The notes beneath the pieces were generated by a model. It did not search any database and had not been told where the DNA came from. It worked only from the letters and a program-made list of their open reading frames with translations. Below are positions 1 to 41,245 of a stretch of 41,245 bases of DNA, piece by piece (the first letter of the stretch is position 1; each line of letters starts with the position of its first letter). A program made the translations under genes and the position numbers. This DNA is from Acidimicrobiaceae bacterium (GTDB lineage: Bacteria > Actinomycetota > Acidimicrobiia > Acidimicrobiales > JACDCH01), in contig JBEEFX010000315.1 in NCBI GenBank assembly GCA_041166365.1, positions 1 through 41,245 on the forward strand, written 5' to 3'.

Positions 1-2145
1 GCGGTGCGGAAGGGCTGGCTCGAAAACGGGCCGGGGCCCGATGGTCGTCGCGGCGCGGACGAGTTCGTCGAGGTCGAGTGGGCGGAAGCGCTCGACCTCG
101 TGGCCGGAGAGCTTCAGCGCGTGCGCGCGACGCACGGCAACGAGTCGATCTACGGCGGTTCGTACGGTTGGGCCAGCGCCGGCCGCTTCCATCACGCGCA
201 GGGCCAGCTCCACCGCTTCCTGAACTGCATCGGCGGCTACACGGCGTCCGTCAACAGCTACTCGCTCGGCGCGTCGGAGGTGATCCTCCCGCACGTGGTC
301 GGGAGCGCCGCCGAGGTGCTGCGCCGGGCGACGACGTGGAAGGCGATCCTCGAGCACACCGAGCTCGTCGTCGCCTTCGGCGGGATGAACGTGAAGAACG
401 CGTGGGTGAGCCCGGGCGGCGTCACGCGCCACACACTGCCGCCGAGCCTCGCCACCGCCGGCCGGCGCGGGTTGCGGTTCGAACTGCTCAGCCCGCTGCG
501 CTCCGACCTGCCGGACGACGTGCACGCCACGTGGCATCCCGTCATTCCTGGCACCGACACCGCCGTGATGCTCGCGCTCGCACATGTGCTCGTCACCGAG
601 GGCCTGCACGACACCGAGTTCCTCGACACGTACACCGTCGGAGCCGACCGCCTCATCGCGTACGTGCTCGGCGAGGAGGACGGTCGACCGAAGACGCCCG
701 AGTGGGCCGAGGCGATCAGCGGCATCGAAGCCTCGACGATCCGTGAGCTCGCGCGGCGCATGACCGAGCACCGCACGCTGGTCACGGTCAGCTGGGGCCT
801 GCAGCGCACCCAGCACGGCGAGCAGCCGGTGTGGATGGGCACGGCTCTGGCCGCGCTGCTCGGCCAGGTCGGGCTGCCCGGCGGCGGGTTCGGTCACGGC
901 TACGGGTCGATGGCCGACGTCGGTGCACCAACGGTGCCGTATCCGCTGCCATTGTTCGAGCAGGGCCGCAACCCGGTCGACACCTACATCCCCGTCGCGC
1001 AGATCAGCCACCTGCTCGAGAACCCGGGCGGCACCCTCGACTACGACGGCCGCACGCTGCGGTTGCCCGACATCCGCCTCGTGTACTGGGCCGGTGGCAA
1101 TCCCTTCCACCATCACCAGGACCTCAACCGGTTGCGGCGAGCGTTCGCGCGACCCGACACCATCGTCGTGCACGAGTCGTACTGGACCGCCACGGCCCGC
1201 CACGCCGACATCGTGCTGCCGGCCACCGCGTCGCTGGAGCGCGACGACGTGGGCTGCGGCCGCAACGACGGCTACATCATCGCCATGCCGCGTGCGCTCG
1301 ATCCGATCGGTGAGTCTCGCGACGACTACGAGGCCTTCGCCGAGTTGGCGAAGCGACTCGGCGCGTGGGACGAGTTCACGGAGGGGCGCACCGCTCGCGA
1401 GTGGGTCGAGCACATCTACGAGCGCTTCCGCTCGCGGGTCGCCGAGCGCGATGTCGTCGTGCCGCCGTTCGACGAGTTCTGGGAGGCCGGCGAGACCCGC
1501 CTCCCGTTCAACTCGGATGACCACAGCCTGTTCGACCGCTTCCGCGACGACCCGAGCGGGCGCAAGATGCCGACGCCGAGCGGTCGCATCGAACTGTTCT
1601 CGTCGACGATCGACGCCTTCGGCTACGACGACTGCCCCGGTCATCCGGTGTGGTTGGAGCCAGCGGAGTGGTTGGGCAGCGAGCGGGCGGCGCGATTCCC
1701 CCTGCACCTGATCGCCAACCAGCCGACGCCGCGCCTCCATGGCCAGCTCGACAATGGGAGCCACAGCCAAGCCTCGAAGGTGGCCGGGCGGGAACCGATT
1801 CGCATCCATCCTGCCGACGCGGCCGCCCGCGGTATCAGCGACGGCGACGTCGTGCGCGTGTTCACCGATCGCGGATCATGTCTGGCCGGCGCGGTCGTCA
1901 CCGAAGAGGTCCGGCCGAGGGTCGTGAACCTGTCGACCGGCGCGTGGTTCGATCCCGTGGATCCAACGAAAGCCGACGCGCTGTGCGCGCACGGCAACCC
2001 GAACGTGCTCACCACCGATCGGGGCACGTCTCGCCTCGCGCAGGGATCCACCGGGCAGCACGTGCTCGTGGAGATAGAGCGCTTCGACGGCGAACCGCCG
2101 CCAGTACGCGCGCACGAGCCACCTCAGTTCGTGACTCGTTCCTAG
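1..2145 (+). CDS. Molybdopterin (bis-MGD) oxidoreductase, biotin-sulfoxide/TMAO/DMSO reductase (BisC/TorZ-like) family; 5' end cut by window edge
   Basis: The frame is open from base 1. Blocks RKGWLENG...DEFVEVEWAEALDLV, GGSYGWASAGRFHHAQ, YWAGGNPFHHHQD, IANQPTPRLHGQLD and HGNPNVLTTDRGTSRLAQG are the pattern I know from cytoplasmic BisC-type molybdoenzymes. By comparison with E. coli BisC, roughly the first 60 residues lie outside the window. Confidence 0.88.
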   Translation, partial: AVRKGWLENGPGPDGRRGADEFVEVEWAEALDLVAGELQRVRATHGNESIYGGSYGWASAGRFHHAQGQLHRFLNCIGGYTASVNSYSLGASEVILPHVVGSAAEVLRRATTWKAILEHTELVVAFGGMNVKNAWVSPGGVTRHTLPPSLATAGRRGLRFELLSPLRSDLPDDVHATWHPVIPGTDTAVMLALAHVLVTEGLHDTEFLDTYTVGADRLIAYVLGEEDGRPKTPEWAEAISGIEASTIRELARRMTEHRTLVTVSWGLQRTQHGEQPVWMGTALAALLGQVGLPGGGFGHGYGSMADVGAPTVPYPLPLFEQGRNPVDTYIPVAQISHLLENPGGTLDYDGRTLRLPDIRLVYWAGGNPFHHHQDLNRLRRAFARPDTIVVHESYWTATARHADIVLPATASLERDDVGCGRNDGYIIAMPRALDPIGESRDDYEAFAELAKRLGAWDEFTEGRTAREWVEHIYERFRSRVAERDVVVPPFDEFWEAGETRLPFNSDDHSLFDRFRDDPSGRKMPTPSGRIELFSSTIDAFGYDDCPGHPVWLEPAEWLGSERAARFPLHLIANQPTPRLHGQLDNGSHSQASKVAGREPIRIHPADAAARGISDGDVVRVFTDRGSCLAGAVVTEEVRPRVVNLSTGAWFDPVDPTKADALCAHGNPNVLTTDRGTSRLAQGSTGQHVLVEIERFDGEPPPVRAHEPPQFVTRS

Positions 2146-3596
2146 GCCTGCGGCAGCCGTTCCGCTCGCAGCTGCGCGCGTCGCACCTTGCCGGCGTCGT
2201 CGCGCAACGCCTCGCTGACGTACTCGATCGTGCGCGGAACCTTGTAGCGCACGAGGCGCTCGCCGAGGAACTCGAGCAACTCGGATTCGCTCACGTCGGC
2301 GGGGTCCGCCTCGACGATGGCGTGCGCACGACTACCGAGGTCGTCGTCGGGCAGCCCGATCACGATGACCGAACGGACGGCGGGGTGCTCCTGGATGGCC
2401 GCTTCGATCTCGGCCGGGTAGATGTTGGCGCCGCCGCTGAGGATCATGTCCTGCATGCGGTCACCGAGATACAGGTAGCCGTCGGCGTCGACCCAACCGA
2501 TGTCGCCGAGCGACTCCCATCCGCCTTCGCGCGAGCGGGCCTCAGCACCGATGTAGTGATATGTCGGCGTGTCGCGACTCGACCGCATCCACACCTCGCC
2601 CTCCTCACCCGCAGGAAGGTCGTTGCCGAACGCATCGAGGATCACGATCTCGCCGTTGATCGGCCGCCCGACGGAGCCGCGGTGCTCGAGCCATTCCGTG
2701 CCGATGATCACCGTGGCGGTCTGCGCTTCCGTGCCGGCGTAGAGCTCGATGATGCGGTCGCCGCCGAGCCAATCGATCCAGGCGGCCTTGAGCCATTCAG
2801 GGCAGGGTTCAGCGAGGTGCCAGACCCAGCGCAACGACGACAAGTCGTAGCGGTACCGCACGTCCTCCGGCAGACGCCAGATGCGCTTCATCATCGTCGG
2901 CACGAGGTAGACGATGTCGGCCTTGTACTGATCGATCGCGGCCAGCGTCGCCTCGGCGTCGAAGCGCGGGAGCACGACGACGTGGTTGCCGAACAACAGC
3001 GCTTGGCACGCCCACACGATCGGCCCGTTGTGATATAGCGGTCCGGGCAGCACGAACGCTCGGTCGTGCTCGAACAGCAGCGGCGACGGCGCGTCGGGAT
3101 CAATGGTCGACGGATCGCCGGACACGATCAGCTTCGGACGGCCCGTCGAGCCACCGGACGTCGGCGCCTTCCACGCCGGTGAGACGGCATCCGCCAGCGG
3201 GCCGTCGTCGATGTCACCGGACGACGTGTACCCCGCGGGCAGGCAGGTGCGATCGCCGAACGCGTCCGAGTCGACACCGAACACGACCTTGGGGTCGGCC
3301 AGCTCCACGATGGCCGCCAACTCGCGCCCCGGCAATCGGGCCGAGACCGGCTGCGGGATCGCGCCGATCTTCCATGCCGCCGCCACGGCCACGAACCACT
3401 CCACGGAGTTCGGCAGCGCCACGGTCAGCATGTCTCCGACCCCGACGCCGCGCGCCGCGAGATCCCGGCCGAGGCGGTTCGCCCGTGCGTCGAAGTCCGC
3501 TCTCGTCACGTGCTCGTCGCCGCACGTCAGCGCGACGCGATCGGGGGCTGCGTGCGCGAGGTCCGTGAGGCGCTGAGCGAACGACACCATGACCAT
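2142..3596 (-). CDS. AMP-dependent synthetase/ligase (acyl-CoA synthetase family)
   Basis: Translation from the ATG at 3596 (MVMVSFAQRL) carries the adenylate-forming motifs TSGGSTGRPK, YAGTE and GDIGWVDADGYLYLGDRMQDMILSGGANIYP. The 147 codons further upstream in the 631-aa ORF are Arg/Pro-rich with no motif. The stop overlaps the convergent gene at CTAG 2142-2145. Confidence 0.85.
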   Translation of the reverse strand: MVMVSFAQRLTDLAHAAPDRVALTCGDEHVTRADFDARANRLGRDLAARGVGVGDMLTVALPNSVEWFVAVAAAWKIGAIPQPVSARLPGRELAAIVELADPKVVFGVDSDAFGDRTCLPAGYTSSGDIDDGPLADAVSPAWKAPTSGGSTGRPKLIVSGDPSTIDPDAPSPLLFEHDRAFVLPGPLYHNGPIVWACQALLFGNHVVVLPRFDAEATLAAIDQYKADIVYLVPTMMKRIWRLPEDVRYRYDLSSLRWVWHLAEPCPEWLKAAWIDWLGGDRIIELYAGTEAQTATVIIGTEWLEHRGSVGRPINGEIVILDAFGNDLPAGEEGEVWMRSSRDTPTYHYIGAEARSREGGWESLGDIGWVDADGYLYLGDRMQDMILSGGANIYPAEIEAAIQEHPAVRSVIVIGLPDDDLGSRAHAIVEADPADVSESELLEFLGERLVRYKVPRTIEYVSEALRDDAGKVRRAQLRAERLPQA

Positions 3597-3664
3597 CGCG
3601 CAGTGAGCGTAGGTCGCTCGGCCAGAATTGGCCGGACCGTGCGGACGAGTCTCGGTGGTGAACC

Positions 3665-3943
3665 ATGAAAGCGTGGACGGGTGAGCTGACGGTGTTCGGC
3701 GTAGCGCTCGAAGGGTCGTCGGTGCGAGTGGATCTCGTGGGCGGCGACCAGACGGTGTGTGGCTCGCTCCTCTACGAATTCGAGGACGAGTTGGAGTGCG
3801 AACGCAACTACGCCGTGCTCGGCCAATGGCGCGACGCCGGGACACCGGTGCTGGCGTTCGCCGAGGACGATGTCGTGACGCTGGTCGATCCGCAAGCCAC
3901 GGTCGAGAACCTCTTGGCCGAGCTCTCGACGAACTGGCCGTAG
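3665..3943 (+). CDS. Small acidic hypothetical protein (92 aa)
   Basis: ATG start, G/C-dominated third codon positions, and a non-Arg/Pro-biased acidic composition unlike the shadow ORFs around it. I recognise no motif. Confidence 0.5.
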   Translation: MKAWTGELTVFGVALEGSSVRVDLVGGDQTVCGSLLYEFEDELECERNYAVLGQWRDAGTPVLAFAEDDVVTLVDPQATVENLLAELSTNWP

Positions 3944-4062
3944 CACGCGCCGCGCTGCACCGCCGCGTTACACCGCCGGAGGCTGGCCCCCTCCCAACGC
4001 GCGTGGACACCGTCGTCGCGGTGCGGGACCGAGGCACTACAGAGGTAGCCCCTTGGCACTAT

Positions 4063-4074
4063 TTTCGGCCGAAA
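4063..4074. promoter_or_regulatory. 12-bp perfect palindrome TTTCGGCCGAAA upstream of the secreted hydrolase-like gene
   Basis: Read directly at 4063-4074. It is 30 nt upstream of ATG 4105, in an otherwise non-coding, less GC-rich stretch. Confidence 0.25.
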
Positions 4075-4104
4075 GCGTGGCGTTTCCCCGACACTTCCGT
4101 CACA

Positions 4105-5790
4105 ATGGTCGATGAAGGCGGAGTCCCGACAATAGGGATTGGGGCTCGAGCGATGAGGGGTTGGGGTGCTTTGCGCGGGCTATTGATCGTCGTCACGACT
4201 CTCGTGACGGCTTGCTGTCTCTCTGTGGTAAAGGCGTCACCGGCAGGAGCGACGCCGTCGACCGGGTTCTCGGTGGATTTCACGACGGCCAACGGGCCGC
4301 TGGCATCAGGATTCGCCCGGGACAGTGGGAGCTCCTATTCGAGCTCGCGCGGCTACGGATGGCAGACCATCTCCGGCGCCGGAGCCGACATGACCCAGGA
4401 GACGCGCGCCCGCACCGTCGACACGTGGTCGCGCTGGCAAGGGCTGATCGTCACTCGTGACCTGGCGACGAACGCTGAATCGGTGTGGCAACGCGACGTC
4501 GCCAACGGGCTCTGGACGGTGACCGTGGGAGTGGGTGACTCCGAGTACGTCGACAGCAGCTTCCACACGGTGCGTCTCGAGGGGAAGACCGTGATGGATC
4601 GGTGGCCGTCCACACAGGCCAAGTGGCAGAACCAAGTCACCGCGCAGGTCACCGTGACCGATGGCAAGCTGACCGTCGACGCCATCGGCGGACAGACCAC
4701 CAAGTTCTCGTGGATCACGGCCGCGCTGTCGACGAACGCTCCGGTCGCGACGTCCCCGGCGCTGATCGGCTGGCACTACAAGCCCCCGACCGACGGCTCG
4801 ACCGCGGCGGCCCTCGCGGCGCGCTACGGCCGCTTCACGTTGTCTGGAACTGACGAACCGTTCCGCGATGCGGTGGTGCTTGCCGGCGGGCCGCAGCCCC
4901 TGCTCTACATGCAAACGCTCGCGATTCAAGATCCCGGCTCCACAACCGCGCAGCCGTGGCGCAACCAAACGGCAAACCAGCCCGGCGACTTTGCCGCGAT
5001 CTCGCGCGACCATCCGGACTGGTTCCAGCTCGATTCCGCCGGCAACCGACTGCACATGGACCGCGCGACGGACAACTTCTTCATGATGGACCCCGGCAAC
5101 AGCGGCTGGCGGGCCTTCGCCTTGTCGCGACTCAAGGACTACTACGTCACCAACGGCTGGAAGGGTGGCGTGATGCTCGACAACATCGAGCTCAACCTCA
5201 ACAAGCGCGATCGCGTCGGAAACATCCCGGCGAAGTACACGACGACCACCGCCTACACCGCGGCCATCGAGGGCATGCTGGCGTACTTCTACAACAACTG
5301 GGCCAAGGGCGCGAGCATTCCGCTCACGGCGAGCATGATCGAGTGGAACTACGACGACGCCGATCTCGCCACTCGCGCTCGCTACAGCCAGTACCTCTCG
5401 GGCATGCAGCACGAGTGCTTCGGAACGACATGGTCGTCCGGCTCGTGGTTGCTGCCCGATCGCTGGCTGATGGACCTGCGCCGTGTCGAGGAGGCCACCG
5501 CCCGAGGTGACTCCGTGATCTTGTTCAGCCAAGGTGACCGCACGGACACCACCCGGCAGCAGTTCGCGTACGCGTCGTACCTGCTCGCGTGGGCGCCTGG
5601 CGTGTCTTTCCGCTATCACAAGACCTCGACGCACTACACCGAGGACTGGTGGTACTCCGACTACGACCTGAAGCTCGGCACGCCCACCGGGGCGCGCTAT
5701 CAGTCGGGCAGCGCGTGGAAGCGCAGCTTCACGCACGGCACCGTGACGGTCGACCCCGTCGCCCACACCTCCACCATCACCGTCACCTGA
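4105..5790 (+). CDS. Secreted protein: N-terminal carbohydrate-binding-like beta-sandwich module plus C-terminal glycoside-hydrolase-like (TIM-barrel, GH114/PelA-hydrolase/GHL-like) domain
   Basis: Signal peptide MRGWGALRGLLIVVTTLVTACCLSVVKASPAGA follows the ATG at 4153; the ATG at 4105 is given as the outer bound. The N-terminal module (RGYGW, VTVGVGDSEYVD, VTVTDGKLTVDAIGGQTTKFSWI) is paralogous to the N-terminus of the protein at 21128-23710. The C-terminal part shows HPDWF, GWKGGVMLDNIE and FAYASYLLAW, reminiscent of exopolysaccharide-hydrolase TIM barrels. The family assignment is tentative. Confidence 0.75.
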   Translation: MVDEGGVPTIGIGARAMRGWGALRGLLIVVTTLVTACCLSVVKASPAGATPSTGFSVDFTTANGPLASGFARDSGSSYSSSRGYGWQTISGAGADMTQETRARTVDTWSRWQGLIVTRDLATNAESVWQRDVANGLWTVTVGVGDSEYVDSSFHTVRLEGKTVMDRWPSTQAKWQNQVTAQVTVTDGKLTVDAIGGQTTKFSWITAALSTNAPVATSPALIGWHYKPPTDGSTAAALAARYGRFTLSGTDEPFRDAVVLAGGPQPLLYMQTLAIQDPGSTTAQPWRNQTANQPGDFAAISRDHPDWFQLDSAGNRLHMDRATDNFFMMDPGNSGWRAFALSRLKDYYVTNGWKGGVMLDNIELNLNKRDRVGNIPAKYTTTTAYTAAIEGMLAYFYNNWAKGASIPLTASMIEWNYDDADLATRARYSQYLSGMQHECFGTTWSSGSWLLPDRWLMDLRRVEEATARGDSVILFSQGDRTDTTRQQFAYASYLLAWAPGVSFRYHKTSTHYTEDWWYSDYDLKLGTPTGARYQSGSAWKRSFTHGTVTVDPVAHTSTITVT

Positions 5791-5828
5791 AACGCGCGTC
5801 CTTCGGGCGGTTCGTCCGCGGGTGATGG

Positions 5829-6761
5829 CTACTCGGAGAGATCGAGCGCACCGACCGTGGTGGGCCGGCCGGTCACGACGTCGACCAGCGGCATCGAGGC
5901 CATGACCTCCTGGCGACGCTCGAACGGCAGGAACGTACGGACACCTTCCGGCGAGAACGACTCACGAAACCTCGACGGGGCATAGCTCTCCTCCACACTC
6001 GCGGGGGGAACGCCGCCGAGCACGTCATCGCGCACGAAGAACACGTTGTTCCCGGCGGAGTTCCCACCGACGAGGGTGTAGCCCTTCTCGCGGCCGAGGT
6101 GCTCGAGGGCGGCGATGGAGGCGCCGTAGTACAGCCGCGAGTAGTGCGCATCGACTCGAGTGAATGACGGGTCGTACGGGATGCTCACCGCATCACGCCA
6201 ACCGAACGTCGAGTTGTACTCGGCGACGACGATGCGGGGACTGATGCAGTCGATCGCCTGCCACACCCAGTAGTCGTTGCCGTCGATGTCGACCGACAGC
6301 AGGCCGATGTCACCTTTGATGCCGTTGCCGGAGATGAGGTCGTTGATGTTGTCGCGATCGATGAACGCGCACACGGCATCGAGGCCGTAGTACAGGTAGG
6401 GGCGGTCGGCCTGGATGTACGCGATGCCCTCGGCATTGCCATCCATCACCAAACCCCGCCAATTGTCGTTGTGCAACAGGTACCGCGTGTTGCACTCCGT
6501 GTAGCGCGTCACGCCGAACTCCACGAACACCGGATTGGGGATCTCGACGTTGCGGACGAGGTACTGGATGATCCCGTCCTCGCCCCACTGCGAATGGACC
6601 TTGAACTCGTGGTCGCGGAGGCGGCGGGGTGCAGTCGGAAATCGCATCTGCTGTTCGAGATGCCCCACCTGACGTTGGAGCATCTCCACGTTCTGGGCCA
6701 TCGAGCGGACGGCCTTCACCAGGTCCGACAGCGACCGCGCGTAGCGAATCGGCGACTTCAT
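5829..6761 (-). CDS. FkbM-family-like SAM-dependent methyltransferase (last gene of the glycan operon)
   Basis: HSQWGEDGIIQYL followed by VFVEFGVTRYTECNTRYLLHNDNWRGLVMDGN matches the N-terminal pattern I associate with FkbM/Methyltransf_21 proteins of polysaccharide loci. There is an N-terminal coiled-coil-like stretch. The ATG overlaps the upstream stop (ATGA at 6758-6761). Confidence 0.65.
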   Translation of the reverse strand: MKSPIRYARSLSDLVKAVRSMAQNVEMLQRQVGHLEQQMRFPTAPRRLRDHEFKVHSQWGEDGIIQYLVRNVEIPNPVFVEFGVTRYTECNTRYLLHNDNWRGLVMDGNAEGIAYIQADRPYLYYGLDAVCAFIDRDNINDLISGNGIKGDIGLLSVDIDGNDYWVWQAIDCISPRIVVAEYNSTFGWRDAVSIPYDPSFTRVDAHYSRLYYGASIAALEHLGREKGYTLVGGNSAGNNVFFVRDDVLGGVPPASVEESYAPSRFRESFSPEGVRTFLPFERRQEVMASMPLVDVVTGRPTTVGALDLSE

Positions 6762-7921
6762 CTCACCAGCCCTCTGAGCGCTTGGCCTCGGTCATCCGAA
6801 TCCTGGATTCGCGAGTCGTCGATCGCCGCCAGCACGTTGTCCCGGAGTCGCGAGCCCACCACATCCCAGTCGTAGCGCTCCTTCGCGAGCTGTCTGCTCC
6901 TCGCGCCGTACGCCGCCTGCAACTCGCGGGCGCCGACCAGGTCGCGGAGCGCCGATGCCAACGCGGCCGTGTCCCCAGGAGGGACGAGCCTCCCGTTGAT
7001 TCCGTCCTCCACCATGTCGGGCACCGCACCGATGTCGGAGGCCACGATCGGCAGCCCGGCGTCGAGTGCTTCGACGAGCACCACTCCGAATGGCTCGACA
7101 TGGGTCGGAAGGCAGAACACGCCAGCGCGTGCGAGGTGCTCGCCGACTTCCGAGGGAGGGATGCGCCCGACGACCGTCACGCCGTCCGGTACAGGCTGTG
7201 GATCGCACCCCACCACGGTGAGCGTCGCCGTCGGATGGGCGGCGCGGACCGCTTCCCAGGCTGCGAGAAGGTCGGGGCCACCTTTTCGCTTCCAGTCCCC
7301 GCCGATGAACAGCACCTCGTTCGGATCGCGACCGACGGAAGGACCCGTACGCACCGGCACGTTCGCACCCATGTACACGCAGCGGACCTTGTCTTCCGGG
7401 ACCCCATAGCGCTCCACGAGCGAGCGCGTGACGTTGGTGCTGCGAGTGAGGACGACCGCCGCGTGATCGAACACCTGACGCTCGGCTTCGATCCAGCCGC
7501 GCGAGTAGAGGTGGCGCGGATCGAACGACGGATACGAGAGGTTCGTGAGGTGCGTGTGATCGGTGTACACGACGTGTGGCACGCCCGGGATCGAGCCGTC
7601 GAACAGCGACTGCATCTGGAACGTCGCAGTCCATTCCTGGCCCGCGAGCGTCTCCAACACCGTCTCGCGCAGCAGATCGAACGCGGTTCTCGTGCGGAAC
7701 ACGGCCTTCTTCGGATCGTGATGGCCGCGGAGTACTTGCGGCGCGTAGCGGAGCCCCGCGACAGCGATGCGCGCCAGGCGAAGCACGTGCTTCCGGAAGG
7801 CCAGCTTCACGTCGAACGCGACGATGTCGTACTCGGGCAGTTGCTCGACCAAGACGTCGTGGACGGTCCGGTTGGCGAGCGGCCGCACGCCGAACCGCAG
7901 GTAGGCGATGCGCGGCTTCAT
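6758..7921 (-). CDS. Glycosyltransferase family 4 (GT-B)
   Basis: Start set at MKPRIAYL (ATG 7921, ATGA overlap with the upstream stop). The C-terminal domain has VLFIGGDWKRKGG, FCLPTHVEPFGVVLVEALDAGLPIVASDIGAVPDMVEDGINGRLV, the E-x7-E type GT4 signature. The N-terminal 180 codons of the long ORF are Arg-rich shadow. Confidence 0.85.
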   Translation of the reverse strand: MKPRIAYLRFGVRPLANRTVHDVLVEQLPEYDIVAFDVKLAFRKHVLRLARIAVAGLRYAPQVLRGHHDPKKAVFRTRTAFDLLRETVLETLAGQEWTATFQMQSLFDGSIPGVPHVVYTDHTHLTNLSYPSFDPRHLYSRGWIEAERQVFDHAAVVLTRSTNVTRSLVERYGVPEDKVRCVYMGANVPVRTGPSVGRDPNEVLFIGGDWKRKGGPDLLAAWEAVRAAHPTATLTVVGCDPQPVPDGVTVVGRIPPSEVGEHLARAGVFCLPTHVEPFGVVLVEALDAGLPIVASDIGAVPDMVEDGINGRLVPPGDTAALASALRDLVGARELQAAYGARSRQLAKERYDWDVVGSRLRDNVLAAIDDSRIQDSDDRGQALRGLVR

Positions 7922-9093
7922 GGCGCGCCTGGCGTGCTGCGCTGTGGTGTCCAGACATCGCGCCGGTTGCCCCGCGCCAATTCCGCCATCGCCCGTAGGA
8001 CGGCCACATTGACGAGGTCGAAGTACGTTGCCATCGCCGCCACCCGGAGGACCGCACCCTTGCGCCGGCCGCGGCGATGCGCGAACCATCCGAGCGCCGC
8101 CAAACCGTGGACTCCGACCTGAGCGGCTGTGGCCGCGCGGTACATGCGACCTCTCCGCCACAGGAACGGCGACACGATGGCCAGCAACACGATCGGGATC
8201 GCGACCAGCCGTCGCACGATCTTGTGAGACGCGAGTTGGATGGCGTACCAGCCGTGCGTCAGAGGATTCAGGGCGCGCCGGTGCTCCCACACGCTGCGCA
8301 GACCGCGCGCGATGTATCGCGCCTTGCGCCGGGCCTCTTCGCGTACGTCCTGTTCGACCGGACCGGTGGCCGTCGCCGCCGGCTCGAACACCAGTCGGTG
8401 ATGCGCTTCGGCGACGCCAACCGACGTGAAGCTGTCGTCGGCCACACCTGACGGCACCGGACTCCACAGCGTCCGCCGTACCGCGTGGAGCTGCCCGGTG
8501 GCGGACGTGACCGAGCCTGCCCGCGTCTGCAACTGCTTGGTGAAACGGTCGATGCTCCAGTACGTCCGCTCACCCTCCCCTTGAGCGCCGTCGGCCACGT
8601 ACTGGAAGTCGCCGGCGACACCGCCCACCTCCGAATCGGCGAACGGAGCGACCAGCGCGCGGAGCGAATCGACACCCACCTTCGTGTCGGCATCGCTGAA
8701 CACGAGCACCTCACCCGTGGCGCAGGCGACAGCGTCATTGAGGGTCGGGTTCTTCCCTCGGCGGGGCAGGTCGAGCACGATGGGCTTGGTCGGGTGCGTC
8801 GACGCGATCGCCACCGTGGCGTCGTCCGAGCCGTCTGACGCGACGATCACCTCGAGGGAGTCCGGCGGATAATCGATGGCGGCGACATTCGTCAGCTTGT
8901 CCGCGATCACGGCGGCCTCGTTGTGCGCCGCGATGATCAACGAGACCGTCGGGGTGATGGGAGCCCGTCGCACAGGACGTGGGGCCGCCACGGCCCGCAC
9001 CCCCAACAGGAGAGGGAATCCGAAGTAGGCGTAGGCAACGGAACCCGCCGACCCCCAGAACACTGCCGTGCGGAGCCGCATCGACGAGTTCAC
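7918..9093 (-). CDS. Glycosyltransferase family 2 (GT-A) with C-terminal membrane helices
   Basis: VSLIIAAHNEAAVIADKLTNVAAIDYPPDSLEVIVASDGSDDAT and VLVFSDADT (DxD) are visible, plus hydrophobic N- and C-terminal segments. GTG start at 9093 (GTGA overlap with the upstream stop); an alternative ATG lies at 9081. Confidence 0.85.
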   Translation of the reverse strand: MNSSMRLRTAVFWGSAGSVAYAYFGFPLLLGVRAVAAPRPVRRAPITPTVSLIIAAHNEAAVIADKLTNVAAIDYPPDSLEVIVASDGSDDATVAIASTHPTKPIVLDLPRRGKNPTLNDAVACATGEVLVFSDADTKVGVDSLRALVAPFADSEVGGVAGDFQYVADGAQGEGERTYWSIDRFTKQLQTRAGSVTSATGQLHAVRRTLWSPVPSGVADDSFTSVGVAEAHHRLVFEPAATATGPVEQDVREEARRKARYIARGLRSVWEHRRALNPLTHGWYAIQLASHKIVRRLVAIPIVLLAIVSPFLWRRGRMYRAATAAQVGVHGLAALGWFAHRRGRRKGAVLRVAAMATYFDLVNVAVLRAMAELARGNRRDVWTPQRSTPGAP

Positions 9094-10241
9094 GGCAGCA
9101 GCTCCTCGTAGAGCTTCTCGAACTGGCTGACGGTCCCCTCGATGTCGAACTCCGCGGTCACACGCTCTCGCGCCGATTGCCCCAGTTGAGCGCGCCGCGC
9201 CGGGTCGCGCGCGAGGAGTTCGAGCGCGGCGGCGAGTCCATCGACGTCGCCGGGTCGGATCAGGAGACCATCGACCTCGGGACGCACGATGTCAGCAGCC
9301 GCGCCAACGTCGGTCAGAACGACGGCGGTGCCACTGGCGCACGCTTCGAGCGCGGCATTCGAGAGGCCCTCGGCCTCCGAGCACAGCACGAAGATGTCCG
9401 CCGCGCTGTAGAGCGGTGCGACGTCGTCCTGAATGCCGAGGAACCGGATGCGGTCGTCACCGGCCGCCTGGGCTTCGAGCGCGGCGCGTTCTGAACCGTC
9501 GCCCGCGATCAACAGGACCAGGTTCGGATTCGGCAGCCGGCGACACGCACGAACGAGATCACCGACGCGCTTCTCCGGAGCCAGACGGCCGACGGCGAGA
9601 ACGATCACGGCGTCGGCGTCGAGCATCAACCGGTTCCGCAAGGCCAGTCGTTCGGTCAACGTGCGTTGTCGAAAGCGATCGGAGTCGATGCCGTTGCGCA
9701 CCAAGCGCACTCGATCCGACGGCACGCCCAAACCCTGGATCTCCTCGCAGATCTCCTCGCTGACGCCGACGAGCATCGCTGCGCGTCGAGACAGCGCCGC
9801 AACCCGCCGCCGACCCGTCCTTCGAGAGCCGTAGCGCTGCACGTCGCCGATCGGCCCGCTGCGGTGGGCCACGGCTACGAGCGGCACTCGGCGGAGCCTG
9901 GTGGCCAGCAGCCCGACGCGCGCGGTCGACAGGAACTGGTGCACCTGCACGACATCTGGTCGCAGTCGAAGGACACGGATCGTCGCGGCGACAGTGAACA
10001 CGACAGAGGCGAGTACCTTCGGTCCCCTGACGCGAATGCGATGGACCGGGATGCCCCGGATGAGTTCGAACGGAAGTGTGCCGGGGTCGCGGCGACAGAC
10101 CACCGAGGGCTCGAAATGCCGCTCGCGCAGCCTCGCGGTGACCGCAGCGCGCTGACGCTCGATGCCCCCAATGCGCGGGTAGTAGCCGTGCGAGACCACC
10201 GCAATCCTCGGGCCTCGCCCGCCGGCATCACCCGGGCGCAT
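9090..10241 (-). CDS. Glycosyltransferase family 4 (GT-B)
   Basis: Start at MRPGDAGGRGPRIAVVSHGYYPRIGGIERQ (ATG 10241, sharing 1 nt with the Wzx stop). The C-terminal part has VLAVGRLAPEKR and FVLCSEAEGLSNAALEACASGTAVVLTDVGAAADIV. The upstream 312 codons of the 696-aa ORF overlap the Wzx gene in another frame and are Arg-rich. Confidence 0.85.
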   Translation of the reverse strand: MRPGDAGGRGPRIAVVSHGYYPRIGGIERQRAAVTARLRERHFEPSVVCRRDPGTLPFELIRGIPVHRIRVRGPKVLASVVFTVAATIRVLRLRPDVVQVHQFLSTARVGLLATRLRRVPLVAVAHRSGPIGDVQRYGSRRTGRRRVAALSRRAAMLVGVSEEICEEIQGLGVPSDRVRLVRNGIDSDRFRQRTLTERLALRNRLMLDADAVIVLAVGRLAPEKRVGDLVRACRRLPNPNLVLLIAGDGSERAALEAQAAGDDRIRFLGIQDDVAPLYSAADIFVLCSEAEGLSNAALEACASGTAVVLTDVGAAADIVRPEVDGLLIRPGDVDGLAAALELLARDPARRAQLGQSARERVTAEFDIEGTVSQFEKLYEELLP

Positions 10242-11770
10242 CACACCACCACCGGTCTGCGGCGCAGCGTCGCTCGAAGCTCGTCGACGATGACCCGGCC
10301 GCTGAAGTACACCGTGACGAGGTACGCCGCGCCTCCGGCGAGCGTGACGAGCGTCAGCCGAAGGGCCGGTGCGGCGCCTTCGAGCAGGGCGTGCGTGCCC
10401 ATCGCAGCAGGAACGAGTACCGCCACGCCCACGGCCGCGGGCCGCAACGCGTTCAGCAGCGGCCGGACGCCGGCACCGATCAGGCGTGCGGCGATCGCGA
10501 GTTGCACCACACACCCGGCGCCTACCAGCGCCGTTTGCGCGGCGGCAACCGCAACGATGCCTCGGTCGGCCACGAGCAACAGCACGACCACGGTCACCAC
10601 GAGCCGTGCGGCGGTGATGATCCACAAGATTCGCTGGCGGCCCAACGCCTTGTAGACGTCGCCGGCCACGAACACGATCGACTGCGCGATGAAGTACAAC
10701 GAGATGAGCGACAACACGGGTGCGGTCGTCGCCCACCGTTCCCCGTACGCAACGTGGACGAAGTCCTGCGCGATCACGGCGATTCCGACCCCGAGCGGCG
10801 CGGTGACCAACGCGAGTGCGGACACTGCACGCAAGTACGTGCTCCGCAGCGCGGTGCCACCGGCCCGCAAGCGACTGAGCGCGGGGAAGAAGGCCTCGCT
10901 GACGGCGTAGGTCACTCCCATCAAGACGAGATCCGGAAGGCGAAAGCCGAGCGTGTAGCGCCCGAGCTCGGCCGCGCCCAGCCGCTGGCCCACGATCAGG
11001 TAGTCCACGTCCCGGGCCACGACGGCCAGGAACGTCACGAGCATCATCCCGCCGCCGTACGTCAGGATCTGACGGGCGGTGTCGCGGTCGAAATTCCATC
11101 GCGGCCGCCAGGGCAACGCCTTCCAGTAGACGATCGTCGACACGGCCACTCCCGCGAGCTGGCCCCACACCAATGACCACACGCCGAAGCCGGCAGCAGC
11201 AAAGCCGACGGAGACGACGGCCTTCACCGCGCTCTTCGCCAACTCAGGAACGACCCGCCGTCGGAAGTTCATCATGCGCCGCAGGCGTGCCGAGTGCACC
11301 GCCGACAGGCTGACGAGAACGTACGAGAGCGCGAGGATCCGCATGATCGGGACGAGGTCGGGCTCGTTGAACAGCCTCGCCATCGGTGCGGCGGAGAAGG
11401 CGACCACTGCAGCGGCCGCGATGCCGGTGGCCATCGTCATCACGAATGCCGTCGACGCGGTGGTCTCGTCGTCGCGATCGAGATAGATGATCGCCTGGCC
11501 GATGCCGAAGTCGTTCAGCGCGTCGACGTACGTCATGATCGCGAGGCTCAAGCTCATGACACCGAAGTCGTCGGGTGCCAGCAGGCGTGCGAGGACGACG
11601 GTGGAGGCAAACAGCGCCAGCTTCGACCCGACGAAGGCGGCGTAGCTCCACAGCACGCCGCGCACCGCCGCCCGCCCGATCCCCGGCGGGGTCGGCGTCA
11701 GTCCGCCTTCGTCTGCACGAGGTTCGACGCCGACGGTGTCCGGCGTCGCCTCCCTCAGCGTGGAGCTCAA
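10241..11770 (-). CDS. wzx: Wzx-like oligosaccharide flippase (polysaccharide biosynthesis protein, MOP superfamily)
   Basis: About 12 hydrophobic segments. The N-terminal pattern GVLWSYAAFVGSKLALFASTVVLARLLAPDDFGVMSL is typical of PST-family flippases. TTG start at 11770; a downstream GTG start is possible. Confidence 0.8.
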   Translation of the reverse strand: MSSTLREATPDTVGVEPRADEGGLTPTPPGIGRAAVRGVLWSYAAFVGSKLALFASTVVLARLLAPDDFGVMSLSLAIMTYVDALNDFGIGQAIIYLDRDDETTASTAFVMTMATGIAAAAVVAFSAAPMARLFNEPDLVPIMRILALSYVLVSLSAVHSARLRRMMNFRRRVVPELAKSAVKAVVSVGFAAAGFGVWSLVWGQLAGVAVSTIVYWKALPWRPRWNFDRDTARQILTYGGGMMLVTFLAVVARDVDYLIVGQRLGAAELGRYTLGFRLPDLVLMGVTYAVSEAFFPALSRLRAGGTALRSTYLRAVSALALVTAPLGVGIAVIAQDFVHVAYGERWATTAPVLSLISLYFIAQSIVFVAGDVYKALGRQRILWIITAARLVVTVVVLLLVADRGIVAVAAAQTALVGAGCVVQLAIAARLIGAGVRPLLNALRPAAVGVAVLVPAAMGTHALLEGAAPALRLTLVTLAGGAAYLVTVYFSGRVIVDELRATLRRRPVVV

Positions 11771-11774
11771 CCCG

Positions 11775-13163
11775 TCACCCGATCCGCTCGGCCAGCGCCC
11801 ATCGGCCCGTCGAGGAGGTCTTGTCGGACGGACCGGCCGTGCCGGCCGGATCCTCCTCGTGGGTCAGGATCGTCTGCCGCGACGCGAGGCACAGCCCTAC
11901 CAGGCACCAGAACAGCCGCGGGTAGGCGAGGTGGAGGAAGAGCCCGGCCGTGAGGAACCCGAAGCAGGCCACCGTGAGACCCTCGGCGATGGAAGCGCTG
12001 ACGGGATCGGCGCGACGAGCGGTCCTGCGAACCGCGACCCACATGAGTGCGAGCACCGCTCCGAGTTGCACGAGACCGATCGCGCCGGTCTCCGCGGCCT
12101 GTTGGAGGAAGAGGCTGTGCGCGTTGCGGTCATTGGCGTCGTTCTCGACCCCGAGGCGCGACGCATATTCCGGGTACGCCGCCGGGAAGCCGTTGGTGCC
12201 GATCCCGACAAGCGGATGATCGACGAACATGTCGTAGGCCGATCGCATCTCGGAGAAGCGACCGAGCACCGCGGGGTCATCGACGGCCGTCGTGCCGCCC
12301 CGCAGCTGCCCGAGCTCGTCCAAGCGCGCGAAGAAACCCGATGGCGCGAACACGGGTACCGCGACGATCGCCGCGAGCGCCATGACCCCGACGGCCGCCC
12401 ACGACCGAAACCAGGCGACGCCGACCACGAGCACAGCGGCAAGTGCGATCAGGCCGCCGCGGCTGAGGGTCAGGAGGACCGTGATGCTCCCAACGCCGAC
12501 TGTCACCAGCGCGAGCGTGCGCAGCAACCGACGCGGCTCGCGAAATGCGCGCTCCAGCGCGAGCGCAACCACCACGACCATCGACTGGGCAAAGAAGTTC
12601 GGGTCACCGAGCGGCCCGGCGGCGCGGTTGCCCTGGGTGGTCCCGACGACACCGACCAGCGGCGCCTTGGCCAACTCCATGTAGGTGTTGTGGTAGTCGC
12701 CGCGAGCGAACTGCAAGCATGCGATGCCACCGAGCAGGAGGCCCGCAGTGATCACGCCGTACACGGCGGACTTCAACGCTCCTGGTGTGCACACCGCGGC
12801 AACGAGCCCGACGATCACGGCGCCGTCGCGGACGAATTCGAGCACGGCGGGCATGACCTCCGCCTGGTTGAGCGCCGCCGGCCAGCCGAGCAGCATCACG
12901 GCGGCGCGGGTACCCAACAGCACCAAGGTCAAGGGCACCGCCGTTGGCGCGTAGCCGCGCTTCGCCGCGGCCGACACACCGAGAACTCCGACCGCGATTG
13001 CGAGCGGGACGGTGATCGTCGGAACATGAAAGCGCGACTCGGCGATCTCGGGCAGGCGCGTGAACAAGCAGAACGTCAGCAACCCCGCGCCGAAGGCCGG
13101 ACGGCCGAGCAGCACGAACGCGCCGACGATCGCCGCTACCGCGAGGAGCGACAGGATCACCAT
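11775..13163 (-). CDS. wzy: Wzy-like polymerase / O-antigen-ligase-family membrane protein
   Basis: Polytopic membrane protein with a large loop carrying GFPAAYPEYASRLGVENDANDRNAHSLFLQQAAETGAIGLV. The H-x-x-(F/L)L-x-x-x-x-E-x-G pattern is the Wzy_C/O-antigen ligase hallmark. Confidence 0.78.
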   Translation of the reverse strand: MVILSLLAVAAIVGAFVLLGRPAFGAGLLTFCLFTRLPEIAESRFHVPTITVPLAIAVGVLGVSAAAKRGYAPTAVPLTLVLLGTRAAVMLLGWPAALNQAEVMPAVLEFVRDGAVIVGLVAAVCTPGALKSAVYGVITAGLLLGGIACLQFARGDYHNTYMELAKAPLVGVVGTTQGNRAAGPLGDPNFFAQSMVVVVALALERAFREPRRLLRTLALVTVGVGSITVLLTLSRGGLIALAAVLVVGVAWFRSWAAVGVMALAAIVAVPVFAPSGFFARLDELGQLRGGTTAVDDPAVLGRFSEMRSAYDMFVDHPLVGIGTNGFPAAYPEYASRLGVENDANDRNAHSLFLQQAAETGAIGLVQLGAVLALMWVAVRRTARRADPVSASIAEGLTVACFGFLTAGLFLHLAYPRLFWCLVGLCLASRQTILTHEEDPAGTAGPSDKTSSTGRWALAERIG

Positions 13164-13191
13164 TGGCGTGTGGTTCGCGCGGCGAGGATCA

Positions 13192-13968
13192 CTACGAGAG
13201 CCGCGTGCTCACGGTTTCTTCGTCGCTTTGCGGGGCGGTGGCCCGGGGACGAGCGGTCGCGATCTCCCACGCTCGGCTGAACGGCGGGTAGGTGTAAGCC
13301 GCTCCGGCCTGGGCCTCCTCCGCGGCCCGCCCTCGTCGGGGCCGGTTGCCGTTCACCGGCTGCGCGGCACCACGCTTCAGCCCCCCGGCCTGCGCGATGG
13401 CGAACCGGGCCACCGCGAGCAGGAATGCCACGACGAAGCCACCGACCGCGCCGACGAATCCATACAGCGCCGCTTGTGACTTCTGACGCGTCGGAACGGC
13501 AGCATCGAGGGCCTCCGCCTTGAAGCTCCGGTACAGCGTTTGGAACTGCTCGACACCGGACCTGGCGATCCCGTCTGCGAGCTGTGCCGCCCGCGTCGAC
13601 TCGGGTCCGTTCACCTCGAGCTGCACCGCGGCCGTCTCATTGAGGGAGAAGGCGTCGACGGTGTACTCGCGAAGGGCCGTCTGGTCGATGCCCGCGGTGC
13701 TGGCCGCCTTCGTTACGACATCATCGCTCTTCAACATCAACGCGAACGTCTTGAGCACGGCGCCGTTCGTCGTCAAGTTCCGTACCGCGTCATCGATGGC
13801 GCTTCCCTGGATGCTCTCACCAGGACCGACGACCACCCGCATGCTGACCCGATAGGAGCGCGGGGCGGTGGTGTTCGGCACCGAGACGGCCACCGCTCCT
13901 ACGACGGTGAACAGCACGATCCACAGCCAGCTCCTGCGCAAGGCAACGACGTAGTCGATGAACTTCAC
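13192..13968 (-). CDS. Wzz-like polysaccharide co-polymerase (chain-length determinant), no kinase domain
   Basis: N-terminal MKFIDYVVALRRSWLWIVLFTVVGAVAV (Wzz-type start plus TM1), a roughly 150-aa extracytoplasmic segment, a second TM (LYGFVGAVGGFVVAFLLAVARF) and a short Arg/Ala-rich tail. No Walker motifs. GTG start in a GTGA overlap with the upstream stop. Confidence 0.62.
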   Translation of the reverse strand: MKFIDYVVALRRSWLWIVLFTVVGAVAVSVPNTTAPRSYRVSMRVVVGPGESIQGSAIDDAVRNLTTNGAVLKTFALMLKSDDVVTKAASTAGIDQTALREYTVDAFSLNETAAVQLEVNGPESTRAAQLADGIARSGVEQFQTLYRSFKAEALDAAVPTRQKSQAALYGFVGAVGGFVVAFLLAVARFAIAQAGGLKRGAAQPVNGNRPRRGRAAEEAQAGAAYTYPPFSRAWEIATARPRATAPQSDEETVSTRLS

Positions 13969-15251
13969 GTTGAGATCAGCCTTTCCTCGGCCTCAGCGGA
14001 AACTGCGGCGATTGACGAAAACAGGTCGACCATCTGCCCGGCATTGGCGTGAAGGTCGTGCACTCGGGAGACGAGGTTGCGGGCGGCCGCGACGCGCGTC
14101 GACACGTCGTGGCCTTCGAGCACGGCGGCGATGGCTTCTGCCAATGCCGCGGGATCACCCGGCGGCACGAGCCACCCGGTGTCATCGGGGCGTACCAGCT
14201 CACACACTCCGGAGACATCGGTCGCAACAACGGGCACTCCCACCGCCATTGCTTCCATGAGCGCGACCGGAACTCCTTCCATGCGACCCCGGCGATCGAC
14301 GACGCTCGGCAGGACAAAGCAGTCAGCAGCACGGATTTCGGTCAACACGGCGTCACTTTCGAGCCGGCCGCGCCAATGAATCGCGTCGGCGATGCCGAGT
14401 TCCTCGGCCTGGCGCTGGAGCCGAGGGCGAAGCTCTCCATCGCCGACCAGCACCAGTTCGACGGCGAGTCCTCGGCTGCGGAGCTGAGCGAGCGCCGTCA
14501 GCAGATGTCGGTGACCCTTCTTCTCCTCGAACGCCGCGACGCAGAGCACCCGCTTGGTGCTCGCTTCGACCGGAACGCCATTCTCGGGACAGAAGCGAGA
14601 CAGGTCGACGCCACAACGGATGACGTGCAGATGGTGCAGGGAAGGACCGGCGATCGCTTGCAGGGTGCGGGCGTTGTAGTCGGAGATCGTCACGACCGCG
14701 GCGGCGCATCGGGCCTTCTCGGCGAGCATGGTCTGGTCGACGTAGATGTCGTGGGCGTGGGCGGTGAAGGTGTACGGGATGCCGGTGAGCCGGTGGATGA
14801 TGTGCGCGGCGAGTGCGGCGTGTGTCGCGAAGTGGGCGTGGACGACATCGACGTCCTCATCGGCCATCTCAACCGCCCACGCGGCCGCGATCGGAAACAC
14901 GACGAGCGCCCTCACGAGGAATCGAAGCGACGTCCGGTTGCCGGCCACCGTCGCGAGGAAGGTCGCGAGATAGCGCCGAGGTGACGTCCGCAACCAATGC
15001 AGCTGGGCGCGGACCGCTCGGAGCCCGCCCGCCCCGAAGCGCGCGTCAGCGAGCAGTCGCGCCGCCTCGGGGTGAACGATGTCGGCGCGTTCCCTGACCA
15101 GCGCCCACACCCGCACCCGAACACCGTGCGCCGCAACCTGCTCCGCCTCGCGCGCGACGAAGGTCTCCGTCAGCTTGGGAAAGCGGCTGACGACGTACGC
15201 GACCGTGAGCGGCGGACGCGCGCGCGGTGAGTCGGTGATCTCGGCCGTCAG
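13965..15251 (-). CDS. Glycosyltransferase family 4 (WcaL-like); conserved N-terminus lies upstream of the first canonical start (GTG 15116), putative CTG start at 15251
   Basis: C-terminal signature VLCVAAFEEKKGH and FVLPSVVDRRGRMEGVPVALMEAMAVGVPVVATDVSGVCELV. The in-frame sequence upstream of GTG 15116 reads LTVAYVVSRFPKLTETFVAREAEQVAAHGVR, the usual beta1/alpha1 of this GT4 subgroup. There is no ATG/GTG/TTG between the in-frame stop (15285-15287) and 15116. CTG 15251-15249 overlaps the upstream TGA exactly like the ATGA junctions elsewhere in the operon. Confidence 0.8.
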   Translation of the reverse strand: MTAEITDSPRARPPLTVAYVVSRFPKLTETFVAREAEQVAAHGVRVRVWALVRERADIVHPEAARLLADARFGAGGLRAVRAQLHWLRTSPRRYLATFLATVAGNRTSLRFLVRALVVFPIAAAWAVEMADEDVDVVHAHFATHAALAAHIIHRLTGIPYTFTAHAHDIYVDQTMLAEKARCAAAVVTISDYNARTLQAIAGPSLHHLHVIRCGVDLSRFCPENGVPVEASTKRVLCVAAFEEKKGHRHLLTALAQLRSRGLAVELVLVGDGELRPRLQRQAEELGIADAIHWRGRLESDAVLTEIRAADCFVLPSVVDRRGRMEGVPVALMEAMAVGVPVVATDVSGVCELVRPDDTGWLVPPGDPAALAEAIAAVLEGHDVSTRVAAARNLVSRVHDLHANAGQMVDLFSSIAAVSAEAEERLIST

Positions 15252-16219
15252 CTTGCTTCTCCGTAGTTGGGGTCGGCGATGCGGTCACGGAACCAGGCGA
15301 CGGTCGCCGCCATCCCGGTCTCGAGGTCGACGCGCGGCTCCCAGCCGGCCAGCGATCGAGCGCGTGTGATCGTGCCGCCGGTGCGCGCCACGTCGCCGGG
15401 CTGGGGATCGCGTTGGTCGATGAGGACGGGACGGCCGATGTGCCGACCCGCGAGGTCGAGCAGCTCGACCATCGAGATCTCGGCGCCGCCGGCGATGTTC
15501 ATCACCGTCCCGGGCGCGATGTCGGCGTCGGCGGCCGCGAGATTGGCGCGCACGGCATCGTCGACGTACGTGAAGTCGCGGACCGCGGAGCCGTCACCGA
15601 ACAACGGGAAGGCCACTCCGGCCAGGCCGGCGGTCACGAGTCGGTGAATCGCCATGTCGGGACGCTGCCGCGGCCCGTACACGGTGAAGTAACGCAGCGA
15701 GACCGTGGAGAGACCCCAGTTCGCGGCGTACAAGTTGCACAGGTGCTCGGCCGCGAGCTTCGTGACGCCGTACGGCGAGTGCGGCTTGGGCAGGTCGTCT
15801 TCGGTGGTCGGGTACGAGGCGGCCTGGCCATAGACGGACGAGCTCGACGCGTACACGACTCTCGGTACTCCGACTCGTGTGGCCGCCTCGAGCAGACGCT
15901 GCGTCGCGAGCACGTTGTGGCCCGTGTACTCGGCGAACCCCGTCGACCACGACAGCCGTACGCCGGGCTGGGCCGCCTGGTGGTACACGACGTCGACACC
16001 GTCGAGCAACGGCTCGAGCTCTGCGGAGCGAAGATCCAACTCCTCCAGGCGAAAACGTGGATGTACGCGGCAGGCCACGAGGTTCGCTTCCTTCGCGGCG
16101 CGCTCGTAGTACGGCGTGTAGCAGTCGACGCCGACCACCTGCTCGCCGCGGGCGAGGAGCGCCTCCGCCAACGTCGATCCCACGAAGCCGGCAACGCCGG
16201 TGACCAGAGCGGTGCTCAC
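15248..16219 (-). CDS. NAD-dependent epimerase/dehydratase (SDR), motifs closest to nucleotide-sugar (UDP-glucuronate-type) 4-epimerases
   Basis: GVAGFVGS (GxxGxxG), YASSSSVYG, SPYGVTKLAAE (YxxxK), and RYFTVYGPRQRPDMA and RDFTYVDD as in CapI/UDP-GlcA 4-epimerase-like SDRs. GTG start at 16219 in a GTGA overlap. Confidence 0.85.
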   Translation of the reverse strand: MSTALVTGVAGFVGSTLAEALLARGEQVVGVDCYTPYYERAAKEANLVACRVHPRFRLEELDLRSAELEPLLDGVDVVYHQAAQPGVRLSWSTGFAEYTGHNVLATQRLLEAATRVGVPRVVYASSSSVYGQAASYPTTEDDLPKPHSPYGVTKLAAEHLCNLYAANWGLSTVSLRYFTVYGPRQRPDMAIHRLVTAGLAGVAFPLFGDGSAVRDFTYVDDAVRANLAAADADIAPGTVMNIAGGAEISMVELLDLAGRHIGRPVLIDQRDPQPGDVARTGGTITRARSLAGWEPRVDLETGMAATVAWFRDRIADPNYGEAS

Positions 16220-17232
16220 GCGCGACCTCTCGCGTCGTCGAGCGTGGTCGGAGCGGTCGCGGCGACGGGTGGCCTTCGACCGCACGCGACGGGGCCGAAG
16301 GTCGCCTCGAACCACTCGATCACGTGGGCCAGGCCCTCCGACAACGACACCGACGCGCGATGCCCGAGCGCCGAGAGCTTCCGCGGATCGCCTTCGAACT
16401 CCTCGACGTCACCGGGCCACGAGACTCCGGTGAAGGAGAGCTCCGCGTCGAGCCCGAGGAGGTCGATCATCGTCTTCGCCACGTCGGTGACGGTGTGCGA
16501 CTTACCCGTGCACACGTTGTACGCCTCTCCGGGCTCACCCCCATCGACCAGCGTGAGGAGACCAGCGGCGGTGTCGCTCACGTAGCTGAGGTCCCGTAAC
16601 TGACGTCCGGTTCCGATGATCTCCAAGTGGTGCGGGTCGCGCTGCAGCTTGTGCAGGAAGTCGACCACCACGTAGCGCGGCATTCGGGGTCCGTAGGTGT
16701 TGAAGATGCGGGCGATGACCGCCTGCACCCCGTACGTCTCCTTGAACGCGCGGGCCATGGCGTCAGCGGCAACCTTGCTCGCGCCGTACGGGCTGATCGG
16801 CGCGAGGGGTGCGTTCTCGTCGATCGGTAGCGATCGAGGCGTGCCGTACACCGCCGCACTCGAGGCCACGACGACGCGGGTGGTGGGCGACAGTCGACGT
16901 ACGGCATCGAGTACCGCGAACGTTCCCCCTGCATTGGTGTCGTGGTCGTACGCGGGATCGTTCACCGATGCCGGCACGTCGGCGTTGGCCGCCAGGTGCA
17001 CGATCGACGTGAGATCGTGCTCGGCAACGAGCGCATCGACTGCGGCCGCATCGCGAACATCGAGCTCGACGCGCGTGACCACCCCGCCGTGCGCGTCGAG
17101 GTTCGACCATTTCCCGGCGCGGAGGTTGTCGCACGCGACGACCGACGAGCCTTCGGCGACGAGCGAATCGACGACGTGCGAGCCCACGAAACCAGCGGCA
17201 CCCGTCACCGCGACTGCGGACCCGGCCCTCAT
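16216..17232 (-). CDS. NAD-dependent epimerase/dehydratase (extended SDR, GalE-like)
   Basis: VTGAAGFVGSH, ASSAAVYG, SPYGASKVAAD (YxxxK) and RIFNTYGPRM. ATG at 17232 in an ATGA overlap with the upstream stop. Confidence 0.85.
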   Translation of the reverse strand: MRAGSAVAVTGAAGFVGSHVVDSLVAEGSSVVACDNLRAGKWSNLDAHGGVVTRVELDVRDAAAVDALVAEHDLTSIVHLAANADVPASVNDPAYDHDTNAGGTFAVLDAVRRLSPTTRVVVASSAAVYGTPRSLPIDENAPLAPISPYGASKVAADAMARAFKETYGVQAVIARIFNTYGPRMPRYVVVDFLHKLQRDPHHLEIIGTGRQLRDLSYVSDTAAGLLTLVDGGEPGEAYNVCTGKSHTVTDVAKTMIDLLGLDAELSFTGVSWPGDVEEFEGDPRKLSALGHRASVSLSEGLAHVIEWFEATFGPVACGRRPPVAATAPTTLDDARGRA

Positions 17233-18434
17233 GATGGTGCGCCCGATGCGATGACGTCCGGCACCTCGTCATACAGCTCGGCATAGGTGCGGGCCACCGT
17301 CCCCATGGCGAAGCGTGCTTCGGCCGTTCGGCGGGCGGCCGCGCCCATGCGGCGCGCCTCCGGAAGGTCACTCGACAGCCGTTCCAGCGCGGTCGCGAGC
17401 AGCTCTGGGTCGCCCGGCATGACGAGCAGCCCGTCGCTTCCGTCCTCCACCATGTCGGGGACGCCGCCGACCGCGGTGGCGACGCAGGCCAGCCCGCACG
17501 CCATGGCCTCGAGCAGGCTGATGGGCAATCCTTCGGCGAACGAGGGCAGGACCCAGATGTCCGCCGCCCGCAGGTACGGCGCGGTGTCCGGCACGCGCCC
17601 GGTGAAGGTCACACGACCCGGAGCAACGGCCACCGCCCGCTCCTTCATCGCTCCCGACAACGGGCCCTCGCCGACCACGACCAGGTGTGCCGGCGCGGGG
17701 ACGCGCGCCCACGCGTCGAGGAGAACGTCGATCCCCTTCACCTCGGCGACTCGACCGAGGTAGATGGTGAGCGGGACGTCAGCTGGGAGGCCGAGGGCGG
17801 CGCGAGCCTCGACGCGTTCGGCGTCTGTCGCCGGAACGTAGGTGGTGGTGTCGACGCCGTTCCACCGATGTCGTACCCGGTCCTCGGCCGCTCCGTGAGC
17901 GAGCAAACCGCTCGCGATCTCGTTGCTGATGGAGAGCAGCACGACCCTCGGGTCGGCGCGGTAACGCCTCCAAAGCGCACGGCCGAACGGACGGCGCATC
18001 AGCGCGGCGAGATTGCCGTCGGGCCCGCCTCGGTGATCTTCGATCACGAGGGGATGCCTCGTGAGTCGCGAGGCCAGCCACGCAGCGAGCGTCGCGTCAC
18101 CAAAGGTGTGGGAATGCACGATTCCGTACTCGCGACGCGTGCGCCACAGCTCGAGAACGGTCCCCGCGATGGCGATCGCGCCTCGCAACGCGCCCTTGCC
18201 CGGCCCGCCCACGCGATGCACGGAGAGCCCACGCCGTACCTCTCGACGTTGCGTTCCTTCCGGCCGTTGCACGGTGACGACGCGCACCGGACACCCGGTT
18301 GCTTGCAGCGCGACGGCCAGTTCCTCGGTGTGGACCTCCAGACCCCCTCGGAAGGGATAGAAGTGGTCCGTCACCATCGTGACCCCACGATGACTGCACG
18401 ATTGGATGGGCCGCACCGGCGCGCGGACGTTCAT
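17229..18434 (-). CDS. Glycosyltransferase family 4 (GT-B)
   Basis: MVTDHFYPFRGGLEVHTEEL N-terminal motif. The C-terminal part has IYLGRVAEVKGID and WVLPSFAEGLPISLLEAMACGLACVATAVGGVPDMVEDGSDGLLV. Start chosen at ATG 18434 (ATGA overlap, keeps beta1); the alternative ATG 18377 would start at MVTDHF. Confidence 0.85.
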   Translation of the reverse strand: MNVRAPVRPIQSCSHRGVTMVTDHFYPFRGGLEVHTEELAVALQATGCPVRVVTVQRPEGTQRREVRRGLSVHRVGGPGKGALRGAIAIAGTVLELWRTRREYGIVHSHTFGDATLAAWLASRLTRHPLVIEDHRGGPDGNLAALMRRPFGRALWRRYRADPRVVLLSISNEIASGLLAHGAAEDRVRHRWNGVDTTTYVPATDAERVEARAALGLPADVPLTIYLGRVAEVKGIDVLLDAWARVPAPAHLVVVGEGPLSGAMKERAVAVAPGRVTFTGRVPDTAPYLRAADIWVLPSFAEGLPISLLEAMACGLACVATAVGGVPDMVEDGSDGLLVMPGDPELLATALERLSSDLPEARRMGAAARRTAEARFAMGTVARTYAELYDEVPDVIASGAPS

Positions 18435-19318
18435 TTGGCGATCAAGGGCAGTCGGCGGCGACCGAGACGGAAGCCGAGCTCGCGATCGAGCGCATCGTTC
18501 GGCTCGATGACCTCGAAGCGCTTGCGCTGCCACGCGGCCTGCGATCCGTAGTGGCACATCAGCGCGAGCCGCGTTCCACGCTCGACGAAGCCGCCTCGGT
18601 GATAGCCCGCCGTGTTGGCGAACACGATCGTCCCGGACGGCCCCGTTGCGATCCGCCATGCCTCCCTCGGAACGCACGCGGCCATCGCGTCGTCGTCGAC
18701 ACGCGGCACGTAGGACGAAGGGGTCGCGGCCGGGGCGATGTCGTGCAACACGCCGCCGGGCTGCGTGCCCGGGATGTAGCCGAACGGGCCACCTTCCGGG
18801 CCGACGTCGTTCAGGTAGACGAAGCATTTCAACATGCGGCGGTCAGCCGGCCGGTCGCGGTGCCACAGCTGCGCGCCGGAAGGCTCACCGGAGATCGGGA
18901 CCGATCGCCACAACTTGCATTCGACGACTTGCACCGACAGGCCGAAGAACCCATCGGCGACGGCCAGGAGCTCGGGCGCCATCGTCAGCGCGAGCGACGG
19001 GTGCGTGTGGGACAGCCGGGGGAGATTGCCGAGCAGCGAGATCGGGCCCTCCTCGTCCACACCGGACCGGCCCGTGCTGTCGTTGTCCGGCACCATGGCG
19101 CGGAGCGCGTCGAACGCGGGCCGAGCCGATGGCAGCGCGTCGATGCTGCTCGTCGCCACGCCCTCCGACTGGAGCTCGACGAGGATACGAGCCACCTCGC
19201 TCGTCGCGGAGGCGGGCCGGCGCCGATGCGCGAGCGTCGGTCCGAGGTTGAAGCCCCAGCGCCAGAGCACCTCGCTCGATCCTCGTACCGTCCGCAGCAC
19301 CGACCATCGCACGCCCAT
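18431..19318 (-). CDS. Phytanoyl-CoA-dioxygenase (PhyH)-like Fe(II)/2-oxoglutarate-dependent oxygenase
   Basis: LWHRDRPADRRMLKCFVYLNDVGPEGGPFGYIPGTQ (HxD facial-triad motif in its usual PhyH context) and a distal TIVFANTAGYHRG histidine. Confidence 0.62.
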   Translation of the reverse strand: MGVRWSVLRTVRGSSEVLWRWGFNLGPTLAHRRRPASATSEVARILVELQSEGVATSSIDALPSARPAFDALRAMVPDNDSTGRSGVDEEGPISLLGNLPRLSHTHPSLALTMAPELLAVADGFFGLSVQVVECKLWRSVPISGEPSGAQLWHRDRPADRRMLKCFVYLNDVGPEGGPFGYIPGTQPGGVLHDIAPAATPSSYVPRVDDDAMAACVPREAWRIATGPSGTIVFANTAGYHRGGFVERGTRLALMCHYGSQAAWQRKRFEVIEPNDALDRELGFRLGRRRLPLIAK

Positions 19319-19329
19319 CGGCTACGCCG

Positions 19330-20349
19330 TCACGTGATCGCGCCGCGGTAGAGCGAGATGAGCTCCCGATCCGACAATGCGTGGTCGTTCTTGCGACCGA
19401 TGAAGTAGTAGCCGGACGCCGCGTCGTAGCCGCCTGGTCGGGTCGCGAGGAACGGGTCGAGATGCTTCAACGGGAACGCCAGCGCACTCCCCACGTTCCA
19501 GAGCACGCTCCGGAGGACACGCGAGCGGGGAAAGCTCACGAGGAAGTACTGGAACGACCACGCCAACGCCATGCCGGGCCCGCAGGCCGGCCCACTCTCC
19601 ACTTCGGCGAAATTCCGGAACAGCCGGCGATGGCCGAGGTGCGTGAATCGGGTGAAGTCGTAGCGACCCATGTGAACCTGTTGCATGAACGGCGTCTCGG
19701 CGAAGACGAGACCGTCCGGCTTCAGCACCCGGTGGATCTCCTCCACGCAGCGGTACGGGTCGGCGACGTGCTCGAGAACGGCTTGGACGATCACTCCGTC
19801 GAAGGAGTCGTCCTCGAACGGCACGTCGTGAGCGTCACAGATCAGCACTGTTCTGGGACCGAACGACACGTTGCTCTCGACGATCTCGATGCGCGGTTCC
19901 TGTGCGAGCGCGTCCATTCCCCGGCCGAGCTCGAGGCCTCCCCCGAGGACGAGCAACCGAGGGCTGTCGTTCTGCTCGACGAGCAGCTGGGCGAGCGTGG
20001 CGCAGTTCTTCGCTGCGTTCAGGTTCTTGCTCGTGCTCGGGATGGCGCGCTTGATCCGTCGTCGAAGCCGGCGACCCCGGCTGGCCGCGGCCTGCCGGTT
20101 CAGCTCCGGTCGCCGCGACTCGACCAGCTCGGCGGTCGTGAAGATGCTGTTGCTCTCGTTGAGCAGCACGGGGACACCGTCGACGATCGGAAAGGTGGTG
20201 GCGCACGCCTCGTCGACGCAATGGAACTCGGACGCGATCTGCTCGAGCCCGGCTCGGCACACCGGACAGCGGAGTCGCTCGACCACCGCGGGCTCGAGCC
20301 TCACATCGGCGAGCGGGGTGCGCGGTTCGATCATCGGAACGACTGCCAT
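19330..20349 (-). CDS. Class I SAM-dependent methyltransferase with N-terminal Trm112-like zinc-ribbon
   Basis: Start at MAVVPMIEP (ATG 20349). The N-terminus has RLRCPVCRAGLEQIASEFHCVDEACATTFPIVDGVPVLL (CxxC...C..C ribbon). A methyltransferase core follows: LLVLGGGLELGRG, CDAHDVPFEDDSFDGVIVQAVLEHVADP, VLKPDGLVFAETP. Confidence 0.75.
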   Translation of the reverse strand: MAVVPMIEPRTPLADVRLEPAVVERLRCPVCRAGLEQIASEFHCVDEACATTFPIVDGVPVLLNESNSIFTTAELVESRRPELNRQAAASRGRRLRRRIKRAIPSTSKNLNAAKNCATLAQLLVEQNDSPRLLVLGGGLELGRGMDALAQEPRIEIVESNVSFGPRTVLICDAHDVPFEDDSFDGVIVQAVLEHVADPYRCVEEIHRVLKPDGLVFAETPFMQQVHMGRYDFTRFTHLGHRRLFRNFAEVESGPACGPGMALAWSFQYFLVSFPRSRVLRSVLWNVGSALAFPLKHLDPFLATRPGGYDAASGYYFIGRKNDHALSDRELISLYRGAIT

Positions 20350-20351
20350 CG

Positions 20352-21131
20352 TCAGGCGACCTTGATCATCTTCATGACGACGTACCGCGCATACCGGCGC
20401 GTTGCCGGCCAGCGACGGAAGATCGCCTGATCGACACGGGCAAGGTTCGGAAGACGAACCTTCCACGCATACGGAAACGCGCGTTCCACCATGGACAGGA
20501 GCTGCAATTCCTGCCACTCGTAGATTCCGGCCCAGGAACCCCAAGCACGCAGCTCGGCGTCGTCGAACGGATGGTCGTCGCCGACGGGGTTCTTGTTGGG
20601 GTACGGCACGTGATCGCGGACGTACGACAGCACTGGGTTGATCCCGAGCGGTTCGATGAAGCACGCCCGTCCTCCCGGCACGAGCATCCGTTCGAGATGC
20701 GGTGCGGCGAGCGTTGCGTCGAGGTGATGCAAGATCGCCCGGCCGAAGATGATGTCGAACGACTGATCGTCGAAGGGCGGATCCTCGGCGTTCGCAACTT
20801 GGAGACGCACGTCGCGGAATCCGTTGGCGTCACAACGCCTCCGAGCCAGGTCGACGCTACCTGCCGAGATGTCGAAGCTCGTGACCTGCGCGCCGGATGC
20901 CGCCAGGAGCACGGTGAGGAACCCCGAGCCGCAGCCGTACTCGAGCACCCGCATCCCACGGAGGTCGCCCATGAATGCGCGGACGCCCACTGACAGCGAA
21001 TCGCGTTCGCAATACGCCGCGAAGTTGTCGCCAGGCGACATCAGCAGGCTCTGGTCGGCCTTCGCCGCCGAGACCGCGTCCCACTTCTCTGCTTCGCGTT
21101 CGGCGATCACTGCTCGTTGCGCGGCGGTCAT
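20352..21131 (-). CDS. Class I SAM-dependent methyltransferase
   Basis: MRVLEYGCGSGFLTVLLAASGAQVTSFDIS (motif I), ANAEDPPFDDQSFDIIFGRAILHHL and LVPGGRACFIEP. ATG 21131 in an ATGA overlap with the upstream stop. Confidence 0.82.
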   Translation of the reverse strand: MTAAQRAVIAEREAEKWDAVSAAKADQSLLMSPGDNFAAYCERDSLSVGVRAFMGDLRGMRVLEYGCGSGFLTVLLAASGAQVTSFDISAGSVDLARRRCDANGFRDVRLQVANAEDPPFDDQSFDIIFGRAILHHLDATLAAPHLERMLVPGGRACFIEPLGINPVLSYVRDHVPYPNKNPVGDDHPFDDAELRAWGSWAGIYEWQELQLLSMVERAFPYAWKVRLPNLARVDQAIFRRWPATRRYARYVVMKMIKVA

Positions 21132-23710
21132 GGCAGGTAGAACTTCCACCGGTCGAACACCGCGGTCCACGGCGTCGACGCGGTCGACGACACCACCACA
21201 CCGGACAGCGACGCCTGGTTGAACCAGAGCTGTTGGTGCACGACGTCGAAGATGTTGCTACCGACCACGGTGCCCGAGTTGGTGCCGTCCGTGCGGTAGA
21301 CGACGTACTGGTAGCCGATCCGAGCGGTGCCCGCGAACAGACGCAGGGTCAGGTCGACGTAGCGCACCGTCGCGCAGTCACTCACCGGTGCTGTCGCGAG
21401 CACGGATCGGACGCCGAGCTCCTCCTTGATCACCTGGACCTCGGTCGCCGCGCCGGCGTTGGCAATGACGAGCTTGTACGTGTGGTCCTGGTCGGGACCG
21501 AAGAACACGCCGGCTTCGGTGCGACCGTCGCTCGGAAGGCACAACGGTCCGTTCAGCCTCACCGAGACCCGCTGGTTGTCCGCCTCCGTCGCGTCGATGA
21601 CGTTCGCCAGCATGTTCGCCTGGTTGTTCGCCGTACCGTCAGTGGTCCCCGGACGGGCCGTGATCGACAACGTTCCGGCAGACGGCGACAGCAGGAGGTC
21701 AGCGGGCACATGGCCCGTCGCCGGCCCGACGACGGTCTTGAAACCGGTACCGAGCCCGTTGCGGTCCGCGAGCGTTCCCGCGGTTGCGGTGGAGAACGTG
21801 CGCTCGAGTGGCGTGCTCGCACCATTCGTGGGGAACGTCGGCGCGACGTTCGTCATCAGCCACATCAAGTCGTTGTAATCCCAGTTCTTCGCACTGTCGC
21901 CGGTGGGGTCGAACAGCACGAGGTACGCGTTCGGGATCAGCGCGCCGCTGGGATCGCGAGCGGGATAGAAGCGGAAGTTGTGCAGGTTGTACTTGTTGAA
22001 CCGCTCGTCGGAGAAGTCCGAGTAGTAGCTGTACAGGCCGAACACCCCCGAAGGCGTGAACGACGTGTCACCGCGGACCTCGGGGAACAAGCGTTGGTTC
22101 TGCCCACCGCTGATGTCGGACCCTCCCGGATACGTCATCACGAAGTGACGCGTCGGGACCGCGGTCTGAGAGGGAGGCGCGAAGTTGGCCCAACCGGTGG
22201 CACCCTGCTCGAAGTCGACGCGGTTCGAGAACTTGGCGAGCGGCACCATCCCGACCGGTGCGTTCGTGTCGACGCGCTGCCAGTACGGCGAGATGATCTC
22301 GTCACCCTTCGGCAGTTCGCAGTCGGCGCGCTCGACGGAGCCGGTCTGCTGGCACGACTTGTAGCCGGACCACCCGACGTTCGTGGTGTACCCCAGGAGG
22401 TCCACGATCGCGGCGACGCTCGGCTCCAAACTGCCCTCGTAGCCATCAGCGTTGAGGCCCCGCAACGCCACCTGCGTCGTCGGCGTGGCTTGGTCGGACG
22501 AAGAGACCGTCAACGTGGCGAAGTTCTCGACTCCTTGCGCGGTCGGGCGGAACTCGATCGCCACCGGCCGGGTCTCGCCCGCCGGCACGACGAACGACGA
22601 GGGTTGTCCCGCCGCGAGTTGGAAGTCGGCGGCGTCCGGCCCACTGATCGCCAGCCCGTTCACGTTGAGCGGACCGGGACCGTTGTTGCGCACCGTCAGG
22701 CTCTTGCCCGGTCGGGCCTCGTTGGCGACGGTGCTGAACACCAGCCGCAGGCCCGTGCGAAGACGGTCCTCCGGACTGGTGACCTGGATCGAGCCGCTCG
22801 CCGAGACGCCCGTCGAGAAGGACGACGCAAACGGTTGGAACGGGTCGGCCGTCGGCGTGCGCAGCGCGCTCGTCACCGCGACCTGATACGTAGCGAGACT
22901 GGCGAGCGGCGCGGTCGGGTCGAAGGTGATGGTCCCGCTCGGGCCGTCCGTGGCATACGCGCCGGCGACGGGGCCGTCTGGCCCGGTGACGCTCACCGAC
23001 GAGCTCGAGACCGACGCGGGATCGATCGCCTGGTTGGCGGTGATCTGGATGTTCGCGGTCTCGGAGACGCCCGAGGCGCTATCGGTCGGCACCACCGCCG
23101 CCACCCGTGGGGTGACGTCGACGATGTCGATGTAGCACAGCTTCGTCTGCGTGCCGCCCGTGGGATCGAGCGTGAGACGTCCGTCGGTGACCGTGACACG
23201 CTTGGTCGCGGTCAGGTACAGGTTCGACGTCGTCGGCACGAAGTTGTCGACGAGCACCACACCGCCGTCGGCGGTGAGCCGATGGACGGAGTCGGTGTAG
23301 CTCGGGTCGCCGACGGCCACGGTGACCTCATAGGTGCCGTTCGGCAGCGCGTGCTCCCAACGACCGGGCGTCGTCACGCCATTCGTGCCCTGGTATTGCA
23401 TGTTGACGTGCGTGTCGAGCCGTTCGTCGTCGAGATTCACGTTTCGGTTGCGCCCGTTCCCGACGAGCGAGAGTGGATCGGAGGTGTCGACGCGGACCCA
23501 GCCGTAGCCACGCGTGGCGTCATACGGCTGGCCGTAGTCGCGGACGTAGCCGGCAGGCACCGGGCCGGTGTCCCGCTGGAAGTTCACACGGTCGACGTAT
23601 CCGCCCGCGGCGGCCGCTGGTGCGACCGACGTGATCAGCGGGATCGTCAATGCTCCGAGGAAGGACAACGCCGCGAGCGCTGCTCGACCGCTTCTCAAAG
23701 ATTTCGTCAT
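21128..23710 (-). CDS. Secreted 860-aa multidomain protein: carbohydrate-binding-like module, Ig-like (Big_5/SbsA-type) repeat, ASH/choice-of-anchor-D-like domain, DUF4114-like segment, C-terminal beta-sandwich-like domain
   Basis: Signal peptide MTKSLRSGRAALAALSFLGALTIPLITSVAPAAAA. The N-terminal module (RGYGW, VTVAVGDPSYTD, VTVTDGRLTLDPTGGTQTKLCYI) is paralogous to 4105-5790. AAVVPTDSASGVSETANIQITANQAIDPASV...VSVTGPDG looks Ig-like. LTVRNNGPGPLNVNGLAISGPDAADFQL looks ASH/choice-of-anchor-D-like. NWDYNDLMWLMTNV is a DUF4114-like motif. All domain names are tentative. Confidence 0.72.
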   Translation of the reverse strand: MTKSLRSGRAALAALSFLGALTIPLITSVAPAAAAGGYVDRVNFQRDTGPVPAGYVRDYGQPYDATRGYGWVRVDTSDPLSLVGNGRNRNVNLDDERLDTHVNMQYQGTNGVTTPGRWEHALPNGTYEVTVAVGDPSYTDSVHRLTADGGVVLVDNFVPTTSNLYLTATKRVTVTDGRLTLDPTGGTQTKLCYIDIVDVTPRVAAVVPTDSASGVSETANIQITANQAIDPASVSSSSVSVTGPDGPVAGAYATDGPSGTITFDPTAPLASLATYQVAVTSALRTPTADPFQPFASSFSTGVSASGSIQVTSPEDRLRTGLRLVFSTVANEARPGKSLTVRNNGPGPLNVNGLAISGPDAADFQLAAGQPSSFVVPAGETRPVAIEFRPTAQGVENFATLTVSSSDQATPTTQVALRGLNADGYEGSLEPSVAAIVDLLGYTTNVGWSGYKSCQQTGSVERADCELPKGDEIISPYWQRVDTNAPVGMVPLAKFSNRVDFEQGATGWANFAPPSQTAVPTRHFVMTYPGGSDISGGQNQRLFPEVRGDTSFTPSGVFGLYSYYSDFSDERFNKYNLHNFRFYPARDPSGALIPNAYLVLFDPTGDSAKNWDYNDLMWLMTNVAPTFPTNGASTPLERTFSTATAGTLADRNGLGTGFKTVVGPATGHVPADLLLSPSAGTLSITARPGTTDGTANNQANMLANVIDATEADNQRVSVRLNGPLCLPSDGRTEAGVFFGPDQDHTYKLVIANAGAATEVQVIKEELGVRSVLATAPVSDCATVRYVDLTLRLFAGTARIGYQYVVYRTDGTNSGTVVGSNIFDVVHQQLWFNQASLSGVVVSSTASTPWTAVFDRWKFYLP

Positions 23711-24336
23711 GCTCCATCTCTCTTCATGACTGACGCGAAGGTCGAAGTCACGACCTTCACGTCAGTGAAAAACGACATGTCCCGGATGTACGCGAGATCC
23801 ATCCGCAGGCGTTCGTCGAACGTTGCGGAGTTGCGCCCCTTCACCTGCCAGTAGCCGGTGATGCCCGGACGCACCTCGAGCCGCGCGGTGTGCCACAGGT
23901 CATAGGTGTCGACGGCGAACGACGTCGGCCGCGGGCCGACCAAGCTCATGTCGCCGACGAGGACATTCCACAACTGCGGCAGCTCGTCCAAGCTGGTCTT
24001 ACGAAGAAACTTTCCGAGGCGCGTGATCCGCGGATCGTCGATGAGCTTGAAGTCCGGCCACGGGACGATCGAGAGATGCCGCAGCTCGGCCTTGAGCTCT
24101 TCGGCATTCCGGACCATCGTGCGGAACTTGAGCATCCGGAAGCGACGGCCGTGCAGCCCGGTGCGTTCGGCCGCATACACGACCGGGCCGGGCGATTCGA
24201 TGCGAATGGCCAGCGCGATGAGAAGGAGCGTCGGGGAGATCAGGATGAGCCCGACGAGGGCGACCAAGATGTCGATGGCGCGCTTCACCGGGGCGTAGCG
24301 AATCGATGGCATCTCGATGGCCGAAATCGCACTCAT
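23707..24336 (-). CDS. Polyprenyl-phosphate sugar-1-phosphate transferase (small 'bacterial sugar transferase', PglC/WcaJ C-terminal type); priming enzyme
   Basis: KRAIDILVALVGLILISPTLLLIALAIRIESPGPVVY, RFRMLKFRTM, DELPQLWNVLVGDMSLVGPRP and RPGITGYWQV are the canonical motifs of this family. ATG in an ATGA overlap on both sides. Confidence 0.9.
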   Translation of the reverse strand: MSAISAIEMPSIRYAPVKRAIDILVALVGLILISPTLLLIALAIRIESPGPVVYAAERTGLHGRRFRMLKFRTMVRNAEELKAELRHLSIVPWPDFKLIDDPRITRLGKFLRKTSLDELPQLWNVLVGDMSLVGPRPTSFAVDTYDLWHTARLEVRPGITGYWQVKGRNSATFDERLRMDLAYIRDMSFFTDVKVVTSTFASVMKRDGA

Positions 24337-25028
24337 GACGCGCCCCGCATCTGGTCCGCACCAGGCGTTTCGCTCTGCAGCTCAGCCTTGTTCCGCAGGT
24401 CGATGACGAGATCTGCCGTCTCGGGTGCTGTGCGGCGACCGGACCCAGCGGCGCGGCCTGGACCCAGGTGCACACCGTCGAGCGCCGCGAGCAACGCACC
24501 ACACGTCATGCCGTCTTCCGGGAACGTCGCGATGGTCATGAACCCAGCAGTTCGTTCCGAGGCGAGCATCTCCTGCAATCGGCGCGCCGCGTATTCGGAC
24601 CCCTCTCGCCCCTCCTCCGGGAGCAGCAGATAGGTGTCCAACTGGTCCGACCACATGAAGTCCGACTCGCGCACCACCGACGCCAGCCGCGCCTCGGCGT
24701 CGGCGAAAGCTTTGAAGCGGATGATCGAAAGATGCAGTTCATGCCGTCGCGCGCGCGCGAGCTCGCGATGCAGGATGTCGGTCCCCTCGTTGCCGCCGGT
24801 CGACGGGGTACGCGCCGCCTTCGGCCGCTGTTGACCATCGAACGCGCGCAGGAGAACGCAGAACGTGGTGGCGCCGCCGAACGCGGCGACGAGAATCGAC
24901 ACGGAGGGTGAGGTCTGCACGATGATGAACGACCCGAGGAGTGCTATCTCGCCCACGAGTAGTGCCGCCCAACGGCCGCCCAGCCGCTTCAGGGGTGGGT
25001 GACTGACCCCACTGCTATGGCGTGTCAT
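24333..25028 (-). CDS. Membrane protein with degenerate GGDEF-like cytoplasmic domain (first gene of the operon); possible c-di-GMP-binding regulator
   Basis: Start set at MTRHSSG (ATG 25028, GGGGA 9 nt upstream). There are two hydrophobic helices (AALLVGEIALLGSFIIVQ, SILVAAFGGATTFCVLLRAF). Then RRHELHLSIIRFKAF...VRESDFMWSDQLDTYLLLPEEGREGSEYAARRLQEML aligns in length and pattern with R-x-x-D-(5)-GGDEF-x-x-x-L-P of GGDEF domains. QLDTY sits at the GGDEF position and an RESD at the I-site position. The upstream substrate and metal-binding block is missing. Confidence 0.55.
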   Translation of the reverse strand: MTRHSSGVSHPPLKRLGGRWAALLVGEIALLGSFIIVQTSPSVSILVAAFGGATTFCVLLRAFDGQQRPKAARTPSTGGNEGTDILHRELARARRHELHLSIIRFKAFADAEARLASVVRESDFMWSDQLDTYLLLPEEGREGSEYAARRLQEMLASERTAGFMTIATFPEDGMTCGALLAALDGVHLGPGRAAGSGRRTAPETADLVIDLRNKAELQSETPGADQMRGAS

Positions 25029-25297
25029 TGAATTCCCCAGACTGAATCGCCGCCGCGACTTCGTACGGTGAGCTTCGCAATTCGCTGTTGTACGGACGAA
25101 AGCGACGTTACGGGCTCGATGTTGCTGACAGATGACGACTGTGTCAACTGCAAGAACACACACCGTGTTCATTCGTTCGCAGGCGATGACTTTCCTGCTC
25201 GCGCGACGAGCAGTTCACCGCACGCTCCGCGCGGCCAACGCGGCGTGCCGTGATTCGCGCAGAGCGTGCTGAAGACGTGCACGCGCTCAAGAAGGGG
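25029..25297 (-). promoter_or_regulatory. Promoter/leader region of the glycan operon (AT-richer intergenic region with a TTGACA hexamer and several inverted repeats)
   Basis: This is the only sizeable non-coding stretch adjacent to the operon. The minus strand has TTGACA at 25147-25142. Inverted repeats: TGACA-N11-TGTCA (25126-25146), GAACAC-N5-GTGTTC (25154-25170) and the palindrome CGTGCACG (25276-25283). No convincing -10 hexamer sits at 17-18 nt spacing (CAACAT). Confidence 0.35.
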
Positions 25298-25369
25298 CGC
25301 CCCCGGCGCGACTCGAACGCGCGCACACGGCTCCGGAGGCCGATGCTCTATCCACTGAGCTACGGGGGC
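25298..25369 (-). tRNA. tRNA-Arg (anticodon CCG), 72 nt, no encoded CCA
   Basis: Reverse complement folds as a cloverleaf: acceptor GCCCCCG/CGGGGGC, D arm GCTC-AGTGGATA-GAGC, anticodon arm TCGGC-CTCCGGA-GCCGT (U33, anticodon CCG, G37), 4-nt variable loop, T arm GCGCG-TTCGAGT-CGCGC, discriminator G. Confidence 0.9.
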
Positions 25370-25421
25370 GAGGAAGCGATGCTAGTTGTCGTGTTCCGCG
25401 AGCCCGTCGAGAGTCCGTCGG

Positions 25422-26876
25422 CTAGCAGCTGACGCCGACCGGGGCTTCACCCGGGACGACACCGACGACGGTGGTCGACGTCGTGGTGCTCGGCGGCACG
25501 CTGTCCGCCGGTGTCGTCTCGTCCACCGCCGGCACCGTGGTCGTCGTGACCGACGGCGCACGTGGCGTCTGCATCACCGTGGTGAAGTCCTTGCCGGTGA
25601 CGAGCGCGAGCTCGTTGGCCGCGAGCGTCGGATCCTCGACGAGCGTCGAGGGACCGGTCAGGTGGCGGGCCAGCAGATCTGCGGCCGCTTCCGACCCGGG
25701 CGCGTACTGGATCACCGTCTGATCGCTGCCCGGGGCGTTGCCCGCCGAGCCGACCGCGAAGCCCACGGCCTGCAGCGCCATTCCCACGTCGCGTGCCTGC
25801 CCTGCCGTTCCGCTGCCGTTGAAGACCTGCACGGACACCTGGCCCTCGGTGAGCACTCCGGGGTCGCGACCGCGGAACACGTCGAGCGCCGGCTGTGCCG
25901 CCGCCTGATCGAGCAACAACACGGACGCGCCGGCGTTCGTGGTGTGATTCTTCACCGGCAGCGAGTACGACTCGATGTCCGTCGGCTGGAGCTCCTTGAA
26001 CCGCTGCACCAAGGCGAACAGGTCACCACGATCGATCGTCTGGTCGATCGTGACGCTGTCCTTCGCGACGTTGAGCAGACGCGTGAAGGTACCGAGGTCG
26101 GTGATGCCGATCGCGAAGGCCTTCGACAGGGCCTTGCGCACGAAGAACTGCTGCCGCGTGATGCGACCGAGGTCCGACGTGCCGTCCTCCTCCCAGCGGC
26201 CCCGACTGTTCTGGAACTCGAGGTAACGGGATCGGGCGAACGCCAACGCCTGATCGGGATCGAGGGTCACGCACCCGGCCGTCGGGACGTCCAGGCCGGA
26301 CTTCGTGTCGCGCATGGGCGTGTCGAAGTACATCGGCACGCCGCCGATCGCGTCGACGAGACCCTTGAAACCGGCGAAGTCGACCTCGATGTAGTTGTTG
26401 ACCTCGACCCCGAAGTCGTTGCGGATGGTGTCGACGAGCACTTGCCGGCCGCGTCCGTAGGCGGAGTTGATGCGATCGTTCTGGCCGGTGTCCGCCATCG
26501 GGATCCAGAGGTCGCGAGGGAACGACAGCATCTTGACGGTGCCCGCGAGGGGATCGATGCGAACGAGCAGGATCGTGTCGGAACGCTTGCCAGACGGCGC
26601 GTCCGGCCCGAGGAATGCTCCCGCGTTCGGGTCGTTCGGGTCGACGTTGTCGCGGCTGTCCGAACCGATGACGAGATAGTTGCGCGGCTCCTTGCTGCTC
26701 GCGCTGTCGAGCGCGAGGTCAGCCCGGAGGAATTGGCCCGTGACCCAGTACAGGTAGCCCACTCCCGTGGCCGCCGCGATACAGCTGAAGGTGAGGAGCA
26801 CTCCGGCCGCGATCGCGAGGCGTTGTAGCCAGGTGCGGGAGGAGCGCGACGCCAAGTGTCGCGGGACGGTTGCCAC
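25422..26876 (-). CDS. LytR-CpsA-Psr (LCP) family glycopolymer-peptidoglycan ligase with C-terminal LytR_C domain
   Basis: N-terminal TM helix (LAIAAGVLLTFSCIAAATGVGYLYW). LCP core: NYLVIGSDSR, RSDTILLVRIDPLAGTVKMLSFPRDLW, INSAYGRG, NNYIEVDFAGFKGLVDAIGGV. C-terminal VSVQVFNGSGTAGQARDVGMALQAVGF is LytR_C-like. GTG start at 26876. Confidence 0.9.
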   Translation of the reverse strand: MATVPRHLASRSSRTWLQRLAIAAGVLLTFSCIAAATGVGYLYWVTGQFLRADLALDSASSKEPRNYLVIGSDSRDNVDPNDPNAGAFLGPDAPSGKRSDTILLVRIDPLAGTVKMLSFPRDLWIPMADTGQNDRINSAYGRGRQVLVDTIRNDFGVEVNNYIEVDFAGFKGLVDAIGGVPMYFDTPMRDTKSGLDVPTAGCVTLDPDQALAFARSRYLEFQNSRGRWEEDGTSDLGRITRQQFFVRKALSKAFAIGITDLGTFTRLLNVAKDSVTIDQTIDRGDLFALVQRFKELQPTDIESYSLPVKNHTTNAGASVLLLDQAAAQPALDVFRGRDPGVLTEGQVSVQVFNGSGTAGQARDVGMALQAVGFAVGSAGNAPGSDQTVIQYAPGSEAAADLLARHLTGPSTLVEDPTLAANELALVTGKDFTTVMQTPRAPSVTTTTVPAVDETTPADSVPPSTTTSTTVVGVVPGEAPVGVSC

Positions 26877-26909
26877 GGGAATCTGACGGTAGCGCGGGGC
26901 TTGTTTCCG

Positions 26910-27278
26910 TCAGTAGTCGCCCGACCAGCCGGTGAGCTCGGTCATCCGGATGACGATGGCGGGCCCCGCCGGAGGGTGGTCGGCGTACTGCTCGTACTTC
27001 GCGACGAGCAGCTCGAGGAGCGATGGCTCCGGAACGTCGACCACGTGAGCATCGCCGCGCGCCCGCACCCACCACAGCGTCGACCAATCGTCGTCGTAGT
27101 GATCGACGAGCACGGTCACGGATGGGTTCATCCGCACGTTCTCCAGTCGTTGCAGCCGCGTGGTCGTCTTCGGCTTGTGATCGACGGCCGTGACGATCGT
27201 GTCGTCGTCGACGAGCGCGAACGTGCACGGCACGAGGTCGATGCCACCGCGCTGGTTGTGCGTCGCCAAACGCGCCAC
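26910..27278 (-). CDS. Pyridoxamine-5'-phosphate-oxidase-fold protein, probable F420-dependent enzyme class; start uncertain
   Basis: ARLATHNQRGGIDLVPCTFAL...TAVDHKPK...RLQRLENVRMNPSVTVLVDHYDDDWSTLWWVRARG is the split-barrel PPOX pattern of the Rv0121-like putative F420 class. The only canonical in-frame start is GTG 27278, although family-like sequence (LSLLRSARV) continues upstream. Confidence 0.68.
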   Translation of the reverse strand: MARLATHNQRGGIDLVPCTFALVDDDTIVTAVDHKPKTTTRLQRLENVRMNPSVTVLVDHYDDDWSTLWWVRARGDAHVVDVPEPSLLELLVAKYEQYADHPPAGPAIVIRMTELTGWSGDY

Positions 27279-27313
27279 GCGGGCCGAGCGAAGGAGGCTC
27301 AGGTAGTGCGCCT

Positions 27314-28552
27314 CTACGGCTTCGGCTCCTTCGGCAATCCGAGCACCCGCTCGCCCACGATGTTGCGTTGGATCTCGGCGGTGCCGCCCCAGATGGTCTC
27401 GGATCTCGAGAAGAAGAACGAGGCCTGGAGGATCGACACGGGGTAGTCGGCCCGACCGTGGCGGCGACCGTAGCCCGGCACGAATTCCTCCTCGTCGGTC
27501 ACGTGGCCGGTGAGGATCTGTGCGTACGGGCCGAGGATGTCCATCGCCAGGTTCAGCGTGTCGCGATGCGTCTCGCTCCAGAACATCTTGTTGGTCGCGC
27601 CCAGCGCGGCGACACCGAGGTCCTTCTTGTTCTGCACGGTCGCGCTCAGCGTGCGGTAGCCGTTGATCCGCATGATCTGGATCTTCGACCACTGCCTGGC
27701 GAGGTCCTGGCGCACGGTGGGATCGTCGATCTTCCCGTTCTCCCTGGCCTTGTCGATGATGACCTCGAGCTCCTTCTCGAAGCGCCGATGACTCGTCGTC
27801 GCCGACGAGCCCCGCTCGAAGCCGAGCGTGGTCATCGCCACCTTCCAACCGTTGTTCAGGCCGCCGACGACGTTCTCCTTCGGCGCTCGCACGTTGGTGA
27901 AGAACACCTCGTTGAACTCTGCCGAGCCGTCGGGCTGCACGATGGGCCGGACCTCGATGCCCTCCTGCTTCATCGGGACGAGCAGGTAGCTGATACCCGC
28001 GTGCTTCGAAGCCGTCGGGTCGGTGCGGGCGAGCAGGAAGATGTAGTCCGCGTACTGCGCCTGCGTCGTCCAGATCTTCTGCCCGTTGATGACCCACTCG
28101 TCACCGTCGAGCTCGGCCTTCGTCTTCAGCCCCGCGAGGTCGGAACCGGCGTCCGGCTCGCTGAAGCCCTGACACCACGAGATCTGTCCCGAGAGGATCT
28201 TCGGCAGGAACTCCTGCTTCTGCTCCTCGCTCCCCCATTGCAGGATGGTCGGGCCGACGAGCGTGTCGCCGAAGAAGTCGGCCCGGAGCGGCGCACCGGC
28301 GCGGGCGAACTCTTCGTTGAGCACGACGCTCTGCATCGTCGTGAGTCCCTTGCCGCCGTACTCCTTCGGCCACGACGCGCAGATCCATCCGCCGTCGAAG
28401 AGCTTCTGCGTCCACTCCTCGTGGAACTTGCGCCGCTCCTCCGACGTCATCTCGAAGCCGTCCTCGAACCAGCCCTCCGGCAGGTTCTCCTCGAGCCAGG
28501 CTCGGATCTCGCCTCGGAACTCCTCGGCGTCGGGCGGATAGGTCAGGTCCAT
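27314..28552 (-). CDS. Acyl-CoA dehydrogenase
   Basis: MDLTYPPDAEEFRGEIRAWLEENLP N-terminus, then GWICASWPKEYGG, WCQGFSEPDAGSDLAGLKT, WTTQAQYADY and the C-terminal IWGGTAEIQRNIVGERVLGLPKEP. These are typical ACAD blocks. ATG 28552 is preferred over the upstream GTG 28570. Confidence 0.9.
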   Translation of the reverse strand: MDLTYPPDAEEFRGEIRAWLEENLPEGWFEDGFEMTSEERRKFHEEWTQKLFDGGWICASWPKEYGGKGLTTMQSVVLNEEFARAGAPLRADFFGDTLVGPTILQWGSEEQKQEFLPKILSGQISWCQGFSEPDAGSDLAGLKTKAELDGDEWVINGQKIWTTQAQYADYIFLLARTDPTASKHAGISYLLVPMKQEGIEVRPIVQPDGSAEFNEVFFTNVRAPKENVVGGLNNGWKVAMTTLGFERGSSATTSHRRFEKELEVIIDKARENGKIDDPTVRQDLARQWSKIQIMRINGYRTLSATVQNKKDLGVAALGATNKMFWSETHRDTLNLAMDILGPYAQILTGHVTDEEEFVPGYGRRHGRADYPVSILQASFFFSRSETIWGGTAEIQRNIVGERVLGLPKEPKP

Positions 28553-28562
28553 GACGGAATCT

Positions 28563-28576
28563 TGACCCACGGGTCA
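28563..28576. promoter_or_regulatory. Inverted repeat TGACCC-AC-GGGTCA in the 44-bp divergent ACAD/SnoaL-like intergenic region (candidate operator)
   Basis: Read directly: tgaccc (28563-28568), ac, gggtca (28571-28576). The 9-mer ggtcaggtc also occurs twice (28541-28549 and 28572-28580). Confidence 0.3.
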
Positions 28577-28596
28577 GGTCGCGTTCTAGTTGAGGC

Positions 28597-29022
28597 GTGC
28601 GCGAGCTCGAAGCCCTCGTCTACCGCTATGCCGAACTGATCGACCAAGGCGACCTCGACGGGGTCGCGGCCCTGTTCGAGCACGCCACCTGGGGATCCGG
28701 CACACGCCGCGAGCGCATGCGGGGCCGCGAGCAGGTGCGGCGCATGTACGACGGCGTGATCCTCTACGAAGACGGGACGCCGCACACCAAGCACGTCATC
28801 ACGAACCTGGTGATCGAGCACGAGGAAGGCGCTACTCACGCCGCCGCTCGCTCGTACTTCACGGTGCTCCAGGCCCACGACGGCGTACTCCAGCCGGTCA
28901 TCGCCGGCCGCTACCACGATCGGTTCGAATGCGTCGACGGCACATGGCGCTTCGCCGAGCGCATCATCCATCCCGACCTCCAAGGCGACCTCTCGCACCA
29001 CATGCAGGGCCCGACGCGGTAG
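28597..29022 (+). CDS. SnoaL-like / NTF2-fold protein
   Basis: The N-terminal ELEALVYRYAELIDQGDLDGVAALF motif and the C-terminal RYHDRFECVDGTWRFAERI pattern are typical of the SnoaL_4/NTF2-like family. GTG start. Confidence 0.68.
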   Translation: MRELEALVYRYAELIDQGDLDGVAALFEHATWGSGTRRERMRGREQVRRMYDGVILYEDGTPHTKHVITNLVIEHEEGATHAAARSYFTVLQAHDGVLQPVIAGRYHDRFECVDGTWRFAERIIHPDLQGDLSHHMQGPTR

Positions 29023-29098
29023 CGGCGGGCCGCCGACCGCGAGGGGGGCGCCGCCACCAGAATCGAGGCCTGGCTCGGTGACTGGTTAGTTTTCGCCG

Positions 29099-30247
29099 AT
29101 GACGATCGTCGAGGACGCACCGGCACCGAAGGCCGAGCGATGGACGGCGCAGTGGAAAGAGCTGTTCGAGGAAGTCATCGACAGCGGACTGTGCACCGGC
29201 TGTTCCGGCTGCGTGATCGCCTGCCCGCACGACGTGATCGGCTACGACGACAAGAACGGTGTCTACAAGCCGTTCCATCTCGAAGACGAGCTCGGTCCCA
29301 CGGACTGCGGCCACGGGGTCAAGGGCTGCACGAGCTGCACGCGGGCCTGCCCTCGCTTCCGCAGCTGGGAGCCCGAAGCCGACGAGCACCTGTTCGGCCG
29401 GGTTCGCCGCGAGGACGAGCCGTCGGGCATCTACCAGGACATCCTCCTGACGCGCGCGGGCGACGACCACATCCACGAGACGGGTCAGGACGGCGGCTTC
29501 GTGTCGGCGATGCTCGTCTGGCTGCTCGAACACGACTACATCGACGGCGCGCTCACGTCGTACCTCGAGGGTGACAAGGGCGATTGGAAGGCGATTCCGG
29601 CCGTCGCCACCAACAAGGAAGAGGTGCTCAAGGGCGCCGGTAGTCGTTACACCTACTCGGCGAACCCGATGGCGGTGTTCGAGGCGCGCGAGCGCGGGCT
29701 GTCACGCCTCGCGCTGGTCGGCATGGGCTGCCAGACGTCGAGCCCCCCAGTGATGTGGCACCGAAGGGTGGGCAAGGCCGGCAAGCCGTTCGTGTTCACT
29801 ATCGGGTTGCTGTGCTCGAAGAGCTTCGACGATGCGATCTTCGAGGAGCTGTTCGAGACGAAGTACGGCCTGCGCAAGCAGGACATGGTGAAGATGAACA
29901 TCAAGGGCGTGTTCCAGATCTGGATGCGCGACGGCAGCTACCACGAGATCAATCTCAAGGAGTGCCACGCGTGGACGCGAGAGGGCTGCAACACGTGCCC
30001 GGACTTCGCCGCGGAGCATGCCGACATCTCCACCGGCGGTATCGGCAAGTACGCCGACTGGACGCTCACGGTCGTGCGCACCGATCTCGGCCGGGAGGTC
30101 ATGAGTCGCATGATCGAGGACGGCACGGTCGTCGCCCGCCCCGGTGACGACGACCCCGATGCCATCGCGTTGATGCACAAGCTGTCGAAGAAGAGCCGCG
30201 AGCGCTGGCCCGGTTTCGCCGTCGACTTCCCCCGCAACCCCAGCTAG
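29099..30247 (+). CDS. Coenzyme F420 hydrogenase/dehydrogenase beta-subunit (FrhB/FdhB/FpoF) family protein with N-terminal Fe-S motif
   Basis: CTGCSGCVIACPHDVI and CTSCTRACP cysteine clusters. Then GQDGGFVSAMLVWLLEHDYIDGAL, GSRYTYSAN, LALVGMGCQ, and C-terminal GCNTCPDFAAEHADISTGGIG, the pattern of the FrhB N- and C-terminal domains. Confidence 0.8.
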   Translation: MTIVEDAPAPKAERWTAQWKELFEEVIDSGLCTGCSGCVIACPHDVIGYDDKNGVYKPFHLEDELGPTDCGHGVKGCTSCTRACPRFRSWEPEADEHLFGRVRREDEPSGIYQDILLTRAGDDHIHETGQDGGFVSAMLVWLLEHDYIDGALTSYLEGDKGDWKAIPAVATNKEEVLKGAGSRYTYSANPMAVFEARERGLSRLALVGMGCQTSSPPVMWHRRVGKAGKPFVFTIGLLCSKSFDDAIFEELFETKYGLRKQDMVKMNIKGVFQIWMRDGSYHEINLKECHAWTREGCNTCPDFAAEHADISTGGIGKYADWTLTVVRTDLGREVMSRMIEDGTVVARPGDDDPDAIALMHKLSKKSRERWPGFAVDFPRNPS

Positions 30248-30624
30248 TTCGGGCTACTCGAGCTGGTGCTCGAGCTCGAACTCGAGCTGCTGGTGCTCGA
30301 ACCGGAGCTGCTGCTCGAGCTCGAACTGGAGCTGCTCGAGCTGCTGTTCACCCGCGAGGCGCAGTCGGAGACGATGCGAAGCAGCTCGTCCGGCACCGCG
30401 TCCGGTTCCTTCTGCAACTGCTTGTCGATCTCGACGTAACGATCGAAGGACATCTGGCGGGTGATCTCGTCGTAGGTGCACTTGCACACCCGCGCGGGCT
30501 GGCCCTGCGTGACCGTGCACGACTCCATGAACGCGCCCTCCGTGTCGCCGGAGTACCCGCGGCTCGGCTTTGTGCACGCCGCGGCGAGCAGCAGGATGAA
30601 TACCACGCTGGCGAAACGGCGCAC
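30244..30624 (-). CDS. Lipoprotein with poly-serine C-terminal tail
   Basis: Signal peptide plus lipobox MRRFASVVFILLLAAAC. Small Cys-containing globular part. The last 33 residues contain 28 Ser. The stop overlaps the convergent FrhB-family stop (CTAG 30244-30247). Confidence 0.65.
   Translation of the reverse strand: MRRFASVVFILLLAAACTKPSRGYSGDTEGAFMESCTVTQGQPARVCKCTYDEITRQMSFDRYVEIDKQLQKEPDAVPDELLRIVSDCASRVNSSSSSSSSSSSSSSGSSTSSSSSSSSTSSSSPN
30253..30345 (-). repeat. Self-complementary AGC/TCG-rich microsatellite-like tract encoding the 31-residue Ser-rich tail (28 Ser, 2 Thr, 1 Gly)
   Basis: The plus strand reads gct act cga gct ggt gct cga gct cga act cga gct gct ggt..., with repeated GAGCTC/CTCGAG units. 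Codon-by-codon translation of the minus strand gives SSSSTSSSSSSSSTSSGSSSSSSSSSSSSSS read from the C-terminal side. Confidence 0.85.
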
Positions 30625-30633
30625 GGCTGGACC

Positions 30634-31293
30634 TTACGCAAGCTCTCGGGCTCGGTTGAACACCGCGTCGAGCATCTCGGGCGTGAGCACGCCGGTGAAG
30701 GTGTTCTGCTGACTCACGTGGTACGAACCGAGCAGCGTCCGCCCGTCCGGCAGGGCGACCTCGACACCGTGACCGAACCGCGGTTTCGGTCGCAGCCCGT
30801 AGTGCGACGTGATCGCATCCCATCCGAACTGTCCCAGCGCGACGATCACACGGGCATCGACGAGCGCGGCCAACTCGCGCTCGAGATAAGGACGGCAGGT
30901 GTCGCGCTCGGACGGTGTTGGCTTGTTCTGCGGCGGAGCGCACTTGACTGCGGCCGTGATGAAACCGTCGATCAGCTCGAGGCCGTCGCCGCGATGCGTG
31001 CTGGTCGGTTGATTCGCGTAGCCGGTACGAAACAGCGACGCGAACAGAAAGTCGCCGGACCGGTCACCTGTGAAGACGCGGCCGGTGCGATTGCCGCCGT
31101 GGGCGGCGGGCGCGAGCCCGACGATCAACAGACGGGCGTGCGGATCGCCGAAGCCGGGCACCGGCCGAGCCCAGTAGTCCCAGTCACGAAAGCGCGCCAC
31201 CTTCTCGATGGCGACTCGTTCGCGCCACTCGACGAGACGCGGGCACAAACGGCATTCGACCACTTCGCGCTCGATCTGCCGTAGGGAGTCCAC
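30634..31293 (-). CDS. udgB: Uracil-DNA glycosylase, family 5 (UdgB-type, Fe-S)
   Basis: ECRLCPRLVEWRE (Fe-S Cys), LLIVGLAPAAHGGNRTGRVFTGDRSGDFLF (the GLAPA motif distinguishes family 5 from the GEAPG of family 4) and GSYHVSQQN. GTG start at 31293. Confidence 0.85.
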   Translation of the reverse strand: MDSLRQIEREVVECRLCPRLVEWRERVAIEKVARFRDWDYWARPVPGFGDPHARLLIVGLAPAAHGGNRTGRVFTGDRSGDFLFASLFRTGYANQPTSTHRGDGLELIDGFITAAVKCAPPQNKPTPSERDTCRPYLERELAALVDARVIVALGQFGWDAITSHYGLRPKPRFGHGVEVALPDGRTLLGSYHVSQQNTFTGVLTPEMLDAVFNRARELA

Positions 31294-31319
31294 TGAGGTC
31301 CACGGTAGGTTGCAGCGCT

Positions 31320-31961
31320 GTGTCCAAAGCTCCGGCGCCCACGCTCATCCTGTTGGTGCGCCACGGACAGACGCCGACGACGGGCACGACGCTGCCCGGG
31401 CGCGCCAAGGGCCTGCACCTCGCCGAGAAGGGTCAGCAACAGGCCACCGCGGTCGCGGAGCGCATCGCGCCCTTCGGAACCAAGGTTGCCGCGGTGTACG
31501 CGTCGCCCCTCGAGCGCACGCAGGAAACGGCTGCACCCATCGCCAAGGCACTACGCAAGCGCGTGCGCTCATCCCGCGGCTTGCTCGAATGTGACTTCGG
31601 CGAGTGGACGGGTGGCGCGCTCAAGGCGCTCGCAAAGTTGCCGGAGTGGAAGCAGGTGCAGCGGTATCCGAGCGGCTTCCGGTTCCCGGGGGGCGAATCG
31701 TTCACCGAGATGCAGATGCGCATCACCGACACCGTCGCCAAGCTGGTAGCCGCACACCCCGGCAAGACCGTCGTCGCCGTCTCGCACGCCGATCCGATAA
31801 AGGCGGTCATCGCACACGCGATGGGCACGCACCTCGACTTGTTCCAGCGGATCGTCGTGTCGCCGTGCTCGGTCACGGCCATCCTCTACACCGCGGACGG
31901 CCCCGTCGTGCTGTGCGTGAACTCGACGGGCCGCGACCTCACGACGTTGGCGCCCTCGTGA
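31320..31961 (+). CDS. Histidine phosphatase (phosphoglycerate-mutase-like) family protein, MSMEG_4193-type putative phosphomutase
   Basis: LILLVRHGQTPTTG (RHG catalytic motif), YASPLERTQETA and AVSHADPIKA. GTG start. The stop overlaps the next start (GTGA at 31958-31961). Confidence 0.85.
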   Translation: MSKAPAPTLILLVRHGQTPTTGTTLPGRAKGLHLAEKGQQQATAVAERIAPFGTKVAAVYASPLERTQETAAPIAKALRKRVRSSRGLLECDFGEWTGGALKALAKLPEWKQVQRYPSGFRFPGGESFTEMQMRITDTVAKLVAAHPGKTVVAVSHADPIKAVIAHAMGTHLDLFQRIVVSPCSVTAILYTADGPVVLCVNSTGRDLTTLAPS

Positions 31962-32467
31962 GTGCCGACTCGAACGCCAGCTTCGAGATCGACACGCCGC
32001 TGGTGTTCACGACAGGTACCGTCGGCGAGCCCGGCCACCGCGTCTTCTACATGCAGGCGCAGGGCGACGGTCAGGTGGTGACGCTCAAACTCGAGAAGCA
32101 ACAGATCGGTGCACTCGCCGAATATCTGAGCGGACTACTGGCCGACTTGCCGACCGTCGACGACAAGAGCATCCCGACGCTGCTCGACCTGGTCGGTCCC
32201 GTCGTCCCCGAATGGACTGTCGGCACGCTCGCAGTCGCGTGGGACGAGTTGAACGACCGCATGGTGCTCGTCGCGGAAGAACTGATGACCGAGGAGGAAG
32301 TCGAGTCCGCAGCGGAGCCGGCTACGGCGCGATTCCGCGTCACGCGTGAGCAAGTAGCGGGGTTCGTGGAGCGAGCTCGCATCCTGGTCGCCGGGGGGCG
32401 ACCACCGTGCCCGTTGTGCGGTGGCCCTCTCGACCCTGAAGGTCATGCGTGCCCTCGGCTGAACTGA
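31958..32467 (+). CDS. DUF3090-family protein with C-terminal zinc-ribbon-like CxxC...HxC
   Basis: FEIDTPLVFTTGTVGEPGHRVFYMQA...VVTLKLEKQQIGALAEYL and the C-terminal GGRPPCPLCGGPLDPEGHACPRLN match my memory of this actinobacterial family. GTG start in-frame at 31958; the upstream part of the 287-aa ORF is Arg-rich shadow. Confidence 0.78.
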   Translation: MSADSNASFEIDTPLVFTTGTVGEPGHRVFYMQAQGDGQVVTLKLEKQQIGALAEYLSGLLADLPTVDDKSIPTLLDLVGPVVPEWTVGTLAVAWDELNDRMVLVAEELMTEEEVESAAEPATARFRVTREQVAGFVERARILVAGGRPPCPLCGGPLDPEGHACPRLN

Positions 32468-33159
32468 TCGAACTCCTCGAACACGGCGACGTGACCGTCA
32501 AAGGACGGATGCCGTGGAGCTCGAACGCCACCTACCTCACCGAGGTCTGCTCCAACGACGAGCTCACGCTGGCCGTGTACAAGCCACTGCGCGGCGAGCG
32601 CGAGCTGTGGGACTTCCCGCGCGGGCTGGGCAAGCGCGAGTACGCCGCATATCAGCTCTCCGAGACGCTCGGATGGGGTGTCGTCCCTGACACGGTGTTC
32701 CGGAAGGAAGCGCCTCTCGGAGAGGGCTCGCTGCAACGGTTCGTGTCCGCTGACTTCGAGCAGCACTACTTCACGATGTACGAAGACGAAGAGGAGCGCT
32801 GGCACGACGACCTGCGCCGCATCTGTGTCTTCGACCTACTGGCCAACAACACGGACCGAAAGAGTGGTCACTGCCTGCTCGGCGAGGATGGCCGCGTCTA
32901 CGCGATCGACAACGCACTCTGCTTTCACTCCGAATTCAAGCTGCGGACCGTCATCTGGGAGTTCGGTGGCGACGACATCCCGGTTCCGTTGCTCGAGGAC
33001 GTCGACCGGTTCGTCGCCGACGGCATCCCGGACTCGCTTGCCGAGCTGCTCGATCCGTTCGAACGCGACGCGTTGCTCGCTCGCAGCCGGGCAGTGTTGA
33101 GCGAGCGGCGCTTCCCGATCGACGGCACCGGCCGTCGCTACCCGTGGCCGCTTGTCTGA
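32449..33159 (+). CDS. SCO1664-family protein (PI3/PI4-kinase-like fold, function unknown)
   Basis: AVYKPLRGERELWDFP, GSLQRFV, VFDLLANNTDRKSGHCLL and YAIDNALCFH resemble the catalytic-loop and DFG-like elements of PI3/4-kinase-like proteins. GTG start overlapping the DUF3090 3' end by 19 nt. Confidence 0.78.
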   Translation: MPSAELIELLEHGDVTVKGRMPWSSNATYLTEVCSNDELTLAVYKPLRGERELWDFPRGLGKREYAAYQLSETLGWGVVPDTVFRKEAPLGEGSLQRFVSADFEQHYFTMYEDEEERWHDDLRRICVFDLLANNTDRKSGHCLLGEDGRVYAIDNALCFHSEFKLRTVIWEFGGDDIPVPLLEDVDRFVADGIPDSLAELLDPFERDALLARSRAVLSERRFPIDGTGRRYPWPLV

Positions 33160-34108
33160 CATCTCCGATCCCGAGCTGGAGGAGCTCCTCCGCGAGATCG
33201 ACCGGCTCGCGGCGCGACGCGACTGGGAAGGGTTGCTCGCGTTGCGCGACCGAGCCCGCGCGGCGCACGAGCGCGGCAGGCAGCACTGGCCGGCCGCCGC
33301 ACACGCGGAGTACCGGCTCGCGCTCGAAGCCCCCGGGGAGTTCGCGGGCGCCGTGATCGTCGAGGGAGCCGGTCGGTTTGCGCCCGGCCCGCTCGCAGAG
33401 GTCGCGGCCTCCACCCACACGTGGAGCGAACTGGCACCGCACATCCCGGCGGGCCCGCTGGTGTCGATCACCGCCCACGAGCGAATCGTCCGCGGCGAGG
33501 ATCTCCGCGACGACGATCGCGTCGATCCTCTCGTGCTCCCACTGCCACTCGCACGGCGCGAGTGGGAACCGTCGTATCCATTGGCCACCTACGAGCACGA
33601 CAAGGCGGACTTCCCCGCGCCGGAGTTGCCCGCGCTCGAGGCCGTCGACCTTCCCGCGCCGCCATTCGAGTGCACGCCGGACGTCGACGAGGCGCTCGCG
33701 CTGCGGGCGTTGGTCGCGACGTGGCTCACCGATTCGAACGGCCGGTCGGAAGCGGTCGGGGTCGAAGGCTCCGCGCTGACGGCCATCGCCGCGCTCGGAG
33801 TCCCTAAGGCCCGGATCGCCGAGGTCGGGCTCGCCGGCGCGACGGCGTTGATGGCGTGGGCCGGCGCCAGCGGAGGCGCCGCCGGTCGCCGGCGGGGCAT
33901 GGCGTGGGGTCGGTTCCTGGCCTGGGAATGCGCGGCCGAGCTGGCGGGCGTCGACATCGACGACGAGGTCGGCGACGCGGCGGCCGAGTTGCGCTGGTTC
34001 GTGTGGGACACCGGTGCGGCTGACACCGGTTGGTCGCTCCGGCTCGCGGTCGAGGATCCGGAAGCGGGTTGCGCGTGGGCGCTCGCCGCCACCGACCACG
34101 CGGCCTAA
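33152..34108 (+). CDS. Hypothetical protein (318 aa), translationally linked to the preceding trio
   Basis: TTG start overlapping the upstream stop. Composition is Ala/Glu/Leu-rich rather than shadow-like, and G/C dominates third positions. No motif recognised. Confidence 0.55.
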   Translation: MSDISDPELEELLREIDRLAARRDWEGLLALRDRARAAHERGRQHWPAAAHAEYRLALEAPGEFAGAVIVEGAGRFAPGPLAEVAASTHTWSELAPHIPAGPLVSITAHERIVRGEDLRDDDRVDPLVLPLPLARREWEPSYPLATYEHDKADFPAPELPALEAVDLPAPPFECTPDVDEALALRALVATWLTDSNGRSEAVGVEGSALTAIAALGVPKARIAEVGLAGATALMAWAGASGGAAGRRRGMAWGRFLAWECAAELAGVDIDDEVGDAAAELRWFVWDTGAADTGWSLRLAVEDPEAGCAWALAATDHAA

Positions 34109-35412
34109 CCGAGAACGCGGTCCAGGTACGGGTTGGTGAAGCGGCGTTCGGGGTCGAGCTTGTCGCGCACTGCTTGGAACGCGTCCCAACGCGGATAGCG
34201 GGAGGCGAGCGTGGCCGCCGTCTGGAAGTGCATCTTCCCCCAGTGCGGGCGGCCGGCGTAGTCGTTCATGATCGCCTCGACGCCTTGGAAGTACTGGTCG
34301 TACGGCGTGTGCTGGTACACGTGCACCGCGATGTACCCCGTCGCCCGGCCGTAGGCCGTGGACAGCGGGATGTCGTCCGGCGCGACCACGCGCACCTCGA
34401 CCGGGAAGCTGATCGGTACGCCAAGGCGATCCACGAGCGCGCGCACGCGGTTCAGCGCTTCGGGAATCGCCTCACGCGGGATCGCATACTCCATCTCGTA
34501 GAAGTGCACGAGGCGCGGGCTCGTGAAGACCTTGTCGCTCCGATCGGTGTACTCGACCTTCGACGACGCCGACGGGATGGCCTTCGCGAGGCGAGGGATC
34601 GCCCTCGGCCACCGGCGTCCGAGCCGGCACAACAGACCGAACGCGCCATTCGTCAGCACGATGTCATCGATGAATTCCTTCGCTCGTCCACGTGCGGCGA
34701 TCGGCTCGTCCGTGCGACGGTTGCGCTTCGTGAGCGCCCAGCGCGTGTGAGGTACCCAGTAGAACTCCACGTGGTCGGCGGAATCCATGAAGCCGTCGAA
34801 GTCGGCGAGAACGTCGTCGACCGGCATCGCCTCCTCGATGGCATGCACCCGGAACGCGGGAACGCATTGCAACGTGACCGTCGAGAGCATGCCCAGGGCG
34901 CCAATGCCCACACGCGCCGCCTCGAACACGTCGGGGTTCTCTTCCGCCGAGCACTCCATGACCGAGCCGTCCGCGGTGACGAGTCGCAGCGCCATGATCC
35001 GACTGGAGATGTTGCCGAACGTCGTACCGGTTCCGTGCGTGGCGGTCGACGTGGCGCCGGCGATCGACTGATACGCGATGTCGCCCATGTTCTCGAGCGC
35101 GAGGCCGCGCGCATCGAGCTCCTCGCAGAGCTTTGCGAGGGAGATGCCCGCCTGCATCGTGACGCTCTGGTTTGCGGGATCGTGGGCGAGGACTCGGCCG
35201 TAGTCGCTCATGTCGACGAGGTGTCCGTCAGTGCAGGCGATGCCCGTGAACGAGTGCCCGGCACCGACGACCTTCACCCGGCGCTCGTTGGCCGCGGCTT
35301 CCTTGACGATGTGGACGAGCTCCGCCTCTGACGTCGGTCGCTCCTGGGCGAACGGCGCACAGGCCTGGTTTCCGGCCCAGTTCTTCCAGAGCTTCGGCAC
35401 GTTGCGCGGCAT
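34105..35412 (-). CDS. FAD-linked oxidoreductase, L-gulonolactone / D-arabinono-1,4-lactone oxidase family
   Basis: WKNWAGNQ, VKVVGAGHSFTG, QSIAGATSTATHGTG and the C-terminal ALO-domain motif GRPHWGK. ATG 35412 is preceded by GAAGGAG at 5-nt spacing. The stop overlaps the convergent gene (CTAA 34105-34108). Confidence 0.86.
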   Translation of the reverse strand: MPRNVPKLWKNWAGNQACAPFAQERPTSEAELVHIVKEAAANERRVKVVGAGHSFTGIACTDGHLVDMSDYGRVLAHDPANQSVTMQAGISLAKLCEELDARGLALENMGDIAYQSIAGATSTATHGTGTTFGNISSRIMALRLVTADGSVMECSAEENPDVFEAARVGIGALGMLSTVTLQCVPAFRVHAIEEAMPVDDVLADFDGFMDSADHVEFYWVPHTRWALTKRNRRTDEPIAARGRAKEFIDDIVLTNGAFGLLCRLGRRWPRAIPRLAKAIPSASSKVEYTDRSDKVFTSPRLVHFYEMEYAIPREAIPEALNRVRALVDRLGVPISFPVEVRVVAPDDIPLSTAYGRATGYIAVHVYQHTPYDQYFQGVEAIMNDYAGRPHWGKMHFQTAATLASRYPRWDAFQAVRDKLDPERRFTNPYLDRVLG

Positions 35413-35473
35413 AGCTGCTCCTTCTGGCGTCACTCAGCCGTCTATTTGCCGCTTGGTCGACGCCAGACGGAAG

Positions 35474-36442
35474 TTAGCTCTTGGCTTGCAGGGCCTCGAT
35501 GAGCTTCGGCACGACCTTGTGCACGTCGCCGATGATGCCGAGATCGGAGATCGAGAAGATCGGCGCCTCGGCGTCCTTGTTGACGGCGATGATGTTCTTC
35601 GAGCCCTTCATGCCGACCATGTGCTGCGTCGCACCGGAGATGCCGAGCGCGATGTACACGTTCGGCTTCACGACCTTGCCGGTCTGACCGACCTGATGCG
35701 AGTACGGCACCCAGCCGGCGTCGACGATCGCGCGGGACGCACCCGGCGCGCCCTTGAGGAGCTTGGCCAGCGTCTCGACCATCTCGTACTTGCTGGCCTC
35801 ACCGAGGCCGCGGCCGCCCGAGACGACGACTGCCGCTTCGTCGAGCTTCGGTCCGCTCGCCTCTTCGACGTGCCGATCGGTCACCTTGGCGGCGCCCGTG
35901 GCGCCGACATCGGGAACCGCCAACGCTTCGACTTCAGCGGCGGCGCCACCTGACTCCTCCACGGCGAACGACTTGGGCCGCACGAGCACGATGTTCGGGG
36001 TGCCGGCGGTGAGCTTCGTACGCACCATCTGCGTGCCGCCGAAGATCGGGGTGCTCGCGACGACGGTGTCGCCGTCGACGGTGATCTCGGTGTTGTTGGT
36101 GAGCACCGGTTTGTCGAGCTTCACCGACAGACGCGCTGACACGTCGCGGCCGTCGTACGTCGTGCCGAACAAGATCAGGTCAGGTGCGTTGCCCCCGTTG
36201 ATCAGCTCGGCGATTGCCGCACCAACATGCGAACCCGGAAGCTTGTCGCCGAGATCGCCGGTGGCGTACACCTTCGTAGCTCCGTGCTGGCCGAGCGTCT
36301 CGGCCACGGTGCTTCCGTCACCGCCGTAGATCGCCTCGACCGTGTCGCCGATCTCGCGCGCCTTGGCGAGCATCTCGAGCGTGATCGTCTTGACCTTGTC
36401 GCCGTCGGACTCGGCGTACACCCAAACCTTCGCGATTCCCAT
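35474..36442 (-). CDS. etfA: Electron transfer flavoprotein subunit alpha
   Basis: [47 protein letters not shown] and [13 protein letters not shown] are canonical EtfA/FixB motifs. Confidence 0.92.
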
Positions 36443-36444
36443 CG

Positions 36445-37221
36445 TCAGATCACCTTCAAGTTCTCGAGCGCTTCAACGATCTTCTGGAAACCCTCGCCGT
36501 CGTCTTCGATGATCGTGCCGGCCTGGCGTTCCTCGGCCTTGTCGACGGCGACGATCTCCTGGCCGGCTCCGGCCCAACCGACGATCGACGCATCGATGCC
36601 GAGGTCGGCGACCTTGACCTCGTCGACCGGCTTCGACTTGGCCGCCATGATCCCCTTGAAGCTCGGGTAGCGCGGCTCGACGACGCCCGCAGTCACGGAC
36701 ACGACGCACGGCAGCGGGCACTCGACCTCGTCGTAACCGGATTCGGTCTGGCGCTGCACCTTGGCGGTGGTGCCGTCGATCTCGATGTGCTTGGCGAACG
36801 TGACGGACGGCAGACCGAGGACCTCGGCCACCTGCTCCGGCACCGTGCCGGTGTAGCCGTCGGACGATTCCGTCGCGGCGAGCACGAGGTCGAACTCGGT
36901 GCGCTTGATGGCCGCGGCCAGGACCTTCGCGGTGTCGAGCGCACCCGCGCCCTTCAACGCGTCGTCGCTCACGAGCACGGCTTTGACCGCGCCCATCGCG
37001 AGTGCGGTGCGCAGGCCGGACACCTCGCTGTTCGGTGCCATCGAGATGAGCGTGACCTCGCCACCGCCGGCCTTGTCGACCAATTGCAGTGCCATCTCGA
37101 CGCCGTACGAGTCCGACTCGTCGAGGATCAACTTCCCATCGCGCTTCAACGTGTGATCGGCGTTGAGCTGCCCAGGCTCGGCCGGATCAGGGATCTGCTT
37201 CACACAGACGGCGATATTCAT
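36445..37221 (-). CDS. etfB: Electron transfer flavoprotein subunit beta
   Basis: MNIAVCVKQIPDP N-terminus (ATG 37221), NPFDLE-type region (ILDESDSYGVEMAL), and LVLAATESSDGYTGTVP. Sits immediately upstream of etfA. Confidence 0.92.
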   Translation of the reverse strand: MNIAVCVKQIPDPAEPGQLNADHTLKRDGKLILDESDSYGVEMALQLVDKAGGGEVTLISMAPNSEVSGLRTALAMGAVKAVLVSDDALKGAGALDTAKVLAAAIKRTEFDLVLAATESSDGYTGTVPEQVAEVLGLPSVTFAKHIEIDGTTAKVQRQTESGYDEVECPLPCVVSVTAGVVEPRYPSFKGIMAAKSKPVDEVKVADLGIDASIVGWAGAGQEIVAVDKAEERQAGTIIEDDGEGFQKIVEALENLKVI

Positions 37222-37281
37222 AAGGGTGCGATCTTGCCAGTAGCGGCGTGCAGTAGACCAACTCACATAGGTTCAGGCGGC

Positions 37282-38199
37282 GTGCGACTGCTGCTCATCG
37301 TGAACTCGTCGGCGTCGTCGGTGACGGCGCGGGGTCGCGTGGTGATCCGGAAGGCACTGTCGGCAGATCACCAGGTGACGATGGCCGAGACCAACCGCCG
37401 GGGCCACGCGACTCGCCTGGCCCAGGGAGCCGCGAACGACGGAGTCGACGTGGTCGTCTGCCTCGGTGGCGACGGCACGCTCAACGAGGTCGCCAACGGT
37501 CTCGCCGGCACGGAGACGGCGCTGGCCCCGCTACCGGGGGGTTCGACCAACGTGTTCGCCCGCACCATTGGCCTGCCGAACGACCCGATCGAGGCCACGG
37601 GCGCGCTCCTCGACGGGTTGAGCAACGAGCGGATCGAGCGGGTCGGCTTGGGGTCGGTCAACGGCCGCTACTTCCTGTTCCACGTCGGGATCGGGTTCGA
37701 CGCGGTGGTCGTGAAGCAGGTCGAACGGCGCGCCGCCCTCAAGCGCTACATGTCGCATCCGCTCTTCATCTACGCGGCGTTCGCCACGTGGTTCCGCCAT
37801 TACGACCGCAGCCGGCCGCGCTTCTCCGTGCGCGAGGACCAGGGTGCGGTGATCGACGACGGCTACTTCGCCATCTGCCTCAACACGAACCCGTACACGT
37901 ATCTCGGAAACCGTCCCTTCGACGTGATCCCGGAAGCGACACTCGATCGCGGGTTGGCGATCGTGACGTTCCGGTCACTCGCGCTCGTGCCTCTGCTGCA
38001 AGCCGCGGCCAGCGCACTCGGGTTCGGACGCGACATCCGCCGCCAGAAGCACCTCGACGTCCGCACCGACCTCACCAACTTCGTGGTGGACGGTCATGGG
38101 CCATTCCCGTACCAGGTCGACGGCGACTACCTCGGCGAGACGGAACGCCTCACCTTCAAACACCAACCCGAGATCCTGAAGCTCGTGATGCCGCCGTAA
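37282..38199 (+). CDS. Diacylglycerol-kinase-family lipid kinase (DAGK_cat / YegS-like)
   Basis: VRLLLIVNSSASS (GTG 37282, in frame with the long ORF) and VVVCLGGDGTLNEVANGL (GGDGT motif), then LAPLPGGSTNVFAR. Confidence 0.85.
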   Translation: MRLLLIVNSSASSVTARGRVVIRKALSADHQVTMAETNRRGHATRLAQGAANDGVDVVVCLGGDGTLNEVANGLAGTETALAPLPGGSTNVFARTIGLPNDPIEATGALLDGLSNERIERVGLGSVNGRYFLFHVGIGFDAVVVKQVERRAALKRYMSHPLFIYAAFATWFRHYDRSRPRFSVREDQGAVIDDGYFAICLNTNPYTYLGNRPFDVIPEATLDRGLAIVTFRSLALVPLLQAAASALGFGRDIRRQKHLDVRTDLTNFVVDGHGPFPYQVDGDYLGETERLTFKHQPEILKLVMPP

Positions 38200-38203
38200 T
38201 TCG

Positions 38204-38905
38204 TCACACCGGTTGGCCGCGGCCCAGCACGGCAGCGGCGACGTCGGGGACGTTGGTGACGATGCCGTCGACACCCATCGCGGCGAGGTCCTCCATGCGG
38301 GCGGGTTCGTCCACCGTCCACACGTTGATCGCGAGTCCGACCGCGTGCACGAGCTCCACCAACTCGTCGGTCACCGTGCGATCGAAGGGGTGCAGCGCCG
38401 CGTGGCCAGCCACGAGCAGGTCGTCGATGACGCGTGCCGGGTCGCTGAGATCGAAGGTGAGCAGCGCGGTCGCCACCGACGGGTCGACGGACCGCACACG
38501 TTCGAGCGTCGGCGCGTGGAAGGACGAGACGATGATCGGCTGCGAGCACGCCTGGATCGCCGCAACCACCGGCTCCACCAACGCGGCGGTCGCGTCGAAA
38601 TCGACGTCGTGCGGTGAGTTCTTGATCTCGACGTTCACGCCGAGCGGCGCACAGGCCTCGAGGGCCTCGACGAGCGACGGCACGTCCGGCGGCAGGTCCG
38701 CGGTCACGAGCTCCACGATGGCCCGGCCGTCGCCGAGGTGAGCGTCGTGGTGCACCGCCAGCGCACCGTCGAGGGTCCGGCGCACATCGAGCTCGACCCA
38801 ATTGGCGCCGAGGGGCCCTGCTGCCCGAAATGCCGCCACCGTGTTCTCCGGGTGGTCAGCCGATGCCCCTCTGTGGGCAATTATCGCGGTTTGCAGGAAT
38901 CTCAT
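38204..38905 (-). CDS. Glycerophosphodiester phosphodiesterase
   Basis: IIAHRGASADHPENT, VELDVRRTLDG..VHHD, NVEIK and INVWTVD are the GDPD family motifs. Confidence 0.86.
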   Translation of the reverse strand: MRFLQTAIIAHRGASADHPENTVAAFRAAGPLGANWVELDVRRTLDGALAVHHDAHLGDGRAIVELVTADLPPDVPSLVEALEACAPLGVNVEIKNSPHDVDFDATAALVEPVVAAIQACSQPIIVSSFHAPTLERVRSVDPSVATALLTFDLSDPARVIDDLLVAGHAALHPFDRTVTDELVELVHAVGLAINVWTVDEPARMEDLAAMGVDGIVTNVPDVAAAVLGRGQPV

Positions 38906-39002
38906 TTCGAGCAGCGAAACAAGTGCTTGCCCCTGCTAGCAGAGGCAGTTACGATCCCGAAACATCCAGCTACACCCGTTCTTGGAACTGGACGGGGTAG
39001 CA

Positions 39003-39018
39003 TGTGAAACTCGTCACA
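39003..39018. promoter_or_regulatory. Perfect CRP/FNR-family (cAMP receptor protein) binding motif TGTGA-N6-TCACA upstream of the WhiB1-like gene
   Basis: Read directly: tgtga (39003-39007), aactcg, tcaca (39014-39018). It ends 37 nt upstream of the GTG start at 39056. Confidence 0.55.
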
Positions 39019-39055
39019 AAGTGCAAACCGTGACACCGAACCACCTGGAGGACCG

Positions 39056-39349
39056 GTGGCGCTGCCCCAGACATTCGAGCCGATCTCAATTGAAAACGAC
39101 GACTGGCGCGATGTTGCGGCCTGTCGCGACACCAACCCCGACCTCTTCTTCCCCGTCGGTACGACCGGCCCGGCGATCGAGCAGATCGACCAGGCCAAGG
39201 CCGTCTGCCGCCAGTGCCCGGCGCAGACGGCGTGCCTGGAGTTCGCGTTGGTGACCAACCAGGACTCCGGCGTGTGGGGCGGCACCTCGGAAGAGGAACG
39301 CCGCAAGCTGCGCAGGGCATGGGTCGCCCGCCAGCGCCGCGCTTCCTGA
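39056..39349 (+). CDS. whiB: WhiB-family Fe-S transcriptional regulator (WhiB1-like)
   Basis: Four Cys in the WhiB arrangement (ACRDTNPDLFFP ... CRQCPAQTAC), a GVWGG turn and a basic C-terminus (EEERRKLRRAWVARQRR). GGAGG lies 4 nt before the GTG start. The neighbour is a PdtaS-like kinase, as for whiB1 in M. tuberculosis. Confidence 0.9.
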   Translation: MALPQTFEPISIENDDWRDVAACRDTNPDLFFPVGTTGPAIEQIDQAKAVCRQCPAQTACLEFALVTNQDSGVWGGTSEEERRKLRRAWVARQRRAS

Positions 39350-39356
39350 ACGACCA

Positions 39357-40838
39357 TCACCCCACCGGCTGGTCGAGCGGAACGTTCAGCTCGACCACCG
39401 TCCCCGGCCGATCCGGAGCCCCCGTTCCGGCCCGTAGCTCGATCGTCCCGCTCAGCTCCGACGTCACGAGCGTGCGCACGATCGACAAGCCGAGACCCAT
39501 CGATGTGTCCAGGTCGAACCCGTCCGGCAGCCCAGCCCCGTCGTCGACCACCTGCACGTTGAGGGCACCGTTCCCCCGCTGAAGGCGAAGGACGACCTCG
39601 CCGGCGTCGATCTCCTTGCCCTCCGGGTACGCGTGATCGAACGCGTTCTGCAACAGCTCGTTCAGCACGACCGCCAGCGGGGTCGCCACCTGCGCCGGCA
39701 AGTTCCCGGCATCGCCGTCCACGCGGCAGCGCACCGGCCGGTCCGGTGTGTGGAAGGCCTCCTCCACCATCCGGCAGACGGGCCGGACGATCTCGACGAA
39801 CGGCACGTCCTCGCCCGCTTCGCGGCTCAGGATCTCGTGGACCAACGCGATCGATCGCACGCGTCGCACGGACTCCTCGATCGCGGCCTTCGCCTCGGGA
39901 GACTCGAGCCGGCGCCCCTGTAGGCGCAGCAGCGACGAGATCGTCTGCAGGTTGTTCTTCACGCGGTGGTGGATCTCGCGGATCGTCGCGTCCTTCGAGA
40001 GCAGCAGCCGATCCCGGCGCCGCAGCTCGGAGATGTCCCGGAGCAGCACGACGGCACCGGACACCTCGCCTTGCTCGAGCAGCGGGATGCAGCGGAACAA
40101 CACCGTGATCTCGGGCCCCTGCTCGAGCTCCTCCGTCACTGGGCCCGGCATCGCGAAGGCGCGTCGTACCGGAGCCTCGTCGAGGCCCAGCTCGCCGAGG
40201 CGCATGCCTTCGGTGTTCGCGTGAACGCCGACGCGGTGCAGCGCCGACACCGCGTTGGGCGACGTGTAGACGACGCGGCCCTGCGGGTCGAGCAGCATCA
40301 CGCCGTCACCGACGCGGGGCGCCTCTTCGGGCTCCGGATCGTCCGTGGAGAACGGGAACACGCCGGCGGCGATCATTCGCGCGAACCGATTGAAGATCTC
40401 GACGTAGACCCGCTCGAGCTCGCCCGGCTGGCGACCGAACGTGAGGGCGGACTCGCGGGTGGCGACACCGATGACCTCGCCATTCGAACGAACCGGGATC
40501 GCAAGGACGCGAACCTGCTCCTTGAGGCCCGTGATCTCGACGGTCGCTTCGACGATCTCGCCCGAGCGGAAGCTGTTGGCCACGAGCGGTCGCTCCGCCG
40601 CGGTGACCACCGTGCCGACCCAGTCGCTGCGGTACACCGTCTGGGTCGTCGCCGGGCGGATCTGGCCGAGGATGATGAAGGACTCCTCGGCGTCGCCGCG
40701 CACCGGCACGTACAACAACAAGTCGGCAAAGCAGAAGTCGGCGAGCAGACCCCAGGTACCGACCAGGCGCTGCAGGTGCGCGAGATGCTGGCCGTCGACA
40801 TCGGTACGCAGACGCGCGAGCTCGGCAAGCGAAGCCAT
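39357..40838 (-). CDS. pdtaS: Sensor histidine kinase, PdtaS-like (GAF-PAS-HisKA_2-HATPase, cytoplasmic)
   Basis: H-box IREIHHRVKNNLQTISSLLRLQ (HisKA_2 type), N box LNELLQNAFDHA and G box VVDDGAGLP...GLGLSIV. No TM segments. The N-terminal roughly 270 aa look GAF/PAS-like. Confidence 0.85.
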   Translation of the reverse strand: MASLAELARLRTDVDGQHLAHLQRLVGTWGLLADFCFADLLLYVPVRGDAEESFIILGQIRPATTQTVYRSDWVGTVVTAAERPLVANSFRSGEIVEATVEITGLKEQVRVLAIPVRSNGEVIGVATRESALTFGRQPGELERVYVEIFNRFARMIAAGVFPFSTDDPEPEEAPRVGDGVMLLDPQGRVVYTSPNAVSALHRVGVHANTEGMRLGELGLDEAPVRRAFAMPGPVTEELEQGPEITVLFRCIPLLEQGEVSGAVVLLRDISELRRRDRLLLSKDATIREIHHRVKNNLQTISSLLRLQGRRLESPEAKAAIEESVRRVRSIALVHEILSREAGEDVPFVEIVRPVCRMVEEAFHTPDRPVRCRVDGDAGNLPAQVATPLAVVLNELLQNAFDHAYPEGKEIDAGEVVLRLQRGNGALNVQVVDDGAGLPDGFDLDTSMGLGLSIVRTLVTSELSGTIELRAGTGAPDRPGTVVELNVPLDQPVG

Positions 40839-40859
40839 GGGAACGAACGTTAACGACGG

Positions 40860-40876
40860 CGGGGACGACGTCCCCG
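40860..40876 (-). terminator. GC-rich stem-loop (7-bp stem, 3-nt loop) between the zinc-ribbon gene and the kinase gene; weak intrinsic terminator or intercistronic structure
   Basis: cggggac-gac-gtccccg is perfectly complementary. It lies 4 nt downstream of the 40881 stop on the minus strand, followed by a moderately T-containing stretch (CCGTCGTTAACGTTCGTT) but no real U-tract. Confidence 0.3.
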
Positions 40877-40880
40877 GCGA

Positions 40881-41099
40881 TCAGGTGCTGCTGGCGAGCT
40901 CCTGCTCGGACGTCGTCCATTTCGCGAGGCAGGTCGGGCAGTGCTGGTACATCGTCTGCTCGACGATGTCGATGCTGTCGAGGTAACCGTTCGCCCCGCA
41001 CTCGGGGCACGGGGTCGGGTAGCCGAACCTCGGCTCCGGCCGCCGCTCGCGCAGGTCGATCACCGTTTTCTTGGATGTCTTACGCCCGAACAGCGCCAT
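40881..41099 (-). CDS. Small zinc-ribbon protein (72 aa), hypothetical
   Basis: CPECG...(17)...CPTC arrangement, basic N-terminus, ATG start, non-shadow composition. Confidence 0.5.
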   Translation of the reverse strand: MALFGRKTSKKTVIDLRERRPEPRFGYPTPCPECGANGYLDSIDIVEQTMYQHCPTCLAKWTTSEQELASST

Positions 41100-41245
41100 C
41101 TCCCTGCCCTCCCAGTCGCACGTGCAGTACCCGAGTGGTCACGCACAGTGTAGGCCGTTGGGCCCACACGAAACAGTCATTCGTTCACGAACCGGGCCGT
41201 TCCTCCCCGGCGAGGATCGCCGCTTCCGGTTCTTCCGGGCTGCAC

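Follow-up and report, generated by a model that had tools for sequence, protein, structure and literature searches.

Actinobacterial Wzx/Wzy clusters with internal methyltransferases and glycoside hydrolases have been described earlier (PMC13390465), and PelD binds c-di-GMP via an RxxD motif and a downstream Arg residue (PMC8461298). Here, we analyzed positions 5829 to 25028 of a 41,245-nucleotide stretch of DNA from an uncultured Acidimicrobiaceae bacterium (contig JBEEFX010000315.1), which is referred to below as the window; a contig of Acidimicrobiaceae MAG GCA_041166665.1 is 99.5% identical to it. HMM and structure searches with the encoded proteins supported the initial annotation of this region as a Wzx/Wzy-type glycan operon. 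The locus is real and is a broadly ordinary 17-gene operon of this kind. Because methyltransferases and glycoside hydrolases are known inside actinobacterial Wzx/Wzy clusters, its tailoring content is less exceptional than was claimed.

Organization of the locus

Re-examination of positions 5829 to 25028 showed 17 ORFs, all on the minus strand and with the stop positions given initially. Recomputation of the 16 junctions also reproduced the earlier list: ten are 4-nt ATGA/GTGA overlaps (at 6758, 7918, 9090, 13965, 16216, 17229, 18431, 21128, 23707, and 24333), one is a CTGA junction at 15248-15251, and one is a 1-nt overlap at 10241. The remaining gaps are 2, 11, 28, and 4 nt, the widest being the 28-nt gap at 13164-13191. 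Tight coupling by 4-nt overlaps is a common feature of high-GC operons; the pattern here is real and in itself not unusual. From the gene spacing alone, we infer one transcript for all 17 genes. The operon is preceded by the following features.

25029..25294, minus strand: AT-richer leader, probable operon promoter region (base composition)
25295..25370, minus strand: tRNA-Arg (CCG), between the LCP gene and the operon (ARAGORN; Rfam tRNA 62.8 bits)
25422..26876, minus strand: LCP-family (LytR-CpsA-Psr) protein with a LytR_C domain (PF03816 2.1e-31; PF13399 2.3e-16)

The GC content of the leader was 59.4%, with a minimum of 48%, compared with 67.6% in the cluster, in agreement with the AT-richer upstream region noticed initially. 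No Rfam element was found in the leader. No sigma-70 consensus site was found there either, which is uninformative for this phylum. The LCP gene reported across the tRNA was confirmed by both domain matches; no LCP gene was seen beside the related loci L003 or L005 within the stretches fetched. The LCP protein is a possible ligase joining the polymer to the wall, although its link with the operon is conjectural.

A synteny comparison with related metagenome loci revealed a common backbone, g17-g16-g15 followed by g9-g8-g7-g6-g5-g4-g3-g2. The backbone is collinear at 33-68% identity in L001-L003, which are without g10-g14. On the other hand, L005/L006 have g14, g12, g11, and g10 at 54-75% identity and are without g13. 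As judged from these comparisons, g10-g14 are a variable cassette comprising an SDR, a GT4, a PhyH dioxygenase, and one or two methyltransferases. The initial annotation had described an atypical tailoring set; of this, only g10-g14 constitute a variable tailoring cassette, whereas the secreted 860-aa protein and the GGDEF-like protein, which had been counted with it, belong to the conserved backbone.

g17 and the priming phosphoglycosyl transferase

24333..25028, minus strand: g17, 231-aa two-TM protein, degenerate GGDEF-like domain in the cytoplasm (family profile)
23707..24336, minus strand: g16, small 209-aa monotopic phosphoglycosyl transferase (PGT), priming enzyme (Bac_transf 5.7e-67; TIGR03025 5.7e-81)

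The KFRTM, DELPQ, and GPRP motifs were found in g16, and the Bac_transf match together with DELPQ and PRP bears out its designation as a small PGT. Two forms of g17, of 231 aa and 207 aa, are on record. The g17 protein of the window alone gave no match to Pfam, NCBIfam, or PDB, lenient thresholds included. Its family comprises 388 cluster representatives at E<=1e-3, and the family profile matched GGDEF cyclases in PDB at 1.1e-5 to 1e-3 (3ign, 1.1e-5); the commonest Pfam match among 49 members was PelD_GGDEF (13 members). The degenerate-GGDEF call made initially is thus supported by the PDB cyclase matches and the retained RxxD motif, the link being visible only at the level of the family profile and with modest E-values.

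A g16-like PGT (57-71% identity) is encoded directly downstream of a g17 homologue in all 43 informative loci, which belong to Chloroflexota and Actinomycetota. In 80 loci whose small PGT is more distant from g16 (43-56% identity), a g17-like domain was seen in only three, and in all of these it forms an in-frame fusion with the PGT. Together with the GGDEF-like domain, this adjacency and the three fusions suggest that g17 may regulate the priming step as a partner of c-di-GMP type. No c-di-GMP-metabolising gene was found within the window.

A rather less likely possibility is that g17 is a structural or membrane-organising PGT subunit, such as a scaffold or a connection with the remaining machinery, that has lost nucleotide binding; the pairing would then be real, and no messenger would be sensed. 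Compared with GGDEF cyclases, the g17 family lacks the substrate-binding FKxxNDxxGHxxGD segment, and the GGEEF sequence, corresponding to the GG(D/E)EF motif, is replaced. Such a role would also fit the failure of the window protein alone to match GGDEF domains and the imperfect conservation of RxxD, which reads RAGE in the orthologue from L001 and is displaced (RTD) in the fusion of L163. Furthermore, adjacency and fusion demonstrate only a partnership, not a ligand. However, 49 diverse members all retain the RxxD residues R120 and D123 and the later R150, which is hard to explain by a purely structural role. In alignments, these residues correspond to those of the inhibitory site in active GGDEF cyclases, and the same RxxD and downstream Arg set is needed by PelD for c-di-GMP (PMC8461298). 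The regulatory role of g17 is accordingly retained below as the preferred reading.

Genes for assembly and export

6758..7921, minus strand: g2, GT4 glycosyltransferase (Glyco_trans_1_4 4.7e-27)
7918..9093, minus strand: g3, GT2 glycosyltransferase with two C-terminal hydrophobic segments (Glycos_transf_2 2.3e-22)
9090..10241, minus strand: g4, GT4 glycosyltransferase (Glycos_transf_1 2.7e-34; Glyco_transf_4 1.4e-23)
10241..11770, minus strand: g5, Wzx-type MOP flippase (Polysacc_synt_3 2.6e-78)
11775..13163, minus strand: g6, polytopic Wzy_C-domain membrane protein, putative Wzy polymerase (PF04932 2.3e-21)
13192..13968, minus strand: g7, Wzz/PCP-like co-polymerase without a kinase domain (PF02706 Wzz)
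13965..15251, minus strand: g8, WcaL/EpsE-like GT4 (NF041876 EpsE 5.2e-58)
15248..16219, minus strand: g9, SDR nearest to UDP-glucuronate 4-epimerases (Epimerase 6.4e-58)

The domain matches agreed with the four GT4 enzymes (g2, g4, g8, and the cassette gene g11) and one GT2 enzyme (g3) proposed earlier. The orthologues of g2 and g3 in L001 are 53% and 59% identical, respectively; g4 has its counterpart there in the C-terminal half of a GT4-GT4 fusion (59% identity). The Wzx, Wzy_C, and kinase-less Wzz assignments were likewise borne out. g5 has at least 10 hydrophobic segments and matched the MOP flippase model NF007773 at 7.9e-57, under the curated cut-off. g6 has approximately 12 hydrophobic segments and a 43% identical orthologue in L001. 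The Wzz N-terminal domain of g7 scored 31 bits against a cut-off of 25.5 bits, and its two TM segments are at residues 7-25 and 168-186.

Upstream of GTG 15116, no ATG, GTG, or TTG is available as a start for g8. A conserved GT4 N-terminus (LTVAYVVSRFPKLTETFV) is nevertheless encoded upstream of this GTG, and orthologues start at that point with ATG or GTG. Because GGAG is present six nucleotides upstream of CTG 15251 and the N-termini of orthologues align there, this non-canonical codon, which overlaps the g9 stop codon, is probably the best available start. The EpsE profile match begins at residue 17 of the resulting translation. The g8 product called on the MAG contig (99.5% identity) has 383 aa and is probably truncated.

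Of the two SDRs annotated initially, the one thought to resemble UDP-GlcA 4-epimerases is g9, whose best PDB matches were the 6zl6 group (1.7e-71) and MoeE5 (1.5e-62); the other is the cassette gene g10. A g9-like gene was found in 21 of 46 g17 loci, often beside g17-g16 pairs in other phyla. Since g9 resembles UDP-GlcA 4-epimerases, galacturonic acid is a likely component of the product. No gene for UDP-glucose dehydrogenase, which would supply UDP-GlcA, was found in the locus.

Secreted proteins

21128..23710, minus strand: g15, 860-aa secreted all-beta protein, backbone (Big_5 5.6e-11; choice_anch_D 3.4e-10; AlphaFold2)
4153..5790, plus strand: secreted GHL15 putative glycoside hydrolase, convergent, outside 5829-25028 (PF14885 GHL15 1.9e-18)

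The signal peptide and the Big_5 and choice_anch_D matches confirmed g15 as the secreted multidomain protein noted initially. It consists of a signal peptide, a beta-sandwich module (about residues 38-198), a Big_5 Ig domain, a choice-of-anchor-D Ig domain, a beta domain, and a ConA-like sandwich. The beta domain has no Pfam model and contains invariant acidic, His, and Arg residues. AlphaFold2 pLDDT was 88.6 for the whole protein and 87.6 for its C-terminal part. Foldseek searches detected a weak resemblance to GH43 two-domain xylosidases (E 1.6e-9, TM 0.37-0.40) and matches to ConA-like lectins/GH16 (TMt up to 0.71). No recognisable catalytic domain was found in g15.

The translation of the GHL15 gene has a signal-peptide-like N-terminus followed by a beta-sandwich module and the GHL15 domain. 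This module is homologous to residues 26-194 of g15 (BLASTP E 2e-13, 174 aa aligned at 32% identity). In the related loci that were retrieved, we saw no homologue of the GHL15 protein. The GHL15 gene is probably part of the system, beyond the coordinates given initially, and its product is the candidate glycanase here.

Because ligases and O-oligosaccharyltransferases can also have a Wzy_C domain, polymerase activity is an assumption for g6. In a protein O-glycosylation system, g6 would be such an enzyme and g15 an S-layer-like, glycan-bearing surface protein. The best NCBIfam match of g6 was indeed to the model of a putative O-glycosylation ligase (TIGR03097, 2.3e-24), and the second of g5 was an O-glycosylation flippase model, but these scores were far under the curated cut-offs (144.9 vs 720; 86 vs 188). 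Moreover, the Wzz chain-length gene adjoins g6, which implies polymerisation. In L001-L003 and L005, the gene directly after that of the PGT encodes a g15 orthologue, and the Ig-like domains of g15 are similar to those found in the S-layer protein SbsC. However, the N-terminal module of g15 recurs on a putative glycoside hydrolase, which is more in keeping with glycan binding than with a role as glycosylation substrate, and g15 homologues carry enzyme-like partner domains, e.g., GSDH and Kelch propellers. O-glycosylation is therefore improbable, and the polymerase assignment of g6 is preferred.

Variable cassette and g1

16216..17232, minus strand: g10, GalE/UXS/RmlB-like SDR (GDP_Man_Dehyd 5e-59)
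17229..18434, minus strand: g11, GT4 glycosyltransferase (Glyco_trans_1_4 5.5e-40)
18431..19318, minus strand: g12, cytoplasmic PhyH-superfamily Fe(II)/2-oxoglutarate dioxygenase (family profile and conserved residues)
19330..20349, minus strand: g13, class-I SAM methyltransferase with an N-terminal Trm112-like Cys4 ribbon (Methyltransf_11 1e-15; YcaR/Trm112-like 2.5e-4)
20352..21131, minus strand: g14, class-I SAM methyltransferase (Methyltransf_11 8.1e-20)
5829..6761, minus strand: g1, 310-aa cytoplasmic protein of a very large uncharacterised family (homologue search)

The PDB matches of g10 were a mixture of GalE and UXS. No g10 orthologue was found in L001-L003, where the only match was a 31% paralogous one to the g9 orthologue. 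g11 and g14 have orthologues in L005 (66% and 75% identical, respectively); g11 has none in L001, and g13 gave no match in L005. g12 alone had no Pfam match. However, 11 of 14 members of its family matched PF05721 (best 9e-10), the family profile reached PhyH enzymes in PDB at 6e-4, and H153, D155, H240, and R250 (HxD...H...R) are invariant, which substantiates the earlier PhyH-type assignment. The start of g12 at ATG 19318 is backed by an N-terminus conserved with a 54%-identical homologue.

Three methyltransferases had been proposed. Two of them, g13 and g14, are class-I enzymes matching Methyltransf_11, whereas the third, taken to be g1, is not supported: g1 had no match in Pfam, NCBIfam, or PDB sequences, and no Pfam model exists for its family. 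Among 8000 candidates scored, 7202 g1 homologues from several phyla were found at E<=0.001, with 49-79% identity in the aligned subset. A faint PF05050 (FkbM) match in only three of them (E 0.06-0.14) hints at an FkbM-like methyltransferase fold. Members of the g1 family are present in glycan loci elsewhere, and a copy 77-79% identical to g1 is located upstream of L005 and transcribed divergently from it.

It is scarcely likely that the backbone, the cassette, and g1 are separately transcribed modules for different glycans joined by recombination: the cassette is missing from L001-L003, L005 has g10 on the opposite strand and g1 on the other side of the locus, and the 2-, 11-, and 28-nt junctions could hold internal promoters, but all 17 operon genes run in the same direction, overlaps account for 12 of the 16 junctions with no gap above 28 nt, terminator-like sites are rarer than expected by chance (3 vs 7.2 expected on both strands of 5600-25500), and the cassette lies between backbone genes that are adjacent elsewhere, with start-stop overlaps at both ends (21128 and 16216).

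Proposed role of the locus

Taken together, the locus is probably a Wzx/Wzy heteropolysaccharide operon with a backbone and a variable cassette, in which g17 would gate priming, g15 and the GHL15 protein would bind and trim the product, and the LCP protein may attach it. By homology, g16 primes the polyprenyl-phosphate carrier, and five glycosyltransferases (g8, g4, g3, g2, and g11) can extend it to roughly a hexasaccharide unit, likely containing galacturonic acid. The unit would be exported by g5 and polymerised by g6, with the kinase-less g7 controlling length. The cassette g10-g14 may add one extra residue and decorate it by O-methylation and hydroxylation. Outside the cell, g15 and the GHL15 hydrolase, which have a beta-sandwich module in common, would bind and trim the finished polymer, which the neighbouring LCP protein may attach to the wall.

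The most notable part of the locus is g17. Having lost the catalytic segment and kept RxxD, it would sense a nucleotide, most likely c-di-GMP, and gate g16. The pairing of g17 with the PGT suggests an undescribed on/off switch at the start of polymer synthesis.

Organization of the glycan locus

The contig (41,245 bp, 67% GC) carries between 5829 and 25028 a block filled by 17 ORFs, all on the minus strand, which are numbered g1 to g17 from position 5829 upward, g17 lying at the 5' end of the block and g1 at the 3' end. The block and its neighbors are as follows.

4153-5790, plus strand: gene of a secreted protein with an N-terminal module followed by a GHL15 domain, convergent with g1 and outside the coordinates of the initial annotation
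5829-25028, minus strand: g1 to g17, putative operon
25029-25294: leader, 5' of g17
25422-26876, minus strand: LCP gene, beyond tRNA-Arg

When every junction was recomputed, the ten 4-nt ATGA/GTGA start-stop overlaps claimed in the initial annotation were all found at exactly the positions assigned to them, as were the CTGA at 15248 and the 1-nt overlap at 10241. The non-overlapping junctions have gaps of 2, 11, 28, and 4 nt. Since 4-nt start-stop coupling is typical of high-GC operons, this junction pattern is real but not remarkable. The leader had been described as AT-richer, and its GC content is indeed 59.4%, with a minimum of 48%, compared with 67.6% for the cluster. No Rfam family matching a riboswitch or other RNA element was detected in it, and a σ70 promoter scan, which is uninformative for this phylum, gave no site. 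Between 5600 and 25500, a scan of both strands gave a total of three terminator-like sites, fewer than the 7.2 of shuffled sequence. Expression as one putative operon is predicted from the gene spacing and the paucity of terminator-like sites, and the alternative that the 17 genes are independently transcribed modules fits fewer of the observations. In the 38 nt (5791-5828) that separate g1 from the convergent GHL15 gene lies a 9-bp inverted repeat, CCATCACC...GGTGATGG, which lacks a T-run; it was rejected as a terminator after g1 because shuffled sequence folds at least as favorably as its hairpin. An origin of the locus as a genomic island beside the tRNA was also rejected, the GC content showing no deviation from the flanks.

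The start codon of g8 was examined separately. No ATG, GTG, or TTG is present 5' of the GTG at 15116, and the conserved N-terminus of the WcaL/EpsE type (LTVAYVVSRFPKLTETFV) is encoded 5' of this GTG. The EpsE profile starts at residue 17 of the translation from the CTG at 15251, which is preceded six nucleotides upstream by GGAG and overlaps the stop codon of g9. The CTG start proposed in the initial annotation is therefore the best available call, and the orthologues of g8 begin in the same N-terminal region with ATG or GTG. Over 7.7 kb, the window is 99.5% identical to a contig from an assembly that is labelled as an Acidimicrobiaceae bacterium (MAG GCA_041166665.1), and the 383-aa g8 call on that contig appears to be truncated. 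That call uses an internal GTG start, so that the conserved N-terminal strand is lost and an apparent 131-nt gap arises (window 15116-15251; L007 4664-4794). As for other starts, the first 16 residues encoded from the g12 ATG at 19318 are conserved with a 54%-identical homologue, and for g17 both a 207-aa and a 231-aa form are on record. In public annotation, the present analysis corrects two start codons that are probably wrong.

Core assembly genes

The Wzx/Wzy-type content ascribed to the block was confirmed with Pfam and NCBIfam, in which a priming transferase, Wzx, a Wzy_C protein, Wzz, and glycosyltransferases were all matched. The product of g16 (209 aa, monotopic) is a phosphoglycosyl transferase (PGT; Bac_transf 5.7e-67, TIGR03025 5.7e-81) in which the motifs KFRTM, DELPQ (the dyad), and GPRP are present. 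The Wzx protein is encoded by g5 (Polysacc_synt_3 2.6e-78, at least 10 hydrophobic segments), with scores below the NCBIfam equivalog cut-offs. The product of g7 is of the Wzz/PCP type (PF02706, 31 bits against a cut-off of 25.5 bits), with two transmembrane (TM) segments and no kinase domain. GT4 enzymes are encoded by g2, g4, g8, and g11, and a GT2 enzyme by g3. The gene content, as judged from these family matches, is that of a Wzx/Wzy pathway.

The product of g6, which has a Wzy_C domain (2.3e-21) and about 12 TM or hydrophobic segments, is a candidate Wzy; its domain would be compatible with polymerase, ligase, or O-oligosaccharyltransferase activity. A protein O-glycosylation system, with the large secreted protein encoded by g15 as the acceptor, fits fewer of the observations than the Wzx/Wzy pathway. 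The LCP gene beyond the tRNA was confirmed, its product containing the LCP catalytic domain (2.1e-31), and from its proximity this protein may use the polymer of this locus. No LCP gene was seen in the flanking DNA covered beside the related metagenome loci L003 and L005.

Two further groups of genes lie elsewhere in the window. The gene at 29099-30247 encodes an FrhB/FdhB-like Fe-S protein (F420 hydrogenase/dehydrogenase beta subunit family) and lies near acyl-CoA dehydrogenase and SnoaL-like genes. Proteins of the FrhB/FdhB type are at times found together with polysaccharide pyruvyl transferases; in this window no transferase of that kind was seen as a partner. The co-directional plus-strand genes at 31320-34108 encode histidine phosphatase, DUF3090, PI3/PI4-kinase-like, and DUF6183 proteins, and this run looks unrelated to the glycan locus.

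Conserved head genes and a variable cassette

Collinear metagenome loci were reached through homologues of g15. In L001 to L003 the gene order is g17-g16-g15 (1442 aa), then g9-g8-g7-g6-g5, a GT4 gene fused to g4, and g3-g2, with identities of 33-68% to the window genes and with g10 to g14 absent. In L005/L006 the order is g17-g16-g15 (753 aa), g14-g12-g11, an inverted g10, and g9-g8-g7; g13 is absent, and a g1 copy lies upstream of the locus and is divergently transcribed. These gene orders indicate that the genes of the GGDEF-like protein (g17), the PGT (g16), and the large secreted protein (g15) are the conserved head genes of this locus family, judging from the loci compared. The genes g10 to g14 behave as a variable cassette, whose content (SDR, GT4, dioxygenase, and methyltransferases) would fit the addition and decoration of one extra residue. 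As far as the searches reach, no locus with the same gene order and a chemically defined product was found.

Nucleotide-sugar and tailoring genes

Both g9 and g10 encode SDRs (Pfam, NCBIfam), of which the g10 product resembles GalE/UXS. The top PDB matches of the g9 product were the 6zl6/6zla group (1.7e-71) and MoeE5 (1.5e-62), followed by WbpP, WbgU, and GalE. The 6zl6 group, a UDP-GlcA 4-epimerase from Bacillus, and MoeE5, likewise a UDP-GlcA 4-epimerase, are thus its best solved relatives, so the earlier description of one SDR as UDP-GlcA-4-epimerase-like stands, and g9 is predicted by its closest relatives to encode a UDP-glucuronate 4-epimerase.

Of the three methyltransferases announced initially, two were recovered, the products of g13 and g14 being class-I methyltransferases, the former also with an N-terminal Trm112-like ribbon. 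The third, taken as g1 (5829-6761), has no family match, and the methyltransferase call is unsupported for it: PF05050 (FkbM, Methyltransf_21) did not match g1 itself, and its faint matches in three g1 homologues (E 0.06-0.14) reached 12.7-14 bits against a cut-off of 22.7 bits. No relatives of g1 were found in Pfam, NCBIfam, or the PDB, and the g1 family profile gave nothing meaningful against the PDB. The family is very large and strongly conserved: of 8000 candidates that were scored, 7202, drawn from several phyla, proved to be homologues at E ≤ 0.001. Identities in the aligned subset were 49-79%, and 49-58% even in Cyanobacteria and Betaproteobacteria. Members occur in glycan loci of three unrelated genomes (L100 6001-6906, L101 6001-6918, and L102 6001-6969), which have in common the order NeuB-like synthase, 330-aa unknown protein, g1, g10-like SDR, and GT4.

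The assignment of g12 to the PhyH-type dioxygenases was upheld by its family. The window protein alone had no Pfam match and a PDB match of E 0.06, whereas PF05721 (PhyH) was matched by 11 of 14 family members (best 9e-10), these 11 being among the 13 homologues of g12, and the family profile matched solved PhyH-type enzymes at 6e-4. H153, D155, and H240, forming the HxD...H iron triad, and R250, the 2-oxoglutarate arginine, are invariant in the 14 sequences. The g12 product is therefore like the PhyH enzymes (phytanoyl-CoA dioxygenase-like proteins, ectoine hydroxylase, leucine hydroxylase, and MysH) in profile match, iron triad, and 2-oxoglutarate arginine, but differs in belonging to a very divergent family, the window protein lying below Pfam detection. 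It is probably an active, divergent PhyH-type Fe/2OG dioxygenase. Members of the family turn up repeatedly in glycan loci and beside g15-like secreted proteins. Homologues of 28-34% identity were observed within about 1.5 kb of genes for large g15-like secreted proteins in Kineococcus rhizosphaerae and two Nakamurella MAGs (L004 4040-5008, L013 7503-8273, and L038 3969-4736), none of which is the syntenic locus; this proximity hints at a functional link of the dioxygenase to those proteins or their glycan.

Secreted proteins of the locus

The g15 protein gave a confident all-beta AlphaFold2 model (pLDDT 88.6), in which a signal peptide is followed by a beta-sandwich (about 38-198), a Big_5 Ig domain, a choice-of-anchor-D Ig domain, and a C-terminal region in two parts (about 430 aa) that has no Pfam model. 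An exact-sequence look-up of g15 and a single-protein genome scan returned nothing, as did a PDB sequence search with g15 alone. Because a fold search with the full-length protein was dominated by Ig-repeat proteins (ciliary HYDIN-like chains and S-layer proteins), its matches were set aside and the C-terminal region was modelled (pLDDT 87.6, pTM 0.84) and searched separately. Its best structural matches were two-domain GH43 xylosidases (E 1.6e-9), and the last approximately 200 aa form a ConA-like beta-sandwich matching ConA-like lectins (legume lectins among them), GH16, and DUF1349-type proteins (TMt up to 0.71). The likeness to GH43 beta-xylosidases is limited by a TM score of 0.37-0.40, the lack of sequence similarity, and the lack of a normal-size five-bladed propeller. 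No catalytic residues of the C-terminal region could be assigned from the structural matches. Comparison of actinobacterial and cyanobacterial homologues showed a set of g15 residues that do not vary, several of them acidic, His, or Arg (E429, E471, H577, R580, D601, N609, D611, and D614).

The C-terminal domain family is also cyanobacterial, often with several paralogues per genome, as in Gloeobacterales ES-bin-141 (L014, L015, L018, and L019) and Aphanocapsa lilacina (L021, L022, and L025). In some cases, genes for a small PGT and a GT4 enzyme are found in the vicinity of the cyanobacterial copy.

In the GHL15 protein, the N-terminal module shows homology to the first g15 domain (32% identity, E 2e-13), and the GHL15 domain that comes after it is a putative glycoside hydrolase domain. 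Because the module is common to these two secreted proteins, which flank the locus, both may act on the locus product. No GHL15 homologue was found beside the related loci in the DNA fetched there.

The g17 family and its degenerate GGDEF domain

The g17 protein had been read as a degenerate-GGDEF membrane protein. By itself, the window protein gave no GGDEF match in Pfam or in a PDB sequence search, and the reading is borne out at the level of its family. In the full representative library, at least 388 cluster representatives at E ≤ 1e-3 belonged to the family among the matches listed, all of them small (119-271 aa), and the ten looked up were unnamed or annotated as "hypothetical protein". 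A 227-aa protein of the Kineococcus locus was rejected as a homologue, since it looks Wzz-type instead. In an alignment of 49 members, E89, R92, R94, R95, R120, D123, R150, P170, and T175 are invariant; PelD_GGDEF was matched by 13 of the 49, GGDEF_2 by 6, and GGDEF by 2. The family profile matched GGDEF cyclases of the PDB (3ign 1.1e-5, 6d9m 1.2e-4, 6zxm 1.4e-4, and DosC 1e-3). Relative to 3ign, 6d9m, and 6zxm, a deletion of about 12 residues removes the NDxxGHxxGD substrate/metal-binding segment, and GGEEF is replaced in the family by variable residues (QLDTY in the window). R120-x-x-D123 aligns on the RxxD inhibitory site (RQSD of 3ign) and R150 on a conserved arginine; the exceptions to RxxD are RAGE in the L001 orthologue and RTD in L163, where the domain is fused to a PGT. 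The profile matches, the alignment of RxxD and the arginine, the frequency of PelD_GGDEF, and the precedent of PelD together support the degenerate-GGDEF assignment.

Degenerate-GGDEF c-di-GMP receptors are known from PelD (Pel), PssE (Listeria Pss), YdaK (Bacillus ydaJKLMN), and BcsE (cellulose) (PMC2170427, PMC4125290, PMC5422440, PMC8461298), and PelD binds c-di-GMP through RxxD and a downstream arginine (PMC8461298). Like these receptors, g17 is membrane-anchored or machinery-associated and encoded within a polysaccharide operon, and its GGDEF-derived domain has lost the cyclase motifs and kept RxxD with the downstream arginine. Unlike them, it lacks a GAF domain, carries the internal deletion of the substrate-binding segment, and is far shorter, with about 110 aa in addition to its two TM segments. 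None of the four is its orthologue. It was rejected as a PelD orthologue in particular, having two TM segments rather than four, no GAF domain, and 231 aa, with no pel genes at the locus.

Pairing of g17 with the priming transferase

A degenerate DNA pattern for the g17 C-terminal motif retrieved 60 genome loci, with a strong g17-family ORF in 46. A small PGT gene lay directly downstream on the same strand in all 43 loci with room for one. These PGTs are 57-71% identical to g16, and the loci belong to Chloroflexota and Actinomycetota; a g9-like SDR was present in 21 of the 46 loci. In the converse set of 80 loci from many phyla, with small PGTs 43-56% identical to g16, a g17-like domain was found in three only, each time fused in-frame and N-terminal to the PGT. 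The fusions, from one Anaerolineales and two Planctomycetota MAGs, are the following single ORFs.

L163, 1822-3600: g17-like/PGT fusion
L174, 2287-3585: g17-like/PGT fusion
L112, 2497-3585: g17-like/PGT fusion

The invariable adjacency and the fusions are strong evidence that g17 and the PGT, which in the genomes compared form a conserved pair, are physical partners. No publication that connects a GGDEF-like protein with a PGT came up in a literature search. In pairing or fusing with a monotopic PGT of the Wzx/Wzy pathway, g17 differs from PelD, PssE, YdaK, and BcsE, which act in synthase-dependent systems.

Discussion

The initial finding of a Wzx/Wzy-type locus is real and was largely read correctly. 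Streptococcal cps loci are Wzx/Wzy-dependent loci of monoderm bacteria. The wps and imp clusters of Actinoplanes missouriensis are Wzx/Wzy-dependent as well and belong to a monoderm, and methyltransferases and glycoside hydrolases within such actinobacterial clusters have already been described (PMC13390465). With these monoderm loci the present one has in common the priming PGT, several GT4 and GT2 enzymes, Wzx, a candidate Wzy, Wzz/PCP, and nucleotide-sugar SDRs, and also embedded tailoring enzymes and glycoside hydrolases, a nearby candidate LCP ligase, and a tight co-directional order. It differs from them in lacking a tyrosine kinase/phosphatase pair, in relying for priming on a minimal monotopic PGT of 209 aa, whose gene comes after that of a GGDEF-like membrane protein, in the conserved secreted multidomain protein (753 to 1442 aa) encoded after the PGT gene, and in the PhyH-type dioxygenase of the cassette. 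The glycan locus is one more instance of the diversity of Wzx/Wzy clusters, and an unpredictable product is usual in such clusters. What merits follow-up is the g17-PGT module, a variation on a regulatory theme already known.

We propose that g17 would sense c-di-GMP or a related nucleotide and gate the priming by g16 of a repeat unit of roughly a hexasaccharide, probably including galacturonic acid, to which the cassette would add a methylated and/or hydroxylated residue. Outside the cell, g15 and the GHL15 enzyme would bind and trim the polymer, which may become linked to the wall by the LCP protein. A purely structural role of g17 fits fewer of the observations than nucleotide sensing. The further reading of the g17 family as a new class of second-messenger receptor, small and with two TM segments, its GGDEF domain truncated but with RxxD kept, which would bind c-di-GMP and directly switch a monotopic PGT on or off, is tentative and, in our estimation, somewhat doubtful. 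As only two small proteins are involved, regulation of g16 by g17 is easy to test. If the reading is true, nucleotides would exert post-translational control where Wzx/Wzy-dependent glycan synthesis is primed.

Three protein families of glycan loci are flagged here as having no functional model, namely that of g1, that of the g15 C-terminal domain, and the divergent PhyH clade to which g12 belongs. The wider reach of the analysis lies in a previously unannotated GGDEF-derived family encoded directly upstream of a conserved small priming transferase in every informative genome examined from two phyla, and fused to the transferase in three further lineages. If c-di-GMP is what this family senses, a second messenger would directly control, as a checkpoint, the priming of lipid-linked glycan synthesis in soil and freshwater phyla that have been little studied.
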